DNA from: Bacteroides sp. | Lineage (GTDB): Bacteria > Bacteroidota > Bacteroidia > Bacteroidales > Bacteroidaceae | Assembly (NCBI GenBank): GCA_021202275.1 | Contig: JAJQDI010000025.1 | Span: 8,112 to 72,111 of the forward strand | Reading direction: 5' to 3' | Length of the DNA: 64,000 nt | Shown here: positions 1 to 64,000 of the stretch, in pieces | How the letters are laid out: every line of letters starts with the position of its first letter | Numbering within the stretch: position 1 is the first letter of the stretch | Notes under the pieces: generated by a model | What the model saw: only the letters and a program-made list of their open reading frames with translations | Databases searched by the model: none | Told to the model about the DNA's origin: nothing | Program-made: the position numbers and the translations under genes

Positions 1-2
1 TA

Positions 3-704
3 GATGAATTCAACTGGAGTGACGAGCACAACGGGTATATTCTCAAAGGATCGGAAGAGTATGACAAAGACATCCAACCGGGAAGCTGGAAGTTCCGGGA
101 CATAGATGGTGTACCAGGCATCACCAGCGACGATAAGACCGTGATCGGTAATGCCAACCCGGACCTGATCGGAGGTATCCTGAACAACTTTACCTACAAA
201 GGTTTCGACCTGTCTATCGGATTCAACTTCCAGATCGGAGGCCATGTATACAACGCCAATAAGATGTACTTTACAAAGATGAACAACAAACACCGCAATT
301 CACTTTCAAACGCGACCAAACGCTTCACGTATATCGATGAAACAGGACGGAATGTATTCAGCGACCCCGCCAAACTGGCAGCCATAAATACCAACGCCTC
401 TTATGCATCCATCGACGGATCATCCAATCTGGCTTTGCATTCGGGATACATTGAAAAAGCATCGTTCCTGCGTCTGAACAACGTGACATTCGGCTACACA
501 CTACCCAGAACACTGACACAGAAATTCTATGTAAATCACCTGCGGTTCTATGCTTCGGCATACAATCTGCTGACCATCACGGGATATTCCGGATATGATC
601 CGGAAGTAAACAGCAAGCCCAACGGCGGACTCACCCCGGGAGTAGACTGGGGAGCTTACCCACGTAGCTTGTCTTTTGTATTTGGTGCGAACCTTACTTT
701 TTAA
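3..704 (+). CDS. susC: SusC/RagA TonB-dependent transporter, C-terminal part (5' truncated by window edge)
   Basis: Frame is open from nt 3. Typical SusC C-terminal motifs GSWKFRDIDG...DKTVIGNANPD, ASFLRLNNVTFGY, YSGYDPE, YPRS and terminal Phe. Directly upstream of SusD. Confidence 0.95.
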   Translation, partial: DEFNWSDEHNGYILKGSEEYDKDIQPGSWKFRDIDGVPGITSDDKTVIGNANPDLIGGILNNFTYKGFDLSIGFNFQIGGHVYNANKMYFTKMNNKHRNSLSNATKRFTYIDETGRNVFSDPAKLAAINTNASYASIDGSSNLALHSGYIEKASFLRLNNVTFGYTLPRTLTQKFYVNHLRFYASAYNLLTITGYSGYDPEVNSKPNGGLTPGVDWGAYPRSLSFVFGANLTF

Positions 705-726
705 CCCACTCTAAACGAATGAAATC

Positions 727-2433
727 ATGAAAACGATACCACTGAAAAACAGCTTTTGGAAAACGCTATGTATAGTCCTGACCGGGCTGGCCTCCACTTC
801 CTGTTCGAATTTGCTGACAGAAGAGACCTACGGAAAGCACAATTCGGATACTTATTTCGAGAATACCGAGAAACTGGAGATGGCGGTAAACGGCGTGTAC
901 GCGATCTTCAACAAACAGGCCACTTACGGACAATACTGGATGGTGTATGATTGCGATACGGATATTTCACACATCAGCGGAGCAGGTACAGGACATGTGG
1001 CGCGCGACCTGGGGCACTACAATGCCTATACAGAACACTCCTGGCTACAGGAAACCTGGATAGCCTATTACGAAGGAATAGACCGGGCCAATACGATCCT
1101 GGAGAAGAAAGAGGACGTAAAGATAGCGGACAGCGCGGATCAGAAACTCTTTGACCGGCTGATCGCACAGACCAAGACCCTGCGGGCCATGTGTTTTTTT
1201 GATCTGACCCTGCTGTGGGGAGATGTGCCCATGAAACTCACCCCTTCCCAGGCAAGTGAAGATTTCATGCAGGGACAGACCCCGCGTGACGAAGTATACG
1301 CACAGATCATCACCGACCTGGAAGAGGCTATTCCGGATCTGCTCTGGCACGATGACCCCGGACAACACGCCGAGCGTATCTCGAAAGGTGCGGCTATGGG
1401 ACTACTGGCCAGAGCTTACCTGTACAGAGGGGGATATTCGTTGCATAACAACAACGGTACAGGTACCATGAAACGCTCAGACAACTATCAGGAATATTAC
1501 CGAAAAGCACAAACGGTACTGAACGAACTTATCAGCTCCGGCAAACACGGCCTGCTGGAAGGAGAGACTGTAGACGGAGAATTCCGCAGTGGATACGAAA
1601 AGACATTCCGCAATATGTGCGAAACGATTTACAACGCTTACGAGAATATCTGTGAACTCTCTTTTTTCACCCCTACGGGGCAGAACTACGGTTCTTTCAT
1701 GGGCACCTACAACGGACCTGCGATCAACGATCAGTCTATCTATGGAAGGGCCAATTCATTTATCAAAACACATTGTTTTTTCTACGATACGTTTGAGGAA
1801 GATGACCTGAGAAAAGATGTAGCGGTAGCTACCTTTGAGATCAATGCGGCCAGCGAGATCAAACAGATCGACAGAGAAAAGAGCCAGAACTGGGCTCCCG
1901 GAAAATGGCGTCGCAACTGGCATACCGGAGCGGTTAAGGGCAACAACGACACAGATGTGAACTGGGTATTGCTACGCTATTCGGATGTATTGCTGATGAG
2001 TGCCGAGGTAGAGAACGAACTGGCCGGAGGTCCCAACGACACAGCTATAGAAAGAGTCAATCAGGTACGCCGCCGCGCGTTCGGCAAACCCTATCTGATC
2101 CAAGATAACAACGTGGATCTGAAACTCAGCGACTTCTCCGGAAAAGAAGATTTCTTCACCTTCCTGACAGAAGAGCGGGCACGGGAACTCTGTTTCGAAG
2201 GGTTGCGCCGTCAGGATCTGATCCGTTGGAACCTGATTGAAAAAGCCATCAAAAAGACGCACGAACAATTCCTGGGCTACTTCAATTCGGCCAATGGAAA
2301 TGCTTATACGTTCCGTGCCGGTGAGTTCTTCACACCGGGCAAGCACGAACTATACCCTATTCCGGCACGTGAAGTACGGGAAACAAAAGGTGCGCTGATA
2401 CAAAATCCGGGATATACGAACGCGGAAGAATAA
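727..2433 (+). CDS. susD: SusD/RagB glycan-binding lipoprotein
   Basis: Lipoprotein signal (LASTSC). SusD motifs WGDVPM, AAMGLLARAYL, LLRYSDVLLMSAE, ERARELCFEGLRRQDLIRW, LYPIP. Confidence 0.95.
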   Translation: MKTIPLKNSFWKTLCIVLTGLASTSCSNLLTEETYGKHNSDTYFENTEKLEMAVNGVYAIFNKQATYGQYWMVYDCDTDISHISGAGTGHVARDLGHYNAYTEHSWLQETWIAYYEGIDRANTILEKKEDVKIADSADQKLFDRLIAQTKTLRAMCFFDLTLLWGDVPMKLTPSQASEDFMQGQTPRDEVYAQIITDLEEAIPDLLWHDDPGQHAERISKGAAMGLLARAYLYRGGYSLHNNNGTGTMKRSDNYQEYYRKAQTVLNELISSGKHGLLEGETVDGEFRSGYEKTFRNMCETIYNAYENICELSFFTPTGQNYGSFMGTYNGPAINDQSIYGRANSFIKTHCFFYDTFEEDDLRKDVAVATFEINAASEIKQIDREKSQNWAPGKWRRNWHTGAVKGNNDTDVNWVLLRYSDVLLMSAEVENELAGGPNDTAIERVNQVRRRAFGKPYLIQDNNVDLKLSDFSGKEDFFTFLTEERARELCFEGLRRQDLIRWNLIEKAIKKTHEQFLGYFNSANGNAYTFRAGEFFTPGKHELYPIPAREVRETKGALIQNPGYTNAEE

Positions 2434-2436
2434 AGA

Positions 2437-2737
2437 GATTTACGATTGGACGATTTACGATTTACGATTGAAATAACATTGTATTGTATTTCCAAGGATC
2501 TGCTGCATGTACTTGTAGAGATGCGAAGAGATTTACGATTAAACATATATGTATCATATACCTGTAGAGTCACGTCCAACAAAAAATGCGTTCTACACGG
2601 TTCATGTATTCCCTTCGGTGTGCTGAGACGTACGTCGTGTGTCTCGTATGTTTGCATATAAAATGTTACGCATAAGGATTTGAAAATATTCTTTCTGTAA
2701 CTTCAATCGTAAATCGTAAATCGTCCAATCGTAAATC
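2437..2737. repeat. Heptamer inverted-repeat cassette H1 (GATTTAC arm / GTAAATC arm)
   Basis: 2437-2472 GATTTAC GATTGGAC GATTTAC GATTTAC GATTGAA is the exact 36-bp reverse complement of 2702-2737. Begins 3 nt after the susD stop. Confidence 0.95.
2560..2648 (-). repeat. Degenerate REP/REPIN fragment nested in cassette H1
   Basis: Reverse complement (gagacacacgacgtacgtctcagcacaccgaa...cattttttgttggacg) aligns with 32955-33029 (gagacgcacggcgtgcgtctcagcataccgaa...cattttttattggacg). Confidence 0.75.
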
Positions 2738-2778
2738 CTTTTGTATTATATTTGGGTAACCAAACCGGAAGACACGTC

Positions 2779-5700
2779 ATGAACAGAAAAACAATTTATT
2801 TTTGTCTCACTTTTATCGCATGGCTTCACTCTCTACCGGCTTCCGCTTTCAACCCGGAACCGATCTCTTTCCAGCACATCGGTCTCAGAGAAGGATTGTC
2901 GCAAAGTACAGTCTTCTCCATCGCCCAGGACAAACAGGGCCATATGTGGTTTGCTACATACGATGGGGTGAATAAATACGACGGATACGAGTTCAAAGTC
3001 TACCAGCACGACAGCAACAACCCGTTGTCACTGGCCAACGACATTGCCCGGGTAGTACGCACAGACAGCCGGGGCAGGATATGGATCGGTACGCGTGACG
3101 GTCTCTCCCTGTACGATGCCGGGAAAGACCATTTCCGAAATTACTTCTACGCAACCCAGGAAAAGAAAACGCAGATCAATGACATTATAGAGGTGGAAGA
3201 GAATACCCTGCTGACTGCCACTCCGGAAGGTCTTTTCTTCTTCCGGACAGAGGAAAGCCGTTTCGTAGCGGACTCATTGAGCCCTGCTTTCCACAGGCTC
3301 GACGCCACTACCCTCAGACGAGAAGGGGAGCAGATCTACATCGGAACATACGAAGGATTGTATCTCTACTCCATCGCTTCGGGCGAACTGAATCCGGTGA
3401 CACAGGCGCTGGAACAGAAGCGCATACAATCCGTACTCCGGCAATCGCCCACCCGTCTGTGGGTAGCTACCGAAGGAGCAGGACTCTATCTGGTAAACCC
3501 GCTCAACGGAGAGGTGGTGAAAAACTACCGTCACACTCCCGGAAATCCGAAAAGTATCAGTTCCAACTACATACGCTCCCTGGCATTGGACGCGCAGAAC
3601 AGGCTCTGGATCGGAACCTTCAACGATCTGAATATCTACGACGAAAGCAACGACTCCTTCCGGTCCTATACAAACGATCCGGTAGACGATACCAGCCTTT
3701 CGCAAAATTCCGTACGGAGTATATTCAAAGACAACCAGGGCGGCATGTGGCTGGGCACCTATTTCGGCGGACTGAACTACTACCATCCGCTGAAAAACCG
3801 TTTCCGCCACATCCGGCAGATCCCTTACAGAAACTCTCTCAATGAGAACATTGTCAGCTGCATGGTGGAAGACGAACGGGGCCATTTGTGGATAGGGACC
3901 AACGACGGTGGCGTCAACCTCTACGATCCGCAGCAGGAAAAATTCGTCCATTACACCCTGCCCTTAGACGCGCAGACAGGAATCGGCTCCAACAATATCA
4001 AAGCCATCTATGTAGACGAGCCCGCAGGCAAGGTATACATCGGTACACACGCCGGAGGATTATATACCCTGGATCGCAACAGCGGACGGATCACCTCGCA
4101 CCACAGCCGCAACAGCGACCTGCCGGACGACAACGTCTATGCCATCACTCCCGCGGAAGACGGCTGGTTGTGGCTGGGTACCCTGGCAGCGCTGGTACGC
4201 TTCCACCCCGGCTGCCAGCTGTTTCAGACCATACACCAGGAAGCTGGCGGAAAACCGTTTACCCACAAACAGATCACCTGCCTCTTCCGGGATTCACGCG
4301 ACCGGTTGTGGATCGCCGGTGAAGAAGACGTGTCGGTCTATCGCTGGCAAAACGGTGCGCTTTATCCCGCCACGTTGCCTGTGACCGACCTGCCTCTCCG
4401 GCATATGTTCACCCATTGTATCCACGAAAGTGCAGAGGGTGTCTTCTGGATAGGTACCCGGCAAGGTGTATACCGCTATTCGGAAAAAGACAGGACCATC
4501 CGTCACTATACCATCCACGAAGGACTTCCCAACAATGTGGTCTATGGCATCCTGGAAGATAGCTTCGGACGCCTCTGGATGAGTACCAACAAGGGACTGG
4601 CCTGTATGCAGCCGGAAACAGAAAAATTCAGGAATTTTACGGAGGCAGACGGACTGCAAAGCAACCAGTTCAACTCCTTCTCTTACTGCCGTACCTCGGC
4701 CGGACAATTCTACTTCGGAGGGATCAACGGGATCACCGTATTCCGTCCGGAACTGCTGCTGGATAATCCGCATACACCGCCCGTGATCATCAACCGGCTG
4801 CGACTTTTTCACCGTACCGTGCGTCCCGACGACGAAACAGGCATCCTGAACCGTCACATCAGCCTGACCGACCGGATCACACTGACCGCCGCCCAGAGTT
4901 CTTTCGCACTGGACTTTGTGGTGTCTAACTACATTGCCGGGCCACACAACACATTCGCCTACCAACTTCAGGGATACGACAAAGAGTGGTATGAACTCAC
5001 CGATATACGCAGCGTCTCCTACTCCAACCTGCCTCACGGTACCTATCGTTTTCTGGTGAAAGCAGCCAACAACGACGGCTTGTGGAACCACACCCCTACT
5101 GAGCTGGAGATCGTGATCCTGCCTGTCTGGTACAGGAGATGGTGGGCCATACTCCTCTTCTTCATGATCCTCTGCACCGTATCCATACAGATCATCCGTT
5201 TCTTCTGGATGCGTCAGCAAATGAAAAGTCAACTGGAGATGGAGCGTAAAGACAAGGAACGCCAGGAGGAGATCAATCAGATAAAAATGCGTTTCTTTAT
5301 CGACATCTCACACGAACTGCGCACACCACTCACCCTGATCATAGCACCTTTGCAAGAGGTACTCAACCGGGTCACCGATCGCTGGACACGCAATCAGCTG
5401 GAGCACATCCGCCGCAATACCAACCGCCTGCTCCATCTGGTGAACCAGTTGATGGACTACCGTCGGGCAGAGCTGGGTGTCTTCCGTCTGCAAGTCAGAC
5501 AAACGGAAATCCATGCAACGGTAAAAGAGATCTTCCTGATGTACGACAAAGCGGCACGAAACAAAAACATCCGATATACCCTGCACAGCGAAACAGAAGG
5601 GAAACTCTACCTTGCCGATACCAATTTTGTAGAACTGATGTTGCACAACCTGCTTTCCAACGCCTTCAAGTTTACAGGAGAAGGAAAAAGCATAGAGGTC

Positions 5701-6840
5701 GCGCTAAGAGAAGAAGACGGGTGGCTGTTCCTGCGGGTTTACGATACGGGCAAAGGAATACCTCTTCACAAACAGAAGAAAATATTTGAACGATTCTACC
5801 AGATAGGCAACGAACATACCGGAAGCGGCATCGGTCTTTCTCTGGTACAACGGCTGGCCGAACTACACCACGGACACATAGAAGTAGAAAGCGAAGAGGG
5901 ACAGGGCAGCAATTTCACGATCTGCCTGCCGCAACAAGCCGCAACCTACTTGCCGGAAGAGTGGGCCGATGCCCAGAGCGAAACTGCCACCCTCTCCTAC
6001 ACCACCAACGCACCGGAGATGTATGTCCTGGATACCGACAAAAACGAAGAGATGCCGGTAGAAGAACAAGGAGAGAAAAAAGGCACATTACTTCTGGTAG
6101 AAGACAACCCCGAGATCCTGCGCTACCTGCGCGAAGGCCTGTCTGCACAGTATCGCATCCTGACAGCCGGACACGGTGAAGAGGCACTCGAACGACTGAA
6201 AGAGGAAGAGGAGATAGATATGGTGATCACGGATGTGATGATGCCCGTCATGGACGGCATACGACTCTGTAAGACACTGAAACAAAATATCCGCACCTGT
6301 CACATCCCGGTACTGATCCTGTCGGCCAAAGGCGAACTGAAAGATCAGCAGGAAGGACTGAATGTAGGAGCAGACGATTACATACCCAAGCCCTTTACAC
6401 TCTCTATCCTCACTACCAAAGTACAGAATATCTTGCGTACGCGCCGGGGAATCATCGATCATTATATCCAGTCGGGAAGTATCGAACCGGAAAAGATCAC
6501 TTTCAATGCTCTGGACGAAGAATTGCTCCGCAAAGCGGTAGCTGTTGTGGAAAAACACATGGATGATATCGAGTTCACCGCCGACGAGTTTGCAAGAGAG
6601 ATGAATATGAGCCGTTCCAACCTGCACCTCAAACTGAAAGCGGTCACCGGGGAATCCACTATCGATTTTATCCGGAAGATCCGTTTCAACGAAGCGTGCA
6701 AATTACTGCGCGACGGGCGTTATTCCATTGCACAGGTAAGCACCATGGTAGGGTTCAACACTCCCTCCTATTTCGCTACCAGCTTCAAGAAATATTTCGG
6801 TTGCCTGCCCACGGAATACATCAAAAGCATACGCGGATAA
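2779..6840 (+). CDS. Hybrid two-component system sensor-regulator (beta-propeller/Y_Y_Y sensor, His kinase, receiver, AraC HTH), likely the heparin PUL regulator
   Basis: Reg_prop repeats, TM helix, ISHELRTPLTLI H-box, LLSNAFKFT, GSGIGLS, receiver DVMMP, C-terminal AraC (VGFNTPSYF). ATG at 2779 preferred over the TTG at 2752. Confidence 0.95.
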   Translation: MNRKTIYFCLTFIAWLHSLPASAFNPEPISFQHIGLREGLSQSTVFSIAQDKQGHMWFATYDGVNKYDGYEFKVYQHDSNNPLSLANDIARVVRTDSRGRIWIGTRDGLSLYDAGKDHFRNYFYATQEKKTQINDIIEVEENTLLTATPEGLFFFRTEESRFVADSLSPAFHRLDATTLRREGEQIYIGTYEGLYLYSIASGELNPVTQALEQKRIQSVLRQSPTRLWVATEGAGLYLVNPLNGEVVKNYRHTPGNPKSISSNYIRSLALDAQNRLWIGTFNDLNIYDESNDSFRSYTNDPVDDTSLSQNSVRSIFKDNQGGMWLGTYFGGLNYYHPLKNRFRHIRQIPYRNSLNENIVSCMVEDERGHLWIGTNDGGVNLYDPQQEKFVHYTLPLDAQTGIGSNNIKAIYVDEPAGKVYIGTHAGGLYTLDRNSGRITSHHSRNSDLPDDNVYAITPAEDGWLWLGTLAALVRFHPGCQLFQTIHQEAGGKPFTHKQITCLFRDSRDRLWIAGEEDVSVYRWQNGALYPATLPVTDLPLRHMFTHCIHESAEGVFWIGTRQGVYRYSEKDRTIRHYTIHEGLPNNVVYGILEDSFGRLWMSTNKGLACMQPETEKFRNFTEADGLQSNQFNSFSYCRTSAGQFYFGGINGITVFRPELLLDNPHTPPVIINRLRLFHRTVRPDDETGILNRHISLTDRITLTAAQSSFALDFVVSNYIAGPHNTFAYQLQGYDKEWYELTDIRSVSYSNLPHGTYRFLVKAANNDGLWNHTPTELEIVILPVWYRRWWAILLFFMILCTVSIQIIRFFWMRQQMKSQLEMERKDKERQEEINQIKMRFFIDISHELRTPLTLIIAPLQEVLNRVTDRWTRNQLEHIRRNTNRLLHLVNQLMDYRRAELGVFRLQVRQTEIHATVKEIFLMYDKAARNKNIRYTLHSETEGKLYLADTNFVELMLHNLLSNAFKFTGEGKSIEVALREEDGWLFLRVYDTGKGIPLHKQKKIFERFYQIGNEHTGSGIGLSLVQRLAELHHGHIEVESEEGQGSNFTICLPQQAATYLPEEWADAQSETATLSYTTNAPEMYVLDTDKNEEMPVEEQGEKKGTLLLVEDNPEILRYLREGLSAQYRILTAGHGEEALERLKEEEEIDMVITDVMMPVMDGIRLCKTLKQNIRTCHIPVLILSAKGELKDQQEGLNVGADDYIPKPFTLSILTTKVQNILRTRRGIIDHYIQSGSIEPEKITFNALDEELLRKAVAVVEKHMDDIEFTADEFAREMNMSRSNLHLKLKAVTGESTIDFIRKIRFNEACKLLRDGRYSIAQVSTMVGFNTPSYFATSFKKYFGCLPTEYIKSIRG

Positions 6841-6870
6841 CAAAACTGATAGTAAATTCAACAAAACTGA
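6839..6870 (+). promoter_or_regulatory. Candidate HTCS/AraC binding site: direct repeat AACAAAACTGA x2 with 21-bp period
   Basis: Exact 11-mers at 6839-6849 and 6860-6870, upstream of a TATTTTTG -7-like box (6935-6942) that precedes GH88. Confidence 0.5.
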
Positions 6871-7123
6871 AAGACATTGAACCTCTATTTTATTCCTTTC
6901 AACAATTCAGGACAAGCAGAAATAAGTCATGCGCTATTTTTGCTTTCGTAACGGAGATGACAGGCAGATCTCTGTTTCCCACTCCGGAGAACAGGAGAAA
7001 CAGATCCGGAAATCCCGAACCGGAATGATCCCTGCGCCCGGGAAAAGTGAGAGAAGAGCCGGTCACCGGGAAAAATCTCCTGACAGAAAAGTTGAATCGT
7101 TAAAATATAAGGAATACATACGT

Positions 7124-8392
7124 ATGAAAAAAAGAGTTTTACTACTGGCAGTAAGTGCTGCCCTAATCTTCACCGGATGCCGGAAAGAAACGGACCCATC
7201 CTACAATTGGGTCCGGAAAGGTATAGAAACAGCCACAGCGCAGCTTCTTCGTACTTCCGGCGAAGTAGCCCATACCGGAATGCTACCCCGCTCCATCTGG
7301 GTAGGATACGATATGGATTTTCTGTGCGCGCAACTCGAACGGGACCCGGCCACATTCAAAGACTCGCTGCGGGTGATGCCTGTGGAGAAGCTGGGCGAAC
7401 GCCGGCTCTGCCACATCTATGACTGGACCAGCGGCTTTTATCCCGGTACACTCTGGTATCTGTACGAACTGACGGGCAATCCGGAACTTCTCCGGTATGC
7501 CACTCACTTCACCAACCTGCTCTATCCGGTGCGGGAATACACAGGTACACACGATCTGGGATTTATGATCCATTGCAGTTTCGGCAACGCGGCCCGTCTG
7601 GCTCCGCACGACTCCATCGCGCCGATCCTGGTACAGACAGCAGATAATCTGATCTCCCGTTTCGATCCGGAGATCGGATGTATCCGTTCGTGGGATTTCG
7701 GATGGTGGAATTTCCCGGTGATCATTGATAATATGATGAATCTCGATCTGCTCTTTGAGGCATCACGCATCACCGGCAATCCCAAATACCGGGAGGTAGG
7801 CATCAAACACGCGCTGGTGACCATGAAGCATCATTTCCGGCCGGATCATTCTTCGTACCATGTGGTAAGCTACCACAACGACGGTACGGTAGAGGCACAG
7901 GAGACGCATCAGGGGAAGAACCACGAATCTTCCTGGGCACGCGGACAGGCATGGGCACTCTACGGATATATATCCTGTTATCAGGAAACAAGCAATCCGG
8001 CCTTCCTGAAAAAAGCAGAAGACATCGCGCGGTTCATTATGGAACGGGTGACTACAGAAGACCTGATCCCCTATTGGGACTACGACGCACCCGACACTCC
8101 GGAAACTCCGAGAGACGCTTCGGCAGCCTCTGTCACGGCATCGGCACTGATCACACTCAGTACGCTGGTCAGCAACGGAGAGGTTTATTTAACCTACGCG
8201 GAAACCCTATTGAAGAATCTGTCGTCACCTGATTATCTGGCCAGACCGGGAGAGAATCAGGGATTCATTCTGATGCATTCTACCGGCTCACTGCCCAACG
8301 GATCGGAAATAGATACTCCACTCAACTATGCGGATTACTATTACCTGGAGGCGCTCAAACGCTACGTGGACCTGAAGAAATTGACGATTTAA
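7124..8392 (+). CDS. GH88 unsaturated glucuronyl hydrolase (lipoprotein)
   Basis: Signal MKKRVLLLAVSAALIFTGC. Motifs DWTSGFYPG, THDLGF, IIDNMMNL, WARGQAW, RDASAA, YADYYYLEAL. ATG 7124 is the likely start. Confidence 0.93.
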   Translation: MKKRVLLLAVSAALIFTGCRKETDPSYNWVRKGIETATAQLLRTSGEVAHTGMLPRSIWVGYDMDFLCAQLERDPATFKDSLRVMPVEKLGERRLCHIYDWTSGFYPGTLWYLYELTGNPELLRYATHFTNLLYPVREYTGTHDLGFMIHCSFGNAARLAPHDSIAPILVQTADNLISRFDPEIGCIRSWDFGWWNFPVIIDNMMNLDLLFEASRITGNPKYREVGIKHALVTMKHHFRPDHSSYHVVSYHNDGTVEAQETHQGKNHESSWARGQAWALYGYISCYQETSNPAFLKKAEDIARFIMERVTTEDLIPYWDYDAPDTPETPRDASAASVTASALITLSTLVSNGEVYLTYAETLLKNLSSPDYLARPGENQGFILMHSTGSLPNGSEIDTPLNYADYYYLEALKRYVDLKKLTI

Positions 8393-8420
8393 CGATGGAC
8401 GATTTACTATTTACGATTGA
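8381..8420 (+). repeat. Heptamer arm H2 overlapping the GH88 stop
   Basis: TTGAC GATTTAAC GATGGAC GATTTAC TATTTAC GATTGA. The GH88 TAA (8390-8392) lies inside the arm. Only a weak partner arm near 8506-8524. Confidence 0.75.
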
Positions 8421-8572
8421 TGTTAGTTTTTAAATCAGATCGGATGTATACCGGTAGGCCCAGCAACCGTAGTGCCTGTAGCCCTCGTATAAAAGAATAT
8501 CATCCGAATCGTAACCGATAAACCATGCACGATCGCAGATCCTCTGAATGATCAAACCTAAAAATAATTAGT

Positions 8573-10594
8573 ATGAACTACCTAGTAAAAAAACTTTTGT
8601 ACATCATCTGCCTGATCTGCACTACCGCATTACAGGCACAACAACTACGCCCGGAAATATTCTCTCTGATAGACCTCAACTATCCGGGACTGGAACAAGT
8701 AAGATCCCTGCATCAGGAAGGCAACGACGTTGCAGCGGCAGAAGCATTGCTTGCCTATTACCGCCAGCGCAGTCACATCAACCACCCCGAAGTAAATCTC
8801 AACAACGTAACGATCAGCAAACAGGAGCAACAATGGGCCGATGACGCGCTGGAGCATACATTCTTTGTACACAAAGGCTATCAGCCCTCTTACAACTACG
8901 GTAAAGACATCAACTGGCAATACTGGCCCATCAAAGACAACGAACTCCGCTGGCAGTTGCATCGCCACAAATGGTTCTCCCCGATGGGAAAAGCCTACCG
9001 GGTGACGGGCGACGAAAAATATGCCCGGGCATGGGTACACCAATACATGGATTGGATCCTCAAAAACCCACTTACAGGAACAAATAAACAACCACACAAA
9101 CTCATCAGCAGCGGCGAAGTGAAAAGAGACGCGGAGAATGCACGTTTTGCCTGGCGACCACTGGAGGTAAGTCACCGTCTGCAAGACCAGACAGGTCAGT
9201 TCCTCTACTTCCTGTCCTCTCCTTCCTTCACACCGGAATTCCTGACCGAATTCCTGGTCAATTACCACCGTCATGCCCTGCATATCTCAGCCAATTATTC
9301 CGACACAGGCAATCATTTGCTGTTCGAAGCCCAACGCATGATCTACGCAGGTGCTTTCTTTCCCGAATTCAAAGAGGCCGGATCGTGGAGAAAAAGCAGT
9401 ATTGAGGTGCTGAACCGGGAAATCCACCTGCAGGTTTATCCCGATGGCGGACACTTTGAACTCGACCCACACTACCACCTGGCCGCGATCAACATCTTCT
9501 GCAAAGCACTCTTTATGGCCGATGTGAACGGATTCCGGAATGAATTTCCAGCCACTTACCTGGATACCGTAGAAAATATGATTCTTTTCTACATGAACAT
9601 CTGCTTCCCGGATTACACCAATCCTTGCTTCAGTGATGCCAAACTGGGCGATCGCAAAAATGAGCAGAAAAACTACCTGATCTGGAACCGGATATTTCCG
9701 GACAACCAGCAGATCCGTTATATGGGTACAGCCGGAAAAGAAGGAGTACCTCCCCACCAGCTTTCCAGGCCCTTCAAACACTCCGGATTCTTCGTTTTCC
9801 GCAACTCCTGGAAAGAAGAAGCCACGATAATGGTACTGAAAGCCGGACCAAAGGGGTTCTGGCATTGCCAGCCGGATAACGGAACATTCGAATTGTGGTT
9901 CAACGGTCGCAATCTCTTCCCCGACTCCGGGGCGTATGTCTATGCCGGAAATGAAGTGATGGAATTGCGTAACTGGTTCCGCCAGACCCGGGTGCACAAC
10001 ACCCTGACTCTGGACGGACGCAACTTAGAAACGACCGAATCGGTGTGCCTGCACTGGCAGGGAGAGGGAGAGGTACAGACCTTAGTCACTGAAAATCCCT
10101 CTTACGAAGGATTGCGACACCGACGCACTGTCTTCTTTGTAGATAATACCTATTTCGTGGTGGTAGATGAAGCCATTGGCAACGCCACAGGAGAAGTCAA
10201 TCTGAACTATCAATTGTGCGAAGGGGAGGTAAAGATCGACGCAGACCGTCATATCCTGCTTTCACAATTCGAAGGCGACAGCAATGTCAAACTCCAGTGT
10301 TTCGCGGAGAAAGGAACTACCCTGCGTGAAGAAGAGGGCTGGCGTTCTACCGCCTACCGCCAACGTGTGGAACGCACAGCCGTCTCTTTCAATACTCCCA
10401 AAAAGCAAGGAGATACCACCCGATTCATCACTGTGATCTATCCGGTGAAAGATGCAGCGCAGGCGCCTCAGCTATCTGCTAAGTTCACAACAAAAAAATT
10501 CAGTGAGAACCGGGTAGACGTAGAGGTGAAAGTAGACAATAAAAGCCGCAAACTAAGTTGCGAATGGCAAAGAGATTTACGATTTACTGATTGA
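8573..10594 (+). CDS. hepC: Heparin-sulfate lyase, heparinase II/III family (PL12)
   Basis: Signal peptide. Motifs DNELRWQLHRHKW, NHLLFEAQ, FELDPHYH, WHCQPDNGTFEL, HNTLTLDG. Heparin PUL context. Confidence 0.9.
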   Translation: MNYLVKKLLYIICLICTTALQAQQLRPEIFSLIDLNYPGLEQVRSLHQEGNDVAAAEALLAYYRQRSHINHPEVNLNNVTISKQEQQWADDALEHTFFVHKGYQPSYNYGKDINWQYWPIKDNELRWQLHRHKWFSPMGKAYRVTGDEKYARAWVHQYMDWILKNPLTGTNKQPHKLISSGEVKRDAENARFAWRPLEVSHRLQDQTGQFLYFLSSPSFTPEFLTEFLVNYHRHALHISANYSDTGNHLLFEAQRMIYAGAFFPEFKEAGSWRKSSIEVLNREIHLQVYPDGGHFELDPHYHLAAINIFCKALFMADVNGFRNEFPATYLDTVENMILFYMNICFPDYTNPCFSDAKLGDRKNEQKNYLIWNRIFPDNQQIRYMGTAGKEGVPPHQLSRPFKHSGFFVFRNSWKEEATIMVLKAGPKGFWHCQPDNGTFELWFNGRNLFPDSGAYVYAGNEVMELRNWFRQTRVHNTLTLDGRNLETTESVCLHWQGEGEVQTLVTENPSYEGLRHRRTVFFVDNTYFVVVDEAIGNATGEVNLNYQLCEGEVKIDADRHILLSQFEGDSNVKLQCFAEKGTTLREEEGWRSTAYRQRVERTAVSFNTPKKQGDTTRFITVIYPVKDAAQAPQLSAKFTTKKFSENRVDVEVKVDNKSRKLSCEWQRDLRFTD

Positions 10595-10832
10595 CGATCG
10601 GAGACGCTTCGCTATTTACGATTTACGGATTTACGATTTACGATTGATATTACATAGATTATAAATAAAGATATGTATCACGATTATATCACTAATCCAG
10701 GGAAATTGTTTAAAGTGAAGTTAATCCCTTCAAAAGAGTTACTTCAATCGTAAATCGTAAATCGTAAAATCGTAAATAGCGAAGCGTCCCCGATTGTCAA
10801 ATCGTAAATAGCGAAGCGTCAAATCATAAATC
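10574..10832. repeat. Heptamer inverted-repeat cassette H3 between PL12 and sulfatase
   Basis: Left arm 10574-10648, right arm 10744-10832. The 22-mer GACGCTTCGCTATTTACGATTT (10603-10624) has exact reverse complements at 10767-10788 and 10799-10820. Right arm abuts the sulfatase ATG. Confidence 0.92.
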
Positions 10833-12401
10833 ATGAAAGCTTTTCTTCTCCTTCCTTTGGGAGCACTTGCACTGTCCTCCTGCGGCAAACAGAAAGAGGA
10901 ACCCCGCCGGCCCAACATCCTGTTTGTGATGACCGACGACCACACTACACAGGCCATTTCCTGTTACGGAAGTAAGCTGGTAGAGACTCCGCACATGGAC
11001 CGGCTGGCAGCCGAAGGGATACGCTTCGACAATTGCTATGCCGTGAACGCGCTGTCCGGCCCCTCACGGGCATGTATCCTGACGGGCAAATTCAGCCACG
11101 TCAACGGATTCCGGGACAACTCCTCGGTATTCGACGGAGACCAACCCACCTTCCCGAAAATGCTCCGGGAAGCAGGCTATGAGACCGCGATAGTAGGCAA
11201 ATGGCACCTGATCTCCGAACCACAGGGATTCGATTTCTGGAGCATCCTCAGCGGTCAGCACGAACAGGGAGATTATTACGACCCCGACTTCCTGGAAAAC
11301 GGCAGTCCGGTGAGAGAGAAGGGGTATGTAACGGACATCGTCACCGACAAAGCGATCCGTTTCCTCGAAGAGCGTGACAAAGAGAAACCGTTCTGCATGA
11401 TGGTACATCACAAAGCTCCGCATCGCAACTGGATGCCTGCGCCCCGCCATCTGGGACTATTTAACAAAACGGTTTTTCCCGAACCGGACAATCTCTTCGA
11501 TACCTACGAAGGACGCAGCAGTGCCGCACGCGAACAGGACATGAGCATCGCACACACGTTGCGGGAAGACTGGGACCTCAAACTGCTCACCCGGGAAGAG
11601 ATGCTCAGGGACACCACCCACCGTTTGTATAAAGTGTACCAACGGATGCCTGCTCCTGTGCAGGACAAATGGGACTCGGTCTATGCCACCCGTATCCGTG
11701 AATACCGGTCGGGCAACCTATCCGGAGACGCGCTGGTCAGCTGGAAATACCAGCAATACCTGCGCGACTATCTGGCCACCGCACAGGCGGTAGATGAGAA
11801 CATCGGTCGCCTGCTGGAATACCTGGAAAAGAGCGGAGAGCTGGACAATACTGTCATTGTCTACACTTCGGACCAGGGATTCTTCCTGGGCGAGCACGGA
11901 TGGTTCGACAAACGGTTTATGTACGAAGAGTGCCAACGGATGCCCTTACTGATCCGGTATCCCAAAACCATACAGCCGGGCAGTACAAGCAACGCCATAG
12001 CCATGAACGTAGATTTTGCACCGACCTTTCTGGATATCGCCGGAGTAGCCATTCCCGAAGAGATACAGGGTCAATCCCTGAAACCTGTTCTGGAACAGGG
12101 CGGAGAAAAACCGGAAGAGTGGCGTGAAACCGCCTATTATCACTATTATGAGTATCCGGCAGAACATTCGGTGAAACGCCACTACGGTATACGTACAGCC
12201 ACCCACAAACTAATCCATTTCTACAACGACATCGACGAATGGGAAATGTATGACCTGAGATCGGATCCCAAAGAAATGAACAACCTATACGACAAACCGG
12301 ATCAGGCGGAAACACAGGCCGCACTGCTCCGACTGCTTCGACAAACACAAGAGATGTACGAGGTGACAATGGACGAGCCAACGGTCGACAAAGTCAATTA
12401 A
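10833..12401 (+). CDS. S1 family Ser-type sulfatase (likely GlcNAc/GlcNS-6-O-sulfatase), lipoprotein signal
   Basis: PNILFVMTDDH, catalytic S-G-P-S-R (ALSGPSRACILTG), GKWHL, SDQG, DKRFMYEE. Substrate inferred from PUL context. Confidence 0.9.
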   Translation: MKAFLLLPLGALALSSCGKQKEEPRRPNILFVMTDDHTTQAISCYGSKLVETPHMDRLAAEGIRFDNCYAVNALSGPSRACILTGKFSHVNGFRDNSSVFDGDQPTFPKMLREAGYETAIVGKWHLISEPQGFDFWSILSGQHEQGDYYDPDFLENGSPVREKGYVTDIVTDKAIRFLEERDKEKPFCMMVHHKAPHRNWMPAPRHLGLFNKTVFPEPDNLFDTYEGRSSAAREQDMSIAHTLREDWDLKLLTREEMLRDTTHRLYKVYQRMPAPVQDKWDSVYATRIREYRSGNLSGDALVSWKYQQYLRDYLATAQAVDENIGRLLEYLEKSGELDNTVIVYTSDQGFFLGEHGWFDKRFMYEECQRMPLLIRYPKTIQPGSTSNAIAMNVDFAPTFLDIAGVAIPEEIQGQSLKPVLEQGGEKPEEWRETAYYHYYEYPAEHSVKRHYGIRTATHKLIHFYNDIDEWEMYDLRSDPKEMNNLYDKPDQAETQAALLRLLRQTQEMYEVTMDEPTVDKVN

Positions 12402-12875
12402 TATTGTAACAACTTATATATTAATATATGATCCAAACAAATGATACATCCATACATCGTGAAACAAGTACGTGTTCCGGATAAATTGTATATATTATAC
12501 TGTCAGGTTGCAGAGATTGGGTATACGATGTATCTATACGTGATCCGTAAGACATTTTTTTCTTATTCCCTCTGCAGAGAAGGGGATTACCTGTAGAGAC
12601 GCACGGCGTGCGTCTCCGCGATGCAAGTCCAACAGAGAAGTGCACGTCCCCTCGGTACAAGTCCAACAGAGAGGTGTGCATCTCCGAAGTATAAGTCCAA
12701 TAAAAAGACAATATACAACCTTCCCATCCGGCATGCTTAGACGCACGGCGTGCGTCTCTACAGGATACCGGAACAGCATCCGGAACAGCATATATACACT
12801 GCATATTACCATAGTTAGCTTAGTGTATAAAATATATTTTTCAATCGTAAATCGTAAATCAGTAAATCGTAAATC
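12378..12875. repeat. Heptamer cassette H4 (eroded left arm, intact right arm) containing a REPIN
   Basis: Right arm TCAATC GTAAATC GTAAATC AGTAAATC GTAAATC at 12841-12875, 3 nt before the ATG. Left remnant CCAACGGTCGACAAAGTCAATTA (12378-12400) matches the arm module at 44973 and 56232. Confidence 0.7.
12590..12764. repeat. REPIN-like doublet of GTAG-type REP palindromes with internal 34-bp units
   Basis: CCTGTAGAGACGCACGGCGTGCGTCTC ... AGACGCACGGCGTGCGTCTCTACAGG, with AAGTCCAA at 12625, 12659 and 12693. Confidence 0.9.
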
Positions 12876-12878
12876 ATT

Positions 12879-14507
12879 ATGGTAGACAGAAGAACTTTTC
12901 TTAAAAATACCGGATGGAGCCTCCTTGGGCTGGCCGCCTCCTCCTCGCTGCTGGGTGCCTGCGTACCCGGTAGCCGTGAAGCCCGCAGGATCCTGCCTTC
13001 CGCCGGCAATCTGAATATGTACTGGGGAGACCTACACAACCATTGCAACCTCACCTACGGACACGGAGACATGCGAAGTGCTTTCGAAGCTGCCCGGCAA
13101 CAACTGGACTTTGTCTCTGTAACTCCACATGCGCTGTGGCCCGACATCCCGGGGGCCAACGATCCCCACCTGAAATGGGTGATCGACTATCATACCGGAG
13201 CCTTTCTCAAGCTACGCCAGGGAGGATGGGAACAGTATGTAGCCATGACCAACGCATACAACCGGGAAGGAGAATTCCTCACATTCCTGGGCTACGAATG
13301 CCACAGCATGGAACATGGCGATCATGTGGCACTCCACTACGACCTGGACGCTCCGTTGCTGGAATGCGAGTCTGTTCCGCACCTCAAAGAGCAGCTGAAA
13401 GGCAGGAAAGCATTTGTTACCCCGCACCACATGGGATATATCGGTGGTTACCGGGGCTACAACTGGTCATGCTTCGAACCCACACAAACTCCCTTTGTAG
13501 AGATGTATTCCCGTCACGGACTGGCCGAAAGCGACCAGGGCGACTACAACTACCTGCACGACATGGGTCCCCGCCAATGGGAAGGTACCATACAATACGG
13601 ACTCGACCAGGGACACAAATTCGGAATCATGGGATCTACCGACCAGCATGCCGGCTATCCGGGCAGCTACGGCGACGGACGGATCGGACTGCTGGCTCCC
13701 TCCCTCAGCCGGGATGCGATATGGAATGCTATGGCCAACAGACAGATGTGCTGCGTCACAGGCGATAAAATCCGGATAGACTTCCGCATTAACGACGCGT
13801 ACATGGGAGATACCATCCGGGGCAACAGTCGCCGCATCTATGTGAACGTAGAAGGAGAAAGCTGCATCGACTACGTAGATATCGTGAAGAACGGCCAGAC
13901 CGTAGCCCGTCTGAGTGGTCCGCTCACTCCCGTGGCTCCACGGGAAGAGAATATACGTTGCAAAGTGAAAGTGGAATTCGGATGGAACCGGGAAGAGAAG
14001 TATGTACACTGGCAGGGAGATCTCTCCATAGACCAAGGTGTGATACATTCCGTAACCCCGTGCTTCCGGGGAGCCGCCTACACTTCTCCGCAAGAAAATG
14101 AAACCCAGTTCGAAACAAAAGTCAACCGGATCCTCTCGGTCAAGGACCAGAAAGCAGAGCTGGATATGTACAGCAGTAAAAATCCCAATACCCTCACTCC
14201 TGCCATGCAGGCAGTGATTCTGGATGTTACCATGCCCCGCGACGGAAACATCAGAGCCGACTTCAATGGCAGGGAATTCACCCATACACTGAGCGAACTA
14301 CTGCAAGGCTCCTGTTCCCATTTCATGAACGGCTGGCTCAGTGAAGCGATCCTGTTCAACCGGGCCATGCCCGAAAGTTGTTTCACCATAGAACACTATA
14401 TGGAGGATACCCAACCGCAGAAAGAGACCGACTATTATTACGTACGGGTGCGTCAGCGCAACGAACAATGGGGTTGGAGCAGCCCGATCTGGGTAGAGAA
14501 GAATTGA
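12879..14507 (+). CDS. Tat-exported PHP-fold/DUF3604-like metallohydrolase, candidate heparan N-sulfamidase
   Basis: Twin-arginine signal MVDRRTFLK. Metal motifs WGDLHNH, TPHH and GSTDQH. Lies between sulfatase and ROK, as the sulfamidase does in the B. thetaiotaomicron heparin PUL (recalled, not searched). Confidence 0.7.
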   Translation: MVDRRTFLKNTGWSLLGLAASSSLLGACVPGSREARRILPSAGNLNMYWGDLHNHCNLTYGHGDMRSAFEAARQQLDFVSVTPHALWPDIPGANDPHLKWVIDYHTGAFLKLRQGGWEQYVAMTNAYNREGEFLTFLGYECHSMEHGDHVALHYDLDAPLLECESVPHLKEQLKGRKAFVTPHHMGYIGGYRGYNWSCFEPTQTPFVEMYSRHGLAESDQGDYNYLHDMGPRQWEGTIQYGLDQGHKFGIMGSTDQHAGYPGSYGDGRIGLLAPSLSRDAIWNAMANRQMCCVTGDKIRIDFRINDAYMGDTIRGNSRRIYVNVEGESCIDYVDIVKNGQTVARLSGPLTPVAPREENIRCKVKVEFGWNREEKYVHWQGDLSIDQGVIHSVTPCFRGAAYTSPQENETQFETKVNRILSVKDQKAELDMYSSKNPNTLTPAMQAVILDVTMPRDGNIRADFNGREFTHTLSELLQGSCSHFMNGWLSEAILFNRAMPESCFTIEHYMEDTQPQKETDYYYVRVRQRNEQWGWSSPIWVEKN

Positions 14508-14550
14508 TCCCCCCTGTAGAGACGCACGCCGTGCGTCTCTACAGGGGGAT
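14507..14550. repeat. Single REP hairpin
   Basis: ATCCCCCCTGTAGAGACGCACGCCGTGCGTCTCTACAGGGGGAT, a near-perfect palindrome starting at the stop codon. Confidence 0.9.
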
Positions 14551-14578
14551 GATCACATAAATCATAACTAACAAACGT

Positions 14579-15598
14579 ATGCACGAACAAGATCTGATAA
14601 ACAAGAAAACCTACGCCATCGGACTGGATCTGGGCGGTACTTTTGTCAAATACGCGTTGGTCGATTCCTCAGGCAATTGCCTGACACATGGCAAACTCCC
14701 TTCCCTGGCTCATGTGTCCGCCGAGGCCGTAACCGATCAAGTGGTGAAAGCAGCTTCCCAATCACTGGAATTTGCCCGGGAAAATGGGATTCCCGTACAA
14801 GGTATCGGCATAGGTACACCCGGCATTGTAGATGAGACACAACGCATTGTAGTGGGCGCGGCAGAGAATATCCGGGAATGGGAGAACATTCCGCTGGCCG
14901 ACAGGGTAGAAGAAGAAGTATCACTCCCTACACTTATCGGCAACGATGCCAACCTCATGGGATTGGCAGAAACACGTTTCGGCGCGGCCCGCGGATACAG
15001 CCATGTAGTATTCCTGACCATTGGCACCGGTATTGGCGGAGCGGTAGTGATCGGTCACCAACTCTTCAACGGGTTTGCCAACCGCGGTACCGAACTGGGA
15101 CATATCCCCCTGATAGCCGACGGTGAGCCGTGCGCCTGCGGTTCTGTCGGATATCTGGAAACCTATGCCTCCGCCACAGCACTTGTACGTCACTACCAGA
15201 CCACCCTTGAACAAACCACCGGAAAGACGGCGTCAGAGACCGCAGCCATAGATGGAGAAGAGATCGTCAGCCGATACCTGCAAGGGGAAACCCTGGCTGT
15301 ACAGTGCATGGAAAGACATTTCTCCCTGCTGGGAAGAGGCATAGCCGGACTGATCAATATATTCAGCCCGCAACGTATCGTGATCGGGGGCGGACTGGCA
15401 GAAGCCGGACCCTTTTACATCCGGCAGATAGCACAGGTTGCCCGCCAACATGCCATGCCCGATTGCCTCCTGAATACCTCCTTTGCAGCCGCCACACTGG
15501 GCAACCGGGCCGGATGCATCGGAGCAGCGTCTCTCATCCTCCGGACCTGCCTGACACAAACAGAAACATACAAACCGGAAACCATCGAAACACAGTAG
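14579..15598 (+). CDS. ROK family sugar kinase
   Basis: IGLDLGGT, GIGTPG, IGNDAN, TIGTGIGG, ELGH...CACG...LE zinc motif. Confidence 0.92.
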   Translation: MHEQDLINKKTYAIGLDLGGTFVKYALVDSSGNCLTHGKLPSLAHVSAEAVTDQVVKAASQSLEFARENGIPVQGIGIGTPGIVDETQRIVVGAAENIREWENIPLADRVEEEVSLPTLIGNDANLMGLAETRFGAARGYSHVVFLTIGTGIGGAVVIGHQLFNGFANRGTELGHIPLIADGEPCACGSVGYLETYASATALVRHYQTTLEQTTGKTASETAAIDGEEIVSRYLQGETLAVQCMERHFSLLGRGIAGLINIFSPQRIVIGGGLAEAGPFYIRQIAQVARQHAMPDCLLNTSFAAATLGNRAGCIGAASLILRTCLTQTETYKPETIETQ

Positions 15599-15619
15599 AA
15601 CCATAAATCATCCATAACC

Positions 15620-18244
15620 ATGAGACAACCTGTATGGAAACGAATATCCCTCTTCGGGGTACTGCTTCTGTTGCTCCCTTCTGTATGGGCACAGAAAAGC
15701 GTATTCACGCTGACACAACCGACCCTGATGCATGAAGTGCGGGCTACCCCCTACCCGTCCGACGGTGTCCCTGCTCCCGTCAATCCTCCCCGCCTGCTCT
15801 GGCCCGATACATTCCCCCACCTCGGACCTGTATTAGACGGCGAAGAAGAATCCGGACACAAACCCGCCGTCACCTATCGTCTCCGCCTGTCACAAGACCC
15901 GGAATTTGTCCGCGATGTGATCACGGCCGAACGGGCATGGGCCTTTTTCAATCCGTTCCGCCTATTGGAAAATGGCACCTGGTACTGGCAACACGCTTAT
16001 GTAGATCCGCAAGGAAAGGAAGAATGGTCTCCCCGCTACAGTTTCACCATCAGCGACGAAACCCCGATCTTCAATCCACCCTCGTGGGCAGAGGTACGCA
16101 ACCGCGTTCCGACACATCATCCCCGTATCCTGCTCGACAGAGACGACTGGGAAGAGATCATCCGGCGCAACGCCGACAACCCCGAAGCCAGAGGATATAT
16201 AGAGAAAGCGGAGAAAGGTCTCCGGCAGCCTCTCCTCCACCTGAGTCAGGAGATAGATACCACACAAGTAGTACTACTCACCAACCAGGTACAATACAAA
16301 GCAGCCCTGATCCGGGAAAGTCGTAAGATCGTAGACCGGGAAGAGGCACGTATCGAAGCACTGGTACGTGCCTGGTTGCTCACCCGCTAACCAGAGTATT
16401 ACCGGCACGCCATGAAACGCCTGACCGAGGTGCTTTCCTGGCGCGACAGCAAATACTTCGCCGGAGACTTCAATCTCTCCACCCTGTTGTCGATGAGTAC
16501 CTCCGCCTACGACGCGTTTCACGACATCCTTACCCCAGAAGAGCGTAACCTTCTGCTGGGAACACTGAAAGACCTGGGCAAACTCTTCTTCCACGAATAC
16601 GTCAACCACCTCGAGAACCGCATTGCCGACAACCACGTATGGCAGATGACCTACCGCATTCTGGCCATGTCTGCCTTCGCGACCCTGGGCGAACTGCCCG
16701 AAGCGGAGGTATGGGCAGACTATTGCTACAATCTGTGGGTAGCCCGGTTCCCGGGCCTCAACAAAGACGGAGCCTGGCACAATGGAGATTCCTATTTCCA
16801 GGTCAACTACCGCACCCTGATAGAAGTGCCTGCCTTCTATTCCCGCGTCAGCGGATTCCACTTTTTCGACGACCCCTGGTACAAACGAAATATACACTAT
16901 GTGATCTATCACCAACCCCCCTTCTCGAAATCGGCCGGGCACGGCAACTCCCACGAAACCCGCAAGACACCCACCGGAGCCCGTGTAGGATATGCCGACG
17001 CGCTGGCCAGGGAATGCAACGACCCGTGGGCAGCCGCTTATGTACGGTATATCCTGCAACGCGACCCTCAGATCCTGAACAGCGCGTTCGAAGCCAAGCC
17101 GGCAGACCTGACCTGGTATCGCTGCACCACACGCAAGCAGCTTCCGGAGGCTACCCGTACGCTGAACGAACTGCCCGGTGGAAAGGTCTTCCCCTGGACC
17201 GGAGTAGCTACCCTGCACACCCACCTGGGAGACCCGCAGCGCAATGCCATGCTCTCTTTCCGGTCGAGTCCCTACGGCTCTACCTCCCACGCGTTGTCCA
17301 ACCAGAACGCCTTCAATACATTCTACGGGGGTCAGGAGATCTTCTACGGCAGTGGTCACCGTACCGGATTCACCGACAACCATTCGATGTATAGCTACCG
17401 CAATACCCGGGCACACAATACCCTATTGGCCGATGGTAAGGTACAGAAGATCGGTACCGAAGGGTATGGCTGGATCCCCCGCCACTACGAAGGGGAAACC
17501 ATCTCTTACCTCGTAGGGGACGCTTCCAACGCCTATGGAGAGGTGACCTCACCGCTCTGGCTTCACCGGGCACGTCTTTCCGGCACACAGTTCACTCCGG
17601 AAAACGGATGGGACAAAAACAAAGTAAGCCGCTTCCGCCGCCACGTGGTCCGGCTGGGAAATACCGGACTGTTTGTGATCTACGACGAACTGGAAGGCCT
17701 ATCACCCGTACGGTGGGGCTATCAACTCCATACCACTTTGCATCCGATGGAGGTAGATCAGCAGCCAGACCGGATATGTGTCACCGGGCGGAACAACCGC
17801 AACGGAGTCTCTGTAGCTCATATTTTCTCTCCGGTAGCTATGCACACCGAACAGACAGATACCTTCTTCTCTCCACCGGACAACTGGAAGAATGTGACAG
17901 ACAACACGGGACGTACCGTGCGTTATCCCAACCACTGGCACTTTACAGCCACTACGCAGCCTGTGCAATCGTCCCACTTCCTGACGATCATCGATACACA
18001 CGGAACAGACAGGGAAGACGCAGTGATCCGTCGGGAAAACAACCGCATCTATGTAGAAGACTGGTTGATCGAATGTGACCTGACCACCGGAACACCTGGC
18101 TTCCGTGTCAGCAACGAACCGAAAAAAACAGACCTGGAATACGATCCGGAAAAGAACGAAGGCCGCACCTGTATCACCGAGAGTAGCAACGGGGAAGTTC
18201 AGTATGTCGAGCTGGAAGATGTATTCCCCGAGCTAGTGATCTGA
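15620..18244 (+). pseudogene. DUF4962/heparinase II-III (PL15-like) lyase interrupted by one in-frame TAA at 16388-16390
   Basis: ORFs 15620-16390 and 16412-18244 are in the same frame: ...LLTR-TAA-PEYYRHAMKRL... Signal peptide on the first part. DNHVWQM, WHNGDSYF, HALSNQNAF and HNTLL motifs in the second. Confidence 0.8.
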
Positions 18245-18301
18245 CGTTCACACCCGGAAGTCTTCCTTTTCCAACCAGACAAACAAGGCAGTTCCCACTT
18301 T

Positions 18302-18347
18302 CAGTTCCCTCTCTTCCGGACCACAACCGTTCGGGAAGAGGGAGCTG
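18302..18347 (+). terminator. Stem-loop after the PUL, probable terminator
   Basis: CAGTTCCCTCTCTTCCGGA...CGGGAAGAGGGAGCTG hairpin about 60 nt after the last PUL gene; weak U tail. Confidence 0.45.
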
Positions 18348-18407
18348 CCGGTTTATATCCTGGGCCTTATATCTAAAAATATCTGCCAGGAAGAGAAGAA
18401 CGAGATC

Positions 18408-19296
18408 ATACTATAAGTAAAAAGTGGTTTTATCTTTCACCATCTCTCACTTTTTCAACTATCCCACAGATTATCAAAGGAATAATCAAGTGAGAGATAA
18501 AAATTACATACAATTTATCTCTCACTTTTGGGTTGATCTCTCACCATTACACATAAAACAGTAATTAGTAGACAATTACCACATAGGCACACCATCCTGA
18601 ACGCTTCCAGGCGCGATCAGACCTTCGCAGATGAAACGGTGTAACCTGCAAAATTCCATAGTTATCCATTTCTTCCCCGGAGAAGAATACTCCATACAGC
18701 CTGACTGATAGAAGGATGTGTGTCCGGACAAGCCATACACCCCTCTCCGAAGCAAAATGTTCATACCAGGGTATCCGGTCGCAAACTCACAGGAAACTGA
18801 CTGACCGGACTGTGGAGGCTGATTGGTCCCACGGGCTGGGACTTTATGTCCCACGGCGGGAAACGATTCGTTTCAGCCCGTGAAACCAATCGTCCCACGG
18901 GCTGGGACCACTCACATACCATAGGTACAACATTCCATCACACGGGAATGTCAGGCACTTCTCTGGGAGAAAACACAGGAAAGCTACCTGTTGTACCCCA
19001 TCTCAAAGATAACACAATACGATCTATGTACATAGACCCCTACAAAAAATAATTATTCGGGTACTTTCCCCCCCAAAAAAGAAATACCAGCCTCTGCACA
19101 GGAACTTGTGAAATAGCTTGTTCACAGGAAAAGACATCTACCCACCCCGATCCCTAAGAGTGAGAGATAAACCAAAAAGTGAGAGATAAATTGTACGTAA
19201 GTTTTATCTCTCACTTTTATATCCCACTCACTATCTGACATATACCATCAAAAGTGAGAGATAGTGAGAGATAAAACCGCTTTTTACTTATAGTAT
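18408..19296. mobile_element. Non-coding element bounded by 137-bp imperfect inverted repeats rich in ATCTCTCAC/GTGAGAGAT
   Basis: 18408-18544 versus reverse complement of 19160-19296: outer 47 bp have 3 mismatches, inner 56 bp have 4, middle about 34 bp diverged. No transposase inside. Confidence 0.7.
18826..18908. repeat. 22-bp-period array of quasi-palindromic units
   Basis: GTCCCACGGGCTGGGAC (18826), GTCCCACGGCGGGAAAC (18848), GTTTCAGCCCGTGAAAC (18870, inverted type), GTCCCACGGGCTGGGAC (18892). Confidence 0.85.
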
Positions 19297-19637
19297 AGCT
19301 GCAACACCTCCTATGATTGCAACATGGGATCACAGTCATCCTCTTCATCAAAAAAGATCGCAGGTACCCTTAGTATTCCCTGCGATCTTTACAAACGAAT
19401 AACCAGATGTTTATTTCTATTCTATACAAAAAGTCCGGGCATCTCCGTGATCCTTATGGCAACCGCACGATATATAGGTCTGAATATGTATACCAATTTC
19501 TCACAAAAAGTAACCGATAATCCTATTTTTTCACAACAAATACTCTACATGATTCCGAACATAAAAAAGAGAGAGACCTTACCTCTGTAAGATCTCTCCT
19601 ATTTCTACGTTTACCATCGGTCCGCAAATATCCGGTA

Positions 19638-20957
19638 CTATTTCGCATGACTCAAACACTCCACTGCTTTTTCCATCACCGGATCTTTTCCGTTGAGATA
19701 ATCCACAGCATTCTCCCTGACCTCTATATCGGGGACAATACCGACACCCACAAAAACCGTCCCGTCCGGTGCCAGATCAGCCTTGCTACATATACCAGCA
19801 TCTATCACGCCCGGAATCAGCGGAACAATTACCGGATTACCGGTACTGCCTGCGGTAGGAAGCCCAATGATCTGTCCCCGTTCCATCCCACGGAAATTGG
19901 CGCAAAAATCTTCTGCACTGGAATACGTTGCTCCATTGACCAGAACCACTACAGGCCTGGTATAGATCGGTTTATCTACCGGTTGCAGGATTTCACCTTC
20001 TTGTTGATATCTCTTCTGTTCTCTATTCCAGGAAGCAAATGCCGGCACATACATCGGACTGCTCCAGTTTCCTTTCCGCACAGGAACCTCTGTAAGGTGG
20101 CGTAGAATATGATCGCTATACCCGGAATTCCCTCCGCCATTGTTACGCAAATCGATCACCAGCGCATCCGTCTGAAGGATATCCTTGTACAAAGCATCAA
20201 ATTCCCGATCCATACCGCTACTTCCAAATGTAGAAATACGAAGCACACCTATATTATCTTCGGTTGTATAATACGTATAAGGAGCCCGACGCAGATCCCA
20301 CCGGGTTCCGATCCTGTGGATATCTACAGAAAATACGTTACCCTCCGGATCCCGGAGTTCCAGCTGCAACGGACGATCCGAACGATCTTTGGTGAACTCA
20401 AAATACTCATACGTACGACTGATGCGGTTCTGAGGAGTAGAGGCGGAAACGTATGGCATGCGGCAAACCCGGCCATACTCCAGGGCAGGCATTCCATTGA
20501 CACGAAGGATCTCCGTCTTTCGTGTTATCCCCTGCTCCATCAGGTGGGAACTATATATTTCATCTACAAACACCCGGTCGTCCAGAAAACGGGTCTGAAA
20601 AGGAGCCGGACGCACCCACTCGTCCTCGGTGAGCAGATGAGGCTCATGCACCTCTGTATGTCCATCTCCCAGGAATGTACAAAGACGTTGCATTTCCAGA
20701 TAATACTCCCAGGGAGTTTCTGTAGCAAGCACAGCAGGCAGGAAAGAGTAGCACAGACTGTCCCAGTCAAACGTCAGTTCCTCGTAAAAAGTAAAATTGT
20801 ACTTTACTTCTGCGCAGAAACGGGACAAACCGAATACTTTGGCGGCATCGTCCCAGACAAAAGGGTCAGAAGGTTGCTGTGCAGAAACAGGAAGTCTCAA
20901 AAGAAGGGTACAAAGCACACCTACCATAGTCAGGTTAGAAAATAAATTCTTTTTCAT
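19638..20957 (-). CDS. S41 family (tail-specific/C-terminal processing-like) peptidase, secreted
   Basis: Signal peptide. LVIDLRNNGGG, TYSSAED and GVGIVPDI motifs. Confidence 0.88.
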   Translation of the reverse strand: MKKNLFSNLTMVGVLCTLLLRLPVSAQQPSDPFVWDDAAKVFGLSRFCAEVKYNFTFYEELTFDWDSLCYSFLPAVLATETPWEYYLEMQRLCTFLGDGHTEVHEPHLLTEDEWVRPAPFQTRFLDDRVFVDEIYSSHLMEQGITRKTEILRVNGMPALEYGRVCRMPYVSASTPQNRISRTYEYFEFTKDRSDRPLQLELRDPEGNVFSVDIHRIGTRWDLRRAPYTYYTTEDNIGVLRISTFGSSGMDREFDALYKDILQTDALVIDLRNNGGGNSGYSDHILRHLTEVPVRKGNWSSPMYVPAFASWNREQKRYQQEGEILQPVDKPIYTRPVVVLVNGATYSSAEDFCANFRGMERGQIIGLPTAGSTGNPVIVPLIPGVIDAGICSKADLAPDGTVFVGVGIVPDIEVRENAVDYLNGKDPVMEKAVECLSHAK

Positions 20958-21136
20958 ATGATCAAGGTTTAAAAGTGATTTTGTCGCGTAGATCCTGCAA
21001 CGGCTGTTACATGGTCTGTAACAAAGATACGCATATCAGCGGAACATACAAGTGTATACGCACAAAAAACGGATACGAAAAGAACATGTTGTTTTTCATA
21101 TCCGACTGATCCACAGGACCCGGGTATATATACGAT

Positions 21137-22306
21137 TCAATGGGTAGCCCGATACCAGGAAGTCTCCGTTTTGGAAGAAGTAGAAGAACTGATGCTGGGA
21201 TCTGATACAGTGATGCCCGAAAAAGTGTTTATATAGATTCTGCCCCGGCTCATGGTATAAAAGTGGGAAGTATGTTTTCTGTATCCGGAGGGAACCGTAC
21301 GTTCCAGCCGGGTCTCAAACAGATCAAACAAAGTCGGGTCCGGACATAGATGCCGGACATAATCGCACAGATCAAAGAAACGTGTGGGAGAATAGCCATC
21401 CATGCGTTGGATATGGCCCAACAGGGAAGGATCCAGGGTATATACGCTATTTATGGTCTTCATTACGGCTGCCAGCTGGTCCAGTCCGGCACATACGGTT
21501 ACGCCGATGGTACCGCAAGGCATAACTGTATAGGTAGCATAAAACGCGTGAAACGCATTCACGATTCCTTCATAATCGACCTCTCCGATAAGGTGTTCGG
21601 CCATCGTCGCATACGGCATACCGTATGCCATAATTTCCGTAGGGCACCCGATCATGTAATCTGTCACCTGACGCAGGTCGTAGGCTGCTTCGACCGACGA
21701 CATGTAGCAATCATCAAAAAGTATATATTCCATTTTTATCCCGGCTCCGGAAATCCCTTCTGCCAGCGTAGTGATATCGGTCTGGAACCGGCTCGTAGTC
21801 CCACCGAACCATCTGGTTTTCAGCCTCCCTTCATACTGCCAGTATTCTTTTTCTACCTGGGTCCGGGACGCAGTTTGTTGGACAGAAATCCATCCCACCC
21901 CGTGGCAACCGATGATCATGCCGTAACGCCTGGCCGGAGCATATCCGATCACATCCCTAAGAATGGCAGTGATCCCTTGCGCTGTGGTGAAAGGAGGATT
22001 TTCGTAATACCGGATCGTTTCCCGGACACACATCCCCTTTTTATATTTCAGTTCAAACAAAATAGCTTCCGTAGCGGACGTGGAGAGGAAAACAACGACA
22101 CGTTCCTTTTTCAGTATACCTCTGCTTATGGCACTTTCAAAGTCTGAGATATTGGTATGGAAATAATCCAACAGATCCTCTGCCCAGGGCAAATACATAC
22201 ATACCGTTTGTTCGGCAGGTCCGGTAAATGGGTCCGGGTTCTCCTTCGCCTGGCAAGAGGATAAGAAAAGTGAGACAAAGACGATCAGATAGATACATTT
22301 TTTCAT
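21137..22306 (-). CDS. Clostripain-family (C11) cysteine peptidase lipoprotein
   Basis: Lipobox MKKCIYLIVFVSLFLSSC (start 22306). Catalytic IGCHGVGW and ILFDDCYM. Confidence 0.85.
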   Translation of the reverse strand: MKKCIYLIVFVSLFLSSCQAKENPDPFTGPAEQTVCMYLPWAEDLLDYFHTNISDFESAISRGILKKERVVVFLSTSATEAILFELKYKKGMCVRETIRYYENPPFTTAQGITAILRDVIGYAPARRYGMIIGCHGVGWISVQQTASRTQVEKEYWQYEGRLKTRWFGGTTSRFQTDITTLAEGISGAGIKMEYILFDDCYMSSVEAAYDLRQVTDYMIGCPTEIMAYGMPYATMAEHLIGEVDYEGIVNAFHAFYATYTVMPCGTIGVTVCAGLDQLAAVMKTINSVYTLDPSLLGHIQRMDGYSPTRFFDLCDYVRHLCPDPTLFDLFETRLERTVPSGYRKHTSHFYTMSRGRIYINTFSGITVSDPSISSSTSSKTETSWYRATH

Positions 22307-22317
22307 AGGTTCTGTTC

Positions 22318-23103
22318 TTATATCGTATCGGCAAGTGTTTTCTGGCTGTTGATCCACTGCACGGCTTCCGTTGTATTCCTTACATTCAGCTGACGCAGGA
22401 TCATATGTTTGTGATACTTGACTGTATTCAGGGAGATACCTAACATATCAGCGATTTCTTTTTCCGTTTTTCCGCAACCCGCCAGTTCCAATACTTTCTC
22501 CGATTTTGGAGTAAGCCTCTGCACCTTCACCTGTACAAACTTCTTTGTCTTCTCTATATATTCATAGACCGTATGATCATCACTCATTTTGAAATAGAAT
22601 GTACCGGGAGTTCTACTTGTGGGATAACTCAACACACAAAGACCAAGCCGTAATCTGCCATCTTCGGTCATATCCAGTAGCGAAACTTTATGGTTCATCA
22701 ACGTATATGTACCATTTTTATCCCGGATCCTTATATCCATAGAAGATGCCCCGCGATACCTGCGTTCCAGAGGAAGAGCAAAGTAGAAATCATATCCGAG
22801 CCGGTTGACGATCTCCACTTTTTCCAGGTCCTCTCTCAGAATAATCTGATCCAGCAACCGATAACTATAGGGACCCTTCATCTGCGCACCATTCCTGAAT
22901 GCTTTTCTTAAGGAACAATGCCTGGACATATAAAGTATCTGTTCATTGCGATAGTCAAGGATATACGCATCTGTATCCATCGTTTCTTCCATCGCCTGCA
23001 AACACCTGATATAGTGACTATCTTTTTCCGAATAATCCGTTTCCTTCTCAGATTCCGCATATTCCTGTAGAGAATGTTTTTGTATAAAAGTTAAATCCTG
23101 CAT
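22318..23103 (-). CDS. LuxR-family regulator (N-terminal PAS-like sensor, C-terminal HTH)
   Basis: C-terminal LTPKSEKVLELAGCGKTEKEIADMLGISLNTVKYHK. Confidence 0.88.
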   Translation of the reverse strand: MQDLTFIQKHSLQEYAESEKETDYSEKDSHYIRCLQAMEETMDTDAYILDYRNEQILYMSRHCSLRKAFRNGAQMKGPYSYRLLDQIILREDLEKVEIVNRLGYDFYFALPLERRYRGASSMDIRIRDKNGTYTLMNHKVSLLDMTEDGRLRLGLCVLSYPTSRTPGTFYFKMSDDHTVYEYIEKTKKFVQVKVQRLTPKSEKVLELAGCGKTEKEIADMLGISLNTVKYHKHMILRQLNVRNTTEAVQWINSQKTLADTI

Positions 23104-23288
23104 ACACGCTGATTTGAGTTCCAAAATTACATAAATGATTCTGTCATTCCACCCATTTGCCCTTCATCTGTTACTACCCACAAGAGTAGGAAACGTGTAG
23201 GAACTGGTCCTGAGCTTCTTTAAACGGCTATTCAGGCTCCACCTTTTGTTGCTTTCGCCCTGTCCGGAACAATTTGATAAACAGTTTT

Positions 23289-24059
23289 CTATTCTGTTAG
23301 TTTTTTCTGATTGTTCATCCATTGTATGGCTTCAGCCGTATTTTTGGTTCCGGTCTGGACAAAGATCCTCTTTTTATGGTATTTCACCGTATGGATCGAT
23401 ATACCCAGCTCGCAGGCGATTTGCTGTTCACTTTTGCCGTTACTTGCCAGTTCAAGTACCGACAATGATCTCGAAGTGAGCTTTTGGGTTTTGACCTCTA
23501 CGAACTTCCCGACTGCCGCAATGTATTCATATACGGCCCGGGTATCGGTCATTTTAATATAGGAGTTTCCGGGGCTGTCGTGTGTAGGATGGCTGTTTAT
23601 ACAAAGTGTCAGTCTTAAGGATCCGCTGTCTGTCAGATCCAGCATACTGCCCTTGTGATTGATAAGTACAGGCCTATTGTGTACTCCCCTGACCTTAAGG
23701 TCCTGCGTAAAACACAGTTTCCAGCGCCTGTGCACAGGCAGAGAATAAAAGAACCGGTAGACCTCGCGGTTCACTACGGATATCCTCGCGTACTCTTCCG
23801 GAGAGATAAATCCGTCCAGATAATCCAGATGTATAAAGGGATTCTCGGCCCGGGTACCCTGCCGCCGGAGTAAACTGTTGCGCGTCGCATACAAGACCCG
23901 CTCATTCATATAATCAATGATGTAGGCATCGATATCCATCATACTCTCCATGGCTTTGAGAGATTGTATAAAGAACTGATCACGCTCCGGATAGTCTTTC
24001 CGATCCAGTTCCGTGTAAGCGTGCAACGGATGCTTCTGTACGAAAATGCGCTCTTTCAT
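23289..24059 (-). CDS. LuxR-family regulator, tandem paralog
   Basis: LTSRSLSVLELASNGKSEQQIACELGISIHTVKYHK. N-terminal region is similar to its neighbour (DAYI.DY.NE..LY). Confidence 0.88.
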   Translation of the reverse strand: MKERIFVQKHPLHAYTELDRKDYPERDQFFIQSLKAMESMMDIDAYIIDYMNERVLYATRNSLLRRQGTRAENPFIHLDYLDGFISPEEYARISVVNREVYRFFYSLPVHRRWKLCFTQDLKVRGVHNRPVLINHKGSMLDLTDSGSLRLTLCINSHPTHDSPGNSYIKMTDTRAVYEYIAAVGKFVEVKTQKLTSRSLSVLELASNGKSEQQIACELGISIHTVKYHKKRIFVQTGTKNTAEAIQWMNNQKKLTE

Positions 24060-24181
24060 ACCTCAATGTTACAAATTTTATTTCAAAGATAATATACATA
24101 CTACTCCTAAGTATAGTATTTGGAAATGATATGTACCAACGGCTTACTTTTGCATCAGGTAATATAAACACAGATCATGAT

Positions 24182-24601
24182 ATGAAAGTAAGTAATTTCA
24201 TTGCAACCCTTCTGTTTTTCACCCTCCTGGCGGGGTGCGATAAGAACACTACCTCCGACGAACCCAGGGGAGGATGGTATGTCATTAGTGACCAGAACAA
24301 GATTATGGGAGATGCGCTCTTCAACAGGTACGACATCGACCAGATATGGATAGAAACGTCTCCGGATAGCGGTAGTAAGTCGGTCTATATAGTTACAGGA
24401 AGCTTCACCCCGGATGCGACAGCGAGGTTATCCGCATTCACACAACAGCATATCGGCAAAAGATTCGGTTTTGTACTTGATAAGGAAATTATAACCTCCG
24501 AACGCATTGAACAGTCCTGGGAGGAAGGATGGTTCTCTATTCCTTTCAGAAAAAAGTCCAAAGCCCGGAAAGCGTATGAGAGTCTGTTAATTGGCAAATA
24601 A
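24182..24601 (+). CDS. Lipoprotein with possible SecDF P1 head-like domain
   Basis: Lipobox LLAGC. FTQQHIGKRFGFVLDKEII resembles the SecD P1 head segment; the domain call is tentative. Confidence 0.6.
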   Translation: MKVSNFIATLLFFTLLAGCDKNTTSDEPRGGWYVISDQNKIMGDALFNRYDIDQIWIETSPDSGSKSVYIVTGSFTPDATARLSAFTQQHIGKRFGFVLDKEIITSERIEQSWEEGWFSIPFRKKSKARKAYESLLIGK

Positions 24602-24614
24602 ACCTATACAAATT

Positions 24615-25382
24615 ATGAAAACGTCACATAGTATAAAAACAGCGATCGGTCTGTTTCTGGCACTTACCGTTGCCTGTAGCAGTGAAAAACAGGAAGAGGA
24701 TCTTCTCAGAGTGCTTCATTACGAAAATAACGAGATCATTCTGTTCTATCCGGATGATATCGGTTCGTTGACCATAGCAGGTGGCACAGCACCCTACTCC
24801 GTGCGTTGTGAATCTGAGATATTGAAGGTAGATACGGAACCCTGGCCCGACGAATGGCCCCATACGTTTCATTACGAAACACTGAGAACAGGAGAAGCAC
24901 GCATTCTGATCTCCGATGCATCGGGTCAGACACTGGTGCTGCACGCGCGGATCATATACCGTGAATGGAACGTTGAAATAAGAGAGCACTATGCCTCTGT
25001 AAACGGAGAGCTGCTGACCCTTGCCGCTCAGAAGGAGCTCAAAGAGAAAGCCCTGGCCGCTATTCCCGTAGAGGTAGGCGGGGGATACAAGTTCATCTTT
25101 ACGGAAAGGGAAGCAGGGAGTGTATATGTGCATAAAGAAAAAATCGGAGCAGCGTACACCGAAGGGAGTTTTACAGTCAGCCCGGGAGAAGAGTCGCGCC
25201 TGTTCCACCTCCGGTTTGATGACACAGTGCATACATATGTAGAATATCGGCAACCTCTTTCACGCGCTACCTTATCTCCTCTGGTCGTAGTTGCTTTCTA
25301 CGAAGACCTTAAGGAGAAATTCAAACCGGAATATCCTGAAGCAGAATCGGTCTATTCGTTCCAATATTTTTATCAAAGATAA
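24615..25382 (+). CDS. Hypothetical lipoprotein
   Basis: Lipobox LTVAC. IAGGTAPYSV Ig-like segment; no family assigned. Confidence 0.75.
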   Translation: MKTSHSIKTAIGLFLALTVACSSEKQEEDLLRVLHYENNEIILFYPDDIGSLTIAGGTAPYSVRCESEILKVDTEPWPDEWPHTFHYETLRTGEARILISDASGQTLVLHARIIYREWNVEIREHYASVNGELLTLAAQKELKEKALAAIPVEVGGGYKFIFTEREAGSVYVHKEKIGAAYTEGSFTVSPGEESRLFHLRFDDTVHTYVEYRQPLSRATLSPLVVVAFYEDLKEKFKPEYPEAESVYSFQYFYQR

Positions 25383-25451
25383 GCTCCTGCTGGGAATCCG
25401 GAACAGCACAGGAAACCGGTTCCGGGACAACTGCCCGGTATCTTATAAAAA

Positions 25452-25492
25452 ACAAACCACCGTCCGAAAAGATCCGGAACGGTGGTTTGCCA
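25452..25492. terminator. Bidirectional terminator-like hairpin
   Basis: CAAACCACCGT...ACGGTGGTTTG between convergent genes, A-rich 5' flank. Confidence 0.6.
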
Positions 25493-25570
25493 CCTTTAAA
25501 CACCTTTAAACAAAATGGAATATCGGTTCCTGCCCACAACTAACTAACCCGTAACAGAAACCAATGAGGG

Positions 25571-25727
25571 GATTTACGATTGGACTATTTACGATGTACG
25601 ATTTAAATTTCATCGTTGAATGATGCCGTTTTTACTGTTGCTTGACTTACCGGTAGCTCTTGTCTGAAAATAGAATAAGCAGGATAGGTAATATCAATCG
25701 TAAATCGTAAATAGTCCAATCGTAAAT
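25571..25727. repeat. Heptamer inverted-repeat cassette H5 downstream of eda
   Basis: 25572-25605 versus reverse complement of 25694-25727: 32/34 match, both arms carrying the GATTGGAC TATTTAC variant. On the - strand the arm starts 3 nt after the eda TAA. Confidence 0.92.
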
Positions 25728-25731
25728 ATCT

Positions 25732-26403
25732 TTATTTTCTCGCCTCAGCAATATAGCCGAACGCTTCCTGACATTTAGCAGTTACCCATGCCCAATCGCC
25801 GGCTTCAAGTACCTCTTTGGGGAAAAGGTTAGAACCCATACCCACACAGGTGACTCCCGCTTTGATCCAGGCGGTCAGATTTTCCTTAGTTGGTTCTACC
25901 CCACCGGTTACCATCAGCATAGACCAGGGCATCGGGGCTTTTACATTCTTCACAAAAGAAGGTCCACCCACATTACCTGCGGGGAATACCTTGCAAAGAT
26001 CACAACCCACTTCCTGAGCAAAACCGATCTCAGAAACCGAACCGCATCCCGGAGTATAAGGGATCAGGCGACGGTTACAGATCTTTGCGATCTCCGGATT
26101 GAACAACGGACCTACAATGAAATTTGCACCCAATTGGATGTAAAGCGCCGCAGTAGCAGGATCTACGACAGAACCGATACCGATGATCATATCGGGACAC
26201 TCTTTGGCTGCCCATTTGACCAGTTCGGCGAAAACGTCCTGTGCGAAATCACCTCTATTGGTGAATTCAAATGCGCGGACACCCCCTGCATAGCAAGCTT
26301 TTACTACATTCTTTGCAACTTCCGCGTCTTTATGATAGAAAACAGGTACCATTCCGGTACTTGCCATTGCGTTGAGAACCTGGATTTTATTAAATCTTGA
26401 CAT
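25732..26403 (-). CDS. eda: 2-keto-3-deoxy-6-phosphogluconate / 4-hydroxy-2-oxoglutarate aldolase
   Basis: [38 protein letters not shown]. Adjacent to kdgK. Confidence 0.95.
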
Positions 26404-26409
26404 GATTAT

Positions 26410-26915
26410 ATTTACGATTTACTGATGTACGATGTACGATTTATTTTTCACTTTAAACTATAGGGTTCATCACTGTTTCTGGCGAAGAGTAAGAATGGCA
26501 CTCACTATAATTTTATACAATTCCTGAGCTTCGCGCATTAGCCCTGCCAGTTTTTCCTCCGGGATCATTCCACTTTCAATAATCATTTTCAGCCAATGAA
26601 TGGTTTCATCCAGTTCCTCCTCTACTGTTTTAAGCTTATTAAGAAAATCCTTGCCTGACTTAGCCAGACAAGCGGCTCTGTAATTAGCTGCCGGAGATGT
26701 ACCGGATCGAATAATCTGCCGGGCTATGGCATAGCCTGCAAGTGTAGAAGGTAGATGATCTACCATTTTAATGATCCTTAGAGAAAAAGTCTTCAGCCTC
26801 AACTTCAACTCCTCACGATTCATCGCCATATAGTATATATATTATCTACGATTTACCGCTCTACGACATAGAATGTATTTCCAAATCGTACATCGTAAAT
26901 CAGTAAATCGTAAAT
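26410..26915. mobile_element. Heptamer inverted-repeat cassette H6 carrying a four-helix-bundle gene
   Basis: Arms 26410-26442 and 26883-26915 are reverse complements at 32/33 positions. The cassette fills the kdgK-eda gap. Mobility is inferred. Confidence 0.75.
26470..26829 (-). CDS. Four helix bundle protein (TIGR02436 / 23S rRNA IVS protein-like, Avd fold)
   Basis: QIIRSGTSPAANYRAACLAKSGKDFLNKLKTVEEELDETIHWL is the family signature; 119 aa. Confidence 0.92.
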   Translation of the reverse strand: MAMNREELKLRLKTFSLRIIKMVDHLPSTLAGYAIARQIIRSGTSPAANYRAACLAKSGKDFLNKLKTVEEELDETIHWLKMIIESGMIPEEKLAGLMREAQELYKIIVSAILTLRQKQ

Positions 26916-26919
26916 CCCT

Positions 26920-27963
26920 TTATCTGCTCACCCGACCAGATCCATCGCCCTTCATCAGGTTTTCCACCTCAGCGATAGTTACCAGGTTGAAGTCTCCGTA
27001 GATGGTATGTTTCAGACAGGAAGCAGCTACCGCGAATTCAAGTGCTTTCTGGTCGTCGGCAGGATAAGCGATAAGACCGTAGATAAGACCACCCATGAAA
27101 GAGTCACCACCACCTACACGGTCTACGATGTGCGTGATATCGTATCTCCTGGACATCTTCAGAGAACCGTCTGAGTAAAGCACGCCGCCCCATGTGTTGT
27201 GGTTGGCATTGATCGCACCACGCAGTGTCACGATCATCTTCTTGCAACGGGGGAATTTCTGCATCATCTGTGTACATACGGATTCAAATTCGGCAGCATT
27301 CACCTCTCCGTGAGTAGCCGTTACGTCAAATCCTTCGGGTTTGATACCGAATACTTTTTCGCAGTCTTCCTCATTACCCAGGATCACATCACAACCTTCT
27401 ACCAGCGCAGGCATCACTTCATCCGCGGTCTTACCGTATTTCCAGAGATTCTTGCGGTAGTTGAGGTCGCAGGAAACCGTTACACCCATTTCATTGGCAG
27501 CCCGGATCGCCTCCAGACAAGCATCGGCAGCACCTTGCGAGAGAGCAGGAGTGATACCGGTCCAGTGGAACCACTGCGCGTCTTTCAACACCTCTTTCCA
27601 GTCGATCATTCCCGGTTCGATCGTAGCAATCGAAGAGTGGGCACGGTCGTAAACCACCTTGGAAGCACGGTTCACCGCACCGGTCTCCAGGAAATAGATA
27701 CCAACTCGGTCTCCACCACGTACGATGTGGTTTACTCCAACGTTGTGAGAACGCAGATCCATGATACAGGATTCGGCGATGTCATTTTTGGGAAGACGGG
27801 TAACAAATTCAGTTTCCAGTCCGTAGTTGGACAACGATACGGCTACATTGGCTTCACCTCCGCCAAACGTAGCATTAAATTCTTTGGCCTGTGAAAATCT
27901 CAGGTAACCCGGAGTAGCCAGACGAAGCATGATCTCTCCAAAAGTAACAACTTTCTTTCCCAT
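26920..27963 (-). CDS. kdgK: 2-keto-3-deoxygluconate kinase (PfkB family)
   Basis: VVTFGEIMLRL, FGGGEANVA, DLNYRKNLW, DRVGGGDSF. Confidence 0.95.
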   Translation of the reverse strand: MGKKVVTFGEIMLRLATPGYLRFSQAKEFNATFGGGEANVAVSLSNYGLETEFVTRLPKNDIAESCIMDLRSHNVGVNHIVRGGDRVGIYFLETGAVNRASKVVYDRAHSSIATIEPGMIDWKEVLKDAQWFHWTGITPALSQGAADACLEAIRAANEMGVTVSCDLNYRKNLWKYGKTADEVMPALVEGCDVILGNEEDCEKVFGIKPEGFDVTATHGEVNAAEFESVCTQMMQKFPRCKKMIVTLRGAINANHNTWGGVLYSDGSLKMSRRYDITHIVDRVGGGDSFMGGLIYGLIAYPADDQKALEFAVAASCLKHTIYGDFNLVTIAEVENLMKGDGSGRVSR

Positions 27964-28092
27964 AATTTTGTCTTTTAATAATTTAAGTATATTAGATGTT
28001 CAACTTTCAAATTATCACTTACCCTGAAAACAACCTCAATTACCTGATAACTAAACTTTTTATATTGAAAACCGATTTTCACAGACTTTGTC

Positions 28093-28188
28093 GTGTGCGG
28101 GCACAAAGATACAATATTTTTCGTAATTACAAAAATTGTTATATATTTGTGTCGAAAAAATGAATATTATTATTGTGTGCGAACACAA
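28093..28188. promoter_or_regulatory. Two candidate LacI-type operators (GTGTGCGGGCACAA 28093-28106; TTGTGTGCGAACACAA 28173-28188) and kdgK -7 box (TATCTTTG on - strand)
   Basis: Imperfect palindromes with central CG between divergent kdgK and LacI genes. The first overlaps the -7 element. Confidence 0.6.
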
Positions 28189-28190
28189 GA

Positions 28191-28415
28191 GATTTACGAT
28201 GTACGATTGAGATTACATGATGGAGTATTCTCATGCTAATAACGTGAAAAGATGTATGATGGAACTATTTATCAATAAGGGGGACAACCATAGTACTATA
28301 AATAAGGTAAGGAAAGATAGGATGTATAATGGACTTTAGTGTATGGTTTTTATTCAGGAAAAGACAAGGAAGGAATATAAATCGGATATGGTAAATAGTT
28401 AAATCATAAATCGTA
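28191..28415. repeat. Degenerate heptamer cassette H7
   Basis: GATTTAC GATGTAC GATTGA at 28191-28210; eroded GTAAATAGTTAAATCATAAATCGTA at 28391-28415. Confidence 0.6.
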
Positions 28416-28492
28416 TTATTTTTGCAGAATATTTGAGATTCATGTGTTACAAATCACTACATCGTAAATGAATCAGCCTCTTAATACATAGT

Positions 28493-29557
28493 ATGAACAG
28501 ATTACCTGAACGAATCAGAATCAAAGACATTGCCCGTCTGGCCGGCGTATCGGTAGGTACGGTAGATCGTGTGATCCACGGTCGGAGCGGTGTCTCTCCT
28601 TCCAGCCGCAAACGGGTGGAAGAGATACTGGCAGAGTTGGATTATCATCCCAACATGTATGCCAGTGCCCTTGCTTCAAATAAGAAGTATACCTTCTCTT
28701 GCCTGCTGCCTATGCATCAGCCGGGAGAATACTGGACAGCCATAGAAAAAGGGATCAGCGACGCGCTGGCTGCTTATTCGGATTTTCACATATCGCTGAG
28801 AACCGACTATTACGATCCGTATGATTATCATTCGTTCGTAAACAAAAGCCAGGATATCCTGACAGAGGAACCCGATGGAGTGTTGTTCGCTCCGACCGTA
28901 CCTCAGTATACCCAAAGGTTTACCGACAAGTTGAATGAATCGGAAATACCTTTTATCTATATAGACTCGAACATTCCGGCAGTGCCGCCACTGGCTTTTT
29001 ATGGTCAGAATTCGCAACGGAGCGGATATTTCGCCGCGCGGATGCTGATGCTGCTGGCCGGGGATGAAAAAGAAGTGGTGATCTTCCGGAAGATCAACGA
29101 AGGGATCGTGGGGTCGAACCAGCAGGAAAATAGGGAGATCGGTTTCCGGGAATATATGAAACAGCATCACCCCTTCTGCCGCATCCTGGAGCTGAACCTG
29201 CACGCCAGGCGCAACAGCGACGACCACCGGATGATGGATGATTTTTTCCGGGAACATCCCGGCGTACACAGCGGTATCACCTTCAACTCCAAAGTATATA
29301 CGGTTGGAGAATATCTGCTGGAAAAGCCGCAAAAAGGTTTCAACCTGATCGGCTATGACCTGTTGGAAAGGAATGTACGTTGCCTGAAAGAGGGAAGCGT
29401 ATCTTTCCTGATCGCCCAGCAACCCGAGCTACAGGGATACAACGGGATCAAGGCATTGTGCGATCATCTCATTTTCAAGAAAGAGGTGAACCGTATCAAT
29501 TACATGCCTATTGATCTGCTGACTGTGGAAACCATAGATTTTTACCGGAACCGCTGA
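28493..29557 (+). CDS. LacI-family transcriptional regulator (probable KDG/uronate regulon)
   Basis: RIKDIARLAGVSVGTVDRVIH HTH plus periplasmic-binding-fold sugar domain. Confidence 0.93.
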   Translation: MNRLPERIRIKDIARLAGVSVGTVDRVIHGRSGVSPSSRKRVEEILAELDYHPNMYASALASNKKYTFSCLLPMHQPGEYWTAIEKGISDALAAYSDFHISLRTDYYDPYDYHSFVNKSQDILTEEPDGVLFAPTVPQYTQRFTDKLNESEIPFIYIDSNIPAVPPLAFYGQNSQRSGYFAARMLMLLAGDEKEVVIFRKINEGIVGSNQQENREIGFREYMKQHHPFCRILELNLHARRNSDDHRMMDDFFREHPGVHSGITFNSKVYTVGEYLLEKPQKGFNLIGYDLLERNVRCLKEGSVSFLIAQQPELQGYNGIKALCDHLIFKKEVNRINYMPIDLLTVETIDFYRNR

Positions 29558-29725
29558 AACGGGTATCCGGCAGGATAGATCCATGGCAGGATGACCAGCC
29601 TGTCTGTACAAAGCCTGTACAAAGCAGAGGGTCCGGACAGAGAACAGAGAGTTGGAAAGGCCACAGAAAAAACGAAAAACATACATAATATATATTTTTA
29701 ATCATTTAAATGAGGCTCTAAGAAC

Positions 29726-31216
29726 ATGAAAACAAAGTATCTGAAGATCAATCCAGCGGACAATGTAGCCGTCGCGATCGTTACGTTGCCTGCCGGTGAA
29801 AAACTCTCTGTAGACGGTAAAGAAATTGTCCTGAACGAAGAGATCCCTACCGGACACAAATTTGCTCTGAAAGATTTCTCCGAAGGAGAAAATGTGATCA
29901 AATACGGATATCCGATCGGCCATGCGACCCAGGCGAAACAAACGGGCGACTGGATGAATGAGAACAACATCCGTACCAATCTGGCCGGATTGCTCGACTA
30001 TACATACAATCCCACGGAAGTCTCTCTGGACATTGCTCCGAAAGAACTCTCTTTCCAGGGATATCGCCACAAGAACGGCGAAGTGGGCATCCGCAATGAG
30101 ATATGGATCATCCCGACCGTAGGTTGCGTAAACGGTATTGCTAATCAGCTGGCCAATGCCCTGCAAAAAGAGACACAGGGAGAAGGTGTAGACGCGATCG
30201 TAGCCTTCCCGCACAACTACGGTTGTTCACAATTGGGAGAAGATCACGAGAACACCAAAAAGATCCTGCGCGACATGGTACTCCATCCCAACGCAGGAGC
30301 GGTATTAGTCGTAGGTCTGGGATGTGAGAACAACCAGCCGGATGTATTCCGTGAATTTATCGGAGCATACGATGAAGACCGTATCCAATTCATGGTGACT
30401 CAGCAGGTAGGCGACGAATATGAAGAAGGAATGCAGATCCTGCGCGGGCTCTATGCGAAAGCCAGCAAAGACGTACGCACTACCGTGCCTATCTCCGAAC
30501 TGCGTGTAGGTCTGAAATGCGGGGGATCGGACGGTTTCTCCGGCATCACGGCCAACCCGTTGCTGGGAGTATTCTCTGACTTCCTGATCGCACAGGGAGG
30601 AACCAGTGTACTGACGGAAGTGCCCGAAATGTTCGGAGCGGAAACCATCCTGATGAACCGTTGTGAGAACAAAGAACTGTTTGAAGAGACCGTACACCTG
30701 ATCAATGATTTCAAAGAGTATTTCTTGTCTCACGGTGAACCGGTAGGAGAAAATCCCTCTCCGGGCAACAAAGCCGGGGGTATTTCTACCCTGGAAGAAA
30801 AAGCCCTGGGATGTACGCAGAAATGTGGGAAAAGCAAGGTGTCGGGCGTTTTGTCGTACGGTGAACGTCTGAAAGTCAAAGGACTCAGTCTGCTGTCTGC
30901 CCCGGGCAACGACCTGGTAGCTTCTACGGCACTGGCTTCCTGTGGTTGCCACATCGTCCTCTTTACCACCGGACGCGGAACACCATTCGGCACGTTTGTA
31001 CCGACCATGAAGATTTCTACCAACTCCGCACTGGCACAGAACAAACCGGGATGGATCGACTTCAACGCGGGAGTGATCGTGGAAGATGAACCCATGGAAA
31101 AAACCTGCGAACGCTTTATCGATTATATCCTTCGCGTAGCCAGTGGCGAACAGGTGAACAACGAGAAGAAAGGGTATCGTGAAATAGCAATTTTCAAAAC
31201 CGGAGTAACTCTCTGA
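29726..31216 (+). CDS. uxaA: Altronate dehydratase (UxaA family)
   Basis: N-terminal SAF domain (DNVAVA...GHKFAL), TVGCVNG, HNYGCSQLG, GLKCGGSDGFSGITANP, FTTGRGTP. Confidence 0.93.
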   Translation: MKTKYLKINPADNVAVAIVTLPAGEKLSVDGKEIVLNEEIPTGHKFALKDFSEGENVIKYGYPIGHATQAKQTGDWMNENNIRTNLAGLLDYTYNPTEVSLDIAPKELSFQGYRHKNGEVGIRNEIWIIPTVGCVNGIANQLANALQKETQGEGVDAIVAFPHNYGCSQLGEDHENTKKILRDMVLHPNAGAVLVVGLGCENNQPDVFREFIGAYDEDRIQFMVTQQVGDEYEEGMQILRGLYAKASKDVRTTVPISELRVGLKCGGSDGFSGITANPLLGVFSDFLIAQGGTSVLTEVPEMFGAETILMNRCENKELFEETVHLINDFKEYFLSHGEPVGENPSPGNKAGGISTLEEKALGCTQKCGKSKVSGVLSYGERLKVKGLSLLSAPGNDLVASTALASCGCHIVLFTTGRGTPFGTFVPTMKISTNSALAQNKPGWIDFNAGVIVEDEPMEKTCERFIDYILRVASGEQVNNEKKGYREIAIFKTGVTL

Positions 31217-31242
31217 TACAGCAGTTATCCCAATCTGATCAT

Positions 31243-31277
31243 AAAAGCGGCCCGAATCCCTTCGTGCCGCTTTTTTT
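31243..31277 (+). terminator. Rho-independent terminator of uxaA
   Basis: AAAAGCGGC-loop-GCCGCTTTTTTT. Confidence 0.85.
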
Positions 31278-31528
31278 GCTAACTGGGTACCATATCGCTG
31301 TACAGTTAAGATATGGAATTTTCAGATGCATGAAGCAGTTAGCTAACCTTTGTTATATTGTTGATGCAAAAGTAATGCTTTTGTTTGGATCACCAGACAA
31401 AAAAACAGATGTTTCCTTATTATAAGTATATTTTTTAACCCATCTGCAACAAATACTTCCTTTCTGTCACAAACATTATTTCTATCTTTATTTATATCTT
31501 TGCGGCTTCAAAACATAAAATCCATCTT

Positions 31529-32821
31529 ATGACCAAGATAAAATCGGGAAAACCCCGTCCGGGCTGGTGGTCTCTCAGTCCGCTGTTTGTATTCCTGGGA
31601 CTTTACCTCTGTACGGCCATCCTACTGGATATACAGATGCCGATCGCTGTTGCTTTTCTGATCGCTTCGTGTTTCGCGATCGCTATCACTCCCGGACTGA
31701 GCCTGGATCAACGCATCTATCAGTTTTCGGTAGGTGCTTCTAACAAAAACATCATGCTGATGATATGGATCTTTGTCCTGGCAGGTGCGTTCGCACAGAG
31801 TGCCCGGCAGATGGGAGCCATTGATGCCACTGTAGATCTTACGCTCCTGCTCCTTCCGGACAATCTCCTATTGGCCGGAATATTTATAGCCGCTTGTTTC
31901 ATCTCTCTTTCCGTAGGGACCAGTGTCGGAACCATCGTGGCCCTGGCTCCCGTAGCCATAGGATTGACAGAAAAGACCGGAGTGAACCTTCCCTTTATGA
32001 CAGCTATAGTAGTCGGAGGCGCGTTGTTCGGAGACAATCTTTCTTTTATCTCCGATACGACCATTGCCGCTACCAAAACCCAGGACTGTGTGATGAGGGA
32101 TAAATTCCGGGTAAATTTCCGGATCGTGCTCCCGGCAGCATTGTTCGTCATAGCGATCTACATCTTTCAGGGATTATCCATAGAACTTTCCTATCAGATC
32201 GGAGAGATCGAATGGATCCGGGTGCTCCCCTATCTGGTGGTACTCATCACCGCCATTGCCGGACTGAATGTTATGATGGTACTGGTAACAGGTATTGTAC
32301 TGACGGGTATGATCGGTATGGCTTCCGGTGGATTCGGATGGGTAGAGTGGTTTGGTTCTATGGGTGACGGGATCACCGGAATGGGCGAACTGATTATCGT
32401 CACCCTATTGGCAGGCGGAATGCTGGAAACCATCCGTTACAACGGCGGGATCGACTTTATTATATCCGGATTGACCAAACGTGTGAAAAACAAACGGGGA
32501 GCCGAACTGAGTATAGCCGCTTTGGTGAGCCTGACCAATCTGTGTACCGCCAACAACACCATTGCCATTATTACTACCGGACCGATTGCCAAAGACATAG
32601 CCAACCGTTTTCACGTAGACCGGCGTAAATCGGCCAGTATCTTAGACACGTTCTCCTGTGTGGTACAAGGTATGATCCCTTACGGAGCGCAGTTACTGAT
32701 AGCCGCTGGTATTGCCGGTATCGCTCCCGGCAGTATCGTACCTTATCTGTATTATCCTTTCGTTATGGGAGGTTTTGCAGTGCTGGCTATTCTCTTCCGG
32801 TATCCGAAGAAGTATTCGTAA
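31529..32821 (+). CDS. NhaC-family Na+/H+ antiporter or amino-acid transporter
   Basis: Polytopic membrane protein. GTSVGTI, GGALFGDNLSFISDTTIAA, PYGAQLL. -7 box TATCTTTG near 31495. Confidence 0.85.
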   Translation: MTKIKSGKPRPGWWSLSPLFVFLGLYLCTAILLDIQMPIAVAFLIASCFAIAITPGLSLDQRIYQFSVGASNKNIMLMIWIFVLAGAFAQSARQMGAIDATVDLTLLLLPDNLLLAGIFIAACFISLSVGTSVGTIVALAPVAIGLTEKTGVNLPFMTAIVVGGALFGDNLSFISDTTIAATKTQDCVMRDKFRVNFRIVLPAALFVIAIYIFQGLSIELSYQIGEIEWIRVLPYLVVLITAIAGLNVMMVLVTGIVLTGMIGMASGGFGWVEWFGSMGDGITGMGELIIVTLLAGGMLETIRYNGGIDFIISGLTKRVKNKRGAELSIAALVSLTNLCTANNTIAIITTGPIAKDIANRFHVDRRKSASILDTFSCVVQGMIPYGAQLLIAAGIAGIAPGSIVPYLYYPFVMGGFAVLAILFRYPKKYS

Positions 32822-32949
32822 CGGGCTCTCCTGATCTACAACCCATACCCAATCCTTTATTCCAGGAAAAATGATACTTTTCAGAGAACTCTTTTCTTAC
32901 ATAGGATAAGTAAGTGTTCATCACTCGTTGTATATATCAGACTCCGTAT

Positions 32950-33101
32950 CCTGTAGAGACGCACGGCGTGCGTCTCAGCATACCGAATGGGAAGACATAG
33001 CCCCTACAGAATACATTTTTTATTGGACGCATACCTCAGAGAGACACACACTTCCGGATTGGACCTACACCGCGGAGACGCACGCCGTGCGTCTCTACAG
33101 G
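32950..33101. repeat. REPIN-like doublet of the same GTAG REP family
   Basis: CCTGTAGAGACGCACGGCGTGCGTCTC...GAGACGCACGCCGTGCGTCTCTACAGG. The reverse complement aligns with 12570-12770 but has two internal units. Confidence 0.9.
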
Positions 33102-33225
33102 TAATCCCTTTCTCTGTAGACGAAATAAGAGAAACTCATTGCGTACAGATACTTTATAGATAAATCTATCATGCGTATTGAAATCCGAAAGAGTATACAT
33201 ACAATGAATGGAGAATACTTATTTA

Positions 33226-34425
33226 TTACCACCATCCGGTAAGATCCCAGCCTGCGGCTTTGTACCATTGCATGGTAGGATAATAGTTGTTAGCATTGAT
33301 CAGAGACGAGCCCTCTCTGGGAATATAAGTAGAAAGTCCGGTAGCTCCTTTCATATCAAATAATCCTCTGATATAGGCAGAATAATTTTTATCCGTAGTA
33401 GCAAAATAACAAACCACCTGCTCATAAACATCCAGCCAGGATTCATAATCATCATTTCCATCCGTTATCTGCTTGATGAAACCATCAAAATCATAGTAAT
33501 ATACAGTTGATCTCTTATCATAATAGAAAATATCATTCAGAGAAGCAGGCACTTGTCTACCTGTATAATAGTCGCGAAAAATATCCTTTGTCTTTGCCGC
33601 CAGTTTATCTATATACTGCATATCCGTCACAGAGACAGAAACTCCTGCTGTCCATAATGCATTTGTTGGTGTTTGGCCTGTGTAGATCTCATTATAAACA
33701 TCAAAATACTCCTCCGCAATTTTCATGGCGGCATTGTCTGAACTAAATAAAAACGGGGTCAGGGTTCTGTAAGGAGCACCCGGACCCGGGATTTCAGTAG
33801 AAGACCCTATGATATAATCGGCATACTCACGAAGTTCGTAAGCCACCTCTACCGTTTGCATGAAACAGGCATCGAAGAATATATAGTCAAAATGCCGCCC
33901 GACACGTTGCAATACCGTAGCAAAATCCGGTATATTCATTTGAGTATCCTTATATACTCCTACCGACCTCGAAGCAGAGTTGGTAGCAGGTAGCCATCCT
34001 TCCGCATGCGAACCGAAAACCAGTCCGTAACGACTTGCCGGAAATTCATTGAAAACCGTAGAGAATACCTCAGTCATCACAGATATGCTCAGCGGATTCT
34101 GTTCCGAATAGCTGTAGAGTGTATCAGCAATCACTGTCCCTTTCTCCTTACGGATATGGATCAGATGCGGATCATCGGATTTAGTCTCTATATACACCAA
34201 TAAATTGTGCTTGGATACATCTACCGTTTCCATACCAACCAACATATCCCGATAGTTGGTCAGAAGCAGGCTGCTCAGATCGTTGTTATAACTGTTCCCG
34301 ATCAGATAAGCCAGCACTGTACACTCTGTCCCTTTCTCCGGAGGCGTGGGTGTAGGATCGTCGTTATCACAAGCAACCATCACCATCAGAAACATTCCCA
34401 GAATTCCGTATAAATAAGGTTTCAT
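33226..34425 (-). CDS. Clostripain-family (C11) cysteine peptidase lipoprotein
   Basis: Lipobox MVMVAC (start 34425). FGSHAEGW, IFFDACFMQTVEVAYEL, GLSTYIP. Confidence 0.87.
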   Translation of the reverse strand: MKPYLYGILGMFLMVMVACDNDDPTPTPPEKGTECTVLAYLIGNSYNNDLSSLLLTNYRDMLVGMETVDVSKHNLLVYIETKSDDPHLIHIRKEKGTVIADTLYSYSEQNPLSISVMTEVFSTVFNEFPASRYGLVFGSHAEGWLPATNSASRSVGVYKDTQMNIPDFATVLQRVGRHFDYIFFDACFMQTVEVAYELREYADYIIGSSTEIPGPGAPYRTLTPFLFSSDNAAMKIAEEYFDVYNEIYTGQTPTNALWTAGVSVSVTDMQYIDKLAAKTKDIFRDYYTGRQVPASLNDIFYYDKRSTVYYYDFDGFIKQITDGNDDYESWLDVYEQVVCYFATTDKNYSAYIRGLFDMKGATGLSTYIPREGSSLINANNYYPTMQWYKAAGWDLTGWW

Positions 34426-34506
34426 TGGTATATATATTTTATTATACAAAAATAAAAGATAAAAAATAAGAGATATCCACATATCTCTTACCTAATAACG
34501 TTCGGA

Positions 34507-34968
34507 TCAGTATTCCGGTTTTTTAAACTGGAATTCTTTGGGGTCAATCAGTTCCACCACCTGATCGGAAGATTTTTTGTATTTGTTCATTACCTTGGCA
34601 TACTGCTTATCCAGATCCTTGCGGTTGTTGGCAAAGTAGACCATACAGGTACGGTTGGGTATCTGCTTATCGTACTCGAGATAGTTTTTCAGTTGATAGC
34701 TGTATAATTCCCGCTGCGGCAGGAAACCATGCCCGTTGAGATGTACACTGTCCAGCAATTGAATATCCGTATAATAGACTACCGTATCGGTAAAAGAAGC
34801 CGCGATACCAAATATATATATAGGTTTCAGTACCTTCGGTTCTTTAGGTTCTTTCAATACTTTCTGTGGTTTGGCTGCTTTGCCCGACTTTTTCTTCTGA
34901 GCAGACACCGGAACCACCGCCAGCAAAAGGACGAACACCATGAGGACTTTGAAATATTTCATAAACAA
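34507..34968 (-). CDS. Hypothetical secreted protein
   Basis: Signal peptide, Lys-rich N terminus, 153 aa. -7 box TACCTTTG upstream. Confidence 0.75.
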   Translation of the reverse strand: MFMKYFKVLMVFVLLLAVVPVSAQKKKSGKAAKPQKVLKEPKEPKVLKPIYIFGIAASFTDTVVYYTDIQLLDSVHLNGHGFLPQRELYSYQLKNYLEYDKQIPNRTCMVYFANNRKDLDKQYAKVMNKYKKSSDQVVELIDPKEFQFKKPEY

Positions 34969-35070
34969 AGATATTGAGTAATTCAGATGACAAAGGTAAC
35001 AAAAAAACCGGCCGTCAAAAAAGACGAACCGGCTTTTATACCTTCATGTGTCGGAAACCGATATTCTTAT

Positions 35071-35931
35071 TTATCCCAAATAAGATTTGAGCAATTTACT
35101 ACGATTGCTTTGCCGTAATCTTCTTATTGCTTTTTCCTTGATCTGACGCACACGCTCACGGGTGAGCCCGAATTTGTCGCCGATCTCTTCCAATGTCATT
35201 TCCTGTTGTCCGATACCGAAAAACATCTGTATGATCTCTTTTTCTCTATCGGTTAACGTAGAAAGTGCTCTATCAATTTCCCTCGCAAGAGACTCGTTCA
35301 CCAACGAGCGGTCGGCCATAGGCGAATCGTCGTTCACCAGCACATCCAGCAGACTATTGTCTTCTCCTTCCACAAAAGGAGCATCAACCGAAATATGACG
35401 GCCGGATACCTTGAGTGTATCGGAAATCTTGTCTACAGGGATATCCAATTCTTCAGCCAGTTCTTCAGGGGAAGGGCGGCGCTCATTCTCCTGCTCAAAC
35501 TTAGAGAAGGCTTTGCTGATCTTATTCAGCGAGCCCACCTGGTTGAGCGGCAGGCGAACGATACGCGACTGCTCTGCCAAAGCCTGTAAAATAGACTGAC
35601 GGATCCACCAAACGGCATAACTGATGAACTTGAACCCACGGGTTTCGTCGAACTTCTCCGCAGCTTTGATCAATCCCAGATTTCCTTCGTTGATAAGGTC
35701 GGGCAGACTAAGTCCCTGATTCTGGTATTGCTTGGCTACGGAAACGACGAAACGCAGGTTGGCCCGGGTCAGTTTTTCCAATGCCACACGGTCACCCTTA
35801 CGAATGCGCTGAGCGAGCTCCACCTCCTCTTCGACAGTGATCAGGTCCTCGCGTCCGATTTCCTGTAAATACTTGTCAAGAGAAGCACTCTCTCTGTTGG
35901 TGATACTTTTGGTAATCTTTAGTTGTCTCAT
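35071..35931 (-). CDS. rpoD: Primary sigma70 factor of the short Bacteroidetes type
   Basis: [50 protein letters not shown]. Lacks region 1.1. Confidence 0.96.
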
Positions 35932-36235
35932 TCTTTAAAAACAGATTTGGAGTGCAAAGTTACTACAAATTATTGGTTTAGTATAGAATGTACTTAACTT
36001 TTTCACGATTATTATCTTGTTTTACGTATTACTGTATGTACCTGTTTTCTGCTTCATTCATATACCCATTTCCGGAAAACAAGACCCTTACAGTTGCCCA
36101 GAGGAGAAGACTTCCGGAAAAAGGATGCACCCTTTCCGGAAAAGTCTCCACGAAAGCCAATAGTTCCCTTACATCTGTCCTTGTCCGGGATCAGATCAAA
36201 GGCCGGAAGTTTATTCCCTCTATCCTAAGTAACAA

Positions 36236-36276
36236 AAAGAGCATCGGCTTGTTAGTGGACCGACGCTCTTTTTTTC
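36236..36276. terminator. Terminator-like hairpin downstream of degP
   Basis: AAGAGCATCGG...CCGACGCTCTT with A/T runs on both sides. Confidence 0.7.
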
Positions 36277-36314
36277 TCTGCTTTAAGTTAATTTATCATC
36301 TCATCGTCAGAGCC

Positions 36315-37838
36315 TTATTCATTGCTCAGATCGACAGCGAAATTAGCTCGTTTGCCAGATGGGAAGACACCGGAGATGAAAAGAACCTGATCCGGAGACT
36401 TCATCGCTTCGCGGAATACCTCTTCCATATCGCTCTCTTTATTGATCTGACGACCATTGACCTTCTGTATAATGAATCCTTTGCGGATGCCGGCATCTGA
36501 CATTTTACCACTGCTGACACCTGTCACCTGCAAGCCATAGCTCAGGTTGAGCTGTTTCTTCTGGTCATCCGTCAGTTCCTTAAAGGCCGCTCCGAGGATC
36601 TCCATTCCGGCACTTTTCACGACTTTGGTTGTACCCTGTTCATTTTTCAGAGTGACCTCTACCGTGCGTTCTTTCTTATCACGTACCAGTTTCACCTTTA
36701 CCTTATCGCCGGGACGATGTCTGGCCAGTGCTTCCTGCAGATCAGCCATATTGCGTACAGTCTTGCCATCAATACCGGTGATCACGTCATCCACTTTGAT
36801 ATCTGCGCCTGCGGCAGAGCCACCGTCTACGATCTCAGCCACCAGGACACCTTCTACCACTCCCAGTTCCTGAGCTTTTTTCTTCAACTCTTCAGATACC
36901 TGTTCGTTGATATAGCGGTCATTGGACAAAGAGCTACCTTTGATACCTAATAGCGCGCGCTGTACGGTACCGTATTGTTTCAGGTCGGCAACCACTTTGG
37001 TTATGATACTGGTAGGTATAGCAAAACCATACCCTGCAAAAGCTCCTGTAGGAGAAGAAAGAACGGAATTGATACCGATCAATTCTCCCTTCACATTCAC
37101 CAGTGCCCCCCCACTATTGCCCTGGTTGATAGGGGCATCGGTCTGTATAAACGATTCTATACCTCCGCTATATACTCCCAGTGTACGGGCTTTCGCACTT
37201 ACAATACCTGCCGTCACCGTAGAGGTCAGGTTGAAGGGATTACCCACAGCCAATACCCATTCCCCTACTTTCAGGTTATCGGAATCACCAATGGGCAGCG
37301 TCGGGAAGTTGTCTCCCTCGATCTTGACCAATGCCAGGTCAGTAGCCGGATCGGTACCAATGATACGTCCTACAAACTCCCGGTTGTCATTGAGCTTTAC
37401 ACTGATCTCGTCTGCTCCGTCGATCACATGATTATTGGTTACTATATATCCGTCTTTGGAAATGATCACTCCCGAACCGAATCCGACACGGGGCTGGGTC
37501 TGTATCTGACGTTCCTGCTCACGACCACCATCTCCGAAGAAAAAGTCAAAAATATCAGGAGCACGACGCACTGTCTGAGTTTTAGAAAGCTGAGTAGATT
37601 TGATATGCACCACTGCATTCACCGAGCTTTCGGCAGCTTGTGTCAGATCCACCGGCTGTGCATTCACCGCATCAAAAGCAGCGAGCCTCACATTGGGGTT
37701 CTGCGGAAAAGCCTCATAAAAAGAGGAGTATTCCGGCTGACCGGATTGCACCATCTTATAGGTGGTCAGTCCGGCTACCCCTGAACTAAGCAGAACAATC
37801 GCTGTTGCTCCAAGGATGTTTTTAGCTGTTTTATTCAT
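36315..37838 (-). CDS. degP: HtrA/DegP serine protease with PDZ domains
   Basis: GSGVII, TNNHV, DLAL, IQTDAPINQGNSGGAL. Confidence 0.95.
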   Translation of the reverse strand: MNKTAKNILGATAIVLLSSGVAGLTTYKMVQSGQPEYSSFYEAFPQNPNVRLAAFDAVNAQPVDLTQAAESSVNAVVHIKSTQLSKTQTVRRAPDIFDFFFGDGGREQERQIQTQPRVGFGSGVIISKDGYIVTNNHVIDGADEISVKLNDNREFVGRIIGTDPATDLALVKIEGDNFPTLPIGDSDNLKVGEWVLAVGNPFNLTSTVTAGIVSAKARTLGVYSGGIESFIQTDAPINQGNSGGALVNVKGELIGINSVLSSPTGAFAGYGFAIPTSIITKVVADLKQYGTVQRALLGIKGSSLSNDRYINEQVSEELKKKAQELGVVEGVLVAEIVDGGSAAGADIKVDDVITGIDGKTVRNMADLQEALARHRPGDKVKVKLVRDKKERTVEVTLKNEQGTTKVVKSAGMEILGAAFKELTDDQKKQLNLSYGLQVTGVSSGKMSDAGIRKGFIIQKVNGRQINKESDMEEVFREAMKSPDQVLFISGVFPSGKRANFAVDLSNE

Positions 37839-38440
37839 ACTGTATTTCTATATATTAAATGTTAATAGTAAATTTCCTGTTTAACTACACTCACGTTAAA
37901 ATAAAGACAAAAACCATTCTATTCTTTTTAGTGTCAGGTATTTTTCTTCTCTTTTAACAGAGGGTCGGAAGTGGTTAACAGGGATTAACGACCAACCCTG
38001 CCATTTTTACATTCGTTGTGTCAGATTTGCACCAGGCAAAATGTTAAAAAGAGAAGGGATCATACAGGAGACCCCCTGTCTTTCTATAGTTTGACTCTTC
38101 CGGACAAAAAAGGTTTGAGAAGCCGCTCTTATTTTAGGGATAATTCAGTAATATGAGATCTCATGGTTTTTCCAATTGTCCGGACAAATCTTTAAAGGAA
38201 AAGGATACTACCCGAAAGTTCTTCATCAGACTTCACGAGAACCGGATGGGTCTTTTAGTAACCAATCTACACCAAATGGGTTACCAAACCGGATCGGATT
38301 GGTAACCCAAACAGGTCAGATAGCGAATTTCCTGTTTTGATACATATATGTACAGTGATCTGAAATTTATTTCTTTACTTCCTTTTCTATTTCAAAACAT
38401 CTCCCAACCTTTGAATCAAACCATGTATAGACTTTTTTTC

Positions 38441-38620
38441 ATGCCTAAAAAATATAAAATACCAGAGCCTGAACCCTCTGTGATAAATGGACCGTCTGTA
38501 AGTTACAGAACAGGATATACTTCTCGGATATCTTCGAAACGCAAGACAGCTAAAGCCATAGAAGATTATAAAGAGGGAGAATATATGTCACACCAAGAAA
38601 TGAAAAAGATGTTTTTCTGA
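38441..38620 (+). CDS. Small putative antitoxin-like protein
   Basis: MPKKYKIPEPEPSVINGPSVSY...AIEDYKEGEYMSHQEMKKMFF. Stop overlaps the next ATG (TGATG). Confidence 0.5.
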   Translation: MPKKYKIPEPEPSVINGPSVSYRTGYTSRISSKRKTAKAIEDYKEGEYMSHQEMKKMFF

Positions 38621-38781
38621 TGAGAATAGCCTGAACGGCTGGTGCACAAAAAGACATAGCGGATATTTATCGTTTCCATTGTAGACCCGTCTATGTGGAA
38701 GGTGACGGAGAAGTGGAAAAAGCAATGAGGATAGTTGAGCATCCGTCTGGCTTTTCCATGGAAAAGCCAGACAGTCTCTGA
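38620..38781 (+). pseudogene. Decayed ParE/RelE-like toxin
   Basis: MRIA*TAGAQKDIADIYRF resembles the ParE N terminus, with TGA at the usual Trp (38632-38634); truncated thereafter. Confidence 0.45.
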
Positions 38782-38918
38782 AAGATCGACCTTACAGTGA
38801 TGATACAGTCTTTTCTATATACCCTCCACAGAGGAAAGGCTATGATGAAATGCCTCTCAAAAGTGTATATCTGACTTTTGAGGGGCACTCTTATGGGAAC
38901 ACGCTTTCGAAAACAGGC

Positions 38919-40250
38919 TTAGTCCAGATACTCTATTTCCATTTTCCATTTCCACTGTGGGAAATAGAGATTACCACCCGCCCACTCTACCTCACCACGC
39001 TGGAAGTCTACTGTCTCGCTGCGTGGATATTGCTTTTCGGGATAGAGAGGTTGAGAGTAGTCGTTGTTCACGATCAGACGCCAGGAGTCGATCCCACCCA
39101 TGAAGAACATCTTCTCTTCCGGTGTACGGGCAAATACGGGAATACCAAACGATTGATCGACCGGTACCCAACCTACCCCTTCGAAATAGACCTCGGCCCA
39201 GTCGTGCAGGTTCCACGCACCCGGATGCATCATGAATCCACTCTGCCAGCGGCACGGGATCCCACTGTAACGGCACAGGGTCATAAAAAGTAACGTCACC
39301 TGTCCGCAATCTCCTTTACGGTTCTCTACCACATATTCCGGAATGTTTTCAATGGTAGAATACTCAATGGCCGATGCCCAGGGATAGACCTGTCTGATCC
39401 AGCGGAAATAACGCTGTGCCAGCAACAGCGGGTTGCTCTCTCCTTCGGACAAACGCTCTGCCAGTTCGCGGATACGGGGTGTGAAAAGGATATGTGTCTC
39501 CCTTTCCCCGGTATGTTCTTTATAGAGATCACTCTCCGTATCATAGGGAAGGATATCTTCCGGCTTCAGATCGTGCCACTCGGCATACGAAGTAAACTCA
39601 AAGGTTTCGGAAAAGCGGGTCGGTTGCCCCTGTCGGGCCACTTGCTCCATATACAACGTCTTGTGCAGATACGAATCCGGAGCGATCTGATAGTCGGATT
39701 GACTGGTCCTGATCAACTTTACATCGGTCTGACGGGGATGATCCGTACGTGGATAGGGTAGCCAGCAACGAACCACTTCCCCGGCAGGCACCGCGTTGGT
39801 ATCTACTGTGAGCGTATACGTTACCCGCATCCGCCTGGGTTCTACCCGGGAAGTTTTTTGTTTCTTCACCGCGGCTATCACCTCAGGAACATGGATCTGA
39901 TTGACCTTGTCTTTATCGCTCAGCTCAAATCCTTCTTTTTCCAGTTTGATGTTGTAGCAGGCAGAGTCTACCCGGAAAAGATTGGGACCGGCATTGCGGA
40001 AATAGCGTTTCTCACCATCAATGATCCGGTATTCCAACGCGTTACTTTCTTCCCAGGCACGCATCTGCGCATCGGTCACATCCGGAATGTATTGATGGAT
40101 GTATTCTTTCACCTGAGTTTCCGTCAGCCGGAAATCGACACGGATGCGATGATCCAGATCCTCTTCCCAACTGTAAGATTTGGCAGGCTGCTTATGGGAA
40201 CACGCCGATGCGAAGACCAGCACTCCCACCAGATAGAGTAGTTTTTTCAT
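38919..40250 (-). CDS. Transglutaminase-like superfamily lipoprotein
   Basis: Lipobox FASAC. KGDCGQVTLLFMTLCR...HDWAEVY...WVPVD Cys-His-Asp triad. Confidence 0.88.
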   Translation of the reverse strand: MKKLLYLVGVLVFASACSHKQPAKSYSWEEDLDHRIRVDFRLTETQVKEYIHQYIPDVTDAQMRAWEESNALEYRIIDGEKRYFRNAGPNLFRVDSACYNIKLEKEGFELSDKDKVNQIHVPEVIAAVKKQKTSRVEPRRMRVTYTLTVDTNAVPAGEVVRCWLPYPRTDHPRQTDVKLIRTSQSDYQIAPDSYLHKTLYMEQVARQGQPTRFSETFEFTSYAEWHDLKPEDILPYDTESDLYKEHTGERETHILFTPRIRELAERLSEGESNPLLLAQRYFRWIRQVYPWASAIEYSTIENIPEYVVENRKGDCGQVTLLFMTLCRYSGIPCRWQSGFMMHPGAWNLHDWAEVYFEGVGWVPVDQSFGIPVFARTPEEKMFFMGGIDSWRLIVNNDYSQPLYPEKQYPRSETVDFQRGEVEWAGGNLYFPQWKWKMEIEYLD

Positions 40251-40357
40251 ATCCTGTTTTCTATGAGGTATATCTGAATAGATCCATACAGGGACACCGA
40301 AGACAGGGACTCCCCTTCTTTTATCCCTGTATAAAGGATCAAGATTCTGTATGTATA

Positions 40358-41509
40358 TTATAATAAGGTGATCCCCAGACCCGGTTTATCGTTCAGCGTG
40401 AGCTTACCTTTCACCACCTTCACTCCGTCGAAACGGTCGTTAGCGATCAACAGATTCCCATCCAGGTCAGCAAAATCCACAGCTGGTGAGAATTGCGCCG
40501 CGGCAGAGATCGCACAGGAGGTTTCTGTCATACAGCCCACCATCACATCCATACCTAACGCACGGGCCAGATTCACCATTTTCCATCCCTCACGCATACC
40601 GGTACATTTCATCAGCTTGATATTGATCCCGGTGAAAGCATGTCTCAGTCCCGGCACATCACTCAGTCGTTGCAGAGATTCATCGGCATAGATCGGCAAC
40701 GGACTTTGCTGGGTGACCCAGGCAATATCTTCCAGCTGCTCTTTGGGCATAGGCTGTTCGATCATCACAATGCCCTGCTCTTTGAGCCAGTGTACCATAT
40801 CCAGCGCGTAGTGTTTATCTGTCCAGCCCTGGTTGGCATCAATAGCCAGAGGCAACTGACACACCGAACGGATGGTCTCGATCATCTCCTTGTCGTTGTC
40901 ACCTCCCAGTTTCACTTTCAGTATATTGAAACGTTCGGCATACGCCAGCGTCTTTTCACGCACCTTGTCCGGAGTATCTATCCCAATGGTATAAGTGGTA
41001 TCAGGCGCTTTTTCTTTATCCAATCCCCAGATCTTGTACCAGGGAGCTCCCAGCAGTTTTCCCACCAGATCGTGAAGGGCAATATCCACAGAGGCTTTGG
41101 CTGCCGTATTGCCCGGCATCACACTGTCTACATACGCCAGAATATCTTCCAGCTGGAACGGATCGCTGAACTGTCCGAGATCTACCTGATTCAGGAAATG
41201 AGTGACCGACTCCAGAGACTCTCCGAGGTAAGGAGGCATGGAAGCCTCTCCGTATCCGATCACCCCATCGTATTCAATCTCTACCTGAATATCCGGTGTT
41301 GTGGTTCGGGAATATGTAGCTACGGTGAATACATACTCCAGTTTCAGTTCATAAGGTTTGAATCTGAGTTTCATTTTCTTGTCCGCGCCAACCAGGCGAT
41401 TGACAGAAAAAAGAGAAGGTACCGCGGCAGCCAGTGCCTCATTGGCTAACAGTCCGGTTCCGGCAGCTGCCAGAGCAGCTGTTTTCAGAAAGTCTCTGCG
41501 ATTTTGCAT
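40358..41509 (-). CDS. L-Ala-D/L-Glu dipeptide epimerase (enolase superfamily), Tat signal
   Basis: MQNRRDFLK. LKVKLG, DANQGW, IEQP, DES, NIKLMKC, DLDG. Confidence 0.9.
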   Translation of the reverse strand: MQNRRDFLKTAALAAAGTGLLANEALAAAVPSLFSVNRLVGADKKMKLRFKPYELKLEYVFTVATYSRTTTPDIQVEIEYDGVIGYGEASMPPYLGESLESVTHFLNQVDLGQFSDPFQLEDILAYVDSVMPGNTAAKASVDIALHDLVGKLLGAPWYKIWGLDKEKAPDTTYTIGIDTPDKVREKTLAYAERFNILKVKLGGDNDKEMIETIRSVCQLPLAIDANQGWTDKHYALDMVHWLKEQGIVMIEQPMPKEQLEDIAWVTQQSPLPIYADESLQRLSDVPGLRHAFTGINIKLMKCTGMREGWKMVNLARALGMDVMVGCMTETSCAISAAAQFSPAVDFADLDGNLLIANDRFDGVKVVKGKLTLNDKPGLGITLL

Positions 41510-41538
41510 GTTTCTATGGGTTTATGGGGTTAATAGCA

Positions 41539-42741
41539 TCAGTTATAATAAGGATTTGTTTCTGTCGTATTCAAGGCAGGGTCTTCCTTATTTATATAAG
41601 GTAATACACGGGTAGCAAAGAGCAGGCGGTTGAGGTTGTACTCGTCGTATTCCTCATCGGCCGGATCAAAACTATTGATGCGTACATCTCCCTGCGAATG
41701 GATAAACTTCTTACCTCCCAGAGAAATAGCTACGTGCACCACTCTCTCCTTACGTTCCGGCGTGGCTTTACGTCCGAAGAAGATCAGGTCGCCCGGTTGC
41801 AGATTGGAAAAGTCCGGAGCAATCTCTATATGTTCGCCGACATACGCCTGCTGCGAAGCGTCCCGCGGGATAATAATATCGTGCAAATATAATACAGTAC
41901 GTACATAACCGCTGCAATCCACCCCTTTGGCAGAAGTCCCGGCCCACAGGTAAGGAACTCCCAGAAGCGTGTGAGCCGTCTTTATAATGGCATCCGCATC
42001 CTGTCTGAGTGATTTTCGCCATTCCTTTTCCGGCATTCCCAGAAATTTGGATAGATACCCCCGTCTTCCGTCCGGATACATCACCCGATAATAATTTCCT
42101 TCCGAGCCATCCAGGCGCAGGCGATCTCCGGAAACCACATCCGAAACAGGCTGAGGATTCAGATCCGGCTTTTGAAATACAAATCCATAATGTGAAGTGA
42201 CTACCACTTTCTCCGCACGGTTCCACTCCTCATACTCCTCCTTTGTCATCGGGTGTATTCCCGCACGATGTACCCATCCGATGTAATTGTCGGGTGTCTG
42301 AACACGGTACCAGCTCTTCTTATCCAGAATGCGTACCGGCATTCCCATCAACGCCTGAGTGACCATTTCCGAGGAGAAATCGTCCTGAATACGGATATTG
42401 CACACAGACAGATTTACTACGCCATAGGTCTTTCCTTCCAGTTTCTCTTCATCCGGTAACACACGCAGACTATCAGTAACCTGATACCCCGCTTGCCCAA
42501 GTTCTGAGAGAAGAGAGGACTTCGCATCTGCGGAGGTGGTAATTCCGGTCAGGGTAACCTCCTTCCCTGCGACATTATAATTTACATCGAAAAGGGCAAC
42601 CCTCTTGTCAGGAGCATATTGCTGACGCAAGGTATCATTAAGTTGTTGGATGGTTTCGGGCAACTTCTTATCTGCACCTTCCGTAGAAGTACAGGCATAG
42701 CATAATCCGATGAAAAGGAATAAGGAGAGGTATTTTCTCAT
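41539..42741 (-). CDS. ykfC: SH3b + NlpC/P60 gamma-D-Glu-specific peptidase (YkfC-like), lipoprotein
   Basis: SEMVTQALMG, PYLWAGTSAKGVDCSG, PRDASQQ, HVAI. Paired with the epimerase. Confidence 0.88.
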   Translation of the reverse strand: MRKYLSLFLFIGLCYACTSTEGADKKLPETIQQLNDTLRQQYAPDKRVALFDVNYNVAGKEVTLTGITTSADAKSSLLSELGQAGYQVTDSLRVLPDEEKLEGKTYGVVNLSVCNIRIQDDFSSEMVTQALMGMPVRILDKKSWYRVQTPDNYIGWVHRAGIHPMTKEEYEEWNRAEKVVVTSHYGFVFQKPDLNPQPVSDVVSGDRLRLDGSEGNYYRVMYPDGRRGYLSKFLGMPEKEWRKSLRQDADAIIKTAHTLLGVPYLWAGTSAKGVDCSGYVRTVLYLHDIIIPRDASQQAYVGEHIEIAPDFSNLQPGDLIFFGRKATPERKERVVHVAISLGGKKFIHSQGDVRINSFDPADEEYDEYNLNRLLFATRVLPYINKEDPALNTTETNPYYN

Positions 42742-42969
42742 GAACTTTATGTTTAGGGAGTTAACTAAGTACACAAAGATAGGGATATTTTCTACTTGCG
42801 ATACACTTTTTCAGGAAAATTAAGAAAGCTCTTCTTTCCGATACAGGATACACGCATGTATGCGGCGTTGCACAGACTTTTCCTGTCGATGTGTCAGAGG
42901 AGGTATAAGGTAAATAATAAAAGTCCCGGTTTGTCAGACCCATAGAAATATCCTATCTTTGCTTGCTAA

Positions 42970-43328
42970 AGCAGTCAGACGGTTTGTCGCTCACAGGATC
43001 TGTGGGAGGAAAGTCCGGGCAACACAGAGCACCCTACTTCCTAACGGGAAGCTGTCCGTGAGGGTAGAGCAACGTAGAAGAAAAGAACCGCCGTTTTCCT
43101 GGAGGAAACGGTAAGGGTGAGAAGGTGGGGTAAGAGCCTACCAGTCTTATGGTGACATAAGGGCTGTACGTCTTAGGGGTTGTAAGGTCATGTATACCGA
43201 CGTTAAGAGGGCTGCTCGCCCCATGTCGGAGGGTAGACCGCTAAAGTGGAACGGTGACGTTTCACTCAGATAAATGACAAACGCCCTGCTTGTAGGGAAC
43301 AGAACCCGGCTTACAGGCTGACTGCTTT
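42970..43328 (+). ncRNA. rnpB: RNase P RNA (bacterial type A)
   Basis: GAGGAAAGTCCGGGC, GGGTAAGAGCC, AACAGAACCCGGCTTAC. Ends pair (AGCAGTCAG / CTGACTGCT). -7 box TATCTTTG just upstream. Confidence 0.97.
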
Positions 43329-43395
43329 TTTTATTGTTTTATAGGGAACCGGTCCAAACTCCCCGGAGCCTGCAATTGTTTTATCTACTTCATGA

Positions 43396-43614
43396 AGAGC
43401 CTGTTTAAATTTTGCTCGTTTCTTTATTCAGGCTTATTTTAGGTACATTTTTCTGTTTTTGAGACGATAACCAACGATCGACGCAGTCAACAGCGGGCTA
43501 TTTGAGCCGAGAAAAGAGGAAAATGGAAAAAAGACAGAAGAAAGAGCGAAAAATTCTGCAATAATTTATTTGTGGAACCAACAGTTGACGTAGTCAAAAG
43601 TTAAAACAGGATCT
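43396..43614. mobile_element. MITE copy 1 (eroded right TIR)
   Basis: Left end AGAGCCTGTTTAAATTTT; right end AAAGTTAAAACAGGATCT. The first ~140 bp are clearly homologous to 52572-52710. Confidence 0.75.
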
Positions 43615-43628
43615 TAATTCTCGGAAAA

Positions 43629-44954
43629 ATGAAAATAGGCCAACAGGTTACTAAATTCTGGAAGTTCATCTCGAACGATATCTGGCGGGTAACAGAAGAT
43701 GAAGTTACAAAAAGGAAATTCTCTTTCTATACGATCATCAAAACGCTGTATATCGCTATCGAACAGTTTAGTAAAGACCGGGTCATCAACAGGGCTTCCG
43801 CACTTACCTACAGTACGTTGCTGGCTATCGTACCCATCCTGGCCATTGTATTTGCCATCGCACGGGGATTTGGTTTTGCCAATCTGGTAGAGAACCAGTT
43901 CCGGGACGCCTTCGGAGGAGTGAACGATACAACGGAAACCATACTTCATTTTGCGGACTCTTACCTGTCGCAGACCAAGAGCGGTATTTTCATCGGTATC
44001 GGTCTTATTCTATTGTTGTGGACTGTAATCAATCTGATCAACAACATCGAACGTACGTTCAACCAGATATGGGATATCAAAAAATCGCGGACACCTTACC
44101 GGAAACTAACCGATTACTTTTCTATCATCCTGCTGGTACCGCTTCTCATTGTGATCTCTGCCGGAGCTTCTATTTTCGTCAGCACCATCATGAAGGGAAT
44201 AGAAGATTTTGTGATACTGGCACCGATCATCAAATTCCTGATACGTTCTGTACCGTTTGTATTGGTCTGGCTGATGTTTACCGGTTTATATATGTACATG
44301 CCTAATACCAAAGTGAAATTCAGGTATGCTCTTGTGGCGGGCATACTGGCCGGTACTGCTTATCAGTTGTTTCAATACATATATATCAGCGGACAGTTAT
44401 GGGTATCCCGCTACAATGCGATATACGGTAGTTTCGCTGCTCTTCCACTGTTCCTTCTCTGGCTCCAGACCTCCTGGACGATCTGTCTGTTCGGAGTAGA
44501 GTTTACGTACGCGGGACAAAATGTGAATAATTTCAGCTTCGACAAGGATACACGGAACATCAGCCGCAGGTACCGGGATTTTATTTCCATCCTGATCATG
44601 TCTATTATCGTGAAACAATTTCAAAGAAATGAGACTCCTTATACAGCGGAAGAGATCTCCCAGACATATAAGATCCCGATCAGGCTCACCAAACAAGTCC
44701 TCTATCAACTACAGGAGATCAAATTGATCCATGAATTTATCATTGATGATAAAAACCAGGATATCGGTTTCCTGCCTTCTGTAGATATCAATCAGCTGAA
44801 TGTAGCTACTTTACTCGACCGGATAGATACATTTGGTTCGGAAGATTTTAAAATAGATACAGAAACAGAATATAGTCAGCCCTGGCAGGTACTGATCGAA
44901 GCCCGGGAAGAATATTACAGAAATGCCAGCCAAGTGCTGCTCAAAGACCTGTAA
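43629..44954 (+). CDS. YihY/virulence factor BrkB family membrane protein with C-terminal wHTH-like region
   Basis: ASALTYSTLLAIVP, IERTFNQIW, YNAIYGSFAALPLFLLWL. Confidence 0.9.
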   Translation: MKIGQQVTKFWKFISNDIWRVTEDEVTKRKFSFYTIIKTLYIAIEQFSKDRVINRASALTYSTLLAIVPILAIVFAIARGFGFANLVENQFRDAFGGVNDTTETILHFADSYLSQTKSGIFIGIGLILLLWTVINLINNIERTFNQIWDIKKSRTPYRKLTDYFSIILLVPLLIVISAGASIFVSTIMKGIEDFVILAPIIKFLIRSVPFVLVWLMFTGLYMYMPNTKVKFRYALVAGILAGTAYQLFQYIYISGQLWVSRYNAIYGSFAALPLFLLWLQTSWTICLFGVEFTYAGQNVNNFSFDKDTRNISRRYRDFISILIMSIIVKQFQRNETPYTAEEISQTYKIPIRLTKQVLYQLQEIKLIHEFIIDDKNQDIGFLPSVDINQLNVATLLDRIDTFGSEDFKIDTETEYSQPWQVLIEAREEYYRNASQVLLKDL

Positions 44955-45030
44955 TATTTACGATTTACTGAACCAACGGTCGACGAAGTCAACCAACGGT
45001 CAGCGAAGCTAATTACGATTTACGATTGAA
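44955..45030 (+). repeat. Lone heptamer left arm H8 with CCAACGGTCGACGAAGTCAA module
   Basis: Starts immediately after TAA: TATTTAC GATTTACT GAACCAACGGTCGACGAAGTCAA CCAACGGTCAGCGAAGCTAA TTAC GATTTAC GATTGAA. Confidence 0.85.
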
Positions 45031-45234
45031 ATTCCTTTTCATTTAATAGTCTGAATGCAGGCTCACAAATAGGATGTGATTTAAGGATCTACCAGAGGAG
45101 TCCCACTAAATAAACGAATCCCATACTACATACAGACATATTCAAGTACCAGAGGCAAACCAGCAGTTCTCTGGTATGGAATAAAAAGTTGTAATCAGTT
45201 TCCCGGACAACTGTGCCTATATACCGGCACAGAT

Positions 45235-45771
45235 CTAATATTTATTATAAGAGATCACTTTTTCTTTGGGTTTTCTGATCTTACGCCGTTTGTCTTTCAG
45301 GGGATAGCCTATCACAACATCCAGCAACAACCGCCTGGATGAAGGGATTCCCGTCAGTTCTTTTATCTCCTTTTCATCAAACCATCCCAGGATACATGAG
45401 CCCAGGCCTTCGTCCTCAGCAGCCAGAGAGAGATGAGAAGCCGCGATCCCCAAATCGATCAACGGGAAATGTTTGTCTTTTACCTTTCCTCCCAGCAGAG
45501 AGGTGATATTGGCAGATTCCTCTACGACCAGGATATGTACAGGGACTTCTCTGGCAAACTTGTTCATACCCAATCCGGCAGTCGCCCGGCCCACTTTACG
45601 GACCAGCTCGGGATCGGTAACTACGACAAACTTCCAGGGTTGAGCGTTACACGCAGAAGGAGCCATACGGGCAGCCTCGAGAATACGCTCCAGCTTCTCA
45701 CTCTCTACCCGACGATCCGGATCAAAAGAGCGATCGCTCTGACGGGACAAAGCCAGTTCCAGGAACGTCAT
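45235..45771 (-). CDS. Nitroreductase family protein
   Basis: RQSDRSF, APSACNAQPWKF, GLGSCILG. Confidence 0.92.
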   Translation of the reverse strand: MTFLELALSRQSDRSFDPDRRVESEKLERILEAARMAPSACNAQPWKFVVVTDPELVRKVGRATAGLGMNKFAREVPVHILVVEESANITSLLGGKVKDKHFPLIDLGIAASHLSLAAEDEGLGSCILGWFDEKEIKELTGIPSSRRLLLDVVIGYPLKDKRRKIRKPKEKVISYNKY

Positions 45772-45772
45772 A

Positions 45773-46387
45773 TCAGTTGGCAGATCCGTTCAGAGTGATC
45801 ATCCGGCTGATATACTTCCCTATGATATCAAATTCCAGATTCACCACCGTACCCACACGAAAGGTATGGAAATTGGTATGCTCATAGGTATAAGGAATAA
45901 TTGCTACCTGGAAGGTGTCTTGTGTAGGATTACATACCGTCAGGCTGACGCCGTTTACGGTAACCGAACCTTTGTCTACCGTAAAGTATCCTCTTTGGGC
46001 CATCTCTTTATCAAATGTATATTGGAAAGTATAGTACCAGCTTCCCTCCGCGTCCTGTATGTCCGTACAAACAGCGGTCTGATCCACATGTCCCTGCACG
46101 ATATGACCATCCAGACGGCCGTTCATCATCATGCTACGCTCTACGTTCACTTTATCTCCTATCTCCAGCAACCCCAGGTTCGAACGCTCCAGCGTTTCTT
46201 TCATGGCTGTCACGGTATAGGTATCTTCCGTAGTTCCGACTACCGTAAGACAAACACCGTTGTGAGAGACACTCTGGTCTATTTTAAGTTCCCTGACAAA
46301 CGAACAGGACAGGGTCAGATGTACATTCTCCTGTTCTTTTTCTAATGCAACAACCGTTGCGTACTCTTCTACTATTCCGGAAAACAT
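45773..46387 (-). CDS. ribE: Riboflavin synthase (alpha)
   Basis: MFSGIVEE, SVSHNGVCLTV, GHIVQGHVD, GSVTVNGVSLT, VNLEFD. Confidence 0.95.
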   Translation of the reverse strand: MFSGIVEEYATVVALEKEQENVHLTLSCSFVRELKIDQSVSHNGVCLTVVGTTEDTYTVTAMKETLERSNLGLLEIGDKVNVERSMMMNGRLDGHIVQGHVDQTAVCTDIQDAEGSWYYTFQYTFDKEMAQRGYFTVDKGSVTVNGVSLTVCNPTQDTFQVAIIPYTYEHTNFHTFRVGTVVNLEFDIIGKYISRMITLNGSAN

Positions 46388-46596
46388 AAGCAGTTCTTTT
46401 TAATTTTACGATTACACTTTCTCTTCGGGTTATTCCCCGCAGACAGAGCCGGAAAGGAGTCCCCGAACCAGGCTCTTTTTCAAAGAGAAGGAGAGCCGGG
46501 ACATAAATCCTAACTTGCCCGGATTTGCGTAAGGGGTATCCTGTCTTCTACAAAGATACAAAGAAAAGAAGAAAAACAGGTTCTCAGAGCAGGTAT

Positions 46597-46631
46597 AAAA
46601 AAAATAGGGCTTTTCACAAAGCCCTATTTTT
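46597..46631. terminator. Terminator of phoU
   Basis: AAAAAAAATAGGGC-TTTTCACAAA-GCCCTATTTTT. Confidence 0.75.
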
Positions 46632-46876
46632 CAGTTTTCAATAGGTATTAGTTTTTTTTAAGGTAAAAAGATTGTTTTCAGGATAACGATGCAAATATAA
46701 GGGCTTTTCACCTTACAGACCAAATAATAAAACATGTCTTATAACATATTTTTGTCTTTTCTTTGGTTTTATTATCATTTAGTGACTAAAACCAGCTTTT
46801 GCAAACGTTACCGGAAAACAAATATAAAATTTTAATTTAATTTCAGCTAAAAAAAGAATCCGGAAAAACTTTGTCC

Positions 46877-47569
46877 TCAGAGCTTACGTGGATATCCTTC
46901 CTCGGTATTACCACTATGTTTCAATACCTTAGCATCAATAAAGAAAACAATTTCTTCTGCGATATTGGTAATATGGTCTCCTGCACGTTCGAGTTTACGG
47001 AACACACTTATGAATTGCAGATAAGTAATGGTATTCTCCGGATGCTCCCGGATATAATCTGCCAGGATGGAAGAAACCTCCGCATTGATCTCATCCAGCA
47101 CATTATCTTTGGCAAAAACAGAAGTGGCCAGTTCAAGGCTCTCTTCATTGAGGGCCCGTTTGGTGATCTCCAGCATAGAAAGTACTTCCGAAAGCATCTC
47201 TTCCAACCGCAACCGTTTCAGAAGTTCCGCATCCAACGCAGGGTCTTCACACTTGATAACAAACCGTGCAATCCCTTCGGCCAGATCTCCCAGACGTTCC
47301 AGGTTGGTATTGATCTTTAATATGGCCAGTACAAACCGCAGATCTACCCCTACCGGATTGTAAAGAGCGATGGTGTCTTCTACATCGCTGTCTATCTTTA
47401 ATTCAAAGGCATTTACCCTCCGGTCGCGTACAACCACCTGCTGAGCCAACTCGCGGTCCATTGTCAGGACTGCTTCTCCCGAACGATCTACCTGATTATA
47501 GACAAGAGTCCACATCTCATCTATCTCTTTTTTCAGCAGCATCAGTTCCGATTCTATAAACTTTACCAT
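46877..47569 (-). CDS. phoU: Phosphate signalling protein PhoU
   Basis: Two PhoU repeats: DLRFVLAILKINTNLERLGD and KLERAGDHITNIAEEIVF. Confidence 0.93.
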   Translation of the reverse strand: MVKFIESELMLLKKEIDEMWTLVYNQVDRSGEAVLTMDRELAQQVVVRDRRVNAFELKIDSDVEDTIALYNPVGVDLRFVLAILKINTNLERLGDLAEGIARFVIKCEDPALDAELLKRLRLEEMLSEVLSMLEITKRALNEESLELATSVFAKDNVLDEINAEVSSILADYIREHPENTITYLQFISVFRKLERAGDHITNIAEEIVFFIDAKVLKHSGNTEEGYPRKL

Positions 47570-48108
47570 TTTTATATTCTGAATTTATACGGTTTTTCTG
47601 TTTTACCAAGGCGCACTGAACGGACGGGGACTGAATCCATATGACCTTCCACATACGGATATACCTGACGAACGGTTCCACCTATTTATATATACAACTT
47701 CTTCCCTTGCTCGTGCAAAAATAAGAGTCTTTGTGATAAAGAGATTTTCTATCAGGCAACAAAGAAAGCCTTTTTTGTTAAAAACCTGTGAATGGGAGTT
47801 GAAGGATATGTTTCAAAGAGGTTACATTTATGTTACAAAGATTTTCAAGGCCTCTGTTGCGTACAAACAGAACTCTGATCCTCTCATCTATCGGAACAAA
47901 ATGTATATGTTTTATGCATAGAACGATCTCCGGTTTACACGTATCCGACTTCCCTTGCCGGAACATCCGGATCCCGGAAATATACATCAAATACGCCTGC
48001 CGTCCGTAGGTCTGCCCGGGGCAGGTATATATTCTTCCATTAAATAAATGACAAACGAAAAAAATATCCTAATTTTGCAGAATCAAACGAGTTAATGATT
48101 TAACCATT

Positions 48109-49833
48109 ATGGCAGAGAACAAAAACGAAGAGAATGTGGCTAAGAGAAGTCTCAATTTTATTGAGCAGGCAATTGAAAATGATCTGAAAGAGGGGAAAAA
48201 CAACCATAAGGTACAGACCCGTTTTCCTCCCGAGCCCAATGGTTATCTTCATATCGGGCATGCAAAAGCTTTCTGTCTGGATTTTGGTGTGGCCCAAAAG
48301 TACGACGGGATATGTAATCTCCGCTTCGACGACACCAATCCGGTGAAGGAAGATACGGAATATGTAGACTCTATCAAAGAAGACATACAATGGCTGGGCT
48401 ACCAGTGGGAAAATATATATTACGCATCCGACTATTTCGATCAGCTCTGGGAGTTTGCCGTTGAACTTATCAAACGTGGAAAAGCATATGTAGACGAACA
48501 GTCTTCAGAAGAGATAGCCAGACAGAAAGGGACGCCGACACAACCGGGAACAGAGAGTCCTTTCCGCAATCGTCCTGTGGAAGAGAGTCTGGAATTGTTT
48601 GAGAAGATGAACAGCGGTGAGATAGAAGAAGGTGCCATGGTGCTGCGTGCCAAAATAGATATGGCCAATCCGAATATGCATTTCCGTGATCCGGTCATCT
48701 ATCGGGTGATCAAACATCCTCACCACCGTACCGGAGACAAATGGAAAGCCTATCCGATGTACGATTTTGCCCACGGACAGAGCGACTATTTCGAGGGTGT
48801 CACCCATTCACTCTGTACACTGGAATTTGAGGTCCACCGCCCGTTGTACGACTATTTTATAGATGAACTACAGGAAGTGCCTCAACTGGCCTCCGCCGCT
48901 GACTACCGTCCCCGACAGATCGAGTTCAACCGTCTCAACCTTACCTATACAGTAATGAGTAAGCGTAAATTGCTTACCTTAGTGAAAGAAGGACTAGTCA
49001 ACGGTTGGGACGATCCGCGTATGCCCACTTTATGCGGTTTCCGTCGACGGGGTTATTCTCCGGAATCTATCCGGAAATTTATTGATATGATCGGTTATAC
49101 CAAATTTGAGGCACTGAACGACATTTCGATGCTGGAAGCTGCTGTGCGCGAAGATCTGAATACCCGTGCCACCCGTGTTTCTGCCGTACTTAACCCGGTG
49201 AAACTGATCATAACCAACTATCCGGAAGGTAAAGTAGAGCAAATGGAGTGCATCAACAATCCGGAAGATCTGTCGGCCGGCACACACACCATTGAATTCA
49301 GCCGTGAACTGTGGATCGAGAAGGAGGATTTTATGGAAGATGCTCCCAGGAAATATTTCCGGCTCACCCCTGGCAAAGAGGTCAGATTGAAAAACGCGTA
49401 TATCATCACCTGCACCGGCTGCAGGAAAGACGAGAACGGGGAAGTGGTGGAAGTATATGCCGAATACGATCCGGATACGCTCAGCGGTATGCCTGAGGCA
49501 AACCGAAAGGTAAAAGGTACCCTGCATTGGCTCAGCTGCGCGCATTGCCTGCCGGCGGAAGTGCGGCTGTATGACCGGTTGTTCTCCGTAGAAAATCCGG
49601 GTGCGGAACAAGAGGCCGATTTCCGTCAGTTGTTGAACCCTGACTCTCTGAAAGTGCTGACCGATTGTTACGTAGAGAAGTATACACAACAACTGACATC
49701 TACGGACTATCTGCAATTCCAGAGGATCGGCTATTTCCATATAGATACGGATTCTACCAAAGAACAATTGATATTCAACCGTACGGTAGGTCTGAAAGAT
49801 ACCTGGGGAAAAAAAGCAAATAACCCCTCTTAA
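48109..49833 (+). CDS. glnS: Glutamine--tRNA ligase
   Basis: TRFPPEPNGYLHIGH, MSKRKL, GWDDPRMPT, FQRIGYF. Confidence 0.97.
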   Translation: MAENKNEENVAKRSLNFIEQAIENDLKEGKNNHKVQTRFPPEPNGYLHIGHAKAFCLDFGVAQKYDGICNLRFDDTNPVKEDTEYVDSIKEDIQWLGYQWENIYYASDYFDQLWEFAVELIKRGKAYVDEQSSEEIARQKGTPTQPGTESPFRNRPVEESLELFEKMNSGEIEEGAMVLRAKIDMANPNMHFRDPVIYRVIKHPHHRTGDKWKAYPMYDFAHGQSDYFEGVTHSLCTLEFEVHRPLYDYFIDELQEVPQLASAADYRPRQIEFNRLNLTYTVMSKRKLLTLVKEGLVNGWDDPRMPTLCGFRRRGYSPESIRKFIDMIGYTKFEALNDISMLEAAVREDLNTRATRVSAVLNPVKLIITNYPEGKVEQMECINNPEDLSAGTHTIEFSRELWIEKEDFMEDAPRKYFRLTPGKEVRLKNAYIITCTGCRKDENGEVVEVYAEYDPDTLSGMPEANRKVKGTLHWLSCAHCLPAEVRLYDRLFSVENPGAEQEADFRQLLNPDSLKVLTDCYVEKYTQQLTSTDYLQFQRIGYFHIDTDSTKEQLIFNRTVGLKDTWGKKANNPS

Positions 49834-49846
49834 TACACTACAATAC

Positions 49847-51289
49847 ATGGGAAGAATCAATAAGATTCCGGACGATGCGTGGGAAGATTTATTGAGTCGG
49901 TACGAAGCGATGAAGGCTTCGGGAAACTATAGTTATCTGGATGCGGAAGAGATAGCTGACCTGGCTAACCACTACCTTAACCTGATGGAAATGGAAGAAG
50001 TTTCTGCAGTGATCGAATATGGACTGAAACTTCATCCGGACAGTCCGGTGATCCGGATTGAACAAGGATTCTATTACTTAGATATGGATCAACCGGAAAA
50101 AGCCCGGGAAGCGATCCGGGACCTCTCAGAAGACTGGAGCGAAGAAGTTGTTTTTCTCAAAGTAGAGCTGAGCCTGATCGATAAAAACGTAGAAGAGGCC
50201 AAACGATTGTTCGAGACGCTGGACTACGCAGAGGATAAAGAACAAATTATACGTATCGCATGTGTATGGTTAGATACGGGATTCGCGGATGAGGCTTTAG
50301 CTTTTATGGAACGTTTCCTCGACAAATACCAGGGGGAAGAAGAGTTCCTGAGCCTGTATGCGGAAAGTTGTCAGGAGGTTGGAAAGCTGGAAGACGCAAT
50401 CAAATATTTCAATATACTGCTGGACAGGCACCCCTATTCGGCCACGTATTGGGTAGACCTGGCAAGATGTTACTACGATCTGGAGGAATACGGAAAATGT
50501 ATAGAGGCGTGTGACTTTGCCCTGGCTGCCGAAGAGCATTTTACCATGGCCCATCTCTTTAAGGGAGATGCTCTCTTTATGCTGGGAGAAGATCAGAAAG
50601 CCATTGAGGAATACCAGAAGAGTACAACCTTTCAGTCCCTTCCTTCTCCACTGAATAACCTCTTTTTTGCACTGAAGTATTTTTCACAGGAAAAATATAA
50701 GGAGTCTATTCCCTATTTTATGAATGTACTGGAAGAGATCCCGGACGACGAAGCGCATTTGCGCGTATCGGTGTATTATTATCTGCCCTCCGCTTTGCTG
50801 ATCACCGGAGAAATAGCAGAAGCGCGGAAGTATTGCCACGAATGGCTGAAATACTGTCCCCGGGATGTGCAGGCTCATCTGCTCTGGTGCCGGATAAGTG
50901 CGGCAGCGAAGAACGATATCAGCCTGGAACAGGCCATTGAAGAAACTCTCATACTGGCTAAGGATGCGGAAAGTTTGTATGAACTGGGACAGATCTGTAT
51001 GCAGACCGAATTCTATCAGTATGCCGTACAGGCTTTTGAGAAGGTGAAGAGTTTAGATAGTAATTTTAAAAATATAGATTTAGAACTTTTGAATGTCTAT
51101 CTGCATTATAGATATTATCCAAAGATCGAAAGTTCTCTGGAACAGCTCAACAGCGAATACTGGAACCGTGATCTTAAACCTTACTGGCAGAATTCTAGTG
51201 AGGAAGAAAAAGAAGGTTTTATAAGAGCACTCATAGAGCAGGTAAAGCTGATGAAGAATGATCAAGAAGAAAATAATCCTGAACAATAA
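49847..51289 (+). CDS. Tetratricopeptide repeat protein
   Basis: Helical TPR-like repeats; acidic; follows glnS. Confidence 0.85.
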   Translation: MGRINKIPDDAWEDLLSRYEAMKASGNYSYLDAEEIADLANHYLNLMEMEEVSAVIEYGLKLHPDSPVIRIEQGFYYLDMDQPEKAREAIRDLSEDWSEEVVFLKVELSLIDKNVEEAKRLFETLDYAEDKEQIIRIACVWLDTGFADEALAFMERFLDKYQGEEEFLSLYAESCQEVGKLEDAIKYFNILLDRHPYSATYWVDLARCYYDLEEYGKCIEACDFALAAEEHFTMAHLFKGDALFMLGEDQKAIEEYQKSTTFQSLPSPLNNLFFALKYFSQEKYKESIPYFMNVLEEIPDDEAHLRVSVYYYLPSALLITGEIAEARKYCHEWLKYCPRDVQAHLLWCRISAAAKNDISLEQAIEETLILAKDAESLYELGQICMQTEFYQYAVQAFEKVKSLDSNFKNIDLELLNVYLHYRYYPKIESSLEQLNSEYWNRDLKPYWQNSSEEEKEGFIRALIEQVKLMKNDQEENNPEQ

Positions 51290-51293
51290 AAAA

Positions 51294-51935
51294 ATGGAGT
51301 CAGTTACATTCATTCAATGGTGCTTAGAGCATCTCAATTATTGGACCATCACTCTTTTAATGGCCATCGAAAGTTCTTTCATTCCTTTTCCATCAGAATT
51401 AGTAGTTCCGCCCGCGGCCTACAAAGCAGCAGTAAATGATGAAATGAATATATACTTAGTGGTGTTATTTGCAACCATAGGCGCGGACATAGGAGCCTTA
51501 GTCAATTATTACCTGGCCCTTTTCCTGGGAAGGCCGATCATATACAAATTTGCAAACAGCCGCCTGGGGCACCTCTGTCTGATAGACGAGGCCAAGGTGC
51601 AACATGCCGAACAGTATTTCGAGAAATACGGTGCTTTGTCTACCTTCATCGGCAGGCTCATACCGGCAGTGAGACAACTGATCTCTATCCCGGCGGGTCT
51701 GGCACGTATGAAACTCTCTACCTTCCTGTTCTACACAACACTTGGCGCCGGAATATGGAATTGCATACTGGCAGCTATCGGCTACTATATGTCTACCATA
51801 CCCGGTATAGAGACCGAGGAACAACTGCTGGCAAAGGTGACCGAATACAGCAAAGAGATCGGTTATGTGTTTATCGCAGTAGGTATCTTTATTGTAGGTT
51901 TCTTTATATATAAAGGTACCAGAAAGAGAACGTAA
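51294..51935 (+). CDS. dedA: DedA family membrane protein
   Basis: ESSFIPFPSE, FIGRLIPAVRQLISIPAG. Start 51294. Confidence 0.92.
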   Translation: MESVTFIQWCLEHLNYWTITLLMAIESSFIPFPSELVVPPAAYKAAVNDEMNIYLVVLFATIGADIGALVNYYLALFLGRPIIYKFANSRLGHLCLIDEAKVQHAEQYFEKYGALSTFIGRLIPAVRQLISIPAGLARMKLSTFLFYTTLGAGIWNCILAAIGYYMSTIPGIETEEQLLAKVTEYSKEIGYVFIAVGIFIVGFFIYKGTRKRT

Positions 51936-51994
51936 CGGTCTGAGACAGGTGACAGGTTCCTGCCAAAGACCGAACTCAGCTACCGGTTGCCCAT

Positions 51995-52510
51995 TCAACA
52001 ATTGGCATATCCTTTGATCTGCTCAAGAGCTTTGTCATAATCAGGCTCTTGAGCTATATCAGGAACCATCTCCGTATATACCACTTTTCCTTCTTTATCT
52101 ATAATAACAATGGCACGTGCCAGTAATCCGGCCAGCGGTCCGTCTGCCATCAGCACTCCATACTGTTCGTCAAAATCTGACGGACGAAAATCCGAAAGCG
52201 GTATCACATTCTCTATTCCTTCGGTCGTACAGAAACGTTGCTGAGCAAAAGGCAGGTCTTTGGATATAGCCAATACTACAGTCTCCGGCAACCGGGTAGC
52301 TGCCTGATTAAACTTGCGTACGGAAGTCGCACAGATCGGTGTATCCAGACTCGGGAAAATATTAAGGATCACATACTTGCCTCTGAGATCTTTCAGAGAC
52401 AAAGAAGACATATCCTGCCTGATCAGGGTGAAATCCGGAGCTATGCTGCCCACTGTGATAAATTCCTTGTTCAGATTCACCTGAGTACCTCTTACAGTTG
52501 TTGTTTTCAT
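51995..52510 (-). CDS. tpx: Thiol peroxidase (atypical 2-Cys peroxiredoxin)
   Basis: IFPSLDTPIC, ISKDLPFAQQRFC, LLARA, EPDY. Confidence 0.95.
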   Translation of the reverse strand: MKTTTVRGTQVNLNKEFITVGSIAPDFTLIRQDMSSLSLKDLRGKYVILNIFPSLDTPICATSVRKFNQAATRLPETVVLAISKDLPFAQQRFCTTEGIENVIPLSDFRPSDFDEQYGVLMADGPLAGLLARAIVIIDKEGKVVYTEMVPDIAQEPDYDKALEQIKGYANC

Positions 52511-52571
52511 ATCTTTACATTTTAAGTTTACACGACTTAGTATACAGGAAACAAATATACATTACTTTTTC

Positions 52572-52794
52572 AGAGCCTGTTTACATTTTACTCATTTCTT
52601 TATTTAGTCCTGTTTTTAGGTTGTTTTTCCTTTTCTGAAGCGATAACCAACGGTCGACGCAGTCAATAGCGGGCTATCTGAGCTGAAAAAAGAGGAAAAC
52701 AAACAAAAAGAGGGCTGAAAAAAGGATGAGGGACATCCCTGATAAATCCTGCATGCGTCGACCGTTGGCTCCGCGGAAAATGTAAACAGGCTCT
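52572..52794. mobile_element. MITE copy 2 with perfect 18-bp TIRs
   Basis: AGAGCCTGTTTACATTTT (52572-52589) / AAAATGTAAACAGGCTCT (52777-52794); 223 bp, non-coding. Confidence 0.88.
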
Positions 52795-52925
52795 TATATA
52801 ACGAACAAACCTTTCTTTCAGATGTTCCGCGGTATATTTATTTATATATCTTTTATAGATAATTACAAACTCATCTGTTCCTCCGGCTGTTAATTGCATA
52901 TTCATTTAATCATAATAGCATTTGT

Positions 52926-53525
52926 ATGAGAAAAATTTATGATAACCTGGAATATACCATCAAACATTGGTGGATGTCCCTGTTATTAGGTATCCTTTAC
53001 CTGATTGTGGCGATCTTTCTGATCATTAACCCGTTAAGTAGTTATGTCGCGTTGAGTCTCCTGTTCAGCATCACCATGCTGGTGACTGGAGTTGTAGAGA
53101 TCGTTTTTGCCCTTGGTAACCGTAAACAGATAAGTAGCTGGGGCTGGTACCTGGCAGGAGGTATTATAGACCTTATCCTGGGTGTCTATTTATTGGCTTA
53201 TCCGTGGCTGAGTATGGAAGTCATACCTTTTATTATTGCTTTCTGGCTTATGTTCCGCGGATTCTCTGCCGCAGGTTACTCACTCGACCTCAAACGTTAC
53301 GGTACACGCGAATGGGGATGGTATCTGGCATTTGGTATTCTGGCCATCATCTGTTCCATCATTATTCTGTGGCAACCTCTGATCGGCGCATTGTATGCTG
53401 TATATATGATCGCTTTTACTTTCTTAGCGATCGGAATGTTCCGCATCATGCTCGCGTTCGAACTGAAAGGACTGTATAACCGAAGTAAAGAATCAGATTA
53501 CGTTGTGAAAACAGAAGAAGTCTGA
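52926..53525 (+). CDS. HdeD/DUF308 acid-resistance membrane protein
   Basis: Six hydrophobic helices; HWWMSLLLG, WGWYLAGG. Confidence 0.85.
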   Translation: MRKIYDNLEYTIKHWWMSLLLGILYLIVAIFLIINPLSSYVALSLLFSITMLVTGVVEIVFALGNRKQISSWGWYLAGGIIDLILGVYLLAYPWLSMEVIPFIIAFWLMFRGFSAAGYSLDLKRYGTREWGWYLAFGILAIICSIIILWQPLIGALYAVYMIAFTFLAIGMFRIMLAFELKGLYNRSKESDYVVKTEEV

Positions 53526-53688
53526 CTTTCCCGGGATCAGGGAGTGTGAAAAAGATGTATCCTTTGTACAGGAAATACATCTGCTGTTCTTCTATACAAA
53601 TATTCCTCTGTTGTCGCATATAGCAACAACGGAGGAATATTTTCTTAATCTTCCATCGCCTGATCGTAAACACCTCGTTCTATCCTTG

Positions 53689-55911
53689 CTATTGAAGCAC
53701 AAAGGACAATGTAGAGCGAATATCCGTTGAGGAGGATCCGATATAGGCTTTGAACTTGCCCGGATCTGCCTTCCAGTCGTGAAGGTTTTCATCGAAATAC
53801 ATCAGATCTTTTGGTTCAATGGTGAAAGAAACTACTTTTTCCTCACCGGGCTGCAATTCTATTTTATGAAACCCTTTGAGCTCTTTGACAGGACGGAGTA
53901 CAGCACTTTTTTCCTCTCCGATATACAACTGGATCACCTCTTTTCCGGCAACATTTCCTGTATTGCGCACCGGAACAGTGACTACTATGCGGTCATCAGC
54001 ACTGTGCAGGGTCACCTTATCCGCCTGTGGTTTGCCATAAGCAAACGTCGTATAGCTCAATCCGTGTCCGAATGGGAACAGAGCCGGGATCTTTTTGGTA
54101 TCGTGCCAGCGGTAGCCCACCAGGATATCCTCTTTATAGATCTGTCGGATACTGTCTCCCGGATAGCTCATGTAATCAAAAGCGTGTGCCCCGTTATCAG
54201 ATAACTTCACGGGAAAGGAGAACGGTAATTTTCCACTTGGGTTCACCTTACCGGAAAGGATGTTGGCAATGGAATGGCCACCCTGCGAACCCAGATACCA
54301 GGATTGCACAATGGCAGGAACTTTTTTAATCCACGGCATTTCCACCGCATTCCCACTGATCAGTACCATAACCATATTCTTATTCACCTGCAAGATTTCC
54401 TCGATCAGTTCATTTTGTCCGAAAGGCAATCCGTAAGTGATCCTGTCTCCGGCTTCACAATCCTGTTGATGGTTTTTGTTCAACCCTCCCACATAGATCA
54501 CCAGATCGGCTTCCCGGGCCTGGGCTACGGCATCTGCACGTAACGAATCCATGACAGAAGCCGGGATCTCCTGGATATTACTGTACATGGGGCGGCCGGA
54601 CATATACCCTTTGGCATATACAATTTTATCGCCATAAATCGCCTGAAGACCTGCCAGCGGAGAGATCTCTTCTTTTACTTTCAATTCGGACGATCCTCCT
54701 CCTTTGGTCAGACTACGGGTAGCATTTTCACCGACAACCAGTATACGATCGTATCTGTTGCCATCGATCGGAAGCAAAGGAGAGGTTTTCTTATCCGGAG
54801 CCACATTTTTCAGCAATACGGTTCCCTCTTCTCCTATCCGGCGAGCCACTTCGGCATGTTCTTCCGTAGCAAAAGATCCCCACGGACGCTGGCTGTTCAT
54901 GGTCGTACGGAAAATGAGCCTCAATATCCGGCTGGCTTTGTCATCTATGGTAGACAGGGGCACTTCACCGCTTTTCAGCATATCCAGATAAGAACGAGCT
55001 AGGTAATAATCGTCGTATGTAAACTCCGATTCCGAAGTCAGTCCGTTCGTATACGAGCCCATTTCTATATCCAGTCCATACAAGGCAGCTTCCCGGGTAT
55101 CGTGTGCCCCACCCCAATCGGTAATCACACAACCATCAAATCCCCAGTCCTGCTTCAGGATCTTCTGCAAAAGCAATTCGTTGTGGCAGGCGTGCTGTCC
55201 ACGTACTTTGTTGTAAGCTCCCATGATGCTCCAGGCCCCTCCTTCGTGTACAGAGGCTTTGAAAGCGGGCAGATAGATCTCGTACAACGCACGATCGCTC
55301 AATTCTACATCAATGTGTCCACGCCACAATTCCTGATTGTTCAACGCGTAATGTTTCACACAGGCAGCTACACCATTCTTCTGCATTTCCTGTATATAAG
55401 GGACTACCAATACAGAGGCCAGATGCGGGTCTTCGCCCATGTATTCGAAATTACGTCCGTTCAGTGGCGTACGATAGATGTTGACACCCGGTCCCAGCAA
55501 TACATCCTTGCGCCGGTAGCGCGCCTCCTCTCCTATGGCCATACCATACAAAGCAGACATTTCGGGGTCCCAGGTCGCAGCCAGACAGGTAAGTGCCGGA
55601 AAAGCCGTACAGGAGTCGCTGGTCCATCCGGCATTTCCCCAGGAATCCCACTGGATCTCTTCGCGCACTCCGTGAGGTCCGTCACTCATCCAGAGTTCGG
55701 GGATACCCAGCCGGGGTACTCCGCTGCTACTGAATTTGCTCTGCGCATGGCACAGTTTTACTTTCTCTTCCAGCGTCATACGGCTGAGTGCGTCCTGCAC
55801 ACGTTCTTCAAGGTCTCTGCTCTCATCCAGATATACAGGTTGCTGTGCCCTGACAGGGTTTACCATACAACAAACTGCGAGAGCAAAAAGAATTAGGGTC
55901 TGTTTTTTCAT
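53689..55911 (-). CDS. GH3 beta-glucosidase
   Basis: SDGPHG, GPGVNIYRTPLNGRNFEYMGEDP, KHY, ITDWG, PFGHGLSYTTF, Fn3-like C terminus. Confidence 0.93.
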   Translation of the reverse strand: MKKQTLILFALAVCCMVNPVRAQQPVYLDESRDLEERVQDALSRMTLEEKVKLCHAQSKFSSSGVPRLGIPELWMSDGPHGVREEIQWDSWGNAGWTSDSCTAFPALTCLAATWDPEMSALYGMAIGEEARYRRKDVLLGPGVNIYRTPLNGRNFEYMGEDPHLASVLVVPYIQEMQKNGVAACVKHYALNNQELWRGHIDVELSDRALYEIYLPAFKASVHEGGAWSIMGAYNKVRGQHACHNELLLQKILKQDWGFDGCVITDWGGAHDTREAALYGLDIEMGSYTNGLTSESEFTYDDYYLARSYLDMLKSGEVPLSTIDDKASRILRLIFRTTMNSQRPWGSFATEEHAEVARRIGEEGTVLLKNVAPDKKTSPLLPIDGNRYDRILVVGENATRSLTKGGGSSELKVKEEISPLAGLQAIYGDKIVYAKGYMSGRPMYSNIQEIPASVMDSLRADAVAQAREADLVIYVGGLNKNHQQDCEAGDRITYGLPFGQNELIEEILQVNKNMVMVLISGNAVEMPWIKKVPAIVQSWYLGSQGGHSIANILSGKVNPSGKLPFSFPVKLSDNGAHAFDYMSYPGDSIRQIYKEDILVGYRWHDTKKIPALFPFGHGLSYTTFAYGKPQADKVTLHSADDRIVVTVPVRNTGNVAGKEVIQLYIGEEKSAVLRPVKELKGFHKIELQPGEEKVVSFTIEPKDLMYFDENLHDWKADPGKFKAYIGSSSTDIRSTLSFVLQ

Positions 55912-56043
55912 GTTTATAAAATACAATGATACATTATTAAAAAACTATGATCTATTATTGGGGCTGCCTACAATCGCGCCTTGTAAATGGAGGCTGTATA
56001 TCCCGTCAGTTACAAAGGTTACACCGCGGAGACATAGTTTATA

Positions 56044-56083
56044 TTGGACCTGTACCGCGGAGACGCACGCCGTGCGTCTCTAC
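56044..56083. repeat. REP with one internal unit (half REPIN)
   Basis: TTGGACCTGTACCGCGGAGACGCACGCCGTGCGTCTCTAC, matching 33059-33098. Confidence 0.85.
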
Positions 56084-56114
56084 AAGTGCATAACAACATA
56101 AGAATATACATTTT

Positions 56115-56272
56115 AAATCGTAATTGATTTCATCGACCGTTGGTTCAGTAAATCGTAAATCCCTCCCCGTATTAACAAATAGATGCTCATGTAAATAGAT
56201 TTATACCCGTATTTCAAATCGTAAATCGTAATTGACTTCGTCGACCGTTGGTTCAGTAAATCGTAAATCCCT
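56115..56272 (-). repeat. Tandemly duplicated heptamer arm H9 (two 50-bp copies, 108-bp period)
   Basis: 56115-56164 and 56223-56272 differ at 2 positions. On the - strand the arm starts TGA-AGG-GATTTAC after the GH2 stop. Confidence 0.9.
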
Positions 56273-58780
56273 TCATTTTGCCTGTAAACGAACATCCGCC
56301 TGTTTCAGGTTTGCGGAAGTAGCTGTCAGACGAATGTCTCCGGCATTGCCATCATTCCGGATCACAACCAGGCATTTTCCGTAAAAGGCTTCCCGCTGCG
56401 GAGCTTTGAAGCTCTCTAAGGAAGTCTGGCTTCCGTTGTCCACACCGGCAACAAAACCGGCACCCTGTACATCGAAATGTACCAGATTGTTTGCGTTGGG
56501 ACACAGATTGCCATCCTTATCTAAGATCTCTACCGTTACGAAACTCAGGTCCGTACCATCCGCGTGTATCAGGTCGCGGTCTGCCGTCAGACGGATCTGA
56601 GCGGGTTCGCCTGCCGTATGTATTTCCTGCTCCTTCACCACCTTACCGTTTTTGTGGGAAACAGCTTTGATGCTACCCGGTTGATACTCCACACGCCACC
56701 ACACGTGATAGGTATCCGGTTCTTTGCTTTTGCTGCCCTGAGACACGCCATTCACAAACAACTCCACTTCATCGGCATTGTTGTAATAGGCCCACAGATC
56801 AATGATCTGTCCCGGCTCCCAGTTCCAGTGTGGAAAGAGATGCAAAACCGTCTGATCGGTCCACTCGCTCTGATACATATAATATACATCCTTCGGAAAT
56901 CCGGCCAGATCGATGATACCAAAATAGGAACTGCGCGCCGGATACCAATAAGGAGTTGGCTCTCCCAGATAGTCAAATCCGGTCCAGATATACATCCCGC
57001 TGATGAAATCATGGTTCTTCACCCATTTCCAGCTTTCTTCATGGGTTGTTCCCCAGGGCACATGGCAATTGTCGTACGAAGAGCAGGAATAACTTTCGTC
57101 ATAGAAAGGAATATCCCAGCGCACGGGCCAGATATACATCGAGTCACTGGGCACCCGGTAGTATCCGCGCGTCATCAGCGCCGAGGTAGACTCTGTCACA
57201 ATGAAAGGCATGCCCGGAAAATTCTCAGGGACATTGGCAAAGTCTTTTTCGTGGTAATTAAATCCGATCATGTCCAGTGCGTTGGCCCGGAACAGATGAT
57301 TGCTTGGGCTGGGCTCGTTGTTACCGGTAGTGATGGGGCGTGTAGGGTCCAGTTCCCTTACCATATCCGCGAGTTTTCTGGTGAGCAGGGAGTTCACACT
57401 CATCTCTTCTCCTTCGGCAGCCAATGTACTCGGGTCACGCTTGAAGTTAAGAAGCAGGTTGGCCGACTGTATATCCAGCGTATCGGCATTGGCATCGGTC
57501 CACTGTTCGAGCACCTCGTTACCAATGCTCCACATAAAGATGGAAGCGTGATTGCGATCCCGTTTGATGTGATCGGTCAGATCTCTTTCGTGCCATTCGT
57601 TGAAATAGCGGGAATAGTCGTGAGCCGTCTTTCGTTTGCGCCACATATCGAAAGTCTCATTCTGTACGATAAATCCCATACGGTCGCACAGTTTCAGCAG
57701 TTCGGGAGCAGGCGGATTGTGCGCGCAACGGATGCCGTTGCATCCCATCTCTTTCAGTATTTCCAGTTGCCGTTCCAGTGCCCGTACATTCACAGCAGCT
57801 CCCAGACACCCCAGATCATGGTGCTGGCAGACACCTTTGATCTTCACCGGTTGTCCATTGAGGAAGAAACCTTTGTCCGCGTCAAAATGAAAATCACGGA
57901 CCCCGATCCGCGTGTCGTAATTATCTACCAATTTCCCATCCACCCGTACTTCGGTACGTACGGTATACAGGTAAGGATCTTCCAGGGTCCAGAGTGTCGG
58001 ACGATCGAAAGCGATCTGCTGATGGGTCTCTGCGGCCTCCTCTTTCGTGAGAGACACCTGAGTAGTTACTTTCGCCACACTGCCGCCTGACGCGTTCAGC
58101 AATACGGAAGTCAGCTCTGCCCGCGTGTCTGTCTCTCCGTCGTTTTTCAAAGTTGTAGCGATCTCTACTACGGCCTTTTCCGAGGTAGCTACCGGAGTAG
58201 TGATGTATGTACCCCACAGGTCTACATGCACCGGATCGGTCACCGTCAGCCAGACATTGCGGTAGATGCCGCAACCACTGTACCAGCGGGAGTTGGGTTG
58301 CTCGCTGTTGTCTACCCGCACCGCCAGTACATTCTTCTCACCCGGACGCAGATAAGGGGTCAGATCGTGTCTGAAAGAGATATATCCATAGGGACGTATC
58401 CCCAATGAAGTACCGTTGATAAACACTTCGGCATTCATATAGACACCGTCAAAATCTACAAAGGTCTTCTTACCTGCTGCCGAAGCATCCGGCACAAATG
58501 TCTTCCTGTACCAGCCAATACCCCCGGGAAGTGCTCCTCCTCCGCTGCCGGAAGGATTGTCGGGACTGAAAGAGCCCTCTATGGCCCAGTCGTGAGGCAG
58601 TTGGAGACGACGCCACCCGGAATCATCGAAATCCGCAGACGATGCTTCCGGCACATCTCCCAGATGGAAGGTCCAGTCCGCATTGAAACTCGTGTGTTCT
58701 CTTGCAGACTCACTCCGGACTGCACATCCCGTCAGCAGTCCTGCCAGGCATAACCAAACAAGCAAGGAAATATTCTTCAT
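56273..58780 (-). CDS. GH2 beta-galactosidase
   Basis: Lipobox LLTGC. LPHDWAIE, GVCQHHDLG, NHASIFMWSIGNE, WTGFDYLGEP. Confidence 0.93.
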   Translation of the reverse strand: MKNISLLVWLCLAGLLTGCAVRSESAREHTSFNADWTFHLGDVPEASSADFDDSGWRRLQLPHDWAIEGSFSPDNPSGSGGGALPGGIGWYRKTFVPDASAAGKKTFVDFDGVYMNAEVFINGTSLGIRPYGYISFRHDLTPYLRPGEKNVLAVRVDNSEQPNSRWYSGCGIYRNVWLTVTDPVHVDLWGTYITTPVATSEKAVVEIATTLKNDGETDTRAELTSVLLNASGGSVAKVTTQVSLTKEEAAETHQQIAFDRPTLWTLEDPYLYTVRTEVRVDGKLVDNYDTRIGVRDFHFDADKGFFLNGQPVKIKGVCQHHDLGCLGAAVNVRALERQLEILKEMGCNGIRCAHNPPAPELLKLCDRMGFIVQNETFDMWRKRKTAHDYSRYFNEWHERDLTDHIKRDRNHASIFMWSIGNEVLEQWTDANADTLDIQSANLLLNFKRDPSTLAAEGEEMSVNSLLTRKLADMVRELDPTRPITTGNNEPSPSNHLFRANALDMIGFNYHEKDFANVPENFPGMPFIVTESTSALMTRGYYRVPSDSMYIWPVRWDIPFYDESYSCSSYDNCHVPWGTTHEESWKWVKNHDFISGMYIWTGFDYLGEPTPYWYPARSSYFGIIDLAGFPKDVYYMYQSEWTDQTVLHLFPHWNWEPGQIIDLWAYYNNADEVELFVNGVSQGSKSKEPDTYHVWWRVEYQPGSIKAVSHKNGKVVKEQEIHTAGEPAQIRLTADRDLIHADGTDLSFVTVEILDKDGNLCPNANNLVHFDVQGAGFVAGVDNGSQTSLESFKAPQREAFYGKCLVVIRNDGNAGDIRLTATSANLKQADVRLQAK

Positions 58781-58865
58781 AGTACCCAGAATGATCGAAA
58801 ACCGCACAACCTCTCCGTCCTCACTCAGGCGATACAGGCTGTGCGGTCTTTCATAAACGTAATAT

Positions 58866-61733
58866 TTATAGTTTTACAATCTGTCGGTTTCCGTCGTAAG
58901 TGACCGTTTGTCCCTGCTGTCCCGACTCATACGCACCCGGATTTTCCTGGTCTACCAGAACGATATGGAACGTACGTTGCTGCAGCATGCCATCAAACTC
59001 TCCTTCACGTGCTCCGATCAATAGCGAACGGGCCACGTCGTCATACTCAAACGGGATCACGGCAAATTTACCATTTTCATAGTTATAATTCACATTTTCA
59101 TCCTCATATAATGTAAATGTACCGTTCTGACCTGCGTACACATACAGAGTAATGTGTTCTGCCGGTTTCTCATCGCTGTACTGCATATCCGGACCGTAAG
59201 GGATGATGGCACCTTCACGAACGAACAGCGGAATGTGTTCATAAGGAGCCGAGACCTTGCGCCATTGTCCGCCCGTGATGTACTGACCGGTATAGAAATC
59301 ATACCAGCCAGACGTTTCCGGGAAGTATACATCCCGGTCGCGGGCACCGTATTCATATACCGGACATACCATCAGCGCAGGTCCGAACATATACTGATCA
59401 CCGATATTGTTTACTTTGGTATCCTTGCCATAGTCCATGACCAGAGCGCGCATGATCGTATAATCATTGAAATAGGTCATTCCGGCCAATGAGTAGATGT
59501 AAGGCATCAGGTTGTAGCGCAACTTGTTGTAATAGGTCATAGACTGATAAGCAGGATGTCCTTCGGGAGCAATGTTCCAGGGCTCACGGTAAGGGAACTG
59601 ACCGTGCGTACGGAACAACGGGCAGAAGGCTCCGAACTGATACCAGCGCGCGTTCAGTTCACGCCACTCTTTGTTGTCGGCGTTCTCACGTCCGGTCCGG
59701 TCAAACTCATATTGTCCCATCTCGTACCGGCGCTCCACACAGAAACCACCGATATCCATAGTCCAGTAAGGGATTCCACTCATGGCAAAGTTGAGTCCGG
59801 CCGAGATCTGCGCCTTCATATCTTCCCAACGGGTAGCGATATCTCCACTCCAGGTGACAGTCGCATACCGCTGCAATCCGGCAAATCCGGAGCGGGTAAG
59901 CTGGAACACGCGACGGTTGGGATCTTCTTCACGCAACCCTTCGTAGATCGCTTTCGCATTCATCAGGGCGTAGGCATTGAAGTATTTGGTAGAGGGTCCC
60001 AGCGCGGTAGGTCCGCACAAGGCTTTGCGATACTCCATATCGGTGCAGTCGCGTACATTCGGTTCACTGGCATCCATCCACCAGGCGTCTATGCCCAACG
60101 GATAGAGTTTGTCTCTCATCTGGTTCCAGAAGAGTTTCTGCGCGCCTTCGCTGTACGCATCGTAGAAAGATCCGATATACCCATGCCCGATCCAGTCGCG
60201 GATGCTGTCTTCGATGGCGCGGCGATACATCCAGCCTCTCTCATCGAATTGCTTGAAGTGCTCTGTGGTCATATAGAATTTCGGCCATACGGAGATCATC
60301 ATCTTCGCGTGCATAGCATGGATACTGTCTACCATACCTTTCGGATCCGGGAAACGCGCCTTGTCAAAGTCATGGCTACCCCACGCGTCCTCGGGCCAGT
60401 AGCTCCAGTCGAGTACAATGTTATCTATCGGGATCTGGCGATCACGGAATCCTTTCAGGGCGTCTAAGATCTCGTCCTGGGTCTTGTAGCGTTCGCGGCT
60501 CTGCCAGTAGCCCATCGCCCATTTGGGCATAATAGGTGACTTGCCGGTCAGCGTACGGTATCCGCTGATCACTTCGTCCATGGAATCTCCATATACGAAA
60601 TAGTAGTCGATCTCATTGCCCATTTCGCTGAACAGTGCCAGCTTGGTCTGCTCTTCTTCAGGTACAGGTGTCAATACCCGCAACGCACAGTAAGATTCCC
60701 CTCCATCGGGTTCCCATTCGATACGCAGAGGCACTTTCTTACCTGCTTCCAGGTTCTCGGCAAATTTATAACTGTTGGGGTTCCAGGCCGTACGCCAGCG
60801 TTCGGGGACAACGAGTTCATTGTCTATATATACTTTCACGTAACCGGCATAATAAAGATGGAAGCGAAACTCCCCGCTCTCCGCGGGTTCCAGTTCACCT
60901 TCGAAAACTACCTGAGAGCCCATCAGCGGAAAATCTTTCGGAAGATACTCCTTATTGGCACTGAGATTCTCAAAGTAAAGGAAAGGCTCCGTACGTATCA
61001 GGGTCTCTTTCCCGCTGCGGGCAGAGGGTACATAAGTACCGGTCAGCCCTCCTTCCCGGCCTTCCTTATTATACAGTTTAAATATATCATTCAGTTGCGC
61101 GTAGTCCCGGCTGTCACCGAAACGGCTCAGCGAGTAGTTATCCCACAAAATACCGTAGTTCTTATTAGAGATCACAAAAGGCACGGATACTTTCGTATTG
61201 TACTGAAAAAGTTCTTCGTTCTTTCCTTTGTAGTTGAATTCGTCTGCCTGGTGTTGTCCCAGTCCGTAGAAAGCCTCGTCGGCTGGAGATTCAAACACCT
61301 GACGCAGTTCGTATCCTTTGGTACCTTCTACTTCTATGGCCCTGAAATATTTTCCTCCTCCGGCATTTTCACGTAAGATCGGATTGCCTGCCGTATCTGT
61401 GAAGCGTACTTCACCGGTAGCCCGTGTCACAATGGCACGCAAAGCGGAAGTAGAGAGGGTCACCTCTTCTTCATTCGCTTCCACATCAAAAGCGGGAATA
61501 TCGGTAGGAGGTATAATGATGAGGCTCTTCTCATCTACAAACCTGTTCTCTGCGGTAGCAGAGACGCGGATTATTTTCTCACCTGCGACTTCCAGCCGCA
61601 CCCGGCTCACATCTCCCGGTTGTTCCTGCTTCACTTTTACTACGATCCCGTTGCGGGTCTTCTCATAGCCTTGGTTTCCACATGCTGTGAACAGAAAGAC
61701 CGCCAACAGATACAAACAAGTGTTTTTCATCAT
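58866..61733 (-). CDS. GH31 alpha-xylosidase with PA14 insertion
   Basis: Lipobox FTACG. WWMDASEP, WSGDI, WTMDIGGF, YEDENVNYNYE. Confidence 0.92.
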   Translation of the reverse strand: MMKNTCLYLLAVFLFTACGNQGYEKTRNGIVVKVKQEQPGDVSRVRLEVAGEKIIRVSATAENRFVDEKSLIIIPPTDIPAFDVEANEEEVTLSTSALRAIVTRATGEVRFTDTAGNPILRENAGGGKYFRAIEVEGTKGYELRQVFESPADEAFYGLGQHQADEFNYKGKNEELFQYNTKVSVPFVISNKNYGILWDNYSLSRFGDSRDYAQLNDIFKLYNKEGREGGLTGTYVPSARSGKETLIRTEPFLYFENLSANKEYLPKDFPLMGSQVVFEGELEPAESGEFRFHLYYAGYVKVYIDNELVVPERWRTAWNPNSYKFAENLEAGKKVPLRIEWEPDGGESYCALRVLTPVPEEEQTKLALFSEMGNEIDYYFVYGDSMDEVISGYRTLTGKSPIMPKWAMGYWQSRERYKTQDEILDALKGFRDRQIPIDNIVLDWSYWPEDAWGSHDFDKARFPDPKGMVDSIHAMHAKMMISVWPKFYMTTEHFKQFDERGWMYRRAIEDSIRDWIGHGYIGSFYDAYSEGAQKLFWNQMRDKLYPLGIDAWWMDASEPNVRDCTDMEYRKALCGPTALGPSTKYFNAYALMNAKAIYEGLREEDPNRRVFQLTRSGFAGLQRYATVTWSGDIATRWEDMKAQISAGLNFAMSGIPYWTMDIGGFCVERRYEMGQYEFDRTGRENADNKEWRELNARWYQFGAFCPLFRTHGQFPYREPWNIAPEGHPAYQSMTYYNKLRYNLMPYIYSLAGMTYFNDYTIMRALVMDYGKDTKVNNIGDQYMFGPALMVCPVYEYGARDRDVYFPETSGWYDFYTGQYITGGQWRKVSAPYEHIPLFVREGAIIPYGPDMQYSDEKPAEHITLYVYAGQNGTFTLYEDENVNYNYENGKFAVIPFEYDDVARSLLIGAREGEFDGMLQQRTFHIVLVDQENPGAYESGQQGQTVTYDGNRQIVKL

Positions 61734-61874
61734 TTCCTGATATGTTTTAGTTGTTAATTTCATCATCGTAAAAATACGACAATTGAAAAAACCGGAAATG
61801 ATACTTTGTTTTACAAGCAGGTACGATTTGTATGATCGGGGGCTATAGGATGTTTCCCGAAAGGGTCGTGTTTG

Positions 61875-63998
61875 TTAACGACCCTTGTAGTCGGAAGGCA
61901 GAACCCCGAATTCTTCCTTGAAATACTTACTGAAATACTTGGGACTGTTGAATCCGACTTCGTAAGCAATCTCCGATACATTCAGCTGACTTTCGCGCAA
62001 CAGTTGCGCTGCGCGTTTCAGACGGATCACACGGATAAATTCAATGGGAGACTTACCGGTGATGGCCATCAGCTTCTTATAGAGATGCACCCGGCTCATG
62101 CCCAGTTCACGGCTCAATTCTTCTACGGAAAGATCGCTGCGATTCATATTGTCTTCGACATACTGTACAGCCCGCTGGATCAGTTTTTCATCCAGAGAAG
62201 TAATAGCGATCTCACTGGGTACGGGGTCGATCTGTCCGCTGAACTGCTCCCGTTGCTGCTGGCAGATCTCGAGCAATTTCTTCATACGCAAAGAGAGTAT
62301 TTCAAAATTGAAGGGCTTGGTAATGTAGTCATCGGCGCCTATGGAAAGTCCCTCTATTTTCTCCTCGTCCGCGCTACGGGCAGTGAGCAGGATCAGGGGA
62401 ATATGAGAAGTACGGATGTTACTCTTGACCAGACGGCACACCTCATGTCCGTCCAGTTCGGGCATCATCACATCACAGATAATGATGTCCGGTTGCAGAT
62501 CCGGGATCATCTTCCACGCTTCCAGTCCGGTAGCAGCTTCTTCGATCCGGTAATTACCTTTCAGACAATCTTTCAGAAAATAGCGGAAGTCGGTATTGTC
62601 ATCCACCAGCAATACCATCGGAGCCTCTGTGAGCAAGGCCGGCATTTCTTCTTCCTGCAAGACTTCCACCCCGGAGGTCTGTACGAAAGTCACTTCACCT
62701 CCCTCCTGCTGTTCCGGCTGTAAGGTAGTCAGTTCTTCATTATTCAGGGCCGTACGCACCACAGGAATGGTAAAGACAAACACCGATCCTTTGGGTTTAT
62801 TATCCTCTACCCAGACCTGACCATAATGGAGAGTGACAAACTCTTTGACCATGTGCAGTCCGATACCACTGCCTATGAATTTGTGTTCATCGGAATGTTG
62901 TACCTGGTAGAAACGCTCAAATACCCGCTCTTTGTCTTCGTCGCGTATCCCTATTCCGGTATCTGCGACACGTACTTCCAGCTGTTCGGGCTTATCGGCC
63001 GTGGCAGGCAACAGATTCACAAAAATACGCACCTCTCCTCCCTCTTCGGTAAACTTGAACGCGTTGGAAAGAAGGTTCATCATGATCTTCCCTAACTTAT
63101 CCTCGTCAAACTCCATCCACAGGACATGCAGCGGAGAAGAGAAATGCAGGGTTATTCCTTTCTTCTCAGAGATCTGCACAAAAGACTGGCAGATATTCTT
63201 CATGAAAGGGATCACGTCTTCCGTAATGGGACTCAACAAATGCCCGCTCACGTCGCTCTTACGGAAGTCAAGCAGTTGATTCACCAGATTGAGCAGACGG
63301 AGCGAATTGCGATGCACCATCACCAATTTCTGTTTATATTCCTCCATAGGCATGGTACGTATCATATTTTCCAGCGGAGAGATGATCAGTGTCAGGGGCG
63401 TACGCAGGTCGTGACTGATGTTGGTAAAGAAGCGGAGCTTCATCTCATTCAATTCCATATTGCGTTCCAACTCCAGTTCCAGTTGCTTCACCTCAAACTT
63501 ATGCCGCTCACTGCGCAGCAACAGGTAACGGGCAAAGAGTAAAGCCGACAGTATCAGGAAAGCATACAAGATATACGCTCCTCTCGAACGCCAGAAAGGG
63601 GGCTGGATAATGATCGACAGTTCGGTAGGCTCTTCGTTCCACACCCCATCACTGTTGGCGGCTTTTATGAGAAGAGTATATTTGCCCGGCGCCAGGTTGG
63701 TATAAGTTACACTGTGCTGTCCGTCTTCCGTATACAACCAATCCGTATGAAACCCTTTCAGCATATAGGCATACTCTGTCTTTTCCGGAAGGATGTAGTT
63801 CATTCCCGAAAATGAGATGGAAAATACATTCTGCCGGTACTTCAGTTCGATCTGATCCGTATCTGCCAGAGATACATCTAATATTTTATTACCGCTATAT
63901 AAGGTATCGACCTTCACTTCCTGATTGAAAAGCGTAAGCCCGGTGAAAACGACTTTGGGCAGGCTGGCATCGTAATGTATATTGCCCGGCTGGAAAAT
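61875..63998 (-). CDS. Hybrid two-component system, C-terminal part (5' truncated by window edge)
   Basis: Y_Y_Y domain, TM, FFTNISHDLRTPLTLI, LLSNAFKFT, GSGIGL, DVMMP, AraC HTH. Frame is open to the window edge. Confidence 0.95.
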   Translation of the reverse strand: MFQPGNIHYDASLPKVVFTGLTLFNQEVKVDTLYSGNKILDVSLADTDQIELKYRQNVFSISFSGMNYILPEKTEYAYMLKGFHTDWLYTEDGQHSVTYTNLAPGKYTLLIKAANSDGVWNEEPTELSIIIQPPFWRSRGAYILYAFLILSALLFARYLLLRSERHKFEVKQLELELERNMELNEMKLRFFTNISHDLRTPLTLIISPLENMIRTMPMEEYKQKLVMVHRNSLRLLNLVNQLLDFRKSDVSGHLLSPITEDVIPFMKNICQSFVQISEKKGITLHFSSPLHVLWMEFDEDKLGKIMMNLLSNAFKFTEEGGEVRIFVNLLPATADKPEQLEVRVADTGIGIRDEDKERVFERFYQVQHSDEHKFIGSGIGLHMVKEFVTLHYGQVWVEDNKPKGSVFVFTIPVVRTALNNEELTTLQPEQQEGGEVTFVQTSGVEVLQEEEMPALLTEAPMVLLVDDNTDFRYFLKDCLKGNYRIEEAATGLEAWKMIPDLQPDIIICDVMMPELDGHEVCRLVKSNIRTSHIPLILLTARSADEEKIEGLSIGADDYITKPFNFEILSLRMKKLLEICQQQREQFSGQIDPVPSEIAITSLDEKLIQRAVQYVEDNMNRSDLSVEELSRELGMSRVHLYKKLMAITGKSPIEFIRVIRLKRAAQLLRESQLNVSEIAYEVGFNSPKYFSKYFKEEFGVLPSDYKGR

Positions 63999-64000
63999 AT

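Follow-up and report, generated by a model that had tools for sequence, protein, structure and literature searches.

GATTTAC heptamer arrays that abut stop codons throughout a Bacteroides genome are very probably the stem-forming arms of a class of hairpin cassettes built around a PF05635 (S23p) gene. This link between the arms and the four-helix-bundle/rRNA-intervening-sequence gene family is the main point of the present analysis and was absent from the first-pass annotation, which had read the exact arm positions as targeting of the stop codon or selection at the level of translation; that interpretation was partly supported overall. The four-helix-bundle heptamer-hairpin cassette is a class that is not in print as such.

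The window, a stretch of 64,000 nucleotides from Bacteroides sp., holds 39 copies of GATTTAC where 9.3 are expected. Its arms and associated features are listed below, with d as the number of nucleotides between stop codon and arm.

2431-2480, + strand: left arm after susD, TAA (2431-2433)-AGA-GATTTAC (2437) array-GATTGAAATAACA; pairs with 2694-2745 in the predicted fold
2694-2745, - strand: right arm of the susD cassette, 14 nt before a TTG at 2752 (longest-ORF start of a hybrid two-component regulator)
8382-8425, + strand: arm containing the stop of a GH88-like gene (6929-8392; gene by Pfam), d = -7
10562-10657, + strand: double left arm; the heparinase II/III ORF enters the arm and stops at TGA 10592-10594, d = -21
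10737-10831, - strand: right arms of the heparinase II/III-side cassette, ending 0 nt before the sulfatase ATG (10833)
12838-12881, - strand: right arm, 3 nt short of the ATG at 12879; orthologous arm in the sister MAG
25558-25614, + strand: left arm of the cassette downstream of eda
25684-25742, - strand: right arm abutting the eda stop, TAA (25732-25734)-AGA-TATTTAC; native eda C-terminus
26399-26450, + strand: arm stopping 5 nt short of the eda start codon (ATG, 26403); 3' side of the stem around the four-helix-bundle gene
26470-26829, - strand: 119-aa four-helix-bundle gene in the loop, PF05635 (23S rRNA intervening sequence protein), E = 4e-15
26878-26928, - strand: arm abutting the kdgK stop, TAA (26920-26922)-AGG-GATTTAC; 5' half of the gene-enclosing stem
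28191-28219, + strand: solo partial arm, inner half only
44949-45035, + strand: arms after a BrkB/YihY-like gene, TAA (44952-44954)-TATTTAC (d = 0), interleaved with the module GAACCAACGGTCGACGAAGTC
56145-56281, - strand: arms plus the GAACCAACGGTCGACGAAGTC module after a GH2 gene, TGA (56273-56275)-AGG-GATTTAC

The junctions at susD, kdgK, GH2, eda and YihY are all in the sequence as first described, and so are the right arms said to end 0 nt (10833) and 3 nt (12879) before an ATG; at eda the distance is 5 nt and not the 6 nt given earlier. The arms of the susD cassette (2431-2480 and 2694-2745) are 91% complementary over 47 nt, and the predicted fold has a minimum free energy of -115 kcal/mol (z = -8.8).

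Across the whole 4.43 Mb genome, 308 GATTTAC arrays were found with a strict rule and 372 with an nhmmer profile (E < 0.01), of which only 8 of 372 are intragenic. About 300 gene-less xATTTAC-heptamer arms occupy approximately 220 intergenic regions (7% of all); most of these junctions span just tens of bases in an arm-free relative. The median intergenic length is 313 nt here and 38 nt in the distant, arm-free genome G048. Genes were called with a codon-usage caller built for this analysis, which gave 3,328 genes and is crude (80% coding coverage). Every copy lies between, or at the ends of, protein-coding genes, and rRNA-like contigs are without any arms. A single arm is a direct heptamer array and not a palindrome; inverted arms lie 30-530 nt apart, with 93 convergent pairs genome-wide, and the two arms of one pair often differ in unit number. 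Paired arms of ORF-less cassettes are weakly more alike than non-pairs (23.3 vs 21.1), and the arms of one locus co-vary (27.6 vs 16.1; 0 of 5000 permutations).

The first-pass annotation saw a fixed, precise position of the arms, and named a match to random intergenic placement as the outcome that would speak against it. The genome-wide distance histogram is not random. Among 169 arms facing a gene 3' end, the form stop-NNN-GATTTAC (d = 3) occurs 49 times against 1.8 expected (Poisson tail 1e-51), and T|GATTTAC, with a TGA or TAA overlapping the first unit (d = -2), 27 times against 1.8 (Poisson tail 1e-22). The expectation of 1.8 per position is that of uniform placement in the same intergenic region and becomes 4.4 if the spacer is set to 38 nt. 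Within -2 to +3 nt of the stop lie 97 of the 169 arms. The start-facing arms (n = 138) peak at d = 5 before the ATG (16 vs 0.5 expected), the start side being less certain than the stop side since start calls, based on the longest ORF, are cruder.

The choice between stop-codon targeting and selection is narrowed by the origin of the stops and by the sequence next to them. The stop codons at the arms are the genes' own: kdgK ends with ...GRVSR* or ...GRVQR* in 30 homologues, and for 10 of 17 genes with d = 3 the protein terminates at the position found in a distant relative. In most species the orthologous kdgK junction retains a spacer of 3 nt, although its letters vary (AGG, AGC, AGA, ATT, TTT, GCT). 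An outer hexamer, YRAAGR, belongs to the consensus of the arm family and is present away from genes too; in arms not located at the stop of a long ORF, position -6 is T in ~37% and C in ~37%, and the Y-R-A preference at -6 to -4 persists. TAG was found at none of the 49 arms with d = 3 (p = 4e-4). The T|GATTTAC and TA|GATTTAC classes have no TRA/hexamer element outside the first unit.

The sole gene-bearing cassette of this genome lies between kdgK and eda (window 26398-26925). Its GATTTAC arms form a stem of 33 nt with 97% complementarity around the PF05635 gene, and the predicted fold has z = -5.4. Only two PF05635 genes are present in the genome, and one of ~130 cassettes carries a gene. 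A total of 2,285 homologues of the 119-aa protein were found. In nine other Bacteroides species, homologues with 59-72% identity share this location, kdgK-[arm]-gene-[arm']-eda, and have xATTTAC arms, and a Prevotella MAG has a copy between pheT and yebC in the arrangement TAG-ATT-arm ... arm-AAACT-ATG. On a Planktothrix plasmid, the protein is 50% identical and the arms are again GATTTAC, with drmD ending in T|GATTTAC and a second cassette ending 6 nt before the ATG of MmeI. The heptamer core is kept across phyla at 50% protein identity. Of the 12 genomes that have this protein lineage, 9 contain dimers of GATTTACGATTTAC, as do 6 of the 109 that lack it (Fisher p = 8e-8; 121 Bacteroides genomes); at least six such dimers are present in 7 of 12 and 0 of 109, respectively (p = 1e-8). 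This co-occurrence of gene and arm could stem from shared descent or co-transfer instead of a functional tie.

PF05635 lineages other than that of GATTTAC carry different heptamer arms, with a period of 7 in 26 of 29 armed loci. An inverted-repeat score of at least 35 was obtained for 16 of 24 PF05635 loci and for 0 of 322 control ORFs, and arm similarity tracks protein identity (Spearman 0.68; Mantel 0/2000). One such heptamer family, AATTGAG, is spread in 49 of 121 genomes. The cassettes are wedged between two cistrons with their edges at stop and start, as at kdgK-eda, pheT-yebC and drmD-MmeI: an upstream stop lies within -9 to +5 nt of the arm edge at 24 of 29 armed loci, and an ATG within -2 to +13 nt of the arm at 23 of 29. 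The stop at the arm edge in 24 of 29 loci, with other lineages and other heptamers, argues that the fixed arm position is a trait of the whole cassette family and no local oddity. The stop-abutting pattern recurs in three other Bacteroides species, where 16 of 42 arms are flush with the stop of an ORF that has 100 codons or more, as well as in the Prevotella MAG and on the Planktothrix plasmid.

We propose that the arrays are copies, without the gene, of a hairpin cassette whose complete form includes a small gene, and that this accounts for their start at stop codons. The hairpin would fill the entire spacer between two cistrons. Its stem would begin 3 nt after the upstream stop codon, or overlap it, and in complete cassettes would close about 5 nt short of the following ATG. 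This register would result from the outer consensus YRAAGR, which with T in first place reads TAA or TGA and so coincides with the native stop; where the hexamer is missing, the stop would overlap the first unit (T|GATTTAC, TA|GATTTAC). The cassettes are presumably co-transcribed with the operon. Their stems of 30-45 bp may be cleaved by RNase III as in rRNA intervening sequences, or may hold stop and start adjacent, and either route would leave the expression of the flanking cistrons undisturbed, which would explain why only boundary-flush copies persist. The genome has an RNase III gene, and for 71 of 97 stop-flush arms the predicted fold pairs 70% or more of the arm, which makes such processing plausible; cutting of the stems by this enzyme is put forward tentatively, as somewhat less than probable. 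The stronger conservation of arms than of cassette interiors, detailed below, is in line with the cassette account as well. The whole package of cassette identity, stop placement and processing is one that we favour by a modest degree.

Several findings count against the cassette account, namely the restriction of the gene to just one of ~130 cassettes, the weak likeness of paired arms in ORF-less cassettes, and the lack of an enzyme, a target-site duplication or a clean filled/empty pair among the sites searched. The sister MAG, 91% identical, has almost every arm site too, with differences in unit number and module content only, and movement was not observed. A stem closing stop to start, suggested in the first-pass annotation, is the usual layout of gene-bearing cassettes, but in this genome just 13 of 163 co-directional intergenic regions are closed in this way at both ends. 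Neither this number nor the arm frequency, which is equal in convergent and divergent intergenic regions, fits a single function on operon transcripts.

Alternatively, the arms could be REP-like regulatory hairpins selected by the host, with no mobile cassette: a stop-flush stem would stall or recycle the ribosome, protect the 3' end or couple translation, and the four-helix-bundle gene would be a mere passenger at one locus. The exact spacing, kept at the kdgK junction despite changed spacer letters, would be expected of such hairpins, as would the strength of the stems. The arms are also far better conserved than the cassette interiors, with identities to the sister MAG of 88.9% for arms, 75.3% for interiors and 91.0% for flanks, and in E. 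coli, REPs located up to 15 nt from a stop cause ribosome stalling and reduced expression, according to work cited in PMC12306157. However, heptamer type and protein lineage go together across genomes and phyla, and the GATTTAC family has no members in most of the genus, including the distant genome G048, a patchiness not expected of a general host function. Arms are moreover as frequent in divergent regions as in convergent ones, and many are far from any gene end. We consider such host-selected hairpins unlikely.

Neutral space-filling appears similarly improbable. Slippage would grow and shrink the arrays, deletion bias would shrink the spacers, and arrays would end where purifying selection begins, without function or targeting. 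Such a process would account for the locus L025, where four units stand against one in the orthologous arms with both boundaries unchanged, for the merging of stop and arm edge in several registers (+3, +1, 0, -1, -2) and for the 13 cases in which an ORF reads into the arm. It does not account for the hexamer YRAAGR, conserved although not part of the repeat, which separates the stop from the first unit and is present away from genes too, for the greater conservation of arms than of interiors between species (89% vs 75%), or for a heptamer core kept across phyla at 50% protein identity, and slippage cannot create new arrays at ~220 separate sites.

An ordinary MITE with heptamer-rich terminal inverted repeats, a transposase elsewhere and TRA or A-rich targets commonest at gene ends is very unlikely: it would fit the inverted pairs, the patchy distribution, the Y-R-A preference off genes and insertion at junctions whose spacers are short in a relative, but there are no target-site duplications or direct repeats (flanks of one pair are as alike as those of shuffled pairs), no transposase in the stretches of up to 8 kb that separate convergent arms and no Y1/RAYT gene or PF01797 in this 95% complete genome. 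Paired arms are often unequal in unit number, and ~45% of arm-bearing regions have arms of a single orientation only. A DNA-level TRA preference cannot distinguish an in-frame stop from many other TRA triplets, and a TRA target is altogether missing in the T|GATTTAC and TA|GATTTAC classes.

Among known systems close to the cassettes are the ORF-bearing 23S rRNA intervening sequences of Coxiella burnetii, Leptospira and Xanthomonas (Warrier et al., 2016, PMC4990558). Both have a PF05635 gene in the loop of a long terminal-inverted-repeat stem, though here in one of ~130 cassettes, a purine-rich motif (AGAAGA there, AAGR here) followed by tandem heptamers of strain-variable number, and a sporadic distribution that suggests horizontal spread; in the Coxiella intervening sequence, AGAAGA precedes tandem heptamers whose number varies between strains, and RNase III cuts at the first repeat (PMC4990558). 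The intervening sequences sit in helix 25/45 of the 23S rRNA, whereas the elements here lie between protein-coding cistrons, most of them gene-less and in hundreds per genome. RNase III excision has been shown for the former and would apply to the arms by analogy.

The arms match the definition of heptamer simple sequence repeats: tandem 7-nt units in 2-6 copies, intergenic, with ORF-tied orientation and variable copy number. Abundant intergenic heptamers have been described as GGGNATC in Xanthomonas and Nostoc (Rehm et al., 2015, PMC4692102) and as TAACTGA in Beggiatoaceae, Cyanobacteria and Bacteroidetes (MacGregor, 2015, PMC4679880). As here, they comprise two to six tandem units with about four preferred, are sited between aligned ORFs with the coding-strand form at most 50 bp from a stop, or across it, and the complementary form ahead of starts, show between-strain indels in 7-nt steps, and have no identified mobile element; the largest TAACTGA class ends 1 nt before a start codon (PMC4679880). 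These authors read them as G-quadruplexes or regulator-binding sites, without a link to PF05635 genes or inverted pairing, and binned the distances (0-50 bp), whereas single-nucleotide registers and a different heptamer are reported here.

Correia/NEMIS elements of Neisseria likewise are short intergenic inverted-repeat elements folding into long hairpins, co-transcribed with their neighbours and cut or bound by RNase III (PMC2649163, PMC2229807). They differ from the arms in having defined 26-bp ends and a TA duplication, no tandem heptamers and no reported exact stop register.

With enterobacterial REP/BIME and REPIN-RAYT systems the arms share dispersed extragenic repeats in transcription units, mosaics of modules in alternating orientation, many copies near stop codons, with possible ribosome stalling (cited in PMC12306157), and one dedicated gene per repeat family. 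Unlike these, the arms are not palindromic and have no GTAG head, the genome lacks a RAYT/Y1 transposase, and the associated gene encodes a four-helix bundle without known catalytic activity; the direct-array form and the missing PF01797 do not match the REP/REPIN-RAYT definition.

Arrays had also been thought to supply A-rich leaders. This is compatible with the data, but arm-adjacent genes are not enriched, the A fraction in the 20 nt before the ATG being 0.404 against 0.401 for all genes. The window also holds a second, GTAG-type repeat family, which fits the short-imperfect-palindrome/GTAG-head half of the REP definition.

The window contains 39 copies of GATTTAC against 9.3 expected. These heptamers are gathered into short arrays of 2-6 units (arms), inverted pairs of which bracket 30-530 nt of variable DNA (the cassette interior). 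The usual arm consists of an A-rich stretch followed by YRAAGR-GATTTAC-GATTTAC-N-GATTTAC-GAT(G/T)TAC-GATTGAAATTACA. A 13-aa micro-ORF within the arm, starting from the ATG of AAATGAAGA, was dropped because TAA occupies that position in half of the arms. The first-pass annotation had described arms that begin at a fixed position behind stop codons, and all stop junctions it named were found in the window sequence, with Pfam supporting the gene names. Its distances from right arms to ATGs were correct at 10833 and 12879, while the one before eda is 5 nt and not about 6.

Arm junctions with stop and start codons in the window
2431: susD stop junction, TAA-AGA-GATTTAC
26920, minus strand: kdgK stop junction, TAA-AGG-GATTTAC
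56273, minus strand: GH2 stop junction, TGA-AGG-GATTTAC
25732, minus strand: eda stop junction, TAA-AGA-TATTTAC
44952: stop junction of a BrkB/YihY-like gene, TAA-TATTTAC
10833: ATG, right arm ending 0 nt before it
12879: ATG, right arm ending 3 nt before it
26403: ATG of eda, right arm ending 5 nt before it

The genome surveyed (Bacteroides, 4.43 Mb in 33 contigs, with the window at C11:8112-72111) contains 308 arrays under a strict rule and 372 in a profile search, and 98% of arrays are intergenic. Distances (d, from the stop to the first unit of the arm) were taken to genes from our own codon-usage caller, which is crude, its stop positions being reliable and its starts less so. Among the 169 arms whose outer end faces the 3' end of a gene, 49 lie at exactly d = 3, and in another 27 the stop overlaps the first unit (T-GATTTAC), while 1.8 arms per position are expected if arms are spread evenly over the intergenic region concerned and 4.4 if they may lie anywhere in a 38-nt spacer. 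In total, 97 of these arms lie within -2 to +3 nt of the stop. Six further arms at d = 11 are apparently mostly d = 3 arms behind a degenerate first unit, and ORFs reading into an arm number 13 genome-wide. On the other side, 16 of the 138 start-facing arms, against 0.5 expected, leave a gap of 5 nt to the ATG and read CAT-RAAGR-GATTTAC, the remainder lying mostly more than 30 nt from the start. The observed distances are thus far from random (49 and 27 against 1.8 per position), and random intergenic placement, the outcome set earlier as the refutation of the fixed position, is therefore excluded.

The share of arm-bearing regions is the same in co-directional, convergent, and divergent gene pairs (6-7% each), and of the 163 co-directional regions, gene-less arms close both ends in only 13. 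The earlier proposal of a long stem closing stop to start thus describes the layout of complete cassettes but not that of most arms here. As to the idea that the arrays supply A-rich leaders, the leaders provided by arms are compatible with initiation in Bacteroidetes but show no enrichment in A (0.404 against 0.401 in the average leader of the genome).

Two enzymes of a polysaccharide-utilisation locus, a heparinase II/III-like gene (8573-10594, d = -21) and a GH88-like gene (6929-8392, d = -7), have their last residues and stop encoded within an arm.

Judging from sequence comparison, the stops at the arm edges are the genes' own. In all 30 kdgK homologues fetched, the protein ends in GRVSR or GRVQR directly before the stop. 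Of 17 genes at d = 3 with an orthologue in a distant, arm-free Bacteroides genome (G048), 10 stop at the identical residue and the rest a few residues off. TAG is absent as a stop at d = 3 (0 of 49, p = 4e-4) and is found instead at d = 1 (TAGG-G) or d = -1 (TA-G). Moreover, the YRAAGR hexamer is also present in arms distant from any gene, and position -6 of arms not at the stop of a long ORF is T in about 37% and C in about 37% of cases. The native stops, the registers of TAG, and the occurrence of YRAAGR away from genes therefore lead us to a description of the junction that fits these sequences best, namely the outer edge of the arm merged with a native stop, in any register that the letters permit.

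As far as can be seen, the arms and cassettes are not a classical transposon. No target-site duplication was found at the arm pairs, the flanks within a pair being as alike as shuffled flanks, nor were extended inverted repeats found. The genome carries neither an autonomous element or transposase gene between its arms nor a RAYT/Y1 transposase gene, and the two arms of gene-less pairs are just slightly more alike than non-pairs. An Rfam search of the cassettes returned no family, and phage records gave no match. In the sister MAG Bacteroides sp. U_126749, which is about 91% identical and syntenic, arms are present at nearly all the same sites; sites that looked empty proved on inspection to hold arms in a reduced or degenerate state. 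Neither the sister MAG nor G048 nor the same-species contigs yielded a clean empty site. The two genomes differ in unit number (4 vs 1, with both boundaries fixed), in tandem duplication of arm modules, and in the expansion of composite cassettes; identity is 88.9% in arms, 75.3% in cassette interiors, and 91.0% in the mostly coding flanks. G048, of which 1.2 Mb was retrieved, was rejected as an empty-site reference owing to its DNA identity of only about 70%, and its use was confined to comparing the C-termini of proteins and the lengths of spacers. In stretches of gene order common to both genomes, the median length of the arm-bearing regions is 313 nt in this genome and 38 nt at the matching positions of G048, and the arms therefore sit at positions that elsewhere are short operon junctions. 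Contigs of the same strain, taken from public runs (L235 and L236), are identical and end 36-38 nt upstream of eda, within the arm.

The sole ORF enclosed by an arm pair is a 119-aa gene between kdgK and eda, a four-helix-bundle member of PF05635 ("23S rRNA intervening sequence protein", S23p). PF05635 genes at 30 loci of other Bacteroides species are likewise flanked by inverted tandem-repeat arrays: an inverted-repeat score of 35 was reached in 16 of 24 such loci and in none of 322 control ORFs, and the period is 7 in 26 of 29 armed loci. The heptamer differs by protein lineage (AGCTACG, AATTGAC, GAGTTAT, AATTGAG/AATTAAA, AGTTGAA, AATTATG), and arm similarity correlates with protein identity (Spearman 0.68; Mantel, 0 of 2000). 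Arm edges were taken from local alignments and may deviate by several bases; measured from them, an upstream ORF of 80 or more codons ends within -9 to +5 nt of the arm edge in 24 of the 29 armed loci, and a downstream ORF begins within -2 to +13 nt of it in 23. The flush geometry therefore belongs to the whole cassette class, of which the GATTTAC arms are very probably members. A second PF05635-like gene of this genome, outside the window (C24:71354-71656), scores weakly (28.8 bits), resembles Avd, and lacks heptamer arms; it is probably part of a diversity-generating retroelement.

In 9 further species, close homologues of the window protein (59-72% identical) occupy the same kdgK-gene-eda locus and are bracketed by xATTTAC arms. 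In these species, 3 nt of varying sequence separate the kdgK stop from the first heptamer, and 4-8 nt separate the end of the right arm from the eda start. Across species, the left arm of a locus changes together with its right arm (own 27.6 vs cross 16.1; 0 of 5000 permutations). The same layout occurs at an independent site in a Prevotella MAG (pheT-TAG-ATT-arm ... arm-AAACT-ATG-yebC). At another, on a Planktothrix agardhii plasmid, drmD ends in T-GATTTAC, followed by a four-helix-bundle gene 50% identical to that of the window, and a second cassette stops 6 nt before the MmeI ATG. The Planktothrix cassettes (L207, NZ_LR882964.1, 1260-2100) are part of a defence island, with DISARM drmD on one side and an MmeI-type enzyme on the other, and their GATTTAC arrays are accompanied by a second heptamer, CCCCAAT / CCCAAAT, in six copies each.

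The dimer GATTTACGATTTAC has 153 copies here and none in most of 121 Bacteroides genomes. Of the 12 genomes with the protein lineage of the window, 9 contain it, as do 6 of the 109 without that lineage (p = 8e-8, kinship ignored), and at least 6 copies occur in 7 of 12 and 0 of 109, respectively (p = 1e-8, kinship ignored). A second heptamer family, AATTGAG, is present in 49 of the 121 genomes and absent from this one; it is high in G007, G018, G060, and G071, all Bacteroides genomes with its cognate protein lineage, and reaches 57 dimers per genome in inverted pairs 60-120 nt apart. In the kdgK-eda spacers of species lacking the four-helix-bundle gene there (L074, L077, L079-L082), repeat remnants of the GAGAGTTGA type remain, and the eda ATG is still preceded by AGTAAATAATAAG, the end of the right arm; this suggests that the cassette was lost from these spacers.

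In the Coxiella intervening sequence, a long stem, excised by RNase III, carries a PF05635 gene in its loop, and the 5' part of this stem consists of AGAAGA followed by tandem heptamers in strain-variable number (PMC4990558). The arms here, AAGR followed by (GATTTAC)n, are built in the same way. GGGNATC repeats of Xanthomonas and Nostoc lie on the coding strand at most 50 bp from, or overlapping, the stop and on the non-coding strand before starts, with four units preferred (PMC4692102), while TAACTGA repeats stop 1 nt before start codons (PMC4679880). The papers on these three systems contain neither a tie between PF05635 and repeats nor single-nucleotide registers. No paper with either was found in the literature, and searching by sequence string returned nothing relevant. 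To our knowledge, there is no accepted explanation for S23p intervening sequences or for abundant bacterial heptamer repeats. Both puzzles appear here as one system, a lineage-matched gene and hundreds of arms, in a host genus open to genetic manipulation.

Of the 97 stop-flush arms, 71 are at least 70% paired in the predicted fold. The predicted stems are long and nearly perfect (fold z-scores -8.8 and -5.4), with their base at the cistron boundary, and the genome encodes RNase III. The cassettes would be transcribed together with the operon. RNase III might then cut out the hairpin as in rRNA, in which case the upstream cistron would retain its stop and the downstream one would receive a very short leader; we put this processing step forward tentatively, at somewhat less than even chances. 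Alternatively, the stem may keep the stop within a few nucleotides of the start, and coupling would then survive an insert of 100-500 nt. Copies sparing the boundary would persist, giving rise to the sharp registers. Since the geometry is simple and quantitative, with the stem base at the stop and complete cassettes ending about 5 nt before the next start, concrete tests are possible, including RNase III processing, coupling across the hairpin, and protein-repeat binding.

A wider and rather unlikely reading is that the PF05635 protein and its own heptamer arrays are partners that recognise each other by sequence, perhaps with each pentamer subunit reading one 7-nt unit, and that gene and arrays form a self-propagating system whose copies settle precisely at the boundaries of cistrons and within rRNA helices. 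Such a system would be comparable to REPIN-RAYT as a proposed gene and array system, but without a known nuclease. This genome would then represent the state after a burst, with about 300 arms cognate to a single gene; much unexplained bacterial heptamer-repeat DNA (Xanthomonas, Nostoc, Beggiatoaceae, Bacteroides) would be the footprint of the system, and the stop+3 / ATG-5 geometry a rule for living inside operons.

The arms also bear on annotation and operon prediction in gut Bacteroides, as 7% of intergenic regions are longer because of them. In polysaccharide-utilisation loci, some enzymes receive their stop codon or last residues from arms, and the repeats break short-read assemblies.

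Other elements were noted as well. A REP-like, GTAG-headed palindrome, CCTGTAGAGACGCACGGCGTGCGTCTCTACAGG, occurs in the window at 12590-12764, 14510-14548, and 32950-33101, and genome-wide it often adjoins arms (TAGAGACGCAAAGA-GATTTAC) or nests within them. Arms are also interleaved with a third module, GAACCAACGGTCGACGAAGTC, at 44968-45012, 56120-56147, and 56230-56255. At one locus (L049), a 24-nt hairpin of the GAACCAACGGTCGACGAAGTC module is all that this genome carries, compared with a composite cassette of 590 nt at the orthologous site of the sister MAG. A non-coding element of about 890 bp (18408-19296) has 142-nt inverted ends that are 81% complementary and unrelated to the heptamer arms, and a bacterial RNase P RNA of class A is located at 42971-43329 (243 bits).

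Follow-up and report, generated by a model that had tools for sequence, protein, structure and literature searches.

Within the window (the whole 64-kb stretch of Bacteroides DNA analysed here), a four-helix-bundle (4HB) gene lies in an operon between two inverted arrays of the heptamer GATTTAC, and related arrays are found at other loci with no gene between them. The locus raises the question of what kind of element this is, how the loaded and gene-less forms are related, and how such elements spread.

Heptamer arms in the window

A search with GATTTACGATTTAC (≤1 mismatch) gave 17 matches in the 64-kb window vs 0.02 expected, and TRF found period-7 arrays at all nine loci (H1 to H9) listed in the first-pass annotation. 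The heptamer repeats are real. The proposal that the nine loci share one arm architecture stands for H1, H3, H5 and H6, which are clean inverted pairs; the other five are solo, degenerate or direct copies. Only H6 carries a 4HB gene.

H1 (2432-2741) is a gene-less hairpin after the stop codon of a SusD-like gene. Its arms (2432-2478 and 2696-2741) are 44/47 identical and its interior is degenerate and REP-like (RNA MFE z = -11.4). H3 (10574-10832), found between heparinase II/III and sulfatase genes, has arms at 10582-10647 and 10744-10809 (62/68, z = -11.7). The upstream ORF terminates within the arm, and the downstream ATG comes immediately after the arm. H5 (25572-25727; arms 25572-25609 and 25690-25727, 35/38, loop of 80 nt) is located directly past the eda stop codon; in B. 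nordii, a GATTTAC hairpin occupies the corresponding position. H1, H3 and H5 fold 7 to 12 SD below shuffled sequences. H7 (28191-28415) is a degenerate pair with a 5' arm at 28191-28216 and a 3' arm at about 28391-28415 (20/24, z = -1.4).

H2 (8381-8420, plus strand) and H8 (44955-45033, plus strand) are solo 5' arms. At H2 the GH88 ORF runs five extra codons into the arm and stops at a GATTTAA variant unit. H8 starts directly after the stop of a BrkB-family gene and is interrupted by two copies of a 20-nt module. H4 (12378-12875) is a composite of the same 20-nt module (12378-12400), a REP pair (12590-12624 and 12731-12764) and a solo heptamer arm, 3' type only, at 12843-12875, which abuts the next ATG. 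H9 (56114-56272, minus strand) consists of two direct copies of a 3'-type arm-plus-module unit with no inverted repeat; the outer copy abuts the stop of an 844-aa minus-strand gene (TGA-AGGG-ATTTAC). Arms also provide neighbouring genes with stop codons and C-terminal ends.

An intrinsic terminator has a short G+C-rich stem followed by a U-tract, whereas H1 to H9, read directly, show A+T-rich stems of 30 to 65 bp with loops of 80 to 440 nt, followed by CCCTT, ATG and similar sequences with no T-run. An Rfam scan of the window matched RNase P only; no family covers the arms and no rRNA is present.

Arm number, size and placement in the genome

Genome-wide, 309 arms were counted under a strict definition and 458 under a loose one (overall about 270 to 460), with 62 to 63 inverted pairs among them. 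The typical arm is made of 4 to 5 tandem heptamers (~32 nt): the median array has 4.4 units, 79% have 4 to 5, and arrays of six or more units are found in only 8/272 cases. The arm order noted in the window, GATTTAC 5' and GTAAATC 3', holds across the genome (63 pairs vs 11 in reverse order). Forty-eight of the 62 pairs sit between co-directional genes. In these 48 gaps, arms begin a median of 3 to 4 nt past the upstream stop codon. In 88/458 arms, a stop triplet is found at a constant offset of -7. Some arms, as at H3, H4, H6 and C10:305667, also lie directly against the following start codon. The inner end motif GATTGAAATTAC is conserved among arms, and the TRA-AGRG flank looks like part of a terminal repeat.

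Period-7 arrays are the commonest class of tandem repeats in this Bacteroides genome, which also contains two further arm families without a cognate 4HB gene. The arm-end motif has 202 matches here vs 0 to 5 in most congeneric species, and arm families replace one another between species. A species-specific family was considered on the basis of GATTTACGATTTACNGATTTACGAT (108 matches here, 0 in 40 relatives) and dropped because a looser arm-end motif is present in many Bacteroides. In metagenome contigs, arms were found to break the assemblies.

We examined the mismatches between arms. No G-U bias was detected among arm mismatches in the sense transcript (41 vs 49 and 38 vs 46; gene-less pairs and loaded cassettes), and arm-arm mismatches are mostly transversions. 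Therefore, nothing here shows selection on RNA pairing as such. The mismatches cluster at spacer positions, in keeping with selection that acts on the unit sequence and not on the stem. The two arms of a pair generally resemble each other no more than they resemble the rest of the family (median rank 58 of 122). The idea that pairs are locus-specific variants was rejected on this ranking; the variation is mostly subfamily structure.

The loaded cassette H6 and its operon

The arms of H6 (26410-26442 and 26883-26915) are complementary at 32 positions over 33 nt and enclose a loop of 440 nt. They lie on the minus strand between kdgK (PfkB kinase, 26920-27963), the upstream cistron, and eda (KDPG aldolase, 25732-26403), the downstream cistron. 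The arm at 26883-26915 adjoins the kdgK stop codon (TAA-AGG-GATTTAC on the minus strand). The arm at 26410-26442, the 3' arm on the transcribed strand, is 6 nt from the eda ATG. The loop contains a complete 4HB gene of 119 aa (26470-26829, minus strand), co-directional with kdgK and eda; its assignment to TIGR02436 was borne out (PF05635 56 bits, TIGR02436 85.6 bits). The protein matches PDB 2RLD, an entry with five chains, at E=1e-15. The loaded cassette has no space for a separate promoter, and 4HB expression must therefore come by read-through. The position of the kdgK stop is kept in relatives without the insert.

The 4HB gene is under purifying selection among H6 orthologues (dN/dS about 0.12, dS 1.3 to 2.7). 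Despite this divergence, the arms of the orthologous cassettes remain ATTTAC arrays. The sole other PF05635-like gene in the genome (C24:71354) is a weak match without heptamer arms. It lies 1.6 kb from the sole reverse transcriptase (C24:73279), which belongs to a separate diversity-generating retroelement (DGR). No RT or DGR gene context was found near H6.

4HB genes and arms in other genomes

Of 301 sampled Bacteroidota genomes, 248 contain PF05635/TIGR02436 genes, and a single genome may have as many as 15 or more. Inverted arrays (IR score ≥35) bracket 15/29 and 5/5 4HB genes vs 5/416 control genes, so that the enrichment expected from H6 is observed. The link between the 4HB gene and inverted tandem-unit arrays is general. 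Similar arms occur across Bacteroidota, and the bracketing arrays are built of 7- to 8-nt units in Bacteroides and in other Bacteroidota. Sixty-six of 69 4HB genes are co-directional with both neighbours inside operons (gaps of 44 and 50 nt). With a layout equal to that of ORF-bearing 23S rRNA intervening sequences (IVS), this agrees with the IVS-like behaviour suggested for H6. 4HB protein clusters map onto unit families, and 4HB paralogues of one genome carry different arms.

The ATTTAC-armed subfamily is found at the kdgK|eda junction in at least 10 species. The same junction is empty in most other species (gap of 13 to 50 nt), and in the closest relative it holds an 87-nt arm remnant with the gene absent. 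Presence/absence alleles at orthologous junctions, anticipated by the first-pass annotation, do exist. The subfamily also occurs between mfp and acrB in genome G120 and between two methylmalonyl-CoA mutase genes in G059. A 4HB homolog on a Planktothrix plasmid (50% identical) is flanked by GATTTAC/GTAAATC arrays, and the relatives in Chlorohelix and Gloeocapsa carry GATTTTA. The 4HB gene-plus-arms unit thus recurs inside operons across Bacteroidota and in cyanobacteria, like rRNA intervening sequences. Most orthologous junctions are empty; arms are kept in distant species at the eda 3' end (B. nordii) and at GH88|heparinase (G013). Junctions were compared via flanking proteins, the relatives being only about 66 to 73% identical at the nucleotide level. 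One strain in the metagenome contigs had a diverged 4HB gene. The window is matched by no RNA run. RNA contigs for the TTAAGTA-armed cassette of G106 include one that spans the whole junction, as well as 4HB-only contigs in two runs, neither pattern being decisive.

Gene-less arms and the question of a mobiliser

H6 had been taken as the loaded form and the other loci as its empty derivatives. The filled and empty alleles at orthologous junctions support the first part. The derivation of the gene-less loci from a loaded cassette is not supported as a general rule: no 4HB remnants were detected in gene-less loops or elsewhere in the genome, and the partner arms are no closer to each other than to the rest of the family. 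Gene-less arm families also thrive where PF05635 genes are missing from the genome altogether (e.g., G086, G067 and G053). From this, and from the two arm families here that have no cognate gene, it follows that the protein is not needed for arm persistence. We had considered that gene-less arm families co-occur with a resident cognate 4HB gene; this fails in the same three genomes and in G106.

At least one gene-less element has been copied whole to a second site: two nearly identical copies on C10 have unrelated flanks. No target-site duplication is visible at these two recently copied elements. Modules are common to about half of the loops. As stated in the first-pass annotation, the element encodes no transposase or RT. 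No transposase-like ORF was found between paired arms in any pair up to 6 kb apart, the only true cargo being the 4HB gene. A search of the genome (95% complete) with PF01797 (Y1/RAYT transposase) gave 0 matches, and no transposase, RAYT or RT linked to arms was found in it.

Interpretation and alternatives

In the explanation that we place first, and to which we give about an even chance, these are IVS-like palindromic insertion elements that ride on transcription in the transcribed gaps between genes, outside rRNA. The outer end of the element usually lies 3 to 4 nt past the upstream stop codon. In the loaded form, the loop contains the PF05635 4HB gene in the orientation of the operon, and each 4HB subfamily keeps its own unit sequence. 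The transcript is predicted to fold into a 30- to 35-bp stem. By analogy with the ORF-bearing 23S rRNA IVS, RNase III may cut this stem, free a discrete 4HB mRNA and part the flanking cistrons. Cognate heptamer units, as RNA or DNA, could be the target of the pentameric, Avd-like protein; such binding gains indirect support from the retention of GATTTAC beside this 4HB subfamily in Planktothrix. Elements are gained, lost and occasionally copied. The gene-less hairpins would be a related, largely independent population, with a few derived from a loaded cassette through loss of its interior. The majority would persist or spread as palindromes in the absence of a resident 4HB gene, by a mechanism that the element does not encode.

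The placement of the arms could also be read as service to the host. Arms at a fixed distance after stop codons, between co-directional genes and in some cases against the next start codon, with a constrained array length, would suit REP/BIME-like intercistronic RNA elements whose post-stop stem shields the upstream mRNA from 3' exonucleases, tunes termination or ribosome release, or couples translation, with the 4HB gene as an occasional passenger. Retention of arms in distant species (B. nordii, G013) points the same way, as does the similar placement and transcription of Xanthomonas heptamer arrays in the passages of PMC4692102 used here. We consider this unlikely, however. Copy number is hugely unequal among congeners, arm families swap between species while orthologous junctions are usually empty, and the arms bear no G-U signature of RNA-level selection. 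It would also leave unexplained why one protein family occupies the loops with matched units across phyla. Alternatively, the arms may be the terminal inverted repeats of ordinary MITEs, which they resemble, moved by a transposase encoded elsewhere or lost, with the 4HB gene as captured DNA. The high, lineage-specific copy number (62 to 63 pairs, 309 to 458 arms), the two C10 copies and the shared loop modules are in keeping with such an origin. We nevertheless regard it as quite improbable, given the lack of a transposase between pairs, of Y1/RAYT in the genome and of a visible target-site duplication at the C10 copies. Passenger DNA would show neither a 96% agreement in orientation with host operons nor a dN/dS of about 0.12, and one protein subfamily would not stay with one heptamer all the way from Bacteroides to Planktothrix.

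It is very improbable, in our judgement, that the arms are functionless, slippage-prone SSRs arising in place, with the inverted pairing and the gene association as by-products. The abundance of period-7 arrays in this genome and the heptamer SSR excess known in many bacteria, as described in the passages of PMC4692102 used here, would be expected from slippage; the unit number held tightly at 4 to 5, the fixed polarity (63 vs 11), the conserved inner end GATTGAAATTAC, the fixed position relative to stop codons and the conservation of the unit across saturated synonymous divergence would not.

The favoured reading of IVS-like insertion elements can be extended, more tentatively and with less confidence than we place in it. 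PF05635 proteins and inverted arrays of 4 to 5 heptamers might form one two-part system, in which the pentamer is the sequence-specific partner of its own units (here GATTTAC, kept from Bacteroides to Planktothrix). Without a transposase, the pair might invade transcribed junctions in different phyla, at cistron boundaries as well as in rRNA helices, and the 23S IVS, the bacterial heptamer excess and the PF05635 family could be three faces of one element class.

To our knowledge, few uncharacterised families of small proteins are as widespread as PF05635/TIGR02436, and the origin and spread of rRNA intervening sequences have been open since the 1990s. The only explanation that we know of for the heptamer-repeat excess in bacteria is G-quadruplex formation, which cannot apply to GATTTAC. 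The H6 locus ties these three subjects together in cultivable gut and environmental Bacteroides. With natural filled and empty alleles at kdgK|eda, direct tests are possible of RNase III processing, of protein-repeat binding and of any influence on operon expression.

Comparison with known systems

Apart from a DGR review and the Coxiella IVS paper, literature searches on the heptamer, PF05635, TIGR02436 and the IVS protein in Bacteroides yielded no relevant work. The H6 protein has a fold and family related to Avd of DGRs. Unlike avd, the H6 gene has no adjacent RT or DGR context and is flanked by heptamer arms; the DGR copy has none. Enterobacterial REP sequences are single imperfect palindromes of 20 to 40 nt tied to a Y1 (RAYT) transposase. 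The heptamer elements share with REP/BIME a small size, an extragenic location, a high copy number and a position inside transcription units close to stops, but they are tandem-unit arrays in a genome without RAYT.

ORF-bearing 23S rRNA IVS have also been reported for Leptospira. As in these IVS, the H6 loop (about 440 nt) encodes a PF05635 protein above a stem of roughly 28 to 33 bp, and the element has no promoter of its own, is transcribed with the host RNA and is distributed sporadically. The host, in contrast, is a protein-coding operon (kdgK|eda, mfp|acrB or the methylmalonyl-CoA mutase genes) instead of a 23S rRNA helix, the arms are arrays of 4 to 5 tandem heptamers, and there are hundreds of gene-less copies. 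In Coxiella burnetii, the S23p IVS has a 28-bp terminal stem that is cut mid-stem by RNase III and encloses a PF05635 gene; such IVS occur sporadically and have been proposed to be mobile, no enzyme being known (PMC4990558). RNase III excision has been shown for the 23S IVS and, by analogy, may apply to the heptamer cassettes.

Heptamer repeats of Xanthomonas (GGGAATC) and Nostoc (GGGGAYT) are described by Rehm et al. (2015; PMC4692102). In the passages of that paper used here, the preferred number of units is about four, 70 to 75 convergent pairs of the Xanthomonas heptamers form inverted repeats and most arrays are transcribed; the repeats are read as G-quadruplex formers and no link to a 4HB gene is made. 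Like the heptamers in these passages, GATTTAC arrays have about four units and are found near stops between aligned ORFs. Unlike them, GATTTAC and GTAAATC have one G per strand and no quadruplex is possible, with the same size optimum and placement.

Heptamer arms in the window and the source genome

The source genome (4.43 Mb, 46.5% G+C) carries the window at C11:8112-72111. Its KDPG aldolase is 92-95% identical to the enzymes of Bacteroides graminisolvens, B. luti, B. ihuae and related MAGs, which makes the organism an environmental-clade Bacteroides. The nine heptamer loci (H1-H9) are found in a polysaccharide utilisation locus of the heparin/heparan type, whose genes encode SusD-like, hybrid two-component sensor, GH88, heparinase II/III and sulfatase proteins, in the kdgK-eda operon, and at the ends of a few further genes. 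The sole Rfam family in the window is the class A bacterial RNase P RNA at 42971-43329 (+) (243 bits). About 890 bp of non-coding DNA (window 18408-19296), with ATCTCTCACC / AGTGAGAGAT repeats reported by TRF at either end, has no relation to the heptamer family.

The repeats noted in the first-pass annotation were confirmed: 17 double heptamers were found in the window against 0.02 expected, with period-7 TRF arrays at every locus. The single arm architecture proposed for all nine loci holds for four clean inverted pairs, H1 (arms 44/47 identical), H3 (62/68), H5 (35/38) and H6 (32/33). By sequence reading and arm alignment, only a 5' arm is present at H2 and at H8, and only a 3' arm at H4, which also has a 20-nt module and a REP pair; the H7 pair is degenerate, and H9 has two direct arm copies and no inverted repeat. 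RNA folding placed H1, H3 and H5 at 7-12 SD below shuffles.

Genome-wide, the arm count was 309 under a strict rule and 458 under a loose one. Seven is by far the commonest tandem-repeat period (549 TRF rows). Of the 272 arrays in the GATTTAC family (median 32 nt), 79% have 4-5 units and just eight have six or more. Sixty-three pairs run GATTTAC then GTAAATC with loops of 30-465 nt, compared with 11 adjacencies of the opposite order.

The four-helix-bundle gene at the kdgK-eda junction

The H6 ORF (window 26470-26829, minus strand) encodes a 119-aa four-helix-bundle (4HB) protein matching PF05635 (56 bits) and TIGR02436 (85.6 bits). Among solved structures the nearest is 2RLD, an entry of five chains. 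The minus-strand order is kdgK TAA, AGG, arm, 53 nt, 4HB ORF, 27 nt, arm, 6 nt, eda ATG.

Among 80 Bacteroidales loci around eda, the usual kdgK-eda gap is 13-50 nt. Six loci have a gap of 275-544 nt: L008 (Bacteroides sp. 51), L013 (a Mediterranea MAG), L033, L037 (B. salyersiae), L055 (B. nordii) and L073. All six carry an operon-oriented 4HB gene between xATTTAC arrays, truncated in L073. In the closest relative, whose kdgK is 98% identical, the gap is 87 nt long and contains remnants of the outer arms but no gene; this is a deletion derivative. The predicted presence/absence polymorphism is thus seen at this orthologous junction. In metagenome runs X3 and X4 (window 26444-26906), a co-occurring strain about 97% identical in kdgK and eda has a much more diverged 4HB gene at the same site (28 differences in 152 nt) with the flanking segments replaced. 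The arms in this interval are contig break points in all four metagenome runs.

Association of 4HB genes with cognate arms

Of 121 Bacteroides species, 70 have PF05635 (1-6 copies each), as do 248 of 301 Bacteroidota genomes. The expected enrichment of 4HB genes inside inverted arrays was borne out. A bracketing inverted repeat scoring at least 35 was present at 15 of the 29 best Bacteroides 4HB loci analysed versus 5 of 416 control genes taken from the same loci; at a score of at least 24 the figures were 23/29 and about 28/416. The flanking arms are arrays of 7-8-nt units (AATTGAC, AGCTACG, AAGTAGTT, GAAGTTAT, TTAAGTA, GAATTAT and others), and the same design recurs in 20 more Bacteroides loci and 29 loci of other Bacteroidota. 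Where both neighbours were resolved, 66 of 69 4HB genes are co-directional with both (median gaps 44 and 50 nt). At L141 of genome G106 (1453-1865), the ORF of a TTAAGTA-armed cassette ends inside the 3' arm, and the next ATG is 5 nt past the arm; one metatranscriptome RNA contig covers the entire junction. TTAAGTA hairpins that lack a gene and have loops of 25-58 nt also appear among the RNA contigs from that search.

4HB protein clusters drawn at 55% identity correspond to unit families. All 13 members of cluster B, the window protein among them, have xATTTAC units, and cluster D has AGTTA-type units; paralogues of one genome have different arms. At least 10 species have a cluster B gene at the kdgK|eda junction; in G120 it is found between acrB and an RND membrane-fusion gene, and in G059 between the two methylmalonyl-CoA mutase genes. 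Each of the three sites is internal to an operon, with the cassette in sense orientation. Its dN/dS of about 0.12 with dS of 1.3-2.7 shows that the gene is functional and old. The cluster B arms are still ATTTAC arrays despite this saturating divergence, and inter-arm mismatches fall at 18% of spacer positions versus 7% of the ATTTAC core (p = 0.001).

The nearest plasmid-borne relatives offer the most telling evidence for pairing of protein and unit. The Planktothrix agardhii protein (50% identical) has GATTTAC and GTAAATC arrays alongside its gene, one hairpin per side, so the exact unit GATTTAC is kept with this subfamily across phyla. The Chlorohelix and Gloeocapsa relatives (45-48%) have GATTTTA arms and those of Nostoc (40%) GATTGCA/GATTGGA. 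In Planktothrix, the neighbours of the 4HB gene are DISARM drmD and BREX pglX. L173 (Chlorohelix plasmid, Chloroflexota) and L174 (Gloeocapsa plasmid, cyanobacterial), with GATTTTA-type arms around the 4HB gene, share the context DUF1156 | 4HB | Swt1-family HEPN. These neighbourhoods suggest that the plasmid-borne cassettes lean towards defence islands.

Gene-less elements

The gene-less consensus is T[AG]A-AGRG-ATTTACGATTTAC[T/G]GATTTACGAT[G/T]TACGATTGAAATTAC, then a loop, then the reverse complement. Co-directional genes flank 48 of 62 pairs, with median distances of 3-4 nt between the upstream stop and the 5' edge and of 74-85 nt to the downstream start. A stop triplet lies at offset -7 from the arm start in 88 of 458 arms, against about 20 at other offsets. 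Some elements abut the next ATG (H3, H4, H6, C10:305667). The kdgK stop is where insert-free relatives have it, so the insert follows the native stop. The GH88 (window 8375-8392) and heparinase II/III (10560-10594) ORFs have lost the stop position of their orthologues and run 5-10 extra codons into the arm to a TAA/TGA made by arm variants; the repeat thus provides their C-termini. No insert is present at the orthologous heparin-locus junctions of G002, G003 and G004; in G013 a GTAAATC arm lies between GH88 and heparinase. In B. nordii, a GATTTAC hairpin resembling H5 follows eda.

Half of the loops have shared modules and the remainder are unique; longer elements contain nested REP-type palindromes. 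Genome-wide, 94 copies of the 20-nt module CCAACGGTCGACGAAGTCAA were counted (at most 3 mismatches), including window 12378-12400, 44971-45008, 56125-56147 and 56232-56254; 43 of these are no more than 40 nt from a heptamer array, and many interrupt an arm between its units. A 158-nt element occurs twice on C10 with loops 98.9% identical, homology stopping exactly at the arm ends and flanks unrelated, which shows that the whole element spread by duplication. No target duplication is visible at the two copies, none of the genome's pairs up to 6 kb apart encloses a transposase, and no Y1/RAYT transposase was found in the source genome.

The first-pass annotation took H6 as the loaded form and the other loci as its empty derivatives. 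This derivation is not upheld: no 4HB fragments were found elsewhere in the genome, and gene-less arms are plentiful in PF05635-free genomes (141 AATTGAC matches in G086; 27 and 18 GATTTAC-motif matches in G067 and G053), indicating that the protein is dispensable for their persistence. Matches to the arm-end motif TTTACGATTGAAATTAC (at most 2 mismatches) number 202 in the source genome; Bacteroides sp. 51 and G096 have 77 and 75, five further species have 16-27 each, and most others have 0-5. Partner arms generally resemble each other no more than they resemble other family members, and G-U pairs are not in excess among arm mismatches in the sense transcript (41 vs 49; 38 vs 46), so the arms look selected as sequences, or merely young, rather than selected as RNA base pairs.

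Two other palindrome families occur in the source genome, AAGTTTT/AAGTTAT (about 100 arrays, 16+9 pairs, never reversed) and the AGAAGAAC/AAAAGAAC octamers (59 arms, 13 pairs), for example at C10:150756-150863, C14:18720-18905 and C9:15196-15337. They are at times nested in each other. The genome encodes no cognate 4HB gene for either family, a further point against a simple loaded/empty model.

Comparison with known systems

Most likely this is an IVS-like hairpin element (after the 23S rRNA intervening sequences) riding host transcription outside rRNA, with semi-independent gene-less palindromes alongside. The loaded form would encode its cognate 4HB protein within the hairpin, and the gene-less palindromes would form a large population of their own. 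The earlier interpretation thus stands for the 4HB-arm association, operon sites and filled/empty alleles, without simple loaded/empty derivation. Cleavage of the RNA, binding of the protein to its repeats and the way in which the element spreads are inferred.

The single reverse transcriptase of the source genome lies 1.6 kb downstream of a weak PF05635 match (28.8 bits; C24:71354-74013). No heptamer arms were found there, and it is presumably a diversity-generating retroelement (Avd + RT) distinct from the H6 gene. The Coxiella 23S rRNA IVS has a 28-bp terminal stem around an S23p (PF05635) ORF and is cut mid-stem by RNase III; its mobility was proposed and never explained (PMC4990558). Rehm et al. 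(PMC4692102) describe heptamer arrays of GGGAATC in Xanthomonas and of GGGGAYT in Nostoc, with four units preferred, near stop codons between aligned ORFs and with 70-75 inverted pairs, and read them as G-quadruplexes. Although GATTTAC is incapable of forming a quadruplex, it shows the same behaviour as the heptamers described there.

Follow-up and report, generated by a model that had tools for sequence, protein, structure and literature searches.

The window analyzed here, a stretch of 64,000 nucleotides, contains on its minus strand the genes kdgK (26920–27963), which encodes a PfkB-family 2-dehydro-3-deoxygluconokinase, and eda (25732–26403), which encodes a KDPG/KHG aldolase (NF005499, E = 3e-113). 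A single cassette of 516 nt (26404–26919, minus strand) takes up everything from the kdgK stop codon to the eda start codon. Read on the minus strand, the kdgK TAA is followed by AGG, a 33-nt arm, a 16-nt spacer, a degenerate arm, an ORF, a second 33-nt arm, 6 nt, and the eda ATG. The 5′ arm (26883–26915) begins 3 nt past the kdgK TAA and is composed of heptamers (in sense order GAUUUAC, GAUUUAC, U, GAUUUAC, GAUGUAC, GAUU), and the distal 3′ arm (26410–26442) terminates 6 nt upstream of the eda ATG; these outer arms are 97% complementary, with one U–C mismatch, and are separated by 440 nt. The degenerate arm proximal to kdgK (26844–26866) is the local hairpin partner of the 5′ arm, with 23 nt paired at 83% against 26893–26915 around a loop of 26 nt. 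The ORF (26470–26829) encodes a 119-aa four-helix-bundle protein and lies on the same strand as both host genes. The sequence, the ORFs, and the inverted-repeat and profile matches place each of these elements where a sequence-only reading of this DNA had located it. The neighbors of the locus encode a GD_AH dehydratase, a LacI regulator, a PfkB kinase, an aldolase, a GerE regulator, and a Peptidase_C11 protein. With up to two mismatches allowed, the window has 36 occurrences of the heptamer dimer GTAAATCGTAAATC, where 0.63 would be expected; this number was not attained in any of 100 shuffles. Pairs of inverted heptamer arms that enclose no gene are found at 25571–25730, where an element with an interior of ~95 nt abuts the eda stop codon; at 28191–28412, in the divergent spacer between kdgK and the LacI-regulator gene; at 2437–2730, with arms of 37 nt; and at 10574–10832, with composite arms made of heptamers and a AGCGAAGCGTC module.

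The 119-aa protein matches PF05635 (23S_rRNA_IVP; 56.2 bits against a cut-off of 33.8, E = 4.4e-15) and TIGR02436 (85.6 bits against a cut-off of 24, E = 2.4e-24), families that abound in Bacteroidota, cyanobacteria, and other phyla and to which, as far as we know, a function has been assigned only in the setting of diversity-generating retroelements. With a pI of 9.5 the protein is basic, its conserved start is probably M3, and the nearest solved structure is PDB 2RLD (E = 1.3e-15), an entry with five chains; its profile matches include no recognized catalytic domain and no known catalytic fold, and an exact-sequence look-up returned no match. Avd is a pentameric, basic, nucleic acid-binding partner of a polymerase. 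In fold and family the protein is homologous to bAvd (PDB 4DWL; PMC10053308), consistent with the resemblance of PF05635 to Avd. However, the surroundings of the locus are not those of a diversity-generating retroelement, as neither a reverse transcriptase nor a template/variable repeat pair nor a target gene lies nearby. Across the whole genome the TIGR02436 gene is present in a single copy. Because the family ORF is intact in 85 of the 85 homologues examined and evolves with dN/dS values of 0.03–0.15, we conclude that the cassette ORF is functional and kept by purifying selection.

We compared the junction in 28 relatives with an eda homologue, in 22 of which kdgK lies directly upstream. The spacer measures 13–104 nt and contains no ORF in 17 of these 22 relatives, in contrast to the 516 nt found here. 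An insert of 486–509 nt with a homologous ORF (60–61% identical) is present in only three of the 22, two of which belong to the same genus (L013 and L016) and one to another family (L022). The genomes L013 and L014, from two species, form a filled and empty pair, the former with a 486-nt cassette and the latter with an 18-nt spacer (AAAAATAATCATAAGAAA); flank identity is 98.3% over 1000 nt and 98.7% over 673 nt. Since a third species (L015, 95%) has an empty spacer similar to that of L014, the junction without a cassette seems to be the ancestral one; no clean target-site duplication was found at the L013/L014 pair. The sequence-only reading had proposed that the ORF was inserted rather than metabolic, and these junctions uphold that proposal: by comparison with them, the 119-aa ORF is an insertion that lies outside KDG catabolism. 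We also searched the relatives for the gene at this junction without arms and found that every gene-bearing relative has inverted arms. The arms of the L013, L016, and L022 inserts are built from GTAAATT/GTACATT units, in contrast to GTAAATC/GTACATC here; therefore, both arms have changed together.

The same organization recurs at other loci. Of 12 other loci in relatives, 10 have the TIGR02436 gene between inverted arms of 29–46 nt composed of 7-mer (sometimes 8-mer) units, and the unit sequence varies from locus to locus among the 12. In a wider comparison, flanking inverted repeats score at least 16 in 67 of 95 loci against shuffle maxima of 8–13, with a period of 7 in 54 of the 67 and of 8 in the other 13. 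The order stop–arm–ORF–arm–ATG between co-oriented genes, which are tightly coupled at these junctions, holds in 76 of 85 close homologues. Cassettes are found between kdgK and eda at 24 loci, in Bacteroides salyersiae, B. nordii, Prevotella, Palleniella, and Paludibacteraceae, and elsewhere between the genes for the two methylmalonyl-CoA mutase subunits and at the nqrE–nqrF and pheT–yebC junctions; further junctions involve another PfkB kinase gene together with a LarA-like gene and one for a pdxB-like dehydrogenase. Each junction type is common to several species. The arms follow the protein in their composition, as all proteins at least 57% identical to the 119-aa protein are associated with units of the ATTTACN, ATGTACN, or ATTGACN type and those 26–35% identical are associated with other units. 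The two arms of one element resemble each other more than they resemble the arms of other elements, both in this genome (25.7 vs. 17.8) and among the cassettes of different genomes (20.2 vs. 11.5 for matches to the own arm and to other arms). Arrays of the flavor that a cassette itself carries are ~2.8 times commoner than arrays of foreign flavors when the 5-kb flanks of 60 cassettes are examined, and GTAAATT dimers number 11, 15, and 4 in genomes with GTAAATT-armed cassettes compared with 0–2 in genomes that lack the four-helix-bundle gene. A full-text literature search retrieved no description of such a package of arms and a PF05635 ORF in operons.

Comparisons of synonymous divergence separate the history of the cassettes from that of their flanks. 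For L013 and L016, dS is 0.70 in kdgK and 0.84 in eda but 0.053 in the cassette. Their flanks show 15–16 differences per 120 nt, whereas the cassettes differ at 13 of 493 aligned columns, a whole-heptamer indel of 7 nt included, and the ORFs differ by four substitutions, all of them synonymous (dN = 0). The near-identical tract extends from 1–2 nt past the kdgK stop codon to ~1 nt before the eda ATG. The same contrast is seen for L088/L089 (flanks 1.7 and 1.9, cassette 0.055), L094/L117 (flanks 0.70 and 0.45, cassette 0.012), and L093/L113 (flanks 2.2 and 1.9, cassette 0.28); in these four species pairs the cassettes are 7–40 times younger than their flanks by synonymous divergence. The reverse pattern is found for L076/L113, L076/L086, and L086/L113, in which flank dS is 0.3–0.6 and the cassettes are saturated, with dN of 0.16–0.37. 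That cassettes are far younger than their flanks in some pairs and far older in others indicates that whole cassettes have been exchanged laterally between species at orthologous junctions, and, with dS contrasts in both directions, the genealogy of the cassette is therefore decoupled from that of its host. Ordinary homologous recombination via the flanks or the arms could explain some or all of these exchanges. In addition, metagenome-assembled genomes are the source of the majority of the comparison loci. The exchanged tract of L088/L089 takes in ~38 nt of the upstream gene, and the divergence between L076 and L113 begins within the 5′ arm; since tract boundaries lie at or close to the cassette ends without always being exact, an element-specific mechanism is inseparable from arm or flank recombination. 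The gene table of the locus contains no transposase, integrase, or reverse transcriptase nearby, and the arms of the wider repeat family described below have neither a transposase nor an integrase between or beside them. These data also bear on the view that the ORF is an ordinary accessory gene of the KDG operon flanked by repeats that arose by chance. The recurrence of the gene between kdgK and eda at 24 loci from several families is what such a view would lead one to expect; nevertheless, we find it scarcely credible, as the gene is absent from most kdgK–eda junctions, the same cassette type occupies at least 10 unrelated junction types, the arms are far above chance, and the age of the cassette is decoupled from that of its flanks.

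Within the species, a second assembly (L139) has a cassette that is 99.1% identical, compared with 97.8–98.4% for the flanks, and because of this similarity we take the cassette in L139 to indicate vertical inheritance. Metagenome contigs from runs X1 and X2 contain the reference cassette, and in contigs from runs X3 and X4 the flanks are 97–98% identical and the cassette interior aligns only partly, at 82% or less. Two candidates for the divergent X3/X4 allele, P0010 and P0016, were set aside as database homologues from other species. Some of these observations might be expected of an inverton, with the inverted repeats as the sites between which the ORF is flipped, given that the repeats enclose a segment of ~440 bp and that the X1/X2 contigs appear to hold the interior of the neighboring gene-less element (25604–25695) in reversed orientation, where assembly ambiguity is possible. 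We nonetheless regard flipping of the ORF as highly improbable: the ORF is co-oriented with both neighbors in 76 of 85 loci, the X1/X2 contigs and L139 cross the cassette colinearly and in the reference orientation only, and there is no recombinase gene nearby. Joints in Logan contigs of the "skips 440" kind, considered as a sign of DNA excision, were traced to paralogous short hairpins with the same arms, such as that at C24:272003.

The arms of the cassette belong to a repeat family that is dispersed throughout this genome. Arms of the same heptamer number about 440–486 and include 114 convergent pairs and 212 solo arms, and the exact 14-mer GTAAATCGTAAATC occurs 153 times in this genome, whereas none of 40 relatives has more than one copy. 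The 33-mer arm of the cassette equals the family consensus, with 10 exact copies, 39 copies within 1 mismatch, and 120 within 3. This consensus includes an extra T and a fourth unit, GATGTAC, in a defined unit order, and this structure sets the family arms apart from free-running microsatellites. Strains differ in arm length by units, as illustrated by a 7-nt indel and by a 15-nt module (GATTTACGATTTACT) that is added in the X1/X2 strains to an arm of the 28191–28412 member. An all-against-all search assigns 68 of 106 gene-less interiors to one noncoding homology cluster (230–310 nt, 68–76% identity), which bears no relation to the ORF and contains a GC-rich palindrome with 61 copies genome-wide. 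In whole-genome searches with the protein (tblastn) and with the cassette interior (blastn), no decayed copies of the ORF were detected in the gene-less elements beyond the arms, and Rfam assigned no known RNA family to the elements. With respect to gene context, 63 arm pairs lie between tandem genes, 22 between convergent genes, and 5 between divergent genes; an arm next to a gene end mostly falls within −3 to +4 nt of the stop codon, and the gap to a gene start is looser (0–138 nt). The four-helix-bundle gene is the only unit-size coding cargo between family arms, other apparent cargo being just housekeeping genes between neighboring elements and spurious frames that cross repeats. From these matches we conclude that the gene-less elements form a lineage-specific, MITE-like family and that the cassette arm is the consensus of their terminal repeats.

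This finding can be read in two directions. In one, the arms are the ends of the cassette; in the other, the arms are a host REP-like hairpin, and the ORF core landed in a pre-existing loop in the manner of rRNA intervening sequences (IVSs) in helix loops. Prior hairpins of this kind would account for the abundance in this genome of short gene-less hairpins that have the same arms (a 16-nt loop at C24:272003, for example), for the identity of the cassette arm to the family consensus, and for interiors that appear to be swappable, with divergence that starts inside the arm (L076/L113 and the X3/X4 contigs). We judge this second reading improbable all the same, given that the young tract of L013/L016 contains both arms entirely, that the arm unit tracks the protein subfamily across families and orders, and that relatives with armed cassettes show no genome-wide burst. 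If the arms are instead the ends of the cassette, as we favor, then two kinds of mobile repeat invite comparison. Like MITEs and transposons with terminal inverted repeats, the family has conserved terminal inverted repeats common to many dispersed copies; unlike them, it shows no clean target-site duplication (L013/L014), and no transposase is found beside its arms. Bertels and Rainey are said to have described, in 2011, a REPIN–RAYT system of REP doublets together with a single-copy, flanked, transposase-like gene; RAYT is a HUH/Y1 nuclease. The present system is similar in having a single-copy gene between inverted copies of a repeat of which hundreds are dispersed as intergenic hairpin doublets, and in having a lineage-specific repeat flavor, with the burst confined to this genome. 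It differs from RAYT in that the protein is a 119-aa four-helix bundle without known catalytic residues and in that the arms are heptamer arrays, not a REP palindrome.

A published counterpart with the same anatomy is the IVS of 23S rRNA, of which ORF-bearing examples are found in Coxiella burnetii, Leptospira, Brucella, and Xanthomonas (PMC4990558). In Coxiella the IVS is an insert of 428–444 nt that contains an S23p (PF05635) ORF, has tandem heptamers in its arm region, and is closed by a terminal 28-bp stem, within which RNase III cleaves it (Warrier et al. 2016, PMC4990558). The kdgK–eda cassette resembles these elements in protein family (PF05635/S23p), in size class (a 440-nt interior, or 506 nt with arms), in the tandem heptamers of the arm region, and in a long terminal stem (33 bp at 97%), which its inverted repeats are predicted to close in both the minimum free energy (MFE) and the centroid structures. 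It is also patchy in distribution, as are the IVSs, which have been proposed to be selfish or once mobile (PMC4990558). Unlike the 23S rRNA IVSs, which lie in helix 25 or 45, the cassette lies in an mRNA, at an operon junction from the kdgK stop to the eda start. Its ORF is intact and under purifying selection, whereas that of the Coxiella IVS is decaying and probably untranslated (PMC4990558); cutting by RNase III has been demonstrated for the Coxiella IVS and would be expected by analogy for the cassette. Lateral exchange of the cassettes is documented here by the dS contrasts. Rfam detected no rRNA in the window and probes detected none in the assembly, and an IVS within this genome's own 23S rRNA was accordingly dropped as a candidate.

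Folding of a 561-nt transcript predicts the long-range arm stem in both the MFE and the centroid structures (−166.4 kcal/mol, z = −5.24), and the long stem folded in isolation has a predicted energy of −44.7 kcal/mol. The genome encodes an RNase III with the motif ERLEFLGD and a dsRBD, and RNase III processing of the cassette transcript is plausible on the basis of these predictions. The cassette might be primarily an mRNA intervening sequence, in which, just as in 23S rRNA, RNase III cuts the stem, frees the ORF RNA, and separates the kdgK and eda messages, with spread a secondary matter. The dominance of the 33-bp stem in the predicted ensemble, the encoded RNase III, the cutting of homologous rRNA elements by RNase III inside such stems (PMC4990558), and the placement of cassettes on the sense strand of operons are all in line with this possibility, which we consider unlikely but worth serious attention. 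Against it, arm mismatches show no wobble excess, and 22 gene-less pairs lie between convergent genes with arms that abut the stop codons, where no single spanning transcript is needed. The mismatch counts, from loci that are phylogenetically nonindependent, are 50 G–U vs. 82 A–C in cassettes and 43 vs. 51 in gene-less pairs; because the loci are related by descent the test is weak, and it fits complementarity kept at the DNA level or by copying better than selection on a sense-RNA helix.

The sequence-only reading had also drawn attention to an alternative short hairpin and had suggested that the RNA adopts two states. The 5′ arm and the proximal arm are indeed predicted to form a good local hairpin, at −31.5 kcal/mol and z = −7.5, and the long stem is thermodynamically sound as well, but the hairpin is species specific. 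Among 60 armed homologous cassettes the proximal arm is absent from 58, including those of L145 and L143, the closest relatives from other species, which have the same kdgK type, and it is present only in this species (including L139) and in L022. It traces to an extra, partial copy of ~28 nt of the distal arm. Given its absence from 58 of 60 cassettes and its origin as a partial copy, we ruled out the proximal arm as a feature of the class; we regard it as a local peculiarity and not as part of a switch for which the class is designed. A two-state switch in which the 5′ arm alternates between its proximal and distal partners to control expression of eda or of the ORF would be consistent with the strength of both hairpins and with a distal arm that stops 6 nt short of the eda ATG, yet the same absence, even from L145 and L143, and the resemblance of the proximal arm to a partial duplicate of the distal arm lead us to consider it quite improbable.

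Heptamer arrays are also found apart from rRNA. In Xanthomonas, (GGGAATC)n, and in Nostoc, (GGGGAYT)n, form arrays of about four heptamers that are found genome-wide but only in intergenic DNA (Rehm et al. 2015, PMC4692102). When on the coding strand, an array follows a stop codon by at most 50 bp, and when on the noncoding strand, it sits upstream of an ORF; 70–75 convergent inverted pairs are among these arrays, most of which are transcribed (PMC4692102). They are G rich and have been read as quadruplex formers, and no gene family or mobile element has been linked to them (PMC4692102). The arms of the genome studied here obey the same placement rules. In contrast to the Xanthomonas and Nostoc arrays, however, the GATTTAC unit cannot form a G4, the arms have a defined consensus order of 33 nt and are not a pure repeat, and they bound a shared interior of ~250 nt and match the arms of the genome's only PF05635 gene.

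We consider it probable that the kdgK–eda element is an IVS-type four-helix-bundle cassette, a laterally exchanged insert whose arms are functional ends, and that the same ends bound the MITE-like family. According to this explanation, the cassette would be a discrete insert of ~500 bp in which a PF05635 gene lies between heptamer terminal inverted repeats of ~33 nt and which fills the gap from stop to start. The arms would be the cis-acting ends behind gain, replacement, and spread, and would act via hairpin or cruciform DNA or via arm–arm recombination, in conjunction with some enzyme. The cassette would lack a promoter of its own and would be read within the operon transcript, in which the arms are predicted to close the 33-bp stem, with a cut by RNase III expected by analogy with the 23S rRNA IVSs. 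The short kdgK-proximal hairpin may be a species-specific by-product; because it would form first during transcription, it may keep the eda start region free.

A more ambitious proposal, which we offer tentatively and think considerably more likely to be wrong than right, is that the four-helix-bundle protein is the sequence-specific trans partner of its own arms. The cassette would then be autonomous and the ~110 gene-less elements its nonautonomous, MITE-like dependents, in a relationship similar to that of REPINs and RAYTs but built on a fold for which no nuclease activity is known, and the same system would underlie the 23S rRNA IVSs and the heptamer arrays of Xanthomonas and Nostoc. To our knowledge, neither the 23S rRNA IVSs nor the intergenic heptamer arrays have found an explanation in decades, and the locus joins both with PF05635/TIGR02436 proteins in one genome. 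Relative to the literature searched, this analysis adds quantitative evidence for lateral exchange of gene plus arms at precise operon junctions and a natural case in which the terminal repeat of one gene copy is exactly that of a gene-less burst confined to one lineage. A mechanism, if found, would be a new way of placing DNA cleanly between cistrons. The system is testable in cultivable Bacteroides, as B. salyersiae DSM 18765 and B. nordii JCM 12987 carry the cassette between kdgK and eda.

The kdgK and eda genes on either side of the cassette, the four-helix-bundle open reading frame with its inverted heptamer arms (26404-26919, - strand), differ in their apparent ancestry. The kdgK protein (26920-27963) is only 49-54% identical to the sampled kdgK proteins of the same genus, and matches its counterparts from two other families (loci L022 and L019) at 80-83% identity; identity to kdgK of L145, a close relative of another species, is 79.5% at the nucleotide level. 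Unlike kdgK, eda is typical of the genus, with identities of up to 83%. The kdgK-eda operon looks, from these sequence comparisons, like a mosaic with its seam at or near the cassette.

The cassette also appears to vary between closely related strains. In two metagenome runs that contain this species (X3 and X4), one contig covers the whole junction between eda and kdgK. Its flanks match the window at 97-98% identity, but the cassette interior (26443-26882) can be aligned only at 26564-26715, with 82% identity. Judging from this alignment, a strain in X3/X4 that is nearly conspecific seems to have a divergent allele of the cassette at this site. Two further runs (X1 and X2) differ from the window at neighboring gene-less elements, which belong to the genome-wide repeat family with arms of the cassette type and no open reading frame. 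The interior of the element that follows eda (25604-25695) appears in reversed orientation in X1 and X2 contigs; either the segment between the arms has truly inverted, or the de Bruijn graph was ambiguous at the inverted repeat. The arm at 28190 has an additional 15-nt module, GATTTACGATTTACT, in the X1/X2 strains, and arms therefore lengthen or shorten by whole units between strains.

Repeats are also present in other kdgK-eda spacers. The spacer of L028, a junction in the genome of a relative (G034), is 206 nt long and has AAGGTGG-type heptamer arrays at either end, in direct rather than inverted orientation, enclosing a masked (N) stretch. The spacers of L005, L007, L008, and L009 are short (59-78 nt) and contain GAGAGTTGA-type repeated units together with a small complementary CAACTC; such spacers may represent what is left of another arm flavor, or a miniature form of it. 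At other cassette loci (L074, L112, L116, L123, and others), the last codons or the stop codon of the upstream gene lie within the 5' arm, with gene-end-to-arm distances of -3 to -13, and the insert therefore provides the C-terminus or stop.

The longer gene-less elements share an interior of ~250 nt in which a GC-rich palindrome, GAGACGCACGGCGTGCGTCTC, is nested, with 61 exact copies genome-wide. Such elements are located at C24:129336-129854, C10:195180-195796, C9:37272-37762, and C21:27920-28394 in this genome (G000), and in the window the palindrome region lies at ~2590-2640. An Rfam search gave no match for the GAGACGCACGGCGTGCGTCTC-bearing gene-less interior. Elsewhere in the window, bacterial RNase P RNA class A was identified by Rfam search at 42971-43329 (+ strand; 242.9 bits).
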